DNA from: Schmidtea nova
Taxonomy: Eukaryota
Direction of reading: 5' to 3'
Assembly (NCBI GenBank): GCA_044892505.1
Contig: CM097884.1
Span: 29,698,001 to 29,762,000, forward strand
DNA: 64,000 bases
Of this stretch, positions 1 through 64,000 are shown in pieces. A model generated the notes under the pieces. The model worked only from the letters and a program-made list of their open reading frames with translations. It did no database searches and was not told the DNA's origin. Position numbers and translations under genes: made by a program. Position 1 is the stretch's first letter; the number at the start of each line of letters is the position of its first letter.

Positions 1-1
1 A

Positions 2-52
2 TCTGGCTACGAAATCAAGTCAACAATGAAAGAATGTTACAGCGAAACAGAG
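2..52 (+). CDS. 3' end of repeat exon 0 (SGYEIKSTMKECYSETE)
   Basis: Same sequence as the end of all other exons; GT donor at 53. Confidence 0.78.
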
Positions 53-3000
53 GTAAATAAAATGAATTCATTTTTACAAATAATGTCACTTAATCACTGC
101 CTAAAATCTATTATGATGTCTTTAAAGATAAATACTGTTTTGAAACCTTTATCATAATCTTTTATTTTAAATTCATATTTTAACATAGTTTATTTGTTAA
201 CCTCTTCATTGCATTATTATTTCTTAGATTTATTAATTTACAAAATATTTCGAGTCATTTTTAGAACTGTTTTCTTGTGTTTAGATTAAATCTGAAAACA
301 TTGCAACTGAAACTGGAATAACAGAATTGATACATACGAGCTTGGAAAAAGATACAAAAGCTTCAAATAAGTTAACTGACTATAGAGCAGAGGCCATTGA
401 CATGAGCAGTGAATCATTCAAAGATAGTGAAATTGTAGAAGTTTCTTTCGAAAAACTCAAAGACACAGCTGACTTCGGTAGTAGTGTAGAAAGTAAAATG
501 ATTGAAGTAGGAACAGAAACTTTCGGAGAAAAGCATAATGTATTCATCGATACGCTTACAAGTCATGAAGCTGAAATTAAATTCGAAGAAACATTGACTG
601 AGTTCATGTGTGAGTCGGTAAATAGTGAAAGCAGTTTTGAATGCAAATCAATTGAAGAAACCTGGAGTCAAGTTGGTGCAAAGGCAGTTGAAGTTGGTTC
701 AGAATTCAGAAGCGTGATTGTAGAATGTTCAAGTGAATATACAATTAGTATGAGAGAAAGTCAGGTAGACCAAGCAATAGCAACTGAAGAAGTCGGTGTA
801 ATGACAGTAGAATTAGTAGTGATAGATGAGTCATCGGTGTTTGAATTGAGGTGCTGCACAGTTGAATGTGAAACTGTAGAAATCGTAGAAGAAATAATTC
901 CTTTAGAGGCAAAGGAAGAGGAATCAGAAAGATTGTTAATTGAGAATGAAAGTGTAAGCTGGGAGATTCCAATGCTAGATATTGCTACTACAACAGTTAA
1001 GCCGACATTAGAAGATATTAGCACAGAAAATGTAATTGAGCATGTTGAATATAGTGGTGAATGGTGCCGAGAAATTAAGCATGAAAGTGAAATGTTTGAA
1101 ACAGAGAAATCAGGTTACTCAACAACGATCGTATCATCAGATGAAGACATTAAATATTGCTCAGTTGAAATACAATTCGAAGAAACAAAGTCTCGCAACA
1201 TAGAATCTGGCTACGAAATCAAGTCAACAATGAAAGAATGTTACAGCGAAACAGAGGTAAATAAAATGAATTCAGTTTTACAAAAAATGTCACTTAATCA
1301 CTGCCTAAAATCTATTATGATGTCTTTAAAGATAAATACTGTTTTGAAACCTTTATCATAATCTTTTATTTTAAATTCATATTTTAACATAGTTTATTTG
1401 TTAACCTCTTTATTGCATTATTATTTCTTAGATTTATTAATTTACAAAATATTTCGAGTCATTTTTAGAACTGTTTTCTTGTGTTTAGATTAAATCTGAA
1501 AACATTGCAACTGAAACTGGAATAACAGAATTGATACATACGAGCTTGGAAAAAGATACAAAAGCTTCAAATAAGTTAACTGACTATAGAGCAGAGGCCA
1601 TTGACATGAGCAGTGAATCATTCAAAGATAGTGAAATTGTAGAAGTTTCTTTCGAAAAACTCAAAGACACAGCTGACTTCGGTAGTAGTGTAGAAAGTAA
1701 AATGATTGAAGTAGGAACAGAAACTTTCGGAGAAAAGCATAATGTATTCATCGATACGCTTACAAGTCATGAAGCTGAAATTAAATTCGAAGAAACATTG
1801 ACTGAGTTCATGTGTGAGTCGGTAAATAGTGAAAGCAGTTTTGAATGCAAATCAATTGAAGAAACCTGGAGTCAAGTTGGTGCAAAGGCAGTTGAAGTTG
1901 GTTCAGAATTCAGAAGCGTGATTGTAGAATGTTCAAGTGAATATACAATTAGTATGAGAGAAAGTCAGGTAGACCAAGCAATAGCAACTGAAGAAGTCGG
2001 TGTAATGACAGTAGAATTAGTAGTGATAGATGAGTCATCGGTGTTTGAATTGAGGTGCTGCACAGTTGAATGTGAAACTGTAGAAATCGTAGAAGAAATA
2101 ATTCCTTTAGAGGCAAAGGAAGAGGAATCAGAAAGATTGTTAATTGAGAATGAAAGTGTAAGCTGGGAGATTCCAATGCTAGATATTGCTACTACAACAG
2201 TTAAGCCGACATTAGAAGATATTAGCACAGAAAAAGTTATTGAGCATGTTGAATATAGTGGTGAATGGTGCCGAGAAATTAAGCATGAAAGTGAAATGTT
2301 TGAAACAGAGAAATCAGGTTACTCAACAACGATCGTATCATCAGATGAAGACATTAAATATTGCTCAGTTGAAATACAATTCGAAGAAACAAAGTCTCGC
2401 AACATAGAATCTGGCTACGAAATCAAGTCAACAATGAAAGAATGTTACAGCGAAACAGAGGTAAATAAAATGAATTCAGTTTTACAAAAAATGTCACTTA
2501 ATCACTGCCTAAAATCTATTATGATGTCTTTAAAGATAAATACTGTTTTGAAACCTTTATCATAATCTTTTATTTTAAATTCATATTTTAACATAGTTTA
2601 TTTGTTAACCTCTTCATTGCATTATTATTTCTTAGATTTATTAATTTACAAAATATTTCGAGTCATTTTTAGAACTGTTTTCTTGTGTTTAGATTAAATC
2701 TGAAAACATTGCAACTGAAACTGGAATAACAGAATTGATACATACGAGCTTGGAAAAAGATACAAAAGCTTCAAATAAGTTAACTGACTATAGAGCAGAG
2801 GCCATTGACATGAGCAGTGAATCATTCAAAGATAGTGAAATTGTAGAAGTTTCTTTCGAAAAACTCAAAGACACAGCTGACTTCGGTAGTAGTGTAGAAA
2901 GTAAAATGATTGAAGTAGGAACAGAAACTTTCGGAGAAAAGCATAATGTATTCATCGATACGCTTACAAGTCATGAAGCTGAAATTAAATTCGAAGAAAC

Positions 3001-6000
3001 ATTGACTGAGTTCATGTGTGAGTCGGTAAATAGTGAAAGCAGTTTTGAATGCAAATCAATTGAAGAAACCTGGAGTCAAGTTGGTGCAAAGGCAGTTGAA
3101 GTTGGTTCAGAATTCAGAAGCGTGATTGTAGAATGTTCAAGTGAATATACAATTAGTATGAGAGAAAGTCAGGTAGACCAAGCAATAGCAACTGAAGACG
3201 TCGGTGTAATGACAGTAGAATTAGTAGTGATAGATGAGTCATCGGTGTTTGAATTGAGGTGCTGCACAGTTGAATGTGAAACTGTAGAAATTGTAGAAGA
3301 AATAATTCCTTTAGAGGCAAAGGAAGAGGAATCAGAAAGATTGTTAATTGAGAATGAAAGTGTAAGCTGGGAGATTCCAATGCTAGATATTGCTACTACA
3401 ACAGTTAAGCCGACATTAGAAGATATTACCACAGAAAAAGTTATTGAGCATGTTGAATATAGTGGTGAATGGTGCCGAGAAATTAAGCATGAAAGTGAAA
3501 TGTTTGAAACAGAGAAATCAGGTTACTCAACAACGATCGTATCATCAGATGAAGACATTAAATATTGCTCAGTTGAAATACAATTCGAAGAAACAAAGTC
3601 TCGCAACATAGAATCTGGCTACGAAATCAAGTCAACAATGAAAGAATGTTACAGCGAAACAGAGGTAAATAAAATGAATTCAGTTTTACAAAAAATGTCA
3701 CTTAATCACTGCCTAAAATCTATTATGATGTCTTTAAAGATAAATACTGTTTTGAAACCTTTATCATAATCTTTTATTTTAAATTCATATTTTAACATAG
3801 TTTATTTGTTAACCTCTTCATTGCATTATTATTTCTTAGATTTATTAATTTACAAAATATTTCGAGTCATTTTTAGAACTGTTTTCTTGTGTTTAGATTA
3901 AATCTGAAAACATTGCAACTGAAACTGGAATAACAGAATTGATACATACGAGCTTGGAAAAAGATACAAAAGCTTCAAATAAGTTAACTGACTATAGAGC
4001 AGAGGCCATTGACATGAGCAGTGAATCATTCAAAGATAGTGAAATTGTAGAAGTTTCTTTCGAAAAACTCAAAGACACAGCTGACTTCGGTAGTAGTGTA
4101 GAAAGTAAAATGATTGAAGTAGGAACAGAAACTTTCGGAGAAAAGCATAATGTATTCATCGATACGCTTACAAGTCATGAAGCTGAAATTAAATTCGAAG
4201 AAACATTGACTGAGTTCATGTGTGAGTCGGTAAATAGTGAAAGCAGTTTTGAATGCAAATCAATTGAAGAAACCTGGAGTCAAGTTGGTGCAAAGGCAGT
4301 TGAAGTTGGTTCAGAATTCAGAAGCGTGATTGTAGAATGTTCAAGTGAATATACAATTAGTATGAGAGAAAGTCAGGTAGACCAAGCAATAGCAACTGAA
4401 GAAGTCGGTGTAATGACAGTAGAATTAGTAGTGATAGATGAGTCATCGGTGTTTGAATTGAGGTGCTGCACAGTTGAATGTGAAACTGTAGAAATCGTAG
4501 AAGAAATAATTCCTTTAGAGGCAAAGGAAGAGGAATCAGAAAGATTGTTAATTGAGAATGAAAGTGTAAGCTGGGAGATTCCAATGCTAGATATTGCTAC
4601 TACAACAGTTAAGCCGACATTAGAAGATATTAGCACAGAAAATGTAATTGAGCATGTTGAATATAGTGGTGAATGGTGCCGAGAAATTAAGCATGAAAGT
4701 GAAATGTTTGAAACAGAGAAATCAGGTTACTCAACAACGATCGTATCATCAGATGAAGACATTAAATATTGCTCAGTTGAAATACAATTCGAAGAAACAA
4801 AGTCTCGCAACATAGAATCTGGCTACGAAATCAAGTCAACAATGAAAGAATGTTACAGCGAAACAGAGGTAAATAAAATGAATTCATTTTTACAAATAAT
4901 GTCACTTAATCACTGCCTAAAATCTATTATGATGTCTTTAAAGATAAATACTGTTTTGAAACCTTTATCATAATCTTTTATTTTAAATTCATATTTTAAC
5001 ATAGTTTATTTGTTAACCTCTTCATTGCATTATTATTTCTTAGATTTATTAATTTACAAAATATTTCGAGTCATTTTTAGAACTGTTTTCTTGTGTTTAG
5101 ATTAAATCTGAAAACATTGCAACTGAAACTGGAATAACAGAATTGATACATACGAGCTTGGAAAAAGATACAAAAGCTTCAAATAAGTTAACTGACTATA
5201 GAGCAGAGGCCATTGACATGAGCAGTGAATCATTCAAAGATAGTGAAATTGTAGAAGTTTCTTTCGAAAAACTCAAAGACACAGCTGACTTCGGTAGTAG
5301 TGTAGAAAGTAAAATGATTGAAGTAGGAACAGAAACTTTCGGAGAAAAGCATAATGTATTCATCGATACGCTTACAAGTCATGAAGCTGAAATTAAATTC
5401 GAAGAAACATTGACTGAGTTCATGTGTGAGTCGGTAAATAGTGAAAGCAGTTTTGAATGCAAATCAATTGAAGAAACCTGGAGTCAAGTTGGTGCAAAGG
5501 CAGTTGAAGTTGGTTCAGAATTCAGAAGCGTGATTGTAGAATGTTCAAGTGAATATACAATTAGTATGAGAGAAAGTCAGGTAGACCAAGCAATAGCAAC
5601 TGAAGACGTCGGTGTAATGACAGTAGAATTAGTAGTGATAGATGAGTCATTGGTGTTTGAATTGAGGTGCTGCACAGTTGAATGTGAAACTGTAGAAATT
5701 GTAGAAGAAATAATTCCTTTAGAGGCAAAGGAAGAGGAATCAGAAAGATTGTTAATTGAGAATGAAAGTGTAAGCTGGGAGATTCCAATGCTAGATATTG
5801 CTACTACAACAGTTAAGCCGACATTAGAAGATATTACCACAGAAAAAGTTATTGAGCATGTTGAATATAGTGGTGAATGGTGCCGAGAAATTAAGCATGA
5901 AAGTGAAATGTTTGAAACAGAGAAATCAGGTTACTCAACAACGATCGTATCATCAGATGAAGACATTAAATATTGCTCAGTTGAAATACAATTCGAAGAA

Positions 6001-9000
6001 ACAAAGTCTCGCAACATAGAATCTGGCTACGAAATCAAGTCAACAATGAAAGAATGTTACAGCGAAACAGAGGTAAATAAAATGAATTCAGTTTTACAAA
6101 AAATGTCACTTAATCACTGCCTAAAATCTATTATGATGTCTTTAAAGATAAATACTGTTTTGAAACCTTTATCATAATCTTTTATTTTAAATTCATATTT
6201 TAACATAGTTTATTTGTTAACCTCTTCATTGCATTATTATTTCTTAGATTTATTAATTTACAAAATATTTCGAGTCATTTTTAGAACTGTTTTCTTGTGT
6301 TTAGATTAAATCTGAAAACATTGCAACTGAAACTGGAATAACAGAATTGATACATACGAGCTTGGAAAAAGATACAAAAGCTTCAAATAAGTTAACTGAC
6401 TATAGAGCAGAGGCCATTGACATGAGCAGTGAATCATTCAAAGATAGTGAAATTGTAGAAGTTTCTTTCGAAAAACTCAAAGACACAGCTGACTTCGGTA
6501 GTAGTGTAGAAAGTAAAATGATTGAAGTAGGAACAGAAACTTTCGGAGAAAAGCATAATGTATTCATCGATACGCTTACAAGTCATGAAGCTGAAATTAA
6601 ATTCGAAGAAACATTGACTGAGTTCATGTGTGAGTCGGTAAATAGTGAAAGCAGTTTTGAATGCAAATCAATTGAAGAAACCTGGAGTCAAGTTGGTGCA
6701 AAGGCAGTTGAAGTTGGTTCAGAATTCAGAAGCGTGATTGTAGAATGTTCAAGTGAATATACAATTAGTATGAGAGAAAGTCAGGTAGACCAAGCAATAG
6801 CAACTGAAGAAGTCGGTGTAATGACAGTAGAATTAGTAGTGATAGATGAGTCATCGGTGTTTGAATTGAGGTGCTGCACAGTTGAATGTGAAACTGTAGA
6901 AATCGTAGAAGAAATAATTCCTTTAGAGGCAAAGGAAGAGGAATCAGAAAGATTGTTAATTGAGAATGAAAGTGTAAGCTGGGAGATTCCAATGCTAGAT
7001 ATTGCTACTACAACAGTTAAGCCGACATTAGAAGATATTAGCACAGAAAATGTAATTGAGCATGTTGAATATAGTGGTGAATGGTGCCGAGAAATTAAGC
7101 ATGAAAGTGAAATGTTTGAAACAGAGAAATCAGGTTACTCAACAACGATCGTATCATCAGATGAAGACATTAAATATTGCTCAGTTGAAATACAATTCGA
7201 AGAAACAAAGTCTCGCAACATAGAATCTGGCTACGAAATCAAGTCAACAATGAAAGAATGTTACAGCGAAACAGAGGTAAATAAAATGAATTCATTTTTA
7301 CAAATAATGTCACTTAATCACTGCCTAAAATCTATTATGATGTCTTTAAAGATAAATACTGTTTTGAAACCTTTATCATAATCTTTTATTTTAAATTCAT
7401 ATTTTAACATAGTTTATTTGTTAACCTCTTCATTGCATTATTATTTCTTAGATTTATTAATTTACAAAATATTTCGAGTCATTTTTAGAACTGTTTTCTT
7501 GTGTTTAGATTAAATCTGAAAACATTGCAACTGAAACTGGAATAACAGAATTGATACATACGAGCTTGGAAAAAGATACAAAAGCTTCAAATAAGTTAAC
7601 TGACTATAGAGCAGAGGCCATTGACATGAGCAGTGAATCATTCAAAGATAGTGAAATTGTAGAAGTTTCTTTCGAAAAACTCAAAGACACAGCTGACTTC
7701 GGTAGTAGTGTAGAAAGTAAAATGATTGAAGTAGGAACAGAAACTTTCGGAGAAAAGCATAATGTATTCATCGATACGCTTACAAGTCATGAAGCTGAAA
7801 TTAAATTCGAAGAAACATTGACTGAGTTCATGTGTGAGTCGGTAAATAGTGAAAGCAGTTTTGAATGCAAATCAATTGAAGAAACCTGGAGTCAAGTTGG
7901 TGCAAAGGCAGTTGAAGTTGGTTCAGAATTCAGAAGCGTGATTGTAGAATGTTCAAGTGAATATACAATTAGTATGAGAGAAAGTCAGGTAGACCAAGCA
8001 ATAGCAACTGAAGAAGTCGGTGTAATGACAGTAGAATTAGTAGTGATAGATGAGTCATCGGTGTTTGAATTGAGGTGCTGCACAGTTGAATGTGAAACTG
8101 TAGAAATCGTAGAAGAAATAATTCCTTTAGAGGCAAAGGAAGAGGAATCAGAAAGATTGTTAATTGAGAATGAAAGTGTAAGCTGGGAGATTCCAATGCT
8201 AGATATTGCTACTACAACAGTTAAGCCGACATTAGAAGATATTAGCACAGAAAATGTAATTGAGCATGTTGAATATAGTGGTGAATGGTGCCGAGAAATT
8301 AAGCATGAAAGTGAAATGTTTGAAACAGAGAAATCAGGTTACTCAACAACGATCGTATCATCAGATGAAGACATTAAATATTGCTCAGTTGAAATACAAT
8401 TCGAAGAAACAAAGTCTCGCAACATAGAATCTGGCTACGAAATCAAGTCAACAATGAAAGAATGTTACAGCGAAACAGAGGTAAATAAAATGAATTCAGT
8501 TTTACAAAAAATGTCACTTAATCACTGCCTAAAATCTATTATGATGTCTTTAAAGATAAATACTGTTTTGAAACCTTTATCATAATCTTTTATTTTAAAT
8601 TCATATTTTAACATAGTTTATTTGTTAACCTCTTTATTGCATTATTATTTCTTAGATTTATTAATTTACAAAATATTTCGAGTCATTTTTAGAACTGTTT
8701 TCTTGTGTTTAGATTAAATCTGAAAACATTGCAACTGAAACTGGAATAACAGAATTGATACATACGAGCTTGGAAAAAGATACAAAAGCTTCAAATAAGT
8801 TAACTGACTATAGAGCAGAGGCCATTGACATGAGCAGTGAATCATTCAAAGATAGTGAAATTGTAGAAGTTTCTTTCGAAAAACTCAAAGACACAGCTGA
8901 CTTCGGTAGTAGTGTAGAAAGTAAAATGATTGAAGTAGGAACAGAAACTTTCGGAGAAAAGCATAATGTATTCATCGATACGCTTACAAGTCATGAAGCT

Positions 9001-12000
9001 GAAATTAAATTCGAAGAAACATTGACTGAGTTCATGTGTGAGTCGGTAAATAGTGAAAGCAGTTTTGAATGCAAATCAATTGAAGAAACCTGGAGTCAAG
9101 TTGGTGCAAAGGCAGTTGAAGTTGGTTCAGAATTCAGAAGCGTGATTGTAGAATGTTCAAGTGAATATACAATTAGTATGAGAGAAAGTCAGGTAGACCA
9201 AGCAATAGCAACTGAAGAAGTCGGTGTAATGACAGTAGAATTAGTAGTGATAGATGAGTCATCGGTGTTTGAATTGAGGTGCTGCACAGTTGAATGTGAA
9301 ACTGTAGAAATCGTAGAAGAAATAATTCCTTTAGAGGCAAAGGAAGAGGAATCAGAAAGATTGTTAATTGAGAATGAAAGTGTAAGCTGGGAGATTCCAA
9401 TGCTAGATATTGCTACTACAACAGTTAAGCCGACATTAGAAGATATTAGCACAGAAAAAGTTATTGAGCATGTTGAATATAGTGGTGAATGGTGCCGAGA
9501 AATTAAGCATGAAAGTGAAATGTTTGAAACAGAGAAATCAGGTTACTCAACAACGATCGTATCATCAGATGAAGACATTAAATATTGCTCAGTTGAAATA
9601 CAATTCGAAGAAACAAAGTCTCGCAACATAGAATCTGGCTACGAAATCAAGTCAACAATGAAAGAATGTTACAGCGAAACAGAGGTAAATAAAATGAATT
9701 CAGTTTTACAAAAAATGTCACTTAATCACTGCCTAAAATCTATTATGATGTCTTTAAAGATAAATACTGTTTTGAAACCTTTATCATAATCTTTTATTTT
9801 AAATTCATATTTTAACATAGTTTATTTGTTAACCTCTTCATTGCATTATTATTTCTTAGATTTATTAATTTACAAAATATTTCGAGTCATTTTTAGAACT
9901 GTTTTCTTGTGTTTAGATTAAATCTGAAAACATTGCAACTGAAACTGGAATAACAGAATTGATACATACGAGCTTGGAAAAAGATACAAAAGCTTCAAAT
10001 AAGTTAACTGACTATAGAGCAGAGGCCATTGACATGAGCAGTGAATCATTCAAAGATAGTGAAATTGTAGAAGTTTCTTTCGAAAAACTCAAAGACACAG
10101 CTGACTTCGGTAGTAGTGTAGAAAGTAAAATGATTGAAGTAGGAACAGAAACTTTAGGAGAAAAGCATAATGTATTCAGCGATACGCTTACAAGTCATGA
10201 AGCTGAAATTAAATTCGAAGAAACATTGACTGAGTTCATGTGTGAGTCGGTAAATAGTGAAAGCAGTTTTGAATGCAAATCAATTGAAGAAACCTGGAGT
10301 CAAGTTGGTGCAAAGGCAGTTGAAGTTGGTTCAGAATTCAGAAGCGTGATTGTAGAATGTTCAAGTGAATATACAATTAGTATGAGAGAAAGTCAGGTAG
10401 ACCAAGCAATAGCAACTGAAGAAGTCGGTGTAATGACAGTAGAATTAGTAGTGATAGATGAGTCATCGGTGTTTGAATTGAGGTGCTGCACAGTTGAATG
10501 TGAAACTGTAGAAATCGTAGAAGAAATAATTCCTTTAGAGGCAAAGGAAGAGGAATCAGAAAGATTGTTAATTGAGAATGAAAGTGTAAGCTGGGAGATT
10601 CCAATGCTAGATATTGCTACTACAACAGTTAAGCCGACATTAGAAGATATTAGCACAGAAAATGTAATTGAGCATGTTGAATATAGTGGTGAATGGTGCC
10701 GAGAAATTAAGCATGAAAGTGAAATGTTTGAAACAGAGAAATCAGGTTACTCAACAACGATCGTATCATCAGATGAAGACATTAAATATTGCTCAGTTGA
10801 AATACAATTCGAAGAAACAAAGTCTCGCAACATAGAATCTGGCTACGAAATCAAGTCAACAATGAAAGAATGTTACAGCGAAACAGAGGTAAATAAAATG
10901 AATTCAGTTTTACAAAAAATGTCACTTAATCACTGCCTAAAATCTATTATGAATTCTTTAAAGATAAATACTGTTTTGAAACCTTTATCATAATCTTTTA
11001 TTTTAAATTCATATTTTAACATAGTTTATTTGTTAACCTCTTCATTGCATTATTATTTCTTAGATTTATTAATTTACAAAATATTTCGAGTCATTTTTAG
11101 AACTGTTTTCTTGTGTTTAGATTAAATCTGAAAACATTGCAACTGAAACTGGAATAACAGAATTGATACATACGAGCTTGGAAAAAGATACAAAAGCTTC
11201 AAATAAGTTAACTGACTATAGAGCAGAGGCCATTGACATGAGCAGTGAATCATTCAAAGATAGTGAAATTGTAGAAATTTCTTTCGAAAAACTCAAAGAC
11301 ACAGCTGACTTCGGTAGTAGTGTAGAAAGTAAAATGATTGAAGTAGGAACAGAAACTTTCGGAGAAAAGCATAATGTATTCATCGATACGCTTACAAGTC
11401 ATGAAGCTGAAATTAAATTCGAAGAAACATTGACTGAGTTCATGTGTGAGTCGGTAAATAGTGAAAGCAGTTTTGAATGCAAATCAATTGAAGAAACCTG
11501 GAGTCAAGTTGGTGCAAAGGCAGTTGAAGTTGGTTCAGAATTCAGAAGCGTGATTGTAGAATGTTCAAGTGAATATACAATTAGTATGAGAGAAAGTCAG
11601 GTAGACCAAGCAATAGCAACTGAAGAAGTCGGTGTAATGACAGTAGAATTAGTAGTGATAGATGAGTCATCGGTGTTTGAATTGAGGTGCTGCACAGTTG
11701 AATGTGAAACTGTAGAAATCGTAGAAGAAATAATTCCTTTAGAGGCAAAGGAAGAGGAATCAGAAAGATTGTTAATTGAGAATGAAAGTGTAAGCTGGGA
11801 GATTCCAATGCTAGATATTGCTACTACAACAGTTAAGCCGACATTAGAAGATATTAGCACAGAAAAAGTTATTGAGCATGTTGAATATAGTGGTGAATGG
11901 TGCCGAGAAATTAAGCATGAAAGTGAAATGTTTGAAACAGAGAAATCAGGTTACTCAACAACGATCGTATCATCAGATGAAGACATTAAATATTGCTCAG

Positions 12001-15000
12001 TTGAAATACAATTCGAAGAAACAAAGTCTCGCAACATAGAATCTGGCTACGAAATCAAGTCAACAATGAAAGAATGTTACAGCGAAACAGAGGTAAATAA
12101 AATGAATTCAGTTTTACAAAAAATGTCACTTAATCACTGCCTAAAATCTATTATGATGTCTTTAAAGATAAATACTGTTTTGAAACCTTTATCATAATCT
12201 TTTATTTTAAATTCATATTTTAACATAGTTTATTTGTTAACCTCTTCATTGCATTATTATTTCTTAGATTTATTAATTTACAAAATATTTCGAGTCATTT
12301 TTAGAACTGTTTTCTTGTGTTTAGATTAAATCTGAAAACATTGCAACTGAAACTGGAATAACAGAATTGATACATACGAGCTTGGAAAAAGATACAAAAG
12401 CTTCAAATAAGTTAACTGACTATAGAGCAGAGGCCATTGACATGAGCAGTGAATCATTCAAAGATAGTGAAATTGTAGAAGTTTCTTTCGAAAAACTCAA
12501 AGACACAGCTGACTTCGGTAGTAGTGTAGAAAGTAAAATGATTGAAGTAGGAACAGAAACTTTCGGAGAAAAGCATAATGTATTCATCGATAAGCTTACA
12601 AGTCATGAAGCTGAAATTAAATTCGAAGAAACATTGACTGAGTTCATGTGTGAGTCGGTAAATAGTGAAAGCAGTTTTGAATGCAAATCAATTGAAGAAA
12701 CCTGGAGTCAAGTTGGTGCAAAGGCAGTTGAAGTTGGTTCAGAATTCAGAAGCGTGATTGTAGAATGTTCAAGTGAATATACAATTAGTATGAGAGAAAG
12801 TCAGGTAGACCAAGCAATAGCAACTGAAGAAGTCGGTGTAATGACAGTAGAATTAGTAGTGATAGATGAGTCATCGGTGTTTGAATTGAGGTGCTGCACA
12901 GTTGAATGTGAAACTGTAGAAATCGTAGAAGAAATAATTCCTTTAGAGGCAAAGGAAGAGGAATCAGAAAGATTGTTAATTGAGAATGAAAGTGTAAGCT
13001 GGGAGATTCCAATGCTAGATATTGCTACTACAACAGTTAAGCCGACATTAGAAGATATTAGCACAGAAAAAGTTATTGAGCATGTTGAATATAGTGGTGA
13101 ATGGTGCCGAGAAATTAAGCATGAAAGTGAAATGTTTGAAACAGAGAAATCAGGTTACTCAACAACGATCGTATCATCAGATGAAGACATTAAATATTGC
13201 TCAGTTGAAATACAATTCGAAGAAACAAAGTCTCGCAACATAGAATCTGGCTACGAAATCAAGTCAACAATGAAAGAATGTTACAGCGAAACAGAGGTAA
13301 ATAAAATGAATTCAGTTTTACAAAAAATGTCACTTAATCACTGCCTAAAATCTATTATGATGTCTTTAAAGATAAATACTGTTTTGAAACCTTTATCATA
13401 ATCTTTTATTTTAAATTCATATTTTAACATAGTTTATTTGTTAACCTCTTCATTGCATTATTATTTCTTAGATTTATTAATTTACAAAATATTTCGAGTC
13501 ATTTTTAGAACTGTTTTCTTGTGTTTAGATTAAATCTGAAAACATTGCAACTGAAACTGGAATAACAGAATTGATACATACGAGCTTGGAAAAAGATACA
13601 AAAGCTTCAAATAAGTTAACTGACTATAGAGCAGAGGCCATTGACATGAGCAGTGAATCATTCAAAGATAGTGAAATTGTAGAAGTTTCTTTCGAAAAAC
13701 TCAAAGACACAGCTGACTTCGGTAGTAGTGTAGAAAGTAAAATGATTGAAGTAGGAACAGAAACTTTCGGAGAAAAGCATAATGTATTCATCGATAAGCT
13801 TACAAGTCATGAAGCTGAAATTAAATTCGAAGAAACATTGACTGAGTTCATGTGTGAGTCGGTAAATAGTGAAAGCAGTTTTGAATGCAAATCAATTGAA
13901 GAAACCTGGAGTCAAGTTGGTGCAAAGGCAGTTGAAGTTGGTTCAGAATTCAGAAGCGTGATTGTAGAATGTTCAAGTGAATATACAATTAGTATGAGAG
14001 AAAGTCAGGTAGACCAAGCAATAGCAACTGAAGAAGTCGGTGTAATGACAGTAGAATTAGTAGTGATAGATGAGTCATCGGTGTTTGAATTGAGGTGCTG
14101 CACAGTTGAATGTGAAACTGTAGAAATCGTAGAAGAAATAATTCCTTTAGAGGCAAAGGAAGAGGAATCAGAAAGATTGTTAATTGAGAATGAAAGTGTA
14201 AGCTGGGAGATTCCAATGCTAGATATTGCTACTACAACAGTTAAGCCGACATTAGAAGATATTAGCACAGAAAAAGTTATTGAGCATGTTGAATATAGTG
14301 GTGAATGGTGCCGAGAAATTAAGCATGAAAGTGAAATGTTTGAAACAGAGAAATCAGGTTACTCAACAACGATCGTATCATCAGATGAAGACATTAAATA
14401 TTGCTCAGTTGAAATACAATTCGAAGAAACAAAGTCTCGCAACATAGAATCTGGCTACGAAATCAAGTCAACAATGAAAGAATGTTACAGCGAAACAGAG
14501 GTAAATAAAATGAATTCAGTTTTACAAAAAATGTCACTTAATCACTGCCTAAAATCTATTATGATGTCTTTAAAGATAAATACTGTTTTGAAACCTTTAT
14601 CATAATCTTTTATTTTAAATTCATATTTTAACATAGTTTTTTTGTTAACCTCTTCATTGCATTATTATTTCTTAGATTTATTAATTTACAAAATATTTCG
14701 AGTCATTTTTAGAACTGTTTTCTTGTGTTTAGATTAAATCTGAAAACATTGCAACTGAAACTGGAATAACAGAATTGATACATACGAGCTTGGAAAAAGA
14801 TACAAAAGCTTCAAATAAGTTAACTGACTATAGAGCAGAGGCCATTGACATGAGCAGTGAATCATTCAAAGATAGTGAAATTGTAGAAGTTTCTTTCGAA
14901 AAACTCAAAGACACAGCTGACTTCGGTAGTAGTGTAGAAAGTAAAATGATTGAAGTAGGAACAGAAACTTTCGGAGAAAAGCATAATGTATTCATCGATA

Positions 15001-18000
15001 CGCTTACAAGTCATGAAGCTGAAATTAAATTCGAAGAAACATTGACTGAATTCATGTGTGAGTCGGTAAATAGTGAAAGCAGTTTTGAATGCAAATCAAT
15101 TGAAGAAACCTGGAGTCAAGTTGGTGCAAAGGCAGTTGAAGTTGGTTCAGAATTCAGAAGCGTGATTGTAGAATGTTCAAGTGAATATACAATTAGTATG
15201 AGAGAAAGTCAGGTAGACCAAGCAATAGCAACTGAAGAAGTCGGTGTAATGACAGTAGAATTAGTAGTGATAGATGAGTCATCGGTGTTTGAATTGAGGT
15301 GCTGCACAGTTGAATGTGAAACTGTAGAAATCGTAGAAGAAATAATTCCTTTAGAGGCAAAGGAAGAGGAATCAGAAAGATTGTTAATTGAGAATGAAAG
15401 TGTAAGCTGGGAGATTCCAATGCTAGATATTGCTACTACAACAGTTAAGCCGACATTAGAAGATATTAGCACAGAAAAAGTTATTGAGCATGTTGAATAT
15501 AGCAGTGAATGGTGCCGAGAAATTAAGCATGAAAGTGAAATGTTTGAAACAGAGAAATCAGGTTACTCAACAACGATCGTATCATCAGATGAAGACATTA
15601 AATATTGCTCAGTTGAAATACAATTCGAAGAAACAAAGTCTCGCAACATAGAATCTGGCTACGAAATCAAGTCAACAATGAAAGAATGTTACAGCGAAAC
15701 AGAGGTAAATAAAATGAATTCAGTTTTACAAAAAATGTCACTTAATCACTGCCTAAAATCTATTATGATGTCTTTAAAGATAAATACTGTTTTGAAACCT
15801 TTATCATAATCTTTTATTTTAAATTCATATTTTAACATAGTTTATTTGTTAACCTCTTCATTGCATTATTATTTCTTAGATTTATTAATTTACAAAATAT
15901 TTCGAGTCATTTTTAGAACTGTTTTCTTGTGTTTAGATTAAATCTGAAAACATTGCAACTGAAACTGGAATAACAGAATTGATACATACGAGCTTGGAAA
16001 AAGATACAAAAGCTTCAAATAAGTTAACTGACTATAGAGCAGAGGCCATTGACATGAGCAGTGAATCATTCAAAGATAGTGAAATTGTAGAAGTTTCTTT
16101 CGAAAAACTCAAAGACACAGCTGACTTCGGTAGTAGTGTAGAAAGTAAAATGATTGAAGTAGGAACAGAAACTTTCGGAGAAAAGCATAATGTATTCATC
16201 GATACGCTTACAAGTCATGAAGCTGAAATTAAATTCGAAGAAACATTGACTGAGTTCATGTGTGAGTCGGTAAATAGTGAAAGCAGTTTTGAATGCAAAT
16301 CAATTGAAGAAACCTGGAGTCAAGTTGGTGCAAAGGCAGTTGAAGTTGGTTCAGAATTCAGAAGCGTGATTGTAGAATGTTCAAGTGAATATACAATTAG
16401 TATGAGAGAAAGTCAGGTAGACCAAGCAATAGCAACTGAAGAAGTCGGTGTAATGACAGTAGAATTAGTAGTGATAGATGAGTCATCGGTGTTTGAATTG
16501 AGGTGCTGCACAGTTGAATGTGAAACTGTAGAAATCGTAGAAGAAATAATTCCTTTAGAGGCAAAGGAAGAGGAATCAGAAAGATTGTTAATTGAGAATG
16601 AAAGTGTAAGCTGGGAGATTCCAATGCTAGATATTGCTACTACAACAGTTAAGCCGACATTAGAAGATATTAGCACAGAAAATGTAATTGAGCATGTTGA
16701 ATATAGTGGTGAATGGTGCCGAGAAATTAAGCATGAAAGTGAAATGTTTGAAACAGAGAAATCAGGTTATTCAACAACGATCGTATCATCAGATGAAGAC
16801 ATTAAATATTGCTCAGTTGAAATACAATTCGAAGAAACAAAGTCTCGCAACATAGAATCTGGCTACGAAATCAAGTCAACAATGAAAGAATGTTACAGCG
16901 AAACAGAGGTAAATAAAATGAATTCAGTTTTACAAAAAATGTCACTTAATCACTGCCTAAAATCTATTATGATGTCTTTAAAGATAAATACTGTTTTGAA
17001 ACCTTTATCATAATCTTTTATTTTAAATTCATATTTTAACATAGTTTATTTGTTAACCTCTTCATTGCATTATTATTTCTTAGATTTATTAATTTACAAA
17101 ATATTTCGAGTCATTTTTAGAACTGTTTTCTTGTGTTTAGATTAAATCTGAAAACATTGCAACTGAAACTGGAATAACAGAATTGATACATACGAGCTTG
17201 GAAAAAGATACAAAAGCTTCAAATAAGTTAACTGACTATAGAGCAGAGGCCATTGACATGAGCAGTGAATCATTCAAAGATAGTGAAATTGTAGAAATTT
17301 CTTTCGAAAAACTCAAAGACACAGCTGACTTCGGTAGTAGTGTAGAAAGTAAAATGATTGAAGTAGGAACAGAAACTTTCGGAGAAAAGCATAATGTATT
17401 CATCGATACGCTTACAAGTCATGAAGCTGAAATTAAATTCGAAGAAAAATTGACTGAGTTCATGTGTGAGTCGGTAAATAGTGAAAGCAGTTTTGAATGC
17501 AAATCAATTGAAGAAACCTGGAGTCAAGTTGGTGCAAAGGCAGTTGAAGTTGGTTCAGAATTCAGAAGCGTGATTGTAGAATGTTCAAGTGAATATACAA
17601 TTAGTATGAGAGAAAGTCAGGTAGACCAAGCAATAGCAACTGAAGAAGTCGGTGTAATGACAGTAGAATTAGTAGTGATAGATGAGTCATCGGTGTTTGA
17701 ATTGAGGTGCTGCACAGTTGAATGTGAAACTGTAGAAATCGTAGAAGAAATAATTCCTTTAGAGGCAAAGGAAGAGGAATCAGAAAGATTGTTAATTGAG
17801 AATGAAAGTGTAAGCTGGGAGATTCCAATGCTAGATATTGCTACTACAACAGTTAAGCCGACATTAGAAGATATTAGCACAGAAAATGTAATTGAGCATG
17901 TTGAATATAGTGGTGAATGGTGCCGAGAAATTAAGCATGAAAGTGAAATGTTTGAAACAGAGAAATCAGGTTACTCAACAACGATCGTATCATCAGATGA

Positions 18001-21000
18001 AGACATTAAATATTGCTCAGTTGAAATACAATTCGAAGAAACAAAGTCTCGCAACATAGAATCTGGCTACGAAATCAAGTCAACAATGAAAGAATGTTAC
18101 AGCGAAACAGAGGTAAATAAAATGAATTCATTTTTACAAATAATGTCACTTAATCACTGCCTAAAATCTATTATGATGTCTTTAAAGATAAATACTGTTT
18201 TGAAACCTTTATCATAATCTTTTATTTTAAATTCATATTTTAACATAGTTTATTTGTTAACCTCTTCATTGCATTATTATTTCTTAGATTTATTAATTTA
18301 CAAAATATTTCGAGTCATTTTTAGAACTGTTTTCTTGTGTTTAGATTAAATCTGAAAACATTGCAACTGAAACTGGAATAACAGAATTGATACATACGAG
18401 CTTGGAAAAAGATACAAAAGCTTCAAATAAGTTAACTGACTATAGAGCAGAGGCCATTGACATGAGCAGTGAATCATTCAAAGATAGTGAAATTGTAGAA
18501 ATTTCTTTCGAAAAACTCAAAGACACAGCTGACTTCGGTAGTAGTGTAGAAAGTAAAATGATTGAAGTAGGAACAGAAACTTTCGGAGAAAAGCATAATG
18601 TATTCATCGATACGCTTACAAGTCATGAAGCTGAAATTAAATTCGAAGAAACATTGACTGAGTTCATGTGTGAGTCGGTAAATAGTGAAAGCAGTTTTGA
18701 ATGCAAATCAATTGAAGAAACCTGGAGTCAAGTTGGTGCAAAGGCAGTTGAAGTTGGTTCAGAATTCAGAAGCGTGATTGTAGAATGTTCAAGTGAATAT
18801 ACAATTAGTATGAGAGAAAGTCAGGTAGACCAAGCAATAGCAACTGAAGAAGTCGGTGTAATGACAGTAGAATTAGTAGTGATAGATGAGTCATCGGTGT
18901 TTGAATTGAGGTGCTGCACAGTTGAATGTGAAACTGTAGAAATCGTAGAAGAAATAATTCCTTTAGAGGCAAAGGAAGAGGAATCAGAAAGATTGTTAAT
19001 TGAGAATGAAAGTGTAAGCTGGGAGATTCCAATGCTAGATATTGCTACTACAACAGTTAAGCCGACATTAGAAGATATTAGCACAGAAAATGTAATTGAG
19101 CATGTTGAATATAGTGGTGAATGGTGCCGAGAAATTAAGCATGAAAGTGAAATGTTTGAAACAGAGAAATCAGGTTACTCAACAACGATCGTATCATCAG
19201 ATGAAGACATTAAATATTGCTCAGTTGAAATACAATTCGAAGAAACAAAGTCTCGCAACATAGAATCTGGCTACGAAATCAAGTCAACAATGAAAGAATG
19301 TTACAGCGAAACAGAGGTAAATAAAATGAATTCAGTTTTACAAAAAATGTCACTTAATCACTGCCTAAAATCTATTATGATGTCTTTAAAGATAAATACT
19401 GTTTTGAAACCTTTATCATAATCTTTTATTTTAAATTCATATTTTAACATAGTTTATTTGTTAACCTCTTCATTGCATTATTATTTCTTAGATTTATTAA
19501 TTTACAAAATATTTCGAGTCATTTTTAGAACTGTTTTCTTGTGTTTAGATTAAATCTGAAAACATTGCAACTGAAACTGGAATAACAGAATTGATACATA
19601 CGAGCTTGGAAAAAGATACAAAAGCTTCAAATAAGTTAACTGACTATAGAGCAGAGGCCATTGACATGAGCAGTGAATCATTCAAAGATAGTGAAATTGT
19701 AGAAGTTTCTTTCGAAAAACTCAAAGACACAGCTGACTTCGGTAGTAGTGTAGAAAGTAAAATGATTGAAGTAGGAACAGAAACTTTCGGAGAAAAGCAT
19801 AATGTATTCATCGATACGCTTACAAGTCATGAAGCTGAAATTAAATTCGAAGAAACATTGACTGAGTTCATGTGTGAGTCGGTAAATAGTGAAAGCAGTT
19901 TTGAATGCAAATCAATTGAAGAAACCTGGAGTCAAGTTGGTGCAAAGGCAGTTGAAGTTGGTTCAGAATTCAGAAGCGTGATTGTAGAATGTTCAAGTGA
20001 ATATACAATTAGTATGAGAGAAAGTCAGGTAGACCAAGCAATAGCAACTGAAGAAGTCGGTGTAATGACAGTAGAATTAGTAGTGATAGATGAGTCATCG
20101 GTGTTTGAATTGAGGTGCTGCACAGTTGAATGTGAAACTGTAGAAATCGTAGAAGAAATAATTCCGTTAGAGGCAAAGGAAGAGGAATCAGAAAGATTGT
20201 TAATTGAGAATGAAAGTGTAAGCTGGGAGATTCCAATGCTAGATATTGCTACTACAACAGTTAAGCCGACATTAGAAGATATTAGCACAGAAAATGTAAT
20301 TGAGCATGTTGAATATAGTGGTGAATGGAGCCGAGAAATTAAGCATGAAAGTGAAATGTTTGAAACAGAGAAATCAGGTTACTCAACAACGATCGTATCA
20401 TCAGATGAAGACATTAAATATTGCTCAGTTGAAATACAATTCGAAGAAACAAAGTCTCGCAACATAGAATCTGGCTACGAAATCAAGTCAACAATGAAAG
20501 AATGTTACAGCGAAACAGAGGTAAATAAAATGAATTCAGTTTTACAAAAAATGTCACTTAATCACTGCCTAAAATCTATTATGATGTCTTTAAAGATAAA
20601 TACTGTTTTGAAACCTTTATCATAATCTTTTATTTTAAATTCATATTTTAACATAGTTTATTTGTTAACCTCTTCATTGCATTATTATTTCTTAGATTTA
20701 TTAATTTACAAAATATTTCGAGTCATTTTTAGAACTGTTTTCTTGTGTTTAGATTAAATCTGAAAACATTGCAACTGAAACTGGAATAACAGAATTGATA
20801 CATACGAGCTTGGAAAAAGATACAAAAGCTTCAAATAAGTTAACTGACTATAGAGCAGAGGCCATTGACATGAGCAGTGAATCATTCAAAGATAGTGAAA
20901 TTGTAGAAATTTCTTTCGAAAAACTCAAAGACACAGCTGACTTCGGTAGTAGTGTAGAAAGTAAAATGATTGAAGTAGGAACAGAAACTTTCGGAGAAAA

Positions 21001-24000
21001 GCATAATGTATTCATCGATACGCTTACAAGTCATGAAGCTGAAATTAAATTCGAAGAAACATTGACTGAGTTCATGTGTGAGTCGGTAAATAGTGAAAGC
21101 AGTTTTGAATGCAAATCAATTGAAGAAACCTGGAGTCAAGTTGGTGCAAAGGCAGTTGAAGTTGGTTCAGAATTCAGAAGCGTGATTGTAGAATGTTCAA
21201 GTGAATATACAATTAGTATGAGAGAAAGTCAGGTAGACCAAGCAATAGCAACTGAAGAAGTCGGTGTAATGACAGTAGAATTAGTAGTGATAGATGAGTC
21301 ATCGGTGTTTGAATTGAGGTGCTGCACAGTTGAATGTGAAACTGTAGAAATCGTAGAAGAAATAATTCCTTTAGAGGCAAAGGAAGAGGAATCAGAAAGA
21401 TTGTTAATTGAGAATGAAAGTGTAAGCTGGGAGATTCCAATGCTAGATATTGCTACTACAACAGTTAAGCCGACATTAGAAGATATTAGCACAGAAAATG
21501 TAATTGAGCATGTTGAATATAGTGGTGAATGGTGCCGAGAAATTAAGCATGAAAGTGAAAGGTTTGAAACAGAGAAATCAGGTTACTCAACAACGATCGT
21601 ATCATCAGATGAAGACATTAAATATTGCTCAGTTGAAATACAATTCGAAGAAACAAAGTCTCGCAACATAGAATCTGGCTACGAAATCAAGTCAACAATG
21701 AAAGAATGTTACAGCGAAACAGAGGTAAATAAAATGAATTCAGTTTTACAAAAAATGTCACTTAATCACTGCCTAAAATCTATTATGATGTCTTTAAAGA
21801 TAAATACTGTTTTGAAACCTTTATCATAATCTTTTATTTTAAATTCATATTTTAACATAGTTTATTTGTTAACCTCTTCATTGCATTATTATTTCTTAGA
21901 TTTATTAATTTACAAAATATTTCGAGTCATTTTTAGAACTGTTTTCTTGTGTTTAGATTAAATCTGAAAACATTGCAACTGAAACTGGAATAACAGAATT
22001 GATACATACGAGCTTGGAAAAAGATACAAAAGCTTCAAATAAGTTAACTGACTATAGAGCAGAGGCCATTGACATGAGCAGTGAATCATTCAAAGATAGT
22101 GAAATTGTAGAAATTTCTTTCGAAAAACTCAAAGACACAGCTGACTTCGGTAGTAGTGTAGAAAGTAAAATGATTGAAGTAGGAACAGAAACTTTCGGAG
22201 AAAAGCATAATGTATTCATCGATACGCTTACAAGTCATGAAGCTGAAATTAAATTCGAAGAAACATTGACTGAGTTCATGTGTGAGTCGGTAAATAGTGA
22301 AAGCAGTTTTGAATGCAAATCAATTGAAGAAACCTGGAGTCAAGTTGGTGCAAAGGCAGTTGAAGTTGGTTCAGAATTCAGAAGCGTGATTGTAGAATGT
22401 TCAAGTGAATATACAATTAGTATGAGAGAAAGTCAGGTAGACCAAGCAATAGCAACTGAAGAAGTCGGTGTAATGACAGTAGAATTAGTAGTGATAGATG
22501 AGTCATCGGTGTTTGAATTGAGGTGCTGCACAGTTGAATGTGAAACTGTAGAAATCGTAGAAGAAATAATTCCTTTAGAGGCAAAGGAAGAGGAATCAGA
22601 AAGATTGTTAATTGAGAATGAAAGTGTAAGCTGGGAGATTCCAATGCTAGATATTGCTACTACAACAGTTAAGCCGACATTAGAAGATATTAGCACAGAA
22701 AATGTAATTGAGCATGTTGAATATAGTGGTGAATGGTGCCGAGAAATTAAGCATGAAAGTGAAATGTTTGAAACAGAGAAATCAGGTTACTCAACAACGA
22801 TCGTATCATCAGATGAAGACATTAAATATTGCTCAGTTGAAATACAATTCGAAGAAACAAAGTCTCGCAACATAGAATCTGGCTACGAAATCAAGTCAAC
22901 AATGAAAGAATGTTACAGCGAAACAGAGGTAAATAAAATGAATTCATTTTTACAAATAATGTCACTTAATCACTGCCTAAAATCTATTATGATGTCTTTA
23001 AAGATAAATACTGTTTTGAAACCTTTATCATAATCTTTTATTTTAAATTCATATTTTAACATAGTTTATTTGTTAACCTCTTCATTGCATTATTATTTCT
23101 TAGATTTATTAATTTACAAAATATTTCGAGTCATTTTTAGAACTGTTTTCTTGTGTTTAGATTAAATCTGAAAACATTGCAACTGAAACTGGAATAACAG
23201 AATTGATACATACGAGCTTGGAAAAAGATACAAAAGCTTCAAATAAGTTAACTGGCTATAGAGCAGAGGCCATTGACATGAGCAGTGAATCATTCAAAGA
23301 TAGTGAAATTGTAGAAGTTTCTTTCGAAAAACTCAAAGACACAGCTGACTTCGGTAGTAGTGTAGAAAGTAAAATGATTGAAGTAGGAACAGAAACTTTC
23401 GGAGAAAAGCATAATGTATTCATCGATACGCTTACAAGTCATGAAGCTGAAATTAAATTCGAAGAAACTTTGACTGAGTTCATGTGTGAGACGGTAAATA
23501 GTGAAAGCAGTTTTGAATGCAAATCAGTTGAAGAAAGCTGGAGTCAAGTTGGTGCAAAGGCAGTTGAAGTTGGTTCAGAATTCAGAAGCGTGATTGTAGA
23601 ATGTTCAAGTGAATATACAATTAGTATGAGAGAAAGTCACGTAGACCAAGCAATAGAAACTGAAGAAGTCGGTGTAATGACAGTAGGATTGATAGTGATA
23701 GATGAGTCATCGGTGTTTGAATTGAGGTGCTGCACAGTTGAATGTGAAACTGTAGAAATCGTAGAAGAAATAATTCCTTTAGAGGCAAAGGAAGAGGAAT
23801 CAGAAAGATTGTTAATTGAGAATGAAAGTGTAAGCTGGGAGATTCCAATGCTAGATATTGCTACTACAACAGTTAAGCCGACATTAGAAGATATTAGCAC
23901 AGAAAATGTAATTGAGCATGTTGAATATAGTGGTGAATGGTGCCGAGAAATTAAGCATGAAAGTGAAATGTTTGAAACAGAGAAATCAGTTTACTCAACA

Positions 24001-27000
24001 ACGATCATATCATCAGATGAAGACATTAAATATTGCTCAGTTGAAATACAATTCGAAGAAACAAAGTCTCGCAACATAGAATCTGGCTACGAAATCAAGT
24101 CAACAATGAAAGAATGTTACAGCGAAACAGAGGTAAATAAAATAAATTCATTTTTACAAATAATGTCACTTATTCACTGCCTAAAATCTATTATGATGTC
24201 TTTAAAGATAAATACTGTTTTGAAACCTTTATCATAATATTTAATTTTTTAATCATATTTAATCATTGTTTATTTATTAACCTCTTCTTTGCAATTTTAT
24301 GTCTTAGTTTTATTAATTTACAAAATATTTCGAGTCATTTTAGAACTGTTTTCTTGTGTTTAGATTAAATCTGAAAACATTGCAACTGAAACTGGAATAA
24401 CAGAATTGATACATACGAGCTTGGAAAAAGATACAAAAGCTTCAAATAAGTTAACTGACTATAGAGCAGAGGCCATTGACATGAGCAATGAATCATTCAA
24501 AGATAGTGAAATTGTAGAAGTTTCTTTCGAAAAATTCAAAGACACAGTTGACTTTAGCGGTAGTGTAGAAAGTAAAATGATTGAAGTAGGAACAGAAACT
24601 TTCGGAGAAAAGCATAATGTATTCATCGATACGCTTACAAGTCATGAAGCTGAAATTAAATTCGAAGAAACTTTGACTGAGTTCATGTGTGAGACGGTAA
24701 ATAGTGAAAGCAGTTTTGAATGCAAATCAGTTGAAGAAAGCTGGAGTCAAGTTGGTGCAAAGGCAGTTGAAGTTGGTTCAGAATTCAGAAGCGTGATTGT
24801 AGAATGTTCAAGTGAATATACAATTAGTATGAGAGAAAGTCAGGTAGACCAAGCAATAAAAACTGAAGAAGTCGGTGTAATGACAGTAGGATTGATAGTG
24901 ATAGATGAGTCATCGGTGTTTGAATTGAGGTGCTGCACAGTTGAATGTGAAACTGTAGAAATCGTAGAAGAAATAATTCCTTTAGAGGCAAAGGAAGAGG
25001 AATCAGAAAGATTGTTAATTGAGAATGAAAGTGTAAGCTGGGAGATTCCAATGCTAGATATTGCTACTACAACAGTTAAGCCGACATTAGAAGATATTAG
25101 CACAGAAAATGTAATTGAGCATGTTGAATATAGTGGTGAATGGTGCCGAGAAATTAAGCATGAAAGTGAAATGTTTGAAACAGAGAAATCAGTTTACTCA
25201 ACAACGATCATATCATCAGATGAAGACATTAAATATTGCTCAGTTGAAATACAATTCGAAGAAACAAAGTCTCCCAACATAGAATCTGGCTACGAAATCA
25301 AGTCAACAATAAAAGAATGTTACAGCGAAACAGAGGTAAATAAAATAAATTCATTTTTACAAATAATGTCACTTATTCACTGCCTAAAATCTATCATGAT
25401 GTCTTTAAAGATAAATACTGTTTTGAAACCTTTATCATAATATTTAATTTTTTAATCATATTTAATCATTGTTTATTTATTAACCTCTTCTTTGCAATTT
25501 TATGTCTTAGTTTTATTAATTTACAAAATATTTCGAGTCATTTTAGAACTGTTTTCTTGTGTTTAGATTAAATCTGAAAACATTGCAACTGAAACTGGAA
25601 TAACAGAATTGATACATACGAGCTTGGAAAAAGATACAAAAGCTTCAAATAAGTTAACTGACTATAGAGCAGAGGCCATTGACATGAGCAGTGAATCATT
25701 CAAAGATAGTGAAATTGTAGAAGTTTCTTTCGAAAAACTCAAAGACACAGTTGACTTTAGCGGTAGTGTAGAAAGTAAAATGATTGAAGTAGGAACAGAA
25801 ACTTTCGGAGAAAAGCATAATGTATTCATCGATACGCTTACAAGTCATGAAGCTGAAATTAAATTCGAAGAAACTTTGACTGAGTTCATGTATGAGACGG
25901 TAAATAGTGAAAGCAGTTTTGAATGCAAATCAGTTGAAGAAAGCTGGAGTCAAGTTGGTGCAAAGGCAGTTGAAGTTGGTTCAGAATTCAGAAGCGTGAT
26001 TGTAGAATGTTCAAGTGAATATACAATTAGTATGAGAGAAAGTCAGGTAGACCAAGCAATAGAAACTGAAGAAGTCGGTGTAATGACAGTAGGATTGATA
26101 GTGATAGATGAGTCATCGGTGTTTGAATTGAGGTGCTGCACAGTTGAATGTGAAACTGTAGAAATCGTAGAAGAAATAATTCCTTTAGAGGCAAAGGAAG
26201 AGGAATCAGAAAGATTGTTAATTGAGAATGAAAGTGTAAGCTGGGAGATTCCAATGCTAGATATTGCTACTACAACAGTTAAGCCGACATTAGAAGATAT
26301 TAGCACAGAAAATGTAATTGAGCATGTTGAATATAGTGGTGAATGGTGCCGAGAAATTAAGCATGAAAGTGAAATGTTTGAAACAGAGAAATCAGTTTAC
26401 TCAACAACGATCATATCATCAGATGAAGACATTAAATATTGCTCAGTTGAAATACAATTCGAAGAAACAAAGTCTCGCAACATAGAATCTGGCTACGAAA
26501 TCAAATCAACAATGAAAGAATGTTACAGCGAAACAGAGGTAAATAAAATAAATTCATTTTTACAAATAATGTCACTTATTCACTGCCTAAAATCTATCAT
26601 GATGTCTTTAAAGATAAATACTGTTTTGAAACCTTTATCATAATATTTAATTTTTTAATCATATTTAATCATTGTTTATTTATTAACCTCTTCTTTGCAA
26701 TTTTATGTCTTAGTTTTATTAATTTACAAAATATTTCGAGTCATTTTTAGAACTGTTTTCTTGTGTTTAGATTAAATCTGAAAACATTGCAACTGAAACT
26801 GGAATAACAGAATTGATACATACGAGCTTGGAAAAAGATACAAAAGCTTCAAATAAGTTAACTGACTATAGAGCAGAGGCCATTGACATGAGCAGTGAAT
26901 CATTCAAAGATAGTGAAATTGTAGAAGTTTCTTTCGAAAAACTCAAAGACACAGTTGACTTTAGCGGTAGTGTAGAAAGTAAAATGATTGAAGTAGGAAC

Positions 27001-30000
27001 AGAAACTTTCGGAGAAAAGCATAATGTATTCATCGATACGCTTACAAGTCATGAAGCTGAAATTAAATTCGAAGAAACATTGACTGAGTTCATGTGTGAG
27101 ACGGTAAATAGTGAAAGCAGTTTTGAATGCAAATCAGTTGAAGAAAGCTGGAGTCAAGTTGGTGCAAAGGCAGTTGAAGTTGGTTCAGAATTCAGAAGCG
27201 TGATTGTAGAATGTTCAAGTGAATATACAATTAGTATGAGAGAAAGTCAGGTAGACCAAGCAATAGAAACTGAAGAAGTCGGTGTAATGACAGTAAGATT
27301 GATAGTGATAGATGAGTCATCGGTGTTTGAATTGAGGTGCTGCACAGTTGAATGTGAAACTGTAGAAATCGTAGAAGAAATAATTCCTTTAGAGGCAAAG
27401 GAAGAGGAATCAGAAAGATTGTTAATTGAGAATGAAAGTGTAAGCTGGGAGATTCCAATGCTAGATATTGCTACTACAACAGTTAAGCCGACATTAGAAG
27501 ATATTAGCACAGAAAATGTAATTGAGCATGTTGAATATAGTGGTGAATGGTGCCGAGAAATTAAGCATGAAAGTGAAATGTTTGAAACAGAGAAATCAGT
27601 TTACTCAACAACGATCATATCATCAGATGAAGACATTAAATATTGCTCAGTTGAAATACAATTCGAAGAAACAAAGTCTCGCAACATAGAATCTGGCTAC
27701 GAAATCAAGTCAACAATGAAAGAATGTTACAGCGAAACAGAGGTAAATAAAATAAATTCATTTTTACAAATAATGTCACTTATTCACTGCCTAAAATCTA
27801 TCATGATGTCTTTAAAGATAAATACTGTTTTGAAACCTTTATCATAATATTTAATTTTTTAATCATATTTAATCATTGTTTATTTATTAACCTCTTCTTT
27901 GCAATTTTATGTCTTAGTTTTATTAATTTACAAAATATTTCGAGTCATTTTTAGAACTGTTTTCTTGTGTTTAGATTAAATCTGAAAACATTGCAACTGA
28001 AACTGGAATAACAGAATTGATACATACGAGCTTGGAAAAAGATACAAAAGCTTCAAATAAGTTAACTGACTATAGAGCAGAGGCCATTGACATGAGCAGT
28101 GAATCATTCAAAGATAGTGAAATTGTAGAAGTTTCTTTCGAAAAACTCAAAGACACAGTTGACTTTAGCGGTAGTGTAGAAAGTAAAATGATTGAAGTAG
28201 GAACAGAAACTTTCGGAGAAAAGCATAATGTATTCATCGATACGCTTACAAGTCATGAAGCTGAAATTAAATTCGAAGAAACATTGACTGAGTTCATGTG
28301 TGAGACGGTAAATAGTGAAAGCAGTTTTGAATGCAAATCAGTTGAAGAAAGCTGGAGTCAAGTTGGTGCAAAGGCAGTTGAAGTTGGTTCAGAATTCAGA
28401 AGCGTGATTGTAGAATGTTCAAGTGAATATACAATTAGTATGAGAGAAAGTCAGGTAGACCAAGCAATAGAAACTGAAGAAGTCGGTGTAATGACAGTAA
28501 GATTGATAGTGATAGATGAGTCATCGGTGTTTGAATTGAGGTGCTGCACAGTTGAATGTGAAACTGTAGAAATCGTAGAAGAAATAATTCCTTTAGAGGC
28601 AAAGGAAGAGGAATCAGAAAGATTGTTAATTGAGAATGAAAGTTTAAGCTGGGAGATTCCAATGCTAGATATTGCTACTACAACAGTTAAGCCGACATTA
28701 GAAGATATTAGCACAGAAAATGTAATTGAGCATGTTGAATATAGTGGTGAATGGTGCCGAGAAATTAAGCATGAAAGTGAAATGTTTGAAACAGAGAAAT
28801 CAGTTTACTCAACAACGATCATATCATCAGATGAAGACATTAAATATTGCTCAGTTGAAATACAATTCGAAGAAACAAAGTCTCGCAACATAGAATCTGG
28901 CTACGAAATCAAGTCAACAATGAAAGAATGTTACAGCGAAACAGAGGTAAATAAAATAAATTCATTTTTACAAATAATGTCACTTATTCACTGCCTAAAA
29001 TCTATCATGATGTCTTTAAAGATAAATACTGTTTTGAAACCTTTATCATAATATTTAATTTTTTAATCATATTTAATCATTGTTTATTTATTAACCTCTT
29101 CTTTGCAATTTTATGTCTTAGTTTTATTAATTTACAAAATATTTCGAGTCATTTTTAGAACTGTTTTCTTGTGTTTAGATTAAATCTGAAAACATTGCAA
29201 CTGAAACTGGAATAACAGAATTGATACATACGAGCTTGGAAAAAGATACAAAAGCTTCAAATAAGTTAACTGACTATAGAGCAGAGGCCATTGACATGAG
29301 CAGTGAATCATTCAAAGATAGTGAAATTGTAGAAGTTTCTTTCGAAAAACTCAAAGACACAGTTGACTTTAGCGGTAGTGTAGAAAGTAAAATGATTGAA
29401 GTAGGAACAGAAACTTTCGGAGAAAAGCATAATGTATTCATCGATACGCTTACAAGTCATGAAGCTGAAATTAAATTCGAAGAAACATTGACTGAGTTCA
29501 TGTGTGAGACGGTAAATAGTGAAAGCAGTTTTGAATGCAAATCAGTTGAAGAAAGCTGGAGTCAAGTTGGTGCAAAGGCAGTTGAAGTTGGTTCAGAATT
29601 CAGAAGCGTGATTGTAGAATGTTCAAGTGAATATACAATTAGTATGAGAGAAAGTCAGGTAGACCAAGCAATAGAAACTGAAGAAGTCGGTGTAATGACA
29701 GTAAGATTGATAGTGATAGATGAGTCATCGGTGTTTGAATTGAGGTGCTGCACAGTTGAATGTGAAACTGTAGAAATCGTAGAAGAAATAATTCCTTTAG
29801 AGGCAAAGGAAGAGGAATCAGAAAGATTGTTAATTGAGAATGAAAGTGTAAGCTGGGAGATTCCAATGCTAGATATTGCTACTACAACAGTTAAGCCGAC
29901 ATTAGAAGATATTAGCACAGAAAATGTAATTGAGCATGTTGAATATAGTGGTGAATGGTGCCGAGAAATTAAGCATGAAAGTGAAATGTTTGAAACAGAG

Positions 30001-33000
30001 AAATCAGTTTACTCAACAACGATCATATCATCAGATGAAGACATTAAATATTGCTCAGTTGAAATACAATTCGAAGAAACAAAGTCTCGCAACATAGAAT
30101 CTGGCTACGAAATCAAGTCAACAATGAAAGAATGTTACAGCGAAACAGAGGTAAATAAAATAAATTCATTTTTACAAATAATGTCACTTATTCACTGCCT
30201 AAAATCTATCATGATGTCTTTAAAGATAAATACTGTTTTGAAACCTTTATCATAATATTTAATTTTTTAATCATATTTAATCATTGTTTATTTATTAACC
30301 TCTTCTTTGCAATTTTATGTCTTAGTTTTATTAATTTACAAAATATTTCGAGTCATTTTTAGAACTGTTTTCTTGTGTTTAGATTAAATCTGAAAACATT
30401 GCAACTGAAACTGGAATAACAGAATTGATACATACGAGCTTGGAAAAAGATACAAAAGCTTCAAATAAGTTAACTGACTATAGAGCAGAGGCCATTGACA
30501 TGAGCAGTGAATCATTCAAAGATAGTGAAATTGTAGAAGTTTCTTTCGAAAAACTCAAAGACACAGTTGACTTTAGCGGTAGTGTAGAAAGTAAAATGAT
30601 TGAAGTAGGAACAGAAACTTTCGGAGAAAAGCATAATGTATTCATCGATACGCTTACAAGTCATGAAGCTGAAATTAAATTCGAAGAAACTTTGACTGAG
30701 TTCATGTGTGAGACGGTAAATAGTGAAAGCAGTTTTGAATGCAAATCAGTTGAAGAAAGCTGGAGTCAAGTTGGTGCAAAGGCAGTTGAAGTTGGTTCAG
30801 AATTCAGAAGCGTGATTGTAGAATGTTCAAGTGAATATACAATTAGTATGAGAGAAAGTCAGGTAGACCAAGCAATAGAAACTGAAGAAGTCGGTGTAAT
30901 GACAGTAGGATTGATAGTGATAGATGAGTCATCGGTGTTTGAATTGAGGTGCTGCACAGTTGAATGTGAAACTGTAGAAATCGTAGAAGAAATAATTCCT
31001 TTAGAGGCAAAGGAAGAGGAATCAGAAAGATTGTTAATTGAGAATGAAAGTGTAAGCTGGGAGATTCCAATGCTAGATATTGCTACTACAACAGTTAAGC
31101 CGACATTAGAAGATATTAGCACAGAAAATGTAATTGAGCATGTTGAATATAGTGGTGAATGGTGCCGAGAAATTAAGCATGAAAGTGAAATGTTTGAAAC
31201 AGAGAAATCAGTTTACTCAACAACGATCATATCATCAGATGAAGACATTAAATATTGCTCAGTTGAAATACAATTCGAAGAAACAAAGTCTCGCAACATA
31301 GAATCTGGCTACGAAATCAAGTCAACAATGAAAGAATGTTACAGCGAAACAGAGGTAAATAAAATAAATTCATTTTTACAAATAATGTCACTTATTCACT
31401 GCCTAAAATCTATCATGATGTCTTTAAAGATAAATACTGTTTTGAAACCTTTATCATAATATTTAATTTTTTAATCATATTTAATCATTGTTTATTTATT
31501 AACCTCTTCTTTGCAATTTTATGTCTTAGTTTTATTAATTTACAAAATATTTCGAGTCATTTTTAGAACTGTTTTCTTGTGTTTAGATTAAATCTGAAAA
31601 CATTGCAACTGAAACTGGAATAACAGAATTGATACATACGAGCTTGGAAAAAGATACAAAAGCTTCAAATAAGTTAACTGACTATAGAGCAGAGGCCATT
31701 GACATGAGCAGTGAATCATTCAAAGATAGTGAAATTGTAGAAGTTTCTTTCGAAAAACTCAAAGACACAGTTGACTTTAGCGGTAGTGTAGAAAGTAAAA
31801 TGATTGAAGTAGGAACAGAAACTTTCGGAGAAAAGCATAATGTATTCATCGATACGCTTACAAGTCATGAAGCTGAAATTAAATTCGAAGAAACATTGAC
31901 TGAGTTCATGTGTGAGACGGTAAATAGTGAAAGCAGTTTTGAATGCAAATCAATTGAAGAAACCTGGAGTCAAGTTGGTGCAAAGGCAGTTGAAGTTGGT
32001 TCAGAATTCAGAAGCGTGATTGTAGAATGTTCAAGTGAATATACAATTAGTATGAGAGAAAGTCAGGTAGACCAAGCAATAGAAACTGAAGAAGTCGGTG
32101 TAATGACAGTAAGATTGATAGTGATAGATGAGTCATCGGTGTTTGAATTGAGGTGCTGCACAGTTGAATGTGAAACTGTAGAAATCGTAGAAGAAATAAT
32201 TCCTTTAGAGGCAAAGGAAGAGGAATCAGAAAGATTGTTAATTGAGAATGAAAGTGTAAGCTGGGAGATTCCAATGCTAGATATTGCTACTACAACAGTT
32301 AAGCCGACATTAGAAGATATTAGCACAGAAAATGTAATTGAGCATGTTGAATATAGTGGTGAATGGTGCCGAGAAATTAAGCATGAAAGTGAAATGTTTG
32401 AAACAGAGAAATCAGTTTACTCAACAACGATCATATCATCAGATGAAGACATTAAATATTGCTCAGTTGAAATACAATTCGAAGAAACAAAGTCTCGCAA
32501 CATAGAATCTGGCTACGAAATCAAGTCAACAATGAAAGAATGTTACAGCGAAACAGAGGTAAATAAAATAAATTCATTTTTACAAATAATGTCACTTATT
32601 CACTGCCTAAAATCTATCATGATGTCTTTAAAGATAAATACTGTTTTGAAACCTTTATCATAATATTTAATTTTTTAATCATATTTAATCATTGTTTATT
32701 TATTAACCTCTTCTTTGCAATTTTATGTCTTAGTTTTATTAATTTACAAAATATTTCGAGTCATTTTTAGAACTGTTTTCTTGTGTTTAGATTAAATCTG
32801 AAAACATTGCAACTGAAACTGGAATAACAGAATTGATACATACGAGCTTGGAAAAAGATACAAAAGCTTCAAATAAGTTAACTGACTATAGAGCAGAGGC
32901 CATTGACATGAGCAGTGAATCATTCAAAGATAGTGAAATTGTAGAAGTTTCTTTCGAAAAACTCAAAGACACAGTTGACTTTAGCGGTAGTGTAGAAAGT

Positions 33001-36000
33001 AAAATGATTGAAGTAGGAACAGAAACTTTCGGAGAAAAGCATAATGTATTCATCGATACGCTTACAAGTCATGAAGCTGAAATTAAATTCGAAGAAACTT
33101 TGACTGAGTTCATGTGTGAGACGGTAAATAGTGAAAGCAGTTTTGAATGCAAATCAGTTGAAGAAAGCTGGAGTCAAGTTGGTGCAAAGGCAGTTGAAGT
33201 TGGTTCAGAATTCAGAAGCGTGATTGTAGAATGTTCAAGTGAATATACAATTAGTATGAGAGAAAGTCAGGTAGACCAAGCAATAGAAACTGAAGAAGTC
33301 GGTGTAATGACAGTAGGATTGATAGTGATAGATGAGTCATCGGTGTTTGAATTGAGGTGCTGCACAGTTGAATGTGAAACTGTAGAAATCGTAGAAGAAA
33401 TAATTCCTTTAGAGGCAAAGGAAGAGGAATCAGAAAGATTGTTAATTGAGAATGAAAGTGTAAGCTGGGAGATTCCAATGCTAGATATTGCTACTACAAC
33501 AGTTAAGCCGACATTAGAAGATATTAGCACAGAAAATGTAATTGAGCATGTTGAATATAGTGGTGAATGGTGCCGAGAAATTAAGCATGAAAGTGAAATG
33601 TTTGAAACAGAGAAATCAGTTTACTCAACAACGATCATATCATCAGATGAAGACATTAAATATTGCTCAGTTGAAATACAATTCGAAGAAACAAAGTCTC
33701 GCAACATAGAATCTGGCTACGAAATCAAGTCAACAATGAAAGAATGTTACAGCGAAACAGAGGTAAATAAAATAAATTCATTTTTACAAATAATGTCACT
33801 TATTCACTGCCTAAAATCTATCATGATGTCTTTAAAGATAAATACTGTTTTGAAACCTTTATCATAATATTTAATTTTTTAATCATATTTAATCATTGTT
33901 TATTTATTAACCTCTTCTTTGCAATTTTATGTCTTAGTTTTATTAATTTACAAAATATTTCGAGTCATTTTTAGAACTGTTTTCTTGTGTTTAGATTAAA
34001 TCTGAAAACATTGCAACTGAAACTGGAATAACAGAATTGATACATACGAGCTTGGAAAAAGATACAAAAGCTTCAAATAAGTTAACTGACTATAGAGCAG
34101 AGGCCATTGACATGAGCAGTGAATCATTCAAAGATAGTGAAATTGTAGAAGTTTCTTTCGAAAAACTCAAAGACACAGTTGACTTTAGCGGTAGTGTAGA
34201 AAGTAAAATGATTGAAGTAGGAACAGAAACTTTCGGAGAAAAGCATAATGTATTCATCGATACGCTTACAAGTCATGAAGCTGAAATTAAATTCGAAGAA
34301 ACATTGACTGAGTTCATGTGTGAGACGGTAAATAGTGAAAGCAGTTTTGAATGCAAATCAGTTGAAGAAAGCTGGAGTCAAGTTGGTGCAAAGGCAGTTG
34401 AAGTTGGTTCAGAATTCAGAAGCGTGATTGTAGAATGTTCAAGTGAATATACAATTAGTATGAGAGAAAGTCAGGTAGACCAAGCAATAGAAACTGAAGA
34501 AGTCGGTGTAATGACAGTAAGATTGATAGTGATAGATGAGTCATCGGTGTTTGAATTGAGGTGCTGCACAGTTGAATGTGAAACTGTAGAAATCGTAGAA
34601 GAAATAATTCCTTTAGAGGCAAAGGAAGAGGAATCAGAAAGATTGTTAATTGAGAATGAAAGTGTAAGCTGGGAGATTCCAATGCTAGATATTGCTACTA
34701 CAACAGTTAAGCCGACATTAGAAGATATTAGCACAGAAAATGTAATTGAGCATGTTGAATATAGTGGTGAATGGTGCCGAGAAATTAAGCATGAAAGTGA
34801 AATGTTTGAAACAGAGAAATCAGTTTACTCAACAACGATCATATCATCAGATGAAGACATTAAATATTGCTCAGTTGAAATACAATTCGAAGAAACAAAG
34901 TCTCGCAACATAGAATCTGGCTACGAAATCAAGTCAACAATGAAAGAATGTTACAGCGAAACAGAGGTAAATAAAATAAATTCATTTTTACAAATAATGT
35001 CACTTATTCACTGCCTAAAATCTATCATGATGTCTTTAAAGATAAATACTGTTTTGAAACCTTTATCATAATATTTAATTTTTTAATCATATTTAATCAT
35101 TGTTTATTTATTAACCTCTTCTTTGCAATTTTATGTCTTAGTTTTATTAATTTACAAAATATTTCGAGTCATTTTTAGAACTGTTTTCTTGTGTTTAGAT
35201 TAAATCTGAAAACATTGCAACTGAAACTGGAATAACAGAATTGATACATACGAGCTTGGAAAAAGATACAAAAGCTTCAAATAAGTTAACTGACTATAGA
35301 GCAGAGGCCATTGACATGAGCAGTGAATCATTCAAAGATAGTGAAATTGTAGAAGTTTCTTTCGAAAAACTCAAAGACACAGTTGACTTTAGCGGTAGTG
35401 TAGAAAGTAAAATGATTGAAGTAGGAACAGAAACTTTCGGAGAAAAGCATAATGTATTCATCGATACGCTTACAAGTCATGAAGCTGAAATTAAATTCGA
35501 AGAAACTTTGACTGAGTTCATGTGTGAGACGGTAAATAGTGAAAGCAGTTTTGAATGCAAATCAGTTGAAGAAAGCTGGAGTCAAGTTGGTGCAAAGGCA
35601 GTTGAAGTTGGTTCAGAATTCAGAAGCGTGATTGTAGAATGTTCAAGTGAATATACAATTAGTATGAGAGAAAGTCAGGTAGACCAAGCAATAGAAACTG
35701 AAGAAGTCGGTGTAATGACAGTAGGATTGATAGTGATAGATGAGTCATCGGTGTTTGAATTGAGGTGCTGCACAGTTGAATGTGAAACTGTAGAAATCGT
35801 AGAAGAAATAATTCCTTTAGAGGCAAAGGAAGAGGAATCAGAAAGATTGTTAATTGAGAATGAAAGTGTAAGCTGGGAGATTCCAATGCTAGATATTGCT
35901 ACTACAACAGTTAAGCCGACATTAGAAGATATTAGCACAGAAAATGTAATTGAGCATGTTGAATATAGTGGTGAATGGTGCCGAGAAATTAAGCATGAAA

Positions 36001-39000
36001 GTGAAATGTTTGAAACAGAGAAATCAGTTTACTCAACAACGATCATATCATCAGATGAAGACATTAAATATTGCTCAGTTGAAATACAATTCGAAGAAAC
36101 AAAGTCTCGCAACATAGAATCTGGCTACGAAATCAAGTCAACAATGAAAGAATGTTACAGCGAAACAGAGGTAAATAAAATAAATTCATTTTTACAAATA
36201 ATGTCACTTATTCACTGCCAAAAATCTATCATGATGTCTTTAAAGATAAATACTGTTTTGAAACCTTTATCATAATATTTAATTTTTTAATCATATTTAA
36301 TCATTGTTTATTTATTAACCTCTTCTTTGCAATTTTATGTCTTAGTTTTATTAATTTACAAAATATTTCGAGTCATTTTTAGAACTGTTTTCTTGTGTTT
36401 AGATTAAATCTGAAAACATTGCAACTGAAACTGGAATAACAGAATTGATACATACGAGCTTGGAAAAAGATACAAAAGCTTCAAATAAGTTAACTGACTA
36501 TAGAGCAGAGGCCATTGACATGAGCAGTGAATCATTCAAAGATAGTGAAATTGTAGAAGTTTCTTTCGAAAAACTCAAAGACACAGTTGACTTTAGCGGT
36601 AGTGTAGAAAGTAAAATGATTGAAGTAGGAACAGAAACTTTCGGAGAAAAGCATAATGTATTCATCGATACGCTTACAAGTCATGAAGCTGAAATTAAAT
36701 TCGAAGAAACTTTGACTGAGTTCATGTGTGAGACGGTAAATAGTGAAAGCAGTTTTGAATGCAAATCAGTTGAAGAAAGCTGGAGTCAAGTTGGTGCAAA
36801 GGCAGTTGAAGTTGGTTCAGAATTCAGAAGCGTGATTGTAGAATGTTCAAGTGAATATACAATTAGTATGAGAGAAAGTCAGGTAGACCAAGCAATAGAA
36901 ACTGAAGAAGTCGGTGTAATGACAGTAGGATTGATAGTGATAGATGAGTCATCGGTGTTTGAATTGAGGTGCTGCACAGTTGAATGTGAAACTGTAGAAA
37001 TCGTAGAAGAAATAATTCCTTTAGAGGCAAAGGAAGAGGAATCAGAAAGATTGTTAATTGAGAATGAAAGTGTAAGCTGGGAGATTCCAATGCTAGATAT
37101 TGCTACTACAACAGTTAAGCCGACATTAGAAGATATTAGCACAGAAAATGTAATTGAGCATGTTGAATATAGTGGTGAATGGTGCCGAGAAATTAAGCAT
37201 GAAAGTGAAATGTTTGAAACAGAGAAATCAGTTTACTCAACAACGATCATATCATCAGATGAAGACATTAAATATTGCTCAGTTGAAATACAATTCGAAG
37301 AAACAAAGTCTCGCAACATAGAATCTGGCTACGAAATCAAGTCAACAATGAAAGAATGTTACAGCGAAACAGAGGTAAATAAAATAAATTCATTTTTACA
37401 AATAATGTCACTTATTCACTGCCAAAAATCTATCATGATGTCTTTAAAGATAAATACTGTTTTGAAACCTTTATCATAATATTTAATTTTTTAATCATAT
37501 TTAATCATTGTTTATTTATTAACCTCTTCTTTGCAATTTTATGTCTTAGTTTTATTAATTTACAAAATATTTCGAGTCATTTTTAGAACTGTTTTCTTGT
37601 GTTTAGATTAAATCTGAAAACATTGCAACTGAAACTGGAATAACAGAATTGATACATACGAGCTTGGAAAAAGATACAAAAGCTTCAAATAAGTTAACTG
37701 ACTATAGAGCAGAGGCCATTGACATGAGCAGTGAATCATTCAAAGATAGTGAAATTGTAGAAGTTTCTTTCGAAAAACTCAAAGACACAGTTGACTTTAG
37801 CGGTAGTGTAGAAAGTAAAATGATTGAAGTAGGAACAGAAACTTTCGGAGAAAAGCATAATGTATTCATCGATACGCTTACAAGTCATGAAGCTGAAATT
37901 AAATTCGAAGAAACATTGACTGAGTTCATGTGTGAGACGGTAAATAGTGAAAGCAGTTTTGAATGCAAATCAGTTGAAGAAAGCTGGAGTCAAGTTGGTG
38001 CAAAGGCAGTTGAAGTTGGTTCAGAATTCAGAAGCGTTATTGTAGAATGTTCAAGTGAATATACAATTAGTATGAGAGAAAGTCAGGTAGACCAAGCAAT
38101 AGAAACTGAAGAAGTCGGTGTAATGACAGTAAGATTGATAGTGATAGATGAGTCATCGGTGTTTGAATTGAGGTGCTGCACAGTTGAATGTGAAACTGTA
38201 GAAATCGTAGAAGAAATAATTCCTTTAGAGGCAAAGGAAGAGGAATCAGAAAGATTGTTAATTGAGAATGAAAGTGTAAGCTGGGAGATTCCAATGCTAG
38301 ATATTGCTACTACAACAGTTAAGCCGACATTAGAAGATATTAGCACAGAAAATGTAATTGAGCATGTTGAATATAGTGGTGAATGGTGCCGAGAAATTAA
38401 GCATGAAAGTGAAATGTTTGAAACAGAGAAATCAGTTTACTCAACAACGATCATATCATCAGATGAAGACATTAAATATTGCTCAGTTGAAATACAATTC
38501 GAAGAAACAAAGTCTCGCAACATAGAATCTGGCTACGAAATCAAGTCAACAATGAAAGAATGTTACAGCGAAACAGAGGTAAATAAAATAAATTCATTTT
38601 TACAAATAATGTCACTTATTCACTGCCTAAAATCTATCATGATGTCTTTAAAGATAAATACTGTTTTGAAATCTTTATCATAATATTTAATTTTTTAATC
38701 ATATTTAATCATTGTTTATTTATTAACCTCTTCTTTGCAATTTTATGTCTTAGTTTTATTAATTTACAAAATATTTCGAGTCATTTTTAGAACTGTTTTC
38801 TTGTGTTTAGATTAAATCTGAAAACATTGCAACTGAAACTGGAATAACAGAATTGATACATACGAGCTTGGAAAAAGATACAAAAGCTTCAAATAAGTTA
38901 ACTGACTATAGAGCAGAGGCCATTGACATGAGCAGTGAATCATTCAAAGATAGTGAAATTGTAGAAGTTTCTTTCGAAAAACTCAAAGACACAGTTGACT

Positions 39001-42000
39001 TTAGCGGTAGTGTAGAAAGTAAAATGATTGAAGTAGGAACAGAAACTTTCGGAGAAAAGCATAATGTATTCATCGATACGCTTACAAGTCATGAAGCTGA
39101 AATTAAATTCGAAGAAACTTTGACTGAGTTCATGTGTGAGACGGTAAATAGTGAAAGCAGTTTTGAATGCAAATCAGTTGAAGAAAGCTGGAGTCAAGTT
39201 GGTGCAAAGGCAGTTGAAGTTGGTTCAGAATTCAGAAGCGTGATTGTAGAATGTTCAAGTGAATATACAATTAGTATGAGAGAAAGTCAGGTAGACCAAG
39301 CAATAGAAACTGAAGAAGTCGGTGTAATGACAGTAGGATTGATAGTGATAGATGAGTCATCGGTGTTTGAATTGAGGTGCTGCACAGTTGAATGTGAAAC
39401 TGTAGAAATCGTAGAAGAAATAATTCCTTTAGAGGCAAAGGAAGAGGAATCAGAAAGATTGTTAATTGAGAATGAAAGTGTAAGCTGGGAGATTCCAATG
39501 CTAGATATTGCTACTACAACAGTTAAGCCGACATTAGAAGATATTAGCACAGAAAATGTAATTGAGCATGTTGAATATAGTGGTGAATGGTGCCGAGAAA
39601 TTAAGCATGAAAGTGAAATGTTTGAAACAGAGAAATCAGTTTACTCAACAACGATCATATCATCAGATGAAGACATTAAATATTGCTCAGTTGAAATACA
39701 ATTCGAAGAAACAAAGTCTCGCAACATAGAATCTGGCTACGAAATCAAGTCAACAATGAAAGAATGTTACAGCGAAACAGAGGTAAATAAAATAAATTCA
39801 TTTTTACAAATAATGTCACTTATTCACTGCCAAAAATCTATCATGATGTCTTTAAAGATAAATACTGTTTTGAAACCTTTATCATAATATTTAATTTTTT
39901 AATCATATTTAATCATTGTTTATTTATTAACCTCTTCTTTGCAATTTTATGTCTTAGTTTTATTAATTTACAAAATATTTCGAGTCATTTTTAGAACTGT
40001 TTTCTTGTGTTTAGATTAAATCTGAAAACATTGCAACTGAAACTGGAATAACAGAATTGATACATACGAGCTTGGAAAAAGATACAAAAGCTTCAAATAA
40101 GTTAACTGACTATAGAGCAGAGGCCATTGACATGAGCAGTGAATCATTCAAAGATAGTGAAATTGTAGAAGTTTCTTTCGAAAAACTCAAAGACACAGTT
40201 GACTTTAGCGGTAGTGTAGAAAGTAAAATGATTGAAGTAGGAACAGAAACTTTCGGAGAAAAGCATAATGTATTCATCGATACGCTTACAAGTCATGAAG
40301 CTGAAATTAAATTCGAAGAAACATTGACTGAGTTCATGTGTGAGACGGTAAATAGTGAAAGCAGTTTTGAATGCAAATCAGTTGAAGAAAGCTGGAGTCA
40401 AGTTGGTGCAAAGGCAGTTGAAGTTGGTTCAGAATTCAGAAGCGTTATTGTAGAATGTTCAAGTGAATATACAATTAGTATGAGAGAAAGTCAGGTAGAC
40501 CAAGCAATAGAAACTGAAGAAGTCGGTGTAATGACAGTAAGATTGATAGTGATAGATGAGTCATCGGTGTTTGAATTGAGGTGCTGCACAGTTGAATGTG
40601 AAACTGTAGAAATCGTAGAAGAAATAATTCCTTTAGAGGCAAAGGAAGAGGAATCAGAAAGATTGTTAATTGAGAATGAAAGTGTAAGCTGGGAGATTCC
40701 AATGCTAGATATTGCTACTACAACAGTTAAGCCGACATTAGAAGATATTAGCACAGAAAATGTAATTGAGCATGTTGAATATAGTGGTGAATGGTGCCGA
40801 GAAATTAAGCATGAAAGTGAAATGTTTGAAACAGAGAAATCAGTTTACTCAACAACGATCATATCATCAGATGAAGACATTAAATATTGCTCAGTTGAAA
40901 TACAATTCGAAGAAACAAAGTCTCGCAACATAGAATCTGGCTACGAAATCAAGTCAACAATGAAAGAATGTTACAGCGAAACAGAGGTAAATAAAATAAA
41001 TTCATTTTTACAAATAATGTCACTTATTCACTGCCTAAAATCTATCATGATGTCTTTAAAGATAAATACTGTTTTGAAACCTTTATCATAATATTTAATT
41101 TTTTAATCATATTTAATCATTGTTTATTTATTAACCTCTTCTTTGCAATTTTATGGCTTAGTTTTATTAATTTACAAAATATTTCGAGTCATTTTTAGAA
41201 CTGTTTTCTTGTGTTTAGATTAAATCTGAAAACATTGCAACTGAAACTGGAATAACAGAATTGATACATACGAGCTTGGAAAAAGATACAAAAGCTTCAA
41301 ATAAGTTAACTGACTATAGAGCAGAGGCCATTGACATGAGCAGTGAATCATTCAAAGATAGTGAAATTGTAGAAGTTTCTTTCGAAAAACTCAAAGACAC
41401 AGTTGACTTTAGCGGTAGTGTAGAAAGTAAAATGATTGAAGTAGGAACAGAAACTTTCGGAGAAAAGCATAATGTATTCATCGATACGCTTACAAGTCAT
41501 GAAGCTGAAATTAAATTCGAAGAAACTTTGACTGAGTTCATGTGTGAGACGGTAAATAGTGAAAGCAGTTTTGAATGCAAATCAGTTGAAGAAAGCTGGA
41601 GTCAAGTTGGTGCAAAGGCAGTTGAAGTTGGTTCAGAATTCAGAAGCGTGATTGTAGAATGTTCAAGTGAATATACAATTAGTATGAGAGAAAGTCAGGT
41701 AGACCAAGCAATAGAAACTGAAGAAGTCGGTGTAATGACAGTAGGATTGATAGTGATAGATGAGTCATCGGTGTTTGAATTGAGGTGCTGCACAGTTGAA
41801 TGTGAAACTGTAGAAATCGTAGAAGAAATAATTCCTTTAGAGGCAAAGGAAGAGGAATCAGAAAGATTGTTAATTGAGAATGAAAGTGTAAGCTGGGAGA
41901 TTCCAATGCTAGATATTGCTACTACAACAGTTAAGCCGACATTAGAAGATATTAGCACAGAAAATGTAATTGAGCATGTTGAATATAGTGGTGAATGGTG

Positions 42001-45000
42001 CCGAGAAATTAAGCATGAAAGTGAAATGTTTGAAACAGAGAAATCAGTTTACTCAACAACGATCATATCATCAGATGAAGACATTAAATATTGCTCAGTT
42101 GAAATACAATTCGAAGAAACAAAGTCTCGCAACATAGAATCTGGCTACGAAATCAAGTCAACAATGAAAGAATGTTACAGCGAAACAGAGGTAAATAAAA
42201 TAAATTCATTTTTACAAATAATGTCACTTATTCACTGCCAAAAATCTATCATGATGTCTTTAAAGATAAATACTGTTTTGAAACCTTTATCATAATATTT
42301 AATTTTTTAATCATATTTAATCATTGTTTATTTATTAACCTCTTCTTTGCAATTTTATGTCTTAGTTTTATTAATTTACAAAATATTTCGAGTCATTTTT
42401 AGAACTGTTTTCTTGTGTTTAGATTAAATCTGAAAACATTGCAACTGAAACTGGAATAACAGAATTGATACATACGAGCTTGGAAAAAGATACAAAAGCT
42501 TCAAATAAGTTAACTGACTATAGAGCAGAGGCCATTGACATGAGCAGTGAATCATTCAAAGATAGTGAAATTGTAGAAGTTTCTTTCGAAAAACTCAAAG
42601 ACACAGTTGACTTTAGCGGTAGTGTAGAAAGTAAAATGATTGAAGTAGGAACAGAAACTTTCGGAGAAAAGCATAATGTATTCATCGATACGCTTACAAG
42701 TCATGAAGCTGAAATTAAATTCGAAGAAACATTGACTGAGTTCATGTGTGAGACGGTAAATAGTGAAAGCAGTTTTGAATGCAAATCAGTTGAAGAAAGC
42801 TGGAGTCAAGTTGGTGCAAAGGCAGTTGAAGTTGGTTCAGAATTCAGAAGCGTTATTGTAGAATGTTCAAGTGAATATACAATTAGTATGAGAGAAAGTC
42901 AGGTAGACCAAGCAATAGAAACTGAAGAAGTCGGTGTAATGACAGTAAGATTGATAGTGATAGATGAGTCATCGGTGTTTGAATTGAGGTGCTGCACAGT
43001 TGAATGTGAAACTGTAGAAATCGTAGAAGAAATAATTCCTTTAGAGGCAAAGGAAGAGGAATCAGAAAGATTGTTAATTGAGAATGAAAGTGTAAGCTGG
43101 GAGATTCCAATGCTAGATATTGCTACTACAACAGTTAAGCCGACATTAGAAGATATTAGCACAGAAAATGTAATTGAGCATGTTGAATATAGTGGTGAAT
43201 GGTGCCGAGAAATTAAGCATGAAAGTGAAATGTTTGAAACAGAGAAATCAGTTTACTCAACAACGATCATATCATCAGATGAAGACATTAAATATTGCTC
43301 AGTTGAAATACAATTCGAAGAAACAAAGTCTCGCAACATAGAATCTGGCTACGAAATCATGTCAACAATGAAAGAATGTTACAGCGAAACAGAGGTAAAT
43401 AAAATAAATTCATTTTTACAAATAATGTCACTTATTCACTGCCTAAAATCTATCATGATGTCTTTAAAGATAAATACTGTTTTGAAACCTTTATCATAAT
43501 ATTTAATTTTTTAATCATATTTAATCATTGTTTATTTATTAACCTCTTCTTTGCAATTTTATGTCTTAGTTTTATTAATTTACAAAATATTTCGAGTCAT
43601 TTTAGAACTGTTTTCTTGTGTTTAGATTAAATCTGAAAACATTGCAACTGAAACTGGAATAACAGAATTGATACATACGAGCTTGGAAAAAGATACAAAA
43701 GCTTCAAATAAGTTAACTGACTATAGAGCAGAGGCCATTGACATGAGCAGTGAATCATTCAAAGATAGTGAAATTGTAGAAGTTTCTTTCGAAAAACTCA
43801 AAGACACAGTTGACTTTAGCGGAAGTGTAGAAAGTAAAATGATTGAAGTAGGAACAGAAACTTTCGGAGAAAAGCATAATGTATTCATCGATACGCTTAC
43901 AAGTCATGAAGCTGAAATTAAATTCGAAGAAACTTTGACTGAGTTCATGTATGAGACGGTAAATAGTGAAAGCAGTTTTGAATGCAAATCAGTTGAAGAA
44001 AGCTGGAGTCAAGTTGGTGCAAAGGCAGTTGAAGTTGGTTCAGAATTCAGAAGCGTGATTGTAGAATGTTCAAGTGAATATACAATTAGTATGAGAGAAA
44101 GTCAGGTAGACCAAGTAATAGAAACTGAAGAAGTCGGTGTAATGACAGTAGGATTGATAGTGATAGATGAGTCATCGGTGTTTGAATTGAGGTGCTGCAC
44201 AGTTGAATGTGAAACTGTAGAAATCGTAGAAGAAATAATTCCTTTAGAGGCAAAGGAAGAGGAATCAGAAAGATTGTTAATTGAGAATGAAAGTGTAAGC
44301 TGGGAGATTCTAATGTTAGATATTGCTACTACAACAGTTAAGCCGACATTAGAAGATATTAGCACAGAAAATGTAATTGAGCATGTTGAATATAGTGGTG
44401 AATGGTGCCGAGAAATTAAGCATGAAAATGAAATGTTTGAAACAGAGAAATCAGTTTACTCAACAACGATCATATCATCAGATGAAGACATTAAATATTG
44501 CTCAGTTGAAATACAATTCGAAGAAACAAAGTCTCGCAACATAGAATCTGGCTACGAAATCAAGTCAACAATGAAAGAATGTTACAGCGAAACAGAGGTA
44601 AATAAAATAAATTCATTTTTACAAATAATGTCACTTATTCACTGCCAAAAATCTATCATGATGTCTTTAAAGATAAATACTGTTTTGAAACCTTTATCAT
44701 AATATTTAATTTTTTAATCATATTTAATCATTGTTTATTTATTAACCTCTTCTTTGCAATTTTATGTCTTAGTTTTATTAATTTACAAAATATTTCGAGT
44801 CATTTTAGAACTCTTTTCTTGTGTTTAGATTAAATCTGAAAACATTGCAACTGAAACTGGAATAACAGAATTGATACATACGAGCTTGGAAAAAGATACA
44901 AAAGCTTCAAATAAGTTAACTGACTATAGAGCAGAGGCCATTGACATGAGCAGTGAATCATTCAAAGATAGTGAAATTGTAGAAGTTTCTTTCGAAAAAC

Positions 45001-48000
45001 TCAAAGACACAGTTGACTTTAGCGGTAGTGTAGAAAGTAAAATGATTGAAGTAGGAACAGAAACTTTCGGAGAAAAGCATAATGTATTCATCGATACGCT
45101 TACAAGTCATGAAGCTGAAATTAAATTCGAAGAAACTTTGACTGAGTTCATGCGTGAGACGGTAAATAGTGAAAGCAGTTTTGAATGCAAATCAGTTGAA
45201 GAAAGCTGGAGTCAAGTTGGTGCAAAGGCAGTTGAAGTTGGTTCAGAATTCAGAAGCGTGATTGTAGAATGTTCAAGTGAATATACAATTAGTATGAGAG
45301 AAAGTCAGGTAGACCAAGCAATAGAAACTGAAGAAGTCGGTGTAATGACAGTAGGATTGATAGTGATAGATGAGTCATCGGTGTTTGAATTGAGGTGCTG
45401 CACAGTTGAATGTGAAACTGTAGAAATCGTAGAAGAAATAATTCTTTTAGAGGCAAAGGAAGAGGAATCAGAAAGATTGTTAATTGAGAATGAAAGTGTA
45501 AGCTGGGAGATTCCAATGCTAGATATTGCTACTACAACAGTTAAGCCGACATTAGAAGATATTAGCACAGAAAATGTAATTGAGCATGTTGAATATAGTG
45601 GTGAATGGTGCCGAGAAATTAAGCATGAAAGTGAAATGTTTGAAACAGAGAAATCAGTTTACTCAACAACGATCATATCATCAGATGAAGACATTAAATA
45701 TTGCTCAGTTGAAATACAATTCGAAGAAACAAAGTCTCGCAACATAGAATCTGGCTACGAAATCAAGTCAACAATGAAAGAATGTTACAGCGAAACAGAG
45801 GTAAATAAAATAAATTCATTTTTACAAATAATGTCACTTATTCACTGCCTAAAATCTATCATGATGTCTTTAAAGATAAATACTGTTTTGAAACCTTTAT
45901 CATAATATTTAATTTTTTAATCATATTTAATCATTGTTTATTTATTAACCTCTTCTTTGCAATTTTATGTCTTAGTTTTATTAATTTACAAAATATTTCG
46001 AGTCATTTTAGAACTGTTTTCTTGTGTTTAGATTAAATCTGAAAACATTGCAACTGAAACTGGAATAACAGAATTGATACATACGAGCTTGGAAAAAGAT
46101 ACAAAAGCTTCAAATAAGTTAACTGACTATAGAGCAGAGGCCATTGACATGAGCAGTGAATCATTCAAAGATAGTGAAATTGTAGAAGTTTCTTTCGAAA
46201 AACTCAAAGACACAGTTGACTTTAGCGGTAGTGTAGAAAGTAAAATGATTGAAGTAGGAACAGAAACTTTCGGAGAAAAGCATAATGTATTCATCGATAC
46301 GCTTACAAGTCATGAAGCTGAAATTAAATTCGAAGAAACTTTGACTGAGTTCATGTATGAGACGGTAAATAGTGAAAGCAGTTTTGAATGCAAATCAGTT
46401 GAAGAAAGCTGGAGTCAAGTTGGTGCAAAGGCAGTTGAAGTTGGTTCAGAATTCAGAAGCGTGATTGTAGAATGTTCAAGTGAATATACAATTAGTATGA
46501 GAGAAAGTCAGGTAGACCAAGTAATAGAAACTGAAGAAGTCGGTGTAATGACAGTAGGATTGATAGTGATAGATGAGTCATCGGTGTTTGAATTGAGGTG
46601 CTGCACAGTTGAATGTGAAACTGTAGAAATCGTAGAAGAAATAATTCCTTTAGAGGCAAAGGAAGAGGAATCAGAAAGATTGTTAATTGAGAATGAAAGT
46701 GTAAGCTGGGAGATTCCAATGTTAGATATTGCTACTACAACAGTTAAGCCGACATTAGAAGATATTAGCACAGAAAATGTAATTGAGCATGTTGAATATA
46801 GTGGTGAATGGTGCCGAGAAATTAAGCATGAAAATGAAATGTTTGAAACAGAGAAATCAGTTTACTCAACAACGATCATATCATCAGATGAAGACATTAA
46901 ATATTGCTCAGTTGAAATACAATTCGAAGAAACAAAGTCTCGCAACATAGAATCTGGCTACGAAATCAAGTCAACAATGAAAGAATGTTACAGCGAAACA
47001 GAGGTAAATAAAATAAATTCATTTTTACAAATAATATCACTTATTCACTGCCAAAAATCTATCATGATGTCTTTAAAGATAAATACTGTTTTGAAACCTT
47101 TATCATAATATTTAATTTTTTAATCATATTTAATCATTGTTTATTTATTAACCTCTTCTTTGCAATTTTATGTCTTAGTTTTATTAATTTACAAAATATT
47201 TCGAGTCATTTTAGAACTGTTTTCTTGTGTTTAGATTAAATCTGAAAACATTGCAACTGAAACTGGAATAACAGAATTGATACATACGAGCTTGGAAAAA
47301 GATACAAAAGCTTCAAATAAGTTAACTGACTATAGAGCAGAGGCCATTGACATGAGCAGTGAATCATTCAAAGATAGTGAAATTGTAGAAGTTTCTTTCG
47401 AAAAACTCAAAGACACAGTTGACTTTAGCGGTAGTGTAGAAAGTAAAATGATTGAAGTAGGAACAGAAACTTTCGGAGAAAAGCATAATGTATTCATCGA
47501 TACGCTTACAAGTCATGAAGCTGAAATTAAATTCGAAGAAACATTGACTGAGTTCATGTGTGAGACGGTAAATAGTGAAAGCAGTTTTGAATGCAAATCA
47601 GTTGAAGAAAGCTGGAGTCAAGTTGGTGCAAAGGCAGTTGAAGTTGGTTCAGAATTCAGAAGCGTGATTGTAGAATGTTCAAGTGAATATACAATTAGTA
47701 TGAGAGAAAGTCAGGTAGACCAAGTAATAGAAACTGAAGAAGTCGGTGTAATGACAGTAGGATTGATAGTGATAGATGAGTCATCGGTGTTTGAATTGAG
47801 GTGCTGCACAGTTGAATGTGAAACTGTAGAAATCGTAGAAGAAATAATTCCTTTAGAGGCAAAGGAAGAGGAATCAGAAAGATTGTTAATTGAGAATGAA
47901 AGTGTAAGCTGGGAGATTCCAATGCTAGATATTGCTACTACAACAGTTAAGCCGACATTAGAAGATATTAGCACAGAAAATGTAATTGAGCATGTTGAAT

Positions 48001-51000
48001 ATAGTGGTGAATGGTGCCGAGAAATTAAGCATGAAAGTGAAATGTTTGAAACAGAGAAATCAGTTTACTCAACAACGATCATATCATCAGATGAAGACAT
48101 TAAATATTGCTCAGTTGAAATACAATTCGAAGAAACAAAGTCTCGCAACATAGAATCTGGCTACGAAATCAAGTCAACAATGAAAGAATGTTACAGCGAA
48201 ACAGAGGTAAATAAAATAAATTCATTTTTACAAATAATGTCACTTATTCACTGCCTAAAATCTATCATGATGTCTTTAAAGATAAATACTGTTTTGAAAC
48301 CTTTATCATAATATTTAATTTTTTAATCATATTTAATCATTGTTTATTTATTAACCTCTTCTTTGCAATTTTATGTCTTAGTTTTATTAATTTACAAAAT
48401 ATTTCGAGTCATTTTTAGAACTGTTTTCTTGTGTTTAGATTAAATCTGAAAACATTGCAACTGAAACTGGAATAACAGAATTGATACATACGAGCTTGGA
48501 AAAAGATACAAAAGCTTCAAATAAGTTAACTGACTATAGAGCAGAGGCCATTGACATGAGCAGTGAATCATTCAAAGATAGTGAAATTGTAGAAGTTTCT
48601 TTCGAAAAACTCAAAGACACAGTTGACTTTAGCGGTAGTGTAGAAAGTAAAATGATTGAAGTAGGAACAGAAACTTTCGGAGAAAAGCATAATGTATTCA
48701 TCGATACGCTTACAAGTCATGAAGCTGAAATTAAATTCGAAGAAACTTTGACTGAGTTCATGTGTGAGACGGTAAATAGTGAAAGCAGTTTTGAATGCAA
48801 ATCAGTTGAAGAAAGCTGGAGTCAAGTTGGTGCAAAGGCAGTTGAAGTTGGTTCAGAATTCAGAAGCGTGATTGTAGAATGTTCAAGTGAATATACAATT
48901 AGTATGAGAGAAAGTCAGGTAGACCAAGCAATAGAAACTGAAGAAGTCGGTGTAATGACAGTAGGATTGATAGTGATAGATGAGTCATCGGTGTTTGAAT
49001 TGAGGTGCTGCACAGTTGAATGTGAAACTGTAGAAATCGTAGAAGAAATAATTCCTTTAGAGGCAAAGGAAGAGGAATCAGAAAGATTGTTAATTGAGAA
49101 TGAAAGTGTAAGCTGGGAGATTCCAATGCTAGATATTGCTACTACAACAGTTAAGCCGACATTAGAAGATATTAGCACAGAAAATGTAATTGAGCATGTT
49201 GAATATAGTGGTGAATGGTGCCGAGAAATTAAGCATGAAAGTGAAATGTTTGAAACAGAGAAATCAGTTTACTCAACAACGATCATATCATCAGATGAAG
49301 ACATTAAATATTGCTCAGTTGAAATACAATTCGAAGAAACAAAGTCTCGCAACATAGAATCTGGCTACGAAATCAAGTCAACAATGAAAGAATGTTACAG
49401 CGAAACAGAGGTAAATAAAATAAATTCATTTTTACAAATAATGTCACTTATTCACTGCCTAAAATCTATCATGATGTCTTTAAAGATAAATACTGTTTTG
49501 AAACCTTTATCATAATATTTAATTTTTTAATCATATTTAATCATTGTTTATTTATTAACCTCTTCTTTGCAATTTTATGTCTTAGTTTTATTAATTTACA
49601 AAATATTTCGAGTCATTTTAGAACTGTTTTCTTGTGTTTAGATTAAATCTGAAAACATTGCAACTGAAACTGGAATAACAGAATTGATACATACGAGCTT
49701 GGAAAAAGATACAAAAGCTTCAAATAAGTTAACTGACTATAGAGCAGAGGCCATTGACATGAGCAGTGAATCATTCAAAGATAGTGAAATTGTAGAAGTT
49801 TCTTTCGAAAAACTCAAAGACACAGTTGACTTTAGCGGTAGTGTAGAAAGTAAAATGATTGAAGTAGGAACAGAAACTTTCGGAGGAAAGCATAATGTAT
49901 TCATCGATACGCTTACAAGTCATGAAGCTGAAATTAAATTCGAAGAAACTTTGACTGAGTTCATGTATGAGACGGTAAATAGTGAAAGCAGTTTTGAATG
50001 CAAATCAGTTGAAGAAAGCTGGAGTCAAGTTGGTGCAAAGGCAGTTGAAGTTGGTTCAGAATTCAGAAGCGTGATTGTAGAATGTTCAAGTGAATATACA
50101 ATTAGTATGAGAGAAAGTCAGGTAGACCAAGTAATAGAAACTGAAGAAGTCGGTGTAATGACAGTAGGATTGATAGTGATAGATGAGTCATCGGTGTTTG
50201 AATTGAGGTGCTGCACAGTTGAATGTGAAACTGTAGAAATCGTAGAAGAAATAATTCCTTTAGAGGCAAAGGAAGAGGAATCAGAAAGATTGTTAATTGA
50301 GAATGAAAGTGTAAGCTGGGAGATTCCAATGCTAGATATTGCTACTACAACAGTTAAGCCGACATTAGAAGATATTAGCACAGAAAATGTAATTGAGCAT
50401 GTTGAATATAGTGGTGAATGGTGCCGAGAAATTAAGCATGAAAGTGAAATGTTTGAAACAGAGAAATCAGTTTACTCAACAACGATCATATCATCAGATG
50501 AAGACATTAAATATTGCTCAGTTGAAATACAATTCGAAGAAACAAAGTCTCGCAACATAGAATCTGGCTACGAAATCAAGTCAACAATGAAAGAATGTTA
50601 CAGCGAAACAGAGGTAAATAAAATAAATTCATTTTTACAAATAATGTCACTTATTCACTGCCTAAAATCTATCATGATGTCTTTAAAGATAAATACTGTT
50701 TTGAAACCTTTATCATAATATTTAATTTTTTAATCATATTTAATCATTGTTTATTTATTAACCTCTTCTTTGCAATTTTATGTCTTAGTTTTATTAATTT
50801 ACAAAATATTTCGAGTCATTTTAGAACTGTTTTCTTGTGTTTAGATTAAATCTGAAAACATTGCAACTGAAACTGGAATAACAGAATTGATACATACGAG
50901 CTTGGAAAAAGATACAAAAGCTTCAAATAAGTTAACTGACTATAGAGCAGAGGCCATTGACATGAGCAGTGAATCATTCAAAGATAGTGAAATTGTAGAA

Positions 51001-54000
51001 GTTTCTTTCGAAAAACTCAAAGACACAGTTGACTTTAGCGGTAGTGTAGAAAGTAAAATGATTGAAGTAGGAACAGAAACTTTCGGAGAAAAGCATAATG
51101 TATTCATCGATACGCTTACAAGTCATGAAGCTGAAATTAAATTCGAAGAAACTTTGACTGAGTTCATGTATGAGACGGTAAATAGTGAAAGCAGTTTTGA
51201 ATGCAAATCAGTTGAAGAAAGCTGGAGTCAAGTTGGTGCAAAGGCAGTTGAAGTTGGTTCAGAATTCAGAAGCGTGATTGTAGAATGTTCAAGTGAATAT
51301 ACAATTAGTATGAGAGAAAGTCAGGTAGACCAAGTAATAGAAACTGAAGAAGTCGGTGTAATGACAGTAGGATTGATAGTGATAGATGAGTCATCGGTGT
51401 TTGAATTGAGGTGCTGCACAGTTGAATGTGAAACTGTAGAAATCGTAGAAGAAATAATTCCTTTAGAGGCAAAGGAAGAGGAATCAGAAAGATTGTTAAT
51501 TGAGAATGAAAGTGTAAGCTGGGAGATTCCAATGTTAGATATTGCTACTACAACAGTTAAGCCGACATTAGAAGATATTAGCACAGAAAATGTAATTAAG
51601 CATGTTGAATATAGTGGTGAATGGTGCCGAGAAATTAAGCATGAAAATGAAATGTTTGAAACAGAGAAATCAGTTTACTCAACAACGATCATATCATCAG
51701 ATGAAGACATTAAATATTGCTCAGTTGAAATACAATTCGAAGAAACAAAGTCTCGCAACATAGAATCTGGCTACGAAATCAAGTCAACAATGAAAGAATG
51801 TTACAGCGAAACAGAGGTAAATAAAATAAATTCATTTTTACAAATAATGTCACTTATTCACTGCCAAAAATCTATCATGATGTCTTTAAAGATAAATACT
51901 GTTTTGAAACCTTTATCATAATATTTAATTTTTTAATCATATTTAATCATTGTTTATTTATTAACCTCTTCTTTGCAATTTTATGTCTTAGTTTTATTAA
52001 TTTACAAAATATTTCGAGTCATTTTAGAACTCTTTTCTTGTGTTTAGATTAAATCTGAAAACATTGCAACTGAAACTGGAATAACAGAATTGATACATAC
52101 GAGCTTGGAAAAAGATACAAAAGCTTCAAATAAGTTAACTGACTATAGAGCAGAGGCCATTGACATGAGCAGTGAATCATTCAAAGATAGTGAAATTGTA
52201 GAAGTTTCTTTCGAAAAACTCAAAGACACAGTTGACTTTAGCGGTAGTGTAGAAAGTAAAATGATTGAAGTAGGAACAGAAACTTTCGGAGAAAAGCATA
52301 ATGTATTCATCGATATGCTTACAAGTCATGAAGCTGAAATTAAATTCGAAGAAACTTTGACTGAGTTCATGTGTGAGACGGTAAATAGTGAAAGCAGTTT
52401 TGAATGCAAATCAGTTGAAGAAAGCTGGAGTCAAGTTGGTGCAAAGGCAGTTGAAGTTGGTTCAGAATTCAGAAGCGTGATTGTAGAATGTTCAAGTGAA
52501 TATACAATTAGTATGAGAGAAAGTCAGGTAGACCAAGCAATAGAAACTGAAGAAGTCGGTGTAATGACAGTAGGATTGATAGTGATAGATGAGTCATCGG
52601 TGTTTGAATTGAGGTGCTGCACAGTTGAATGTGAAACTGTAGAAATCGTAGAAGAAATAATTCCTTTAGAGGCAAAGGAAGAGGAATCAGAAAGATTGTT
52701 AATTGAGAATGAAAGTGTAAGCTGGGAGATTCCAATGCTAGATATTGCTACTACAACAGTTAAGCCGACATTAGAAGATATTAGCACAGAAAATGTAATT
52801 GAGCATGTTGAATATAGTGGTGAATGGTGCCGAGAAATTAAGCATGAAAGTGAAATGTTTGAAACAGAGAAATCAGTTTACTCAACAACGATCATATCAT
52901 CAGATGAAGACATTAAATATTGCTCAGTTGAAATACAATTCGAAGAAACAAAGTCTCGCAACATAGAATCTGGCTACGAAATCAAGTCAACAATGAAAGA
53001 ATGTTACAGCGAAACAGAGGTAAATAAAATAAATTCATTTTTACAAATAATGTCACTTATTCACTGCCAAAAATCTATCATGATGTCTTTAAAGATAAAT
53101 ACTGTTTTGAAACCTTTATCATAATATTTAATTTTTTAATCATATTTAATCATTGTTTATTTATTAACCTCTTCTTTGCAATTTTATGTCTTAGTTTTAT
53201 TAATTTACAAAATATTTCGAGTCATTTTAGAACTGTTTTCTTGTGTTTAGATTAAATCTGAAAACATTGCAACTGAAACTGGAATAACAGAATTGATACA
53301 TACGAGCTTGGAAAAAGATACAAAAGCTTCAAATAAGTTAACTGACTATAGAGCAGAGGCCATTGACATGAGCAGTGAATCATTCAAAGATAGTGAAATT
53401 GTAGAAGTTTCTTTCGAAAAACTCAAAGACACAGTTGACTTTAGCGGTAGTGTAGAAAGTAAAATGATTGAAGTAGGAACAGAAACTTTCGGAGAAAAGC
53501 ATAATGTATTCATCGATATGCTTACAAGTCATGAAGCTGAAATTAAATTCGAAGAAACTTTGACTGAGTTCATGTGTGAGACGGTAAATAGTGAAAGCAG
53601 TTTTGAATGCAAATCAGTTGAAGAAAGCTGGAGTCAAGTTGGTGCAAAGGCAGTTGAAGTTGGTTCAGAATTCAGAAGCGTGATTGTAGAATGTTCAAGT
53701 GAATATACAATTAGTATGAGAGAAAGTCAGGTAGACCAAGCAATAGAAACTGAAGAAGTCGGTGTAATGACAGTAGGATTGATAGTGATAGATGAGTCAT
53801 CGGTGTTTGAATTGAGGTGCTGCACAGTTGAATGTGAAACTGTAGAAATCGTAGAAGAAATAATTCCTTTAGAGGCAAAGGAAGAGGAATCAGAAAGATT
53901 GTTAATTGAGAATGAAAGTGTAAGCTGGGAGATTCCAATGCTAGATATTGCTACTACAACAGTTAAGCCGACATTAGAAGATATTAGCACAGAAAATGTA

Positions 54001-57000
54001 ATTGAGCATGTTGAATATAGTGGTGAATGGTGCCGAGAAATTAAGCATGAAAGTGAAATGTTTGAAACAGAGAAATCAGTTTACTCAACAACGATCATAT
54101 CATCAGATGAAGACATTAAATATTGCTCAGTTGAAATACAATTCGAAGAAACAAAGTCTCGCAACATAGAATCTGGCTACGAAATCAAGTCAACAATGAA
54201 AGAATGTTACAGCGAAACAGAGGTAAATAAAATAAATTCATTTTTACAAATAATGTCACTTATTCACTGCCAAAAATCTATCATGATGTCTTTAAAGATA
54301 AATACTGTTTTGAAACCTTTATCATAATATTTAATTTTTTAATCATATTTAATCATTGTTTATTTATTAACCTCTTCTTTGCAATTTTATGTCTTAGTTT
54401 TATTAATTTACAAAATATTTCGAGTCATTTTAGAACTGTTTTCTTGTGTTTAGATTAAATCTGAAAACATTGCAACTGAAACTGGAATAACAGAATTGAT
54501 ACATACGAGCTTGGAAAAAGATACAAAAGCTTCAAATAAGTTAACTGACTATAGAGCAGAGGCCATTGACATGAGCAGTGAATCATTCAAAGATAGTGAA
54601 ATTGTAGAAGTTTCTTTCGAAAAACTCAAAGACACAGTTGACTTTAGCGGTAGTGTAGAAAGTAAAATGATTGAAGTAGGAACAGAAACTTTCGGAGAAA
54701 AGCATAATGTATTCATCGATATGCTTACAAGTCATGAAGCTGAAATTAAATTCGAAGAAACTTTGACTGAGTTCATGTGTGAGACGGTAAATAGTGAAAG
54801 CAGTTTTGAATGCAAATCAGTTGAAGAAAGCTGGAGTCAAGTTGGTGCAAAGGCAGTTGAAGTTGGTTCAGAATTCAGAAGCGTGATTGTAGAATGTTCA
54901 AGTGAATATACAATTAGTATGAGAGAAAGTCAGGTAGACCAAGCAATAGAAACTGAAGAAGTCGGTGTAATGACAGTAGGATTGATAGTGATAGATGAGT
55001 CATCGGTGTTTGAATTGAGGTGCTGCACAGTTGAATGTGAAACTGTAGAAATCGTAGAAGAAATAATTCCTTTAGAGGCAAAGGAAGAGGAATCAGAAAG
55101 ATTGTTAATTGAGAATGAAAGTGTAAGCTGGGAGATTCCAATGCTAGATATATCTACTACAATAGTTAAGCCGACATTAGAAGATATTAGCACAGAAAAT
55201 GTAATTGAGCATGTTGAATATAGTGGTGAATGGTGCCGAGAAATTAAGCATGAAAGTGAAATGTTTGAAACAGAGAAATCAGTTTACTCAACAACGATCA
55301 TATCATCAGATGAAGACATTAAATATTGCTCAGTTGAAATACAATTCGAAGAAACAAAGTCTCGCAACATAGAATCTGGCTACGAAATCAAGTCAACAAT
55401 GAAAGAATGTTACAGCGAAACAGAGGTAAATAAAATAAATTCATTTTTACAAATAATGTCACTTATTCACTGCCTAAAATCTATCATGATGTCTTTAAAG
55501 ATAAATACTGTTTTGAAACCTTTATCATAATATTTAATTTTTTAATCATATTTAATCATTGTTTATTTATTAACCTCTTCTTTGCAATTTTATGTCTTAG
55601 TTTTATTAATTTACAAAATATTTCGAGTCATTTTAGAACTGTTTTCTTGTGTTTAGATTAAATCTGAAAACATTGCAACTGAAACTGGAATAACAGAATT
55701 GATACATACGAGCTTGGAAAAAGATACAAAAGCTTCAAATAAGTTAACTGACTATAGAGCAGAGGCCATTGACATGAGCAGTGAATCATTCAAAGATAGT
55801 GAAATTGTAGAAGTTTCTTTCGAAAAACTCAAAGACACAGTTGACTTTAGCGGTAGTGTAGAAAGTAAAATGATTGAAGTAGGAACAGAAACTTTCGGAG
55901 AAAAGCATAATGTATTCATCGATACGCTTACAAGTCATGAAGCTGAAATTAAATTCGAAGAAACTTTGACTGAGTTCATGCATGAGACGGTAAATAGTGA
56001 AAGCAGTTTTGAATGCAAATCAGTTGAAGAAAGCTGGAGTCAAGTTGGTGCAAAGGCAGTTGAAGTTGGTTCAGAATTCAGAAGCGTGATTGTAGAATGT
56101 TCAAGTGAATATACAATTAGTATGAGAGAAAGTCAGGTAGACCAAGCAATAGAAACTGAAGAAGTCGGTGTAATGACAGTAGGATTGATAGTGATAGATG
56201 AGTCATCGGTGTTTGAATTGAGGTGCTGCACAGTTGAATGTGAAACTGTAGAAATCGTAGAAGAAATAATTCCTTTAGAGGCAAAGGAAGAGGAATCAGA
56301 AAGATTGTTAATTGAGAATGAAAGTGTAAGCTGGGAGATTCCAATGCTAGATATTGCTACTACAACAGTTAAGCCGACATTAGAAGATATTAGCACAGAA
56401 AATGTAATTGAGCATGTTGAATATAGTGGTGAATGGTGCCGAGAAATTAAGCATGAAAGTGAAATGTTTGAAACAGAGAAATCAGTTTACTCAACAACGA
56501 TCATATCATCAGATGAAGACATTAAATATTGCTCAGTTGAAATACAATTCGAAGAAACAAAGTCTCGCAACATAGAATCTGGCTACGAAATCAAGTCAAC
56601 AATGAAAGAATGTTACAGCGAAACAGAGGTAAATAAAATAAATTCATTTTTACAAATAATGTCACTTATTCACTGCCTAAAATCTATCATGATGTCTTTA
56701 AAGATAAATACTGTTTTGAAACCTTTATCATAATATTTAATTTTTTAATCATATTTAATCATTGTTTATTTATTAACCTCTTCTTTGCAATTTTATGTCT
56801 TAGTTTTATTAATTTACAAAATATTTCGAGTCATTTTAGAACTGTTTTCTTGTGTTTAGATTAAATCTGAAAACATTGCAACTGAAACTGGAATAACAGA
56901 ATTGATACATACGAGCTTGGAAAAAGATACAAAAGCTTCAAATAAGTTAACTGACTATAGAGCAGAGGCCATTGACATGAGCAGTGAATCATTCAAAGAT

Positions 57001-60000
57001 AGTGAAATTGTAGAAGTTTCTTTCGAAAAACTCAAAGACACAGTTGACTTTAGCGGTAGTGTAGAAAGTAAAATGATTGAAGTAGGAACAGAAACTTTCG
57101 GAGAAAAGCATAATGTATTCATCGATACGCTTACAAGTCATGAAGCTGAAATTAAATTCGAAGAAACTTTGACTGAGTTCATGCATGAGACGGTAAATAG
57201 TGAAAGCAGTTTTGAATGCAAATCAGTTGAAGAAAGCTGGAGTCAAGTTGGTGCAAAGGCAGTTGATGTTGGTTCAGAATTCAGAAGCGTGATTGTAGAA
57301 TGTTCAAGTGAATATACAATTAGTATGAGAGAAAGTCAGGTAGACCAAGCAATAGAAACTGAAGAAGTCGGTGTAATGACAGTAGGATTGATAGTGATAG
57401 ATGAGTCATCGGTGTTTGAATTGAGGTGCTGCACAGTTGAATGTGAAACTGTAGAAATCGTAGAAGAAATAATTCCTTTAGAGGCAAAGGAAGAGGAATC
57501 AGAAAGATTGTTAATTGAGAATGAAAGTGTAAGCTGGGAGATTCCAATGCTAGATATTGCTACTACAACAGTTAAGCCGACATTAGAAGATATTAGCACA
57601 GAAAATGTAATTGAGCATGTTGATTATAGTGGTGAATGGTGCCGAGAAATTATGCATGAAAGTGAAATGTTTGAAACAGAGAAATCAGTTTACTCAACAA
57701 CGATCATATCATCAGATGAAGACATTAAATATTGCTCAGTTGAAATACAATTCGAAGAAACAAAGTCTCGCAACATAGAATCTGGCTACGAAATCAAGTC
57801 AACAATGAAAGAATGTTACAGCGAAACAGAGGTAAATAAAATAAATTCATTTTTACAAATAATGTCACTTATTCACTGCCTAAAATCTATCATGATGTCT
57901 TTAAAGATAAATACTGTTTTGAAACCTTTATCATAATATTTAATTTTTTAATCATTTTTAATCATTGTTTATTTATTAACCTCTTCTTTGCAATTTTATG
58001 TCTTAGTTTTATTAATTTACAAAATATTTCGAGTCATTTTTAGAACTGTTTTCTTGTGTTTAGATTAAATCTGAAAACATTGCAACTGAAACTGGAATAA
58101 CAGAATTGATACATACGAGCTTGGAAAAAGATACAAAAGCTTCAAATAAGTTAACTGACTATAGAGCAGAGGCCATTGACATGAGCAGTGAATCATTCAA
58201 AGATAGTGAAATTGTAGAAGTTTCTTTCGAAAAACTCAAAGACACAGTTGACTTTAGCGGTAGTGTAGAAAGTAAAATGATTGAAGTAGGAACAGAAACT
58301 TTCGGAGGAAAGCATAATGTATTCATCGATACGCTTACAAGTCATGAAGCTGAAATTAAATTCGAAGAAACTTTGACTGAGTTCATGTATGAGACGGTAA
58401 ATAGTGAAAGCAGTTTTGAATGCAAATCAGTTGAAGAAAGCTGGAGTCAAGTTGGTGCAAAGGCAGTTGAAGTTGGTTCAGAATTCAGAAGCGTGATTGT
58501 AGAATGTTCAAGTGAATATACAATTAGTATGAGAGAAAGTCAGGTAGACCAAGTAATAGAAACTGAAGAAGTCGGTGTAATGACAGTAGGATTGATAGTG
58601 ATAGATGAGTCATCGGTGTTTGAATTGAGGTGCTGCACAGTTGAATGTGAAACTGTAGAAATCGTAGAAGAAATAATTCCTTTAGAGGCAAAGGAAGAGG
58701 AATCAGAAAGATTGTTAATTGAGAATGAAAGTGTAAGCTGGGAGATTCCAATGCTAGATATTGCTACTACAACAGTTAAGCCGACATTAGAAGATATTAG
58801 CACAGAAAATGTAATTGAGCATGTTGAATATAGTGGTGAATGGTGCCGAGAAATTAAGCATGAAAGTGAAATGTTTGAAACAGAGAAATCAGTTTACTCA
58901 ACAACGATCATATCATCAGATGAAGACATTAAATATTGCTCAGTTGAAATACAATTCGAAGAAACAAAGTCTCGCAACATAGAATCTGGCTACGAAATCA
59001 AGTCAACAATGAAAGAATGTTACAGCGAAACAGAGGTAAATAAAATAAATTCATTTTTACAAATAATGTCACTTATTCACTGCCTAAAATCTATCATGAT
59101 GTCTTTAAAGATAAATACTGTTTTGAAACCTTTATCATAATATTTAATTTTTTAATCATATTTAATCATTGTTTATTTATTAACCTCTTCTTTGCAATTT
59201 TATGTCTTAGTTTTATTAATTTACAAAATATTTCGAGTCATTTTAGAACTGTTTTCTTGTGTTTAGATTAAATCTGAAAACATTGCAACTGAAACTGGAA
59301 TAACAGAATTGATACATACGAGCTTGGAAAAAGATACAAAAGCTTCAAATAAGTTAACTGACTATAGAGCAGAGGCCATTGACATGAGCAGTGAATCATT
59401 CAAAGATAGTGAAATTGTAGAAGTTTCTTTCGAAAAACTCAAAGACACAGTTGACTTTAGCGGTAGTGTAGAAAGTAAAATGATTGAAGTAGGAACAGAA
59501 ACTTTCGGAGAAAAGCATAATGTATTCATCGATACGCTTACAAGTCATGAAGCTGAAATTAAATTCGAAGAAACTTTGACTGAGTTCATGCATGAGACGG
59601 TAAATAGTGAAAGCAGTTTTGAATGCAAATCAGTTGAAGAAAGCTGGAGTCAAGTTGGTGCAAAGGCAGTTGATGTTGGTTCAGAATTCAGAAGCGTGAT
59701 TGTAGAATGTTCAAGTGAATATACAATTAGTATGAGAGAAAGTCAGGTAGACCAAGCAATAGAAACTGAAGAAGTCGGTGTAATGACAGTAGGATTGATA
59801 GTGATAGATGAGTCATCGGTGTTTGAATTGAGGTGCTGCACAGTTGAATGTGAAACTGTAGAAATCGTAGAAGAAATAATTCCTTTAGAGGCAAAGGAAG
59901 AGGAATCAGAAAGATTGTTAATTGAGAATGAAAGTGTAAGCTGGGAGATTCCAATGCTAGATATTGCTACTACAACAGTTAAGCCGACATTAGAAGATAT

Positions 60001-63000
60001 TAGCACAGAAAATGTAATTGAGCATGTTGAATATAGTGGTGAATGGTGCCGAGAAATTATGCATGAAAGTGAAATGTTTGAAACAGAGAAATCAGTTTAC
60101 TCAACAACGATCATATCATCAGATGAAGACATTAAATATTGCTCAGTTGAAATACAATTCGAAGAAACAAAGTCTCGCAACATAGAATCTGGCTACGAAA
60201 TCAAGTCAACAATGAAAGAATGTTACAGCGAAACAGAGGTAAATAAAATAAATTCATTTTTACAAATAATGTCACTTATTCACTGCCTAAAATCTATCAT
60301 GATGTCTTTAAAGATAAATACTGTTTTGAAACCTTTATCATAATATTTAATTTTTTAATCATATTTAATCATTGTTTATTTATTAACCTCTTCTTTGCAA
60401 TTTTATGTCTTAGTTTTATTAATTTACAAAATATTTCGAGTCATTTTAGAACTGTTTTCTTGTGTTTAGATTAAATCTGAAAACATTGCAACTGAAACTG
60501 GAATAACAGAATTGATACATACGAGCTTGGAAAAAGATACAAAAGCTTCAAATAAGTTAACTGACTATAGAGCAGAGGCCATTGACATGAGCAGTGAATC
60601 ATTCAAAGATAGTGAAATTGTAGAAGTTTCTTTCGAAAAACTCAAAGACACAGTTGACTTTAGCGGTAGTGTAGAAAGTAAAATGATTGAAGTAGGAACA
60701 GAAACTTTCGGAGAAAAGCATAATGTATTCATCGATACGCTTACAAGTCATGAAGCTGAAATTAAATTCGAAGAAACTTTGACTGAGTTCATGCATGAGA
60801 CGGTAAATAGTGAAAGCAGTTTTGAATGCAAATCAGTTGAAGAAAGCTGGAGTCAAGTTGGTGCAAAGGCAGTTGATGTTGGTTCAGAATTCAGAAGCGT
60901 GATTGTAGAATGTTCAAGTGAATATACAATTAGTATGAGAGAAAGTCAGGTAGACCAAGCAATAGAAACTGAAGAAGTCGGTGTAATGACAGTAGGATTG
61001 ATAGTGATAGATGAGTCATCGGTGTTTGAATTGAGGTGCTGCACAGTTGAATGTGAAACTGTAGAAATCGTAGAAGAAATAATTCCTTTAGAGGCAAAGG
61101 AAGAGGAATCAGAAAGATTGTTAATTGAGAATGAAAGTGTAAGCTGGGAGATTCCAATGCTAGATATTGCTACTACAACAGTTAAGCCGACATTAGAAGA
61201 TATTAGCACAGAAAATGTAATTGAGCATGTTGAATATAGTGGTGAATGGTGCCGAGAAATTATGCATGAAAGTGAAATGTTTGAAACAGAGAAATCAGTT
61301 TACTCAACAACGATCATATCATCAGATGAAGACATTAAATATTGCTCAGTTGAAATACAATTCGAAGAAACAAAGTCTCGCAACATAGAATCTGGCTACG
61401 AAATCAAGTCAACAATGAAAGAATGTTACAGCGAAACAGAGGTAAATAAAATAAATTCATTTTTACAAATAATGTCACTTATTCACTGCCTAAAATCTAT
61501 CATGATGTCTTTAAAGATAAATACTGTTTTGAAACCTTTATCATAATATTTAATTTTTTAATCATTTTTAATCATTGTTTATTTATTAACCTCTTCTTTG
61601 CAATTTTATGTCTTAGTTTTATTAATTTACAAAATATTTCGAGTCATTTTTAGAACTGTTTTCTTGTGTTTAGATTAAATCTGAAAACATTGCAACTGAA
61701 ACTGGAATAACAGAATTGATACATACGAGCTTGGAAAAAGATACAAAAGCTTCAAATAAGTTAACTGACTATAGAGCAGAGGCCATTGACATGAGCAGTG
61801 AATCATTCAAAGATAGTGAAATTGTAGAAGTTTCTTTCGAAAAACTCAAAGACACAGTTGACTTTAGCGGTAGTGTAGAAAGTAAAATGATTGAAGTAGG
61901 AACAGAAACTTTCGGAGGAAAGCATAATGTATTCATCGATACGCTTACAAGTCATGAAGCTGAAATTAAATTCGAAGAAACTTTGACTGAGTTCATGTAT
62001 GAGACGGTAAATAGTGAAAGCAGTTTTGAATGCAAATCAGTTGAAGAAAGCTGGAGTCAAGTTGGTGCAAAGGCAGTTGAAGTTGGTTCAGAATTCAGAA
62101 GCGTGATTGTAGAATGTTCAAGTGAATATACAATTAGTATGAGAGAAAGTCAGGTAGACCAAGTAATAGAAACTGAAGAAGTCGGTGTAATGACAGTAGG
62201 ATTGATAGTGATAGATGAGTCATCGGTGTTTGAATTGAGGTGCTGCACAGTTGAATGTGAAACTGTAGAAATCGTAGAAGAAATAATTCCTTTAGAGGCA
62301 AAGGAAGAGGAATCAGAAAGATTGTTAATTGAGAATGAAAGTGTAAGCTGGGAGATTCCAATGCTAGATATTGCTACTACAACAGTTAAGCCGACATTAG
62401 AAGATATTAGCACAGAAAATGTAATTGAGCATGTTGAATATAGTGGTGAATGGTGCCGAGAAATTAAGCATGAAAGTGAAATGTTTGAAACAGAGAAATC
62501 AGTTTACTCAACAACGATCATATCATCAGATGAAGACATTAAATATTGCTCAGTTGAAATACAATTCGAAGAAACAAAGTCTCGCAACATAGAATCTGGC
62601 TACGAAATCAAGTCAACAATGAAAGAATGTTACAGCGAAACAGAGGTAAATAAAATAAATTCATTTTTACAAATAATGTCACTTATTCACTGCCTAAAAT
62701 CTATCATGATGTCTATAAAGATAAATACTGTTTTGAAACCTTTATCATAATATTTAATTTTTTAATCATATTTAATCATTGTTTATTTATTAACCTCTTC
62801 TTTGCAATTTTATGTCTTAGTTTTATTAATTTACAAAATATTTCGAGTCATTTTAGAACTGTTTTCTTGTGTTTAGATTAAATCTGAAAACATTGCAACT
62901 GAAACTGGAATAACAGAATTGATACATACGAGCTTGGAAAAAGATACAAAAGCTTCAAATAAGTTAACTGACTATAGAGCAGAGGCCATTGACATGAGCA

Positions 63001-63848
63001 GTGAATCATTCAAAGATAGTGAAATTGTAGAAGTTTCTTTCGAAAAACTCAAAGACACAGTTGACTTTAGCGGTAGTGTAGAAAGTAAAATGATTGAAGT
63101 AGGAACAGAAACTTTCGGAGAAAAGCATAATGTATTCATCGATACGCTTACAAGTCATGAAGCTGAAATTAAATTCGAAGAAACTTTGACTGAGTTCATG
63201 TATGAGACGGTAAATAGTGAAAGCAGTTTTGAATGCAAATCAGTTGAAGAAAGCTGGAGTCAAGTTGGTGCAAAGGCAGTTGAAGTTGGTTCAGAATTCA
63301 GAAGCGTGATTGTAGAATGTTCAAGTGAATATACAATTAGTATGAGAGAAAGTCAGGTAGACCAAGTAATAGAAACTGAAGAAGTCGGTGTAATGACAGT
63401 AGGATTGATAGTGATAGATGAGTCATCGGTGTTTGAATTGAGGTGCTGCACAGTTGAATGTGAAACTGTAGAAATCGTAGAAGAAATAATTCCTTTAGAG
63501 GCAAAGGAAGAGGAATCAGAAAGATTGTTAATTGAGAATGAAAGTGTAAGCTGGGAGATTCCAATGTTAGATATTGCTACTACAACAGTTAAGCCGACAT
63601 TAGAAGATATTAGCACAGAAAATGTAATTGAGCATGTTGAATATAGTGGTGAATGGTGCCGAGAAATTAAGCATGAAAATGAAATGTTTGAAACAGAGAA
63701 ATCAGTTTACTCAACAACGATCATATCATCAGATGAAGACATTAAATATTGCTCAGTTGAAATACAATTCGAAGAAACAAAGTCTCGCAACATAGAATCT
63801 GGCTACGAAATCAAGTCAACAATGAAAGAATGTTACAGCGAAACAGAG
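2..63848 (+). CDS. Internal fragment of a giant multi-exon gene: spliced tandem-repeat acidic (Glu/Ser/Thr/Val/Ile-rich) protein, at least 53 x 324 aa
   Basis: Each open frame starts immediately after an in-frame TAG that is part of TTTTCTTGTGTTTAG (acceptor). Acidic coding composition stops at GAG|GTAAAT (donor). Exon is 972 bp = 324 codons, phase 0-0, and joining gives ...CYSETE|IKSENIATETG... in frame. No stops or indels in any exon. Confidence 0.82.
53..284 (+). other. Phase-0 GT-AG intron, A type (232 bp)
   Basis: GTAAAT...TTTTCTTGTGTTTAG; about 79% AT by manual count of the next copy, versus roughly 65% AT in sampled exon lines. Confidence 0.8.
285..1256 (+). CDS. Repeat exon 1 (324 aa, type A)
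   Basis: AG|ATTAAA to GAG|GT; frame open throughout. Confidence 0.8.
1254..1262 (+). promoter_or_regulatory. 5' splice donor GAG|GTAAAT (repeated in each unit)
   Basis: Matches the AG|GTAA consensus and coincides with the composition switch; unchanged in the copies inspected. Confidence 0.8.
1257..1488 (+). other. Phase-0 intron, A type (representative; one follows every exon)
   Basis: GT...AG, 232 bp, T-rich 3' end. Confidence 0.8.
1470..1490 (+). promoter_or_regulatory. Polypyrimidine tract and 3' splice acceptor TTTTCTTGTGTTTAG|AT (repeated in each unit)
   Basis: Y-rich tract ending in TAG; the TAG is an in-frame stop directly before the open frame; candidate branch A in GTCAT at 1461. 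Confidence 0.78.
1489..2460 (+). CDS. Repeat exon 2 (A)
   Basis: Same boundaries; TEKV allele. Confidence 0.8.
2693..3664 (+). CDS. Repeat exon 3 (A)
   Basis: TED, ITT and TEKV alleles. Confidence 0.8.
3897..4868 (+). CDS. Repeat exon 4 (A)
   Basis: Consensus A exon. Confidence 0.8.
5101..6072 (+). CDS. Repeat exon 5 (A)
   Basis: Like exon 3 plus S>L. Confidence 0.8.
6305..7276 (+). CDS. Repeat exon 6 (A)
   Basis: Consensus A exon. Confidence 0.8.
7509..8480 (+). CDS. Repeat exon 7 (A)
   Basis: Consensus A exon. Confidence 0.8.
8713..9684 (+). CDS. Repeat exon 8 (A)
   Basis: TEKV allele. Confidence 0.8.
9917..10888 (+). CDS. Repeat exon 9 (A)
   Basis: Private F>L and I>S. Confidence 0.8.
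11121..12092 (+). CDS. Repeat exon 10 (A)
   Basis: EISF and TEKV alleles. Confidence 0.8.
12325..13296 (+). CDS. Repeat exon 11 (A)
   Basis: IDKL allele. Confidence 0.8.
13529..14500 (+). CDS. Repeat exon 12 (A)
   Basis: IDKL allele; same peptide as exon 11. Confidence 0.8.
14733..15704 (+). CDS. Repeat exon 13 (A)
   Basis: Private G>S. Confidence 0.8.
15937..16908 (+). CDS. Repeat exon 14 (A)
   Basis: Consensus peptide; synonymous TAC>TAT. Confidence 0.8.
17141..18112 (+). CDS. Repeat exon 15 (A)
   Basis: EISF; private T>K. Confidence 0.8.
18345..19316 (+). CDS. Repeat exon 16 (A)
   Basis: EISF allele. Confidence 0.8.
19549..20520 (+). CDS. Repeat exon 17 (A)
   Basis: Private C>S and a synonymous CCG. 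Confidence 0.8.
20753..21724 (+). CDS. Repeat exon 18 (A)
   Basis: EISF; private M>R. Confidence 0.8.
21957..22928 (+). CDS. Repeat exon 19 (last pure A)
   Basis: EISF allele. Confidence 0.8.
23161..24132 (+). CDS. Repeat exon 20 (A/B chimera)
   Basis: A-type DTADFGSS followed by B-type alleles; private D>G and Q>H. Confidence 0.8.
24364..25335 (+). CDS. Repeat exon 21 (B, most divergent)
   Basis: Five private missense changes. Confidence 0.8.
25567..26538 (+). CDS. Repeat exon 22 (B)
   Basis: MYE allele. Confidence 0.8.
26539..26770 (+). other. Phase-0 intron, B type (representative)
   Basis: GTAAAT...TTTAG, 232 bp, diverged central core. Confidence 0.8.
26771..27742 (+). CDS. Repeat exon 23 (B)
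   Basis: VRL allele. Confidence 0.8.
27975..28946 (+). CDS. Repeat exon 24 (B)
   Basis: VRL; private V>L. Confidence 0.8.
29179..30150 (+). CDS. Repeat exon 25 (B)
   Basis: VRL allele. Confidence 0.8.
30383..31354 (+). CDS. Repeat exon 26 (B)
   Basis: VGL allele. Confidence 0.8.
31587..32558 (+). CDS. Repeat exon 27 (B with A-type patch)
   Basis: VRL; carries SIEETW. Confidence 0.8.
32791..33762 (+). CDS. Repeat exon 28 (B)
   Basis: VGL allele. Confidence 0.8.
33995..34966 (+). CDS. Repeat exon 29 (B)
   Basis: VRL allele. Confidence 0.8.
35199..36170 (+). CDS. Repeat exon 30 (B)
   Basis: VGL allele. Confidence 0.8.
36403..37374 (+). CDS. Repeat exon 31 (B)
   Basis: VGL allele. Confidence 0.8.
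37607..38578 (+). CDS. Repeat exon 32 (B)
   Basis: VRL; synonymous GTG>GTT. Confidence 0.8.
38811..39782 (+). CDS. Repeat exon 33 (B)
   Basis: VGL allele. Confidence 0.8.
40015..40986 (+). CDS. Repeat exon 34 (B)
   Basis: VRL; synonymous GTT. Confidence 0.8.
41219..42190 (+). CDS. Repeat exon 35 (B)
   Basis: VGL allele. Confidence 0.8.
42423..43394 (+). CDS. Repeat exon 36 (B)
   Basis: VRL; synonymous GTT; private K>M. Confidence 0.8.
43626..44597 (+). CDS. Repeat exon 37 (B)
   Basis: Y/V/N haplotype; private P>L. Confidence 0.8.
44829..45800 (+). CDS. Repeat exon 38 (B)
   Basis: MRE allele; private P>L. Confidence 0.8.
46032..47003 (+). CDS. Repeat exon 39 (B)
   Basis: Y/V/N haplotype. 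Confidence 0.8.
47235..48206 (+). CDS. Repeat exon 40 (B)
   Basis: QVI allele. Confidence 0.8.
48439..49410 (+). CDS. Repeat exon 41 (B)
   Basis: B consensus. Confidence 0.8.
49642..50613 (+). CDS. Repeat exon 42 (B)
   Basis: G/Y/V haplotype. Confidence 0.8.
50845..51816 (+). CDS. Repeat exon 43 (B)
   Basis: Y/V/N haplotype; private E>K. Confidence 0.8.
52048..53019 (+). CDS. Repeat exon 44 (B)
   Basis: IDML allele. Confidence 0.8.
53251..54222 (+). CDS. Repeat exon 45 (B)
   Basis: IDML allele. Confidence 0.8.
54454..55425 (+). CDS. Repeat exon 46 (B)
   Basis: IDML; private A>S and T>I. Confidence 0.8.
55657..56628 (+). CDS. Repeat exon 47 (B)
   Basis: MHE allele. Confidence 0.8.
56860..57831 (+). 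CDS. Repeat exon 48 (B)
   Basis: H/D/M haplotype; private E>D. Confidence 0.8.
58064..59035 (+). CDS. Repeat exon 49 (B)
   Basis: G/Y/V haplotype. Confidence 0.8.
59267..60238 (+). CDS. Repeat exon 50 (B)
   Basis: H/D/M haplotype. Confidence 0.8.
60470..61441 (+). CDS. Repeat exon 51 (B)
   Basis: H/D/M haplotype. Confidence 0.8.
61674..62645 (+). CDS. Repeat exon 52 (B)
   Basis: G/Y/V haplotype. Confidence 0.8.
62877..63848 (+). CDS. Repeat exon 53 (B)
   Basis: Y/V/N haplotype; donor GT at 63849, and the intron runs off the window. Confidence 0.8.
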
Positions 63849-64000
63849 GTAAATAAAATAAATTCATTTTTACAAATAATGTCACTTATTCACTGCCAAA
63901 AATCTATCATGATGTCTTTAAAGATAAATACTGTTTTGAAACCTTTATCATAATATTTAATTTTTTAATCATATTTAATCATTGTTTATTTATTAACCTC

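What the first reader, a model, noticed from the sequence alone, without database searches (positions are those of the whole stretch)
1..64000. Hidden giant gene: 53+ near-identical exon-intron modules splice into one >17,000-aa protein
Seen: each ORF-track start is a TTG, and the frame is open 14 codons further upstream, up to an in-frame TAG inside TTTTCTTGTGTTTAG. The first in-frame ATG is 39 codons in (402). The acidic composition ends exactly at GAG|GTAAAT. AG-to-GT is 972 nt (324 codons), so both junctions are phase 0 and copies join as YSETE|IKSEN. Inference: this is the middle of one gene with at least 51.5 kb of spliced CDS and at least 17,172 aa, not 53 small genes. Known precedents for iterated exon+intron units are the spider flagelliform silk gene, LPA kringle IV-2, and the nebulin/titin triplicated regions. 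I do not recognise this repeat, and this many near-identical copies with the array still open at both ends is unusual.
Basis: partly seen in the sequence, partly recalled or inferred. Interest (0 to 1): 0.92.

Follow-up and report, generated by a model that had tools for sequence, protein, structure and literature searches.

The report
Giant repeated-exon gene, acidic protein
The whole 64-kb window is the inside of one very large animal gene built from 53 or more nearly identical exon-plus-intron modules that are spliced head to tail into a huge, very acidic repeat protein of an undescribed family, whose function is still unknown.

Summary
The window holds 53 complete modules of 1203/1204 nt. 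Each has a 972-nt stop-free exon (324 codons, phase 0 at both ends) and a 231/232-nt AT-rich intron, GTAAAT...TGTGTTTAG.

The single-spliced-gene reading is supported by four findings:
- RNA-type runs of a sister organism cover the exons very deeply and the spacer not at all. Their contigs join exon end to next exon start at the predicted site.
- A 1003-aa database protein (86% identical) reads ...SEIE|IKSEN..., then runs into a unique 539-aa tail.
- Six relatives at 33-71% identity keep the same module, with 960-978-nt phase-0 exons.
- Purifying selection acts between species (dN/dS 0.24), and the introns are unalignable.

The repeat matches no Pfam or PDB entry and gets no confident fold. 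Each unit has net charge -51 and E+S+T 42%.

Not shown: that all 53 exons sit in one mRNA, splicing in the window's own species, the gene's ends, and the function. The architecture is known from spider Flag silk; the protein family is new. The organism is probably a planarian (inference). The scan holds no earlier finding of this repeat on other DNA.

The parts
1..64000 (+). Internal segment of a tandem array of exon+intron modules (period 1203/1204 nt), open at both ends
1..52 (+). 3' end of a truncated exon (ends ...ACAGAG)
53..284 (+). First complete intron (232 nt, GC about 20%, GTAAAT...TTTTCTTGTGTTTAG). It has an AATAAA at +4 and an in-frame stop after 34 codons
   Evidence: No Rfam match and no significant fold
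285..1256 (+). Exon of unit 1: 972 nt, 324 codons, phase 0-0. Encodes the polyanionic repeat IKSEN...YSETE (pI 4.2, net charge -51)
   Evidence: Relatives
285..23160 (+). Subfamily A, units 1-19 (copies differ by about 5 nt per 1204)
23161..24132 (+). Exon of unit 20, a chimera: A-type up to 23356, B-type from 23469. This is a recombination or gene-conversion junction
24364..63848 (+). Subfamily B, units 21-53. It has 12 fixed exon differences from A and about 39 nt differences per unit. The 231-nt intron variant occurs only here
1251..1262 (+). Representative donor site ACAGAG|GTAAAT, identical in all 54 copies
   Evidence: RNA-type contigs leave the exon exactly at 1256
1474..1494 (+). Representative acceptor TTTTCTTGTGTTTAG|ATTAAA; the string GTGTTTAG|ATTAAA is identical in all 53 copies
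   Evidence: RNA-type contigs re-enter at 1489
63849..64000 (+). Truncated last intron

Best explanation
The window is an internal piece of one protein-coding gene of an animal, probably a planarian flatworm of the genus Schmidtea (the organism is inferred).

Gene structure. The gene is built from 53 or more tandem 1.2-kb modules. Each module is one symmetric phase-0 exon of 972 nt plus one 231/232-nt AT-rich intron. Splicing removes every intron and joins consecutive exons in frame (...YSETE|IKSEN...). The mRNA then encodes a chain of 324-residue repeats. If all 53 exons are included, that is at least 17,172 aa, about 1.94 MDa, with a net charge near -2,700. In the sister organism the last repeat is joined in frame to a unique 539-aa acidic tail.

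Array evolution. The modules, introns included, are kept alike by unequal crossing-over and gene conversion. This leaves two subfamilies, one chimeric unit and duplicated blocks of several units.

Protein (inferred). The protein is a highly expressed polyanion with no predicted fold that acts through length and charge plus short conserved motifs. I think it is more likely an intracellular scaffold or spacer than a secreted mucin-like product (about 55:45).

What is shown: module anatomy, open frame, splice joins in a relative's RNA, conservation and selection. What is inferred: one mRNA holding all exons, translation, organism and function.
For: Anatomy: 53 stop-free 972-nt exons and 54 identical donors. 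Only one of six frames is open.

RNA. Runs X5 and X6 (guessed RNA, organism B) have summed word depth of about 10^4 to 10^6 on both exon flanks and 0 on 1291-1450. Contigs join 1256 to 1489/1492 in both runs, with the first codon AAC in place of ATT. One variant carries ATG GAG in place of ACA GAG. One loose end behind 1256 reads ATCAAATCTGAAAACA, which is the start of the next exon.

Protein P0001. It is 86% identical. It holds a partial unit plus a full unit joined as KECFSEIE|IKSENIATETG, followed by KECFSEIE|FKNTIFE... and a unique tail.

Deep conservation of the module. Exons are 972/969/960/969/969/978 nt in L002, L003, L004, L005, L008 and L009. All have a YAG acceptor and a GTA donor. 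Contigs wrap with periods of 1201, 1818 and 1192 nt (L008 wrap). L009 carries parts of three consecutive exons (one complete).

Selection. dN/dS is 0.24 against L008 (dN 0.18, dS 0.75) and 0.07-0.5 for other pairs. Within the array the intron is four times more diverse than the exon (pi 0.044 vs 0.011). The intron is no more alignable to the L008 intron than to shuffles, while the exons are 78% identical. There are 22 invariant columns and few indels across 16 relatives.

DNA-type runs X1 and X3 tile exon end, intron and exon start at even depth.
Against: No RNA run of the window's own species was available. The splicing evidence comes from an organism whose contigs are mostly 90-95% alike. 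Its zero depth on the spacer could partly reflect intron divergence beyond the 90% cut-off.

The listed junction contigs have low depth (12-34) compared with the exon bodies.

The kind of runs X1-X4 is unknown. If they were RNA, their even spacer coverage would mean unspliced RNA.

Poly-A loose ends occur inside the exon at 1030, 1074, 1086 and 1723. All follow short genomic A-runs, so internal oligo-dT priming is likely, but internal polyadenylation is not excluded.

Within the array pN/pS is 1.2 (10 synonymous, 51 non-synonymous sites). Individual copies therefore show no codon-level constraint.

Nothing shows how many exons one mRNA holds. No start, signal peptide or end of the gene lies in the window.
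Confidence: 0.8

Rival explanations
1. The gene and its splicing are real, but mature mRNAs hold only a subset of the units. All donors and acceptors are identical and in phase 0, so any donor can join any downstream acceptor. Internal polyadenylation could also cut transcripts short. The products would then be heterogeneous and far smaller than 17,000 aa.
For: Splice sites are identical in all copies, so exon skipping would be invisible in short reads. Poly-A loose ends lie inside the exon in both RNA-type runs. The only database protein holds 1.4 units, although that probably reflects a collapsed draft assembly.
Against: The poly-A ends all follow short genomic A-runs (GAAAA, GAAA, CAGAAA) and have no AATAAA upstream, which is typical of internal priming. 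The array is maintained with every one of 53 exons intact, and the chance of no stop among 61 random changes is 0.027. Large arrays are kept in several lineages.
Confidence: 0.25
2. The array is a macrosatellite that arose by amplification of an exon+intron fragment and is not translated. It would be non-coding DNA, or at most a spliced non-coding RNA.
For: Within-array changes show no codon bias (pN/pS 1.2, equal diversity at the three codon positions). The repeat has no recognisable domain or fold.
Against: A 324-codon frame is kept open in 53 of 53 copies. It is also kept in six diverged lineages, each with exon length a multiple of three. Between species dN/dS is 0.13-0.5. Invariant residues and motifs exist. 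The repeat joins in frame to a unique coding tail. RNA depth is very high.
Confidence: 0.04
3. The copy number or order in the window is an assembly artefact, from over-expansion or mis-joining of a shorter array.
For: Near-identical 1.2-kb repeats are hard to assemble. I could not obtain a single-copy depth baseline, because only one read-laying run is allowed.
Against: Units carry a structured, non-random pattern of variants: two subfamilies, one chimeric unit and duplicated blocks such as units 1-2 = 7-8. Artefactual expansion does not usually produce this. Summed word depths over the unit are in the hundreds in X1 and the thousands to tens of thousands in X3, without a single-copy baseline.
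Confidence: 0.1
4. There are 53 independent small genes, each unit with its own start and end.
For: Prokaryote-style ORF calling gives one TTG-initiated ORF per unit. An AATAAA sits just after each donor.
Against: There is no ATG until codon 40. The frame is open right up to the AG. Contigs join exon to exon. No RNA depth lies on the spacer, which would have to hold the promoter and the 3' end. P0001 reads through the join.
Confidence: 0.02

Closest known systems
Spider flagelliform silk gene (Nephila Flag) and Argiope MaSp2: iterated exon-intron modules with near-identical introns (Hayashi & Lewis 2000, as cited in PMC3563967)
   Same: Both are tandem modules of one exon plus one intron, homogenised together within a single gene. 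Both encode a very large repetitive protein with non-repetitive termini.
   Different: There is no sequence or domain relation to spidroins. Here the exon is a complex 324-aa acidic unit, not G/P-rich simple motifs. There are at least 53 modules in the window alone. Here introns vary more than exons. From memory, Flag shows the opposite pattern; only refers to an exon-versus-intron contrast.
Human LPA kringle IV-2 coding macrosatellite, and the nebulin/titin triplicated exon blocks (own knowledge)
   Same: Both are in-frame, multi-exon coding units repeated in tandem at near identity by unequal crossing-over. Protein size scales with copy number.
   Different: Those units encode known folded domains (kringle; nebulin repeats; Ig/Fn3). 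This unit matches no Pfam or PDB family and gets no confident model. Copy-number polymorphism was not tested here.
Giant repeat proteins made of many identical units, e.g. Marinomonas MpAFP region II (about 120 identical 104-aa repeats, Ca2+-dependent fold; abstract of PMC4083281, seen) and the Chironomus Balbiani-ring secretory proteins (own knowledge)
   Same: Both reach megadalton size through many near-identical repeats. Both are acidic, and folding might depend on cations.
   Different: Those repeats lie within single huge exons or bacterial ORFs. Nothing is shown here about Ca2+, secretion or fold.
Multivalent LC8 (dynein light chain) partners with TQT anchor motifs, such as ASCIZ/ATMIN (own knowledge)
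   Same: The relative's C-terminal tail (P0001:465-1003) has four exact TQT motifs. Only 1 of 20,000 shuffles reaches four. The tail also has several [VSC]Q[TI] variants in a disordered acidic context.
   Different: The motifs lie in the tail of a sister species' protein, not in this window. There is motif evidence only, with no binding data and no homology.

Membership tests
Iterated exon-intron module gene under concerted evolution (Flag-type architecture) | Tandem units that each hold one exon and one intron | tested here: met
   53 units of 972 + 231/232 nt
Iterated exon-intron module gene under concerted evolution (Flag-type architecture) | Introns nearly identical within the gene (homogenised with the exons) | tested here: met
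   Intron pi 0.044, 16 distinct introns among 53. Units within a subfamily differ by about 5 nt per 1204
Iterated exon-intron module gene under concerted evolution (Flag-type architecture) | Exons are frame-preserving and are joined in the mRNA | tested here: met
   Phase 0-0 in all copies. Exon-exon contigs in RNA-type runs of a relative. The join is present in P0001. Not tested in the window's own species
Spidroin protein family | Spidroin N- and C-terminal domains and G/A/P-rich motifs | tested here: not met
   No Pfam hit for the unit or for the relative's tail. Composition is E 20%, S 13%, G 3%, P 0.9%
Non-coding satellite or macrosatellite | No conserved reading frame and no protein-level constraint | tested here: not met
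   The frame is open in 53 of 53 copies and in six diverged lineages. dN/dS is 0.13-0.5
Mucin-type secreted tandem-repeat protein | Pro/Thr/Ser-rich repeats | tested here: not met
   P 0.9%. S+T is 22% but E is 20%. Alternating hydrophobic and acidic pattern
Mucin-type secreted tandem-repeat protein | Signal peptide and Cys-rich terminal domains | not testable with these tools
   The N-terminus lies outside the window. The relative's tail has no Pfam domain and no hydrophobic segment
Titin/PEVK-like elastic giant protein | Ig/Fn3 domains or a PEVK composition | tested here: not met
   No Pfam hit above the cut-off. P 0.9%
Intron-hosted small-RNA array (snoRNA host-gene type) | A conserved structured RNA in each intron | tested here: not met
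   No Rfam match at E<=1. Intron fold z -1.4. The intron is not conserved against L008
Multivalent LC8-binding disordered protein | Several TQT-type anchor motifs in a disordered region | tested here: inconclusive
   Four TQT motifs in P0001:465-1003, matched by 1 of 20,000 shuffles. None in the window's repeat. Binding is not testable here

The most novel reading that the evidence does not exclude
All 53 or more exons, and probably more beyond both window ends, are included in one mRNA. This flatworm would then make a previously undescribed polyanionic protein with no predicted fold, of about 2 MDa or more, possibly in the size class of titin. The protein would belong to a lineage-restricted family. 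The whole exon-intron array architecture has been kept since lineages now only 33% identical diverged, and the gene gives very deep coverage in RNA-type runs of the sister organism.
Probability: 0.55. Interest if true: 0.75.

Novelty: new member of a known kind. Interest (0 to 1): 0.62.

Why it matters
If one transcript carries the whole array, this is one of the largest proteins of any animal, and it belongs to a family with no annotation at all. In 1.84 billion cluster representatives I found one UniParc entry and otherwise only unnamed unit-length fragments (one labelled just 'hypothetical protein').

It is also a clean natural case of concerted evolution acting on exon+intron modules. Selection is visible between species (dN/dS 0.24) but not among copies within the array (pN/pS 1.2).

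In practice, such loci are split into dozens of false small ORFs or masked as satellites. Recognising this one corrects gene annotation and read-mapping in these genomes. It also points to an abundant product whose cell type and role can be tested directly by in situ hybridisation and RNAi.

Tried and rejected
I replaced it with motif spacing.
- Pfam on the unit gave only LPD37 at E 0.069, below the cut-off, which I rejected. Pfam on the relative's tail gave nothing.
- The ESM Atlas on the unit and on the tail gave best scores of 0.69 and 0.66, inside the noise range. The nearest clusters were disordered proteins such as FSCB and KNL1; I treat them as leads only.
- A PDB profile search found nothing.
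- AlphaFold2 with 9 and then 16 sequences gave pLDDT 29 and 34, so I ran no fold search.
- I looked for internal sub-repeats of the 324-aa unit by hhalign on thirds and halves. Probabilities were 13% or less, so I rejected the idea.
- P0009, a 3781-aa protein hit at E 1e-5, is a Thr-rich repeat protein on a 37-kb metagenome contig that looks bacterial; I rejected it as a compositional match.
- L001, the contig of P0003, is a chimeric metagenome scaffold: GC jumps from 0.36 to about 0.58 and bacterial genes follow. I did not use it.
- A search for relatives of the tail returned only the tail itself.
- A metagenome scan for array edges or an N-terminus returned only unit-length contigs.
- Look-ups of earlier findings for flanking windows of the array found nothing.
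- An intron-hosted RNA was not supported.
- Four literature searches plus a text search of two papers found no description of this gene.
- In one search a contig of X3 'goes back 1970->771'. This is only exon continuity across the ends of my chosen stretch, not proof of tandem order.
Full report
**1. The observation**

Reading the first 2.6 kb and locating the two boundary strings over the window gave 54 copies of ACAGAG|GTAAAT and 53 of GTGTTTAG|ATTAAA. Spacing is 1204 nt (37 times) or 1203 nt (16 times).

All 53 AG-to-GT intervals are exactly 972 nt and none contains a stop. The spacers are 232 nt (37) or 231 nt (16).

Only + frame 1 is open. The other five frames carry 7-48 stops per 972 nt. 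Reading into the spacer gives a stop after 34 codons. Exons have 35.5% GC and spacers 20.5%.

The window starts inside an exon (1-52) and ends inside a spacer (63849-64000). Tandem Repeats Finder was blind to the array only because its period limit is 500.

**2. Is it spliced?**

One sequencing-run search gave four runs of 'organism A' that hold about two thirds of the sampled words. It also gave five runs guessed to be RNA from 'organism B' that hold about 5%.

I laid X1, X3, X5 and X6 on window:771-1970. That stretch is just under one period, with the spacer (1257-1488) in the middle.

- **X1 and X3.** They cover exon and spacer at similar depth and show no joints across the spacer. Contigs tile exon end, spacer and exon start (records 3, 4, 5). 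They also carry Nextera adaptor ends. I read them as DNA-type libraries of the window's species.
- **X5 and X6.** Summed word depths are 10^4 to 10^6 on both exon flanks and exactly 0 from 1291 to 1450.
- **Junctions.** Contigs in both RNA-type runs go from 1256 to 1492, with AAC standing where the window has ATT (1489-1491). That is an exon-exon join whose first codon differs. A further contig reads GAA ATG GAG|ATT. A loose end behind 1256 reads ATCAAATCTGAAAACA, which is the start of the next exon with one synonymous change.

Several caveats apply.

- Most organism-B contigs are only 90-95% alike, so part of the zero on the spacer could reflect intron divergence beyond my 90% cut-off.
- The listed junction contigs are shallow (12-34).
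- The kind of runs X1-X4 is not on record.
- My first reading of the X3 contig that 'goes back 1970->771' was wrong. It only reflects exon continuity across the ends of the stretch I chose.

**3. Independent support from proteins**

A phmmer search of the 324-aa unit against 1.84 billion cluster representatives found eight true relatives.

P0001 is a 1003-aa UniParc entry, 86% identical to the unit. It holds the last 140 residues of one unit and a complete second unit, joined as ...KECFSEIE|IKSENIATETG.... After that comes ...KECFSEIE|FKNTIFECESS... and a unique 539-residue acidic tail. In the sister organism, then, repeats are joined to each other and to a non-repetitive C-terminus at the predicted phase-0 boundary.

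The tail has no Pfam family, no relatives in the length-limited search and no hydrophobic segment.

**4. The module is old and under selection**

The other relatives are unit-length ORFs on 1.1-2.6-kb metagenome contigs.

In six distinct loci I located the boundaries. Exons are 972, 969, 960, 969, 969 and 978 nt. All are multiples of three and stop-free. Each is preceded by a pyrimidine tract plus YAG and followed by GTAA, GTAC or GTAT.

Three contigs wrap on themselves with periods of 1201, 1818 and 1192 nt. L009 holds one complete exon between two partial ones. Tandem exon-intron arrays of this family therefore exist in lineages whose units are only 33-71% identical to this one.

- dN/dS is 0.24 for the least saturated pair (window vs L008: dN 0.18, dS 0.75). 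Other pairs give 0.07-0.5.
- The window's intron aligns to the L008 intron no better than to shuffles (score 29.5 vs 27.4 +/- 5.3), while the exons are 78% identical.
- Within the array the intron is four times more diverse than the exon (pi 0.044 vs 0.011). The exon changes show no codon bias: 10 synonymous and 51 non-synonymous sites, pN/pS 1.2. The absence of any stop among 61 variable sites has a probability of about 0.027 under random change.

My reading is that selection acts on the unit as a family and on frame integrity. It hardly acts on single residues of single copies, as expected when function depends on many redundant repeats.

**5. Array dynamics**

Units 1-19 form subfamily A and units 21-53 form subfamily B. 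They differ at 12 fixed exon sites and about 39 nt per unit, against about 5 nt within a subfamily.

Unit 20 is a chimera that switches from A to B between 23356 and 23469. Blocks are duplicated (units 1-2 = 7-8, and 42 = 49). Units 22-36 show a weak two-unit periodicity.

These are the marks of unequal crossing-over and gene conversion. They also argue that the assembly is not a simple artefactual expansion.

**6. The protein**

One unit is 36.6 kDa, with pI 4.2, E 20%, S 13%, T 9%, I+V 17%, P 0.9% and net charge -51. On the charge-hydropathy plot it lies just on the disordered side.

- It has no internal sub-repeats.
- It has no Pfam family, no PDB relative even with a 16-sequence profile and no Atlas neighbour above noise.
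- AlphaFold2 gave pLDDT 29 with 9 sequences and 34 with 16.

Against pure disorder, 22 columns are invariant. Motifs such as MSSE, DTVDFSGSVE, IEVGTETFGEK, DTLTSHE, EW, ETEK and SSD..EYC persist, and unit length barely changes across relatives. A cation-dependent or otherwise unpredicted fold is therefore not excluded.

Fifty-three units give 17,172 aa, about 1.94 MDa and about -2,700 net charge.

Function is not shown. I favour an intracellular polyanionic scaffold or spacer slightly over a secreted product (about 55:45), for these reasons:
- Cysteine is nearly invariant (at least 90% of relatives) at only one position and invariant at none.
- The composition is not mucin-like.
- The relative's tail has four TQT motifs, matched by 1 of 20,000 shuffles. 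From my own knowledge, TQT is the anchor of dynein light chain LC8 partners.
- The nearest Atlas clusters, though within noise, are mostly intracellular disordered proteins.

**7. Rivals**

- A non-coding macrosatellite and 53 separate genes are both contradicted by sections 2-4.
- An intron-hosted RNA array is not supported. There is no Rfam match, the intron fold has z -1.4, and the intron is not conserved.
- Exon skipping or internal termination that gives smaller products remains open. All splice sites are identical, and poly-A loose ends occur at 1030, 1074, 1086 and 1723. All follow short genomic A-runs and lack an upstream AATAAA, so internal oligo-dT priming is the simpler reading.
- An inflated copy number in the assembly cannot be excluded without a depth baseline.

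**8. Organism (inference only)**

Several things point to a Schmidtea species other than S. mediterranea, with organism B plausibly S. mediterranea:
- The sequence is AT-rich.
- First-reader notes on this genome describe giant enveloped Gypsy elements of 24-29 kb and a planarian spliced leader.
- The 2024 DNA-type runs carry Nextera ends.

That paper's Table 1 lists longest transcripts of 76.7 and 94.2 kb for S. mediterranea and 28-36 kb for the sister species. Whether these are this gene is untested.

**9. What is known**

[quoted passage not shown] From my own knowledge it also matches the LPA KIV-2 and nebulin/titin repeat blocks.

The protein is not a member of any of those families (see the membership table). 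Four literature searches found no description of this gene.

I class it as a new member of a known kind of gene architecture that encodes a new protein family.

**10. Verdict**

Confidence is 0.8 for 'internal part of one spliced, translated repeated-exon gene'. It is about 0.55 for 'one polypeptide of 17,000 aa or more'. Interest is 0.62.

Noticed in passing
window 23161-24132: Unit 20 is a chimera: A-type at exon sites 185-196 (to 23356) and B-type from site 309 (23469) onward. This marks a single recombination or conversion junction between the two subfamilies.
   Followed up: yes
window 285-9916 and 49642-63848: Whole units recur identically at a distance: units 1=7, 2=8, 4=6, 42=49, 44=45. 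Units 22-36 are more alike at lag 2 than at lag 1. This suggests multi-unit block duplications.
   Followed up: partly
window, all exons: Among copies, pN/pS is about 1.2 with equal diversity at the three codon positions, yet the exon is four times less diverse than the intron. Between species dN/dS is 0.24. The mix of strong family-level and absent copy-level constraint is not fully explained.
   Followed up: partly
window 1030, 1074, 1086, 1723 (and the same sites in every unit): RNA-type contigs of the sister organism run into poly-A after short genomic A-runs inside the exon. Internal oligo-dT priming is likely; internal polyadenylation is not excluded.
   Followed up: partly
window 1257-1268 (every intron start): The donor context GTAAATAAAATG places a canonical AATAAA three bases into each intron. 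It could act as a cryptic polyadenylation signal if splicing fails.
   Followed up: no
P0001:465-1003 (not in the window): The relative's unique C-terminal tail has four exact TQT motifs, matched by 1 of 20,000 shuffles. Three of them are followed 9-11 residues later by a second [VS]Q[TI] motif. This is a possible multivalent LC8-binding region.
   Followed up: partly
L001:1-4966: A metagenome scaffold joins 750 nt of this repeat (GC 0.36) to bacterial Wzy/polysaccharide-deacetylase genes (GC about 0.58). It looks like a chimeric assembly, not a gene transfer.
   Followed up: partly
L002, L003, L004, L005, L008, L009: Exon length is held at 960-978 nt in lineages down to 33% identity, while spacer length ranges from about 220 to about 850 nt. 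Such strict length conservation is unusual for a disordered repeat.
   Followed up: partly
window 24133-24363 and the later 231-nt introns: A one-base deletion variant of the intron (231 nt) occurs only in subfamily B, in 16 of its units, and is clustered along the array.
   Followed up: no
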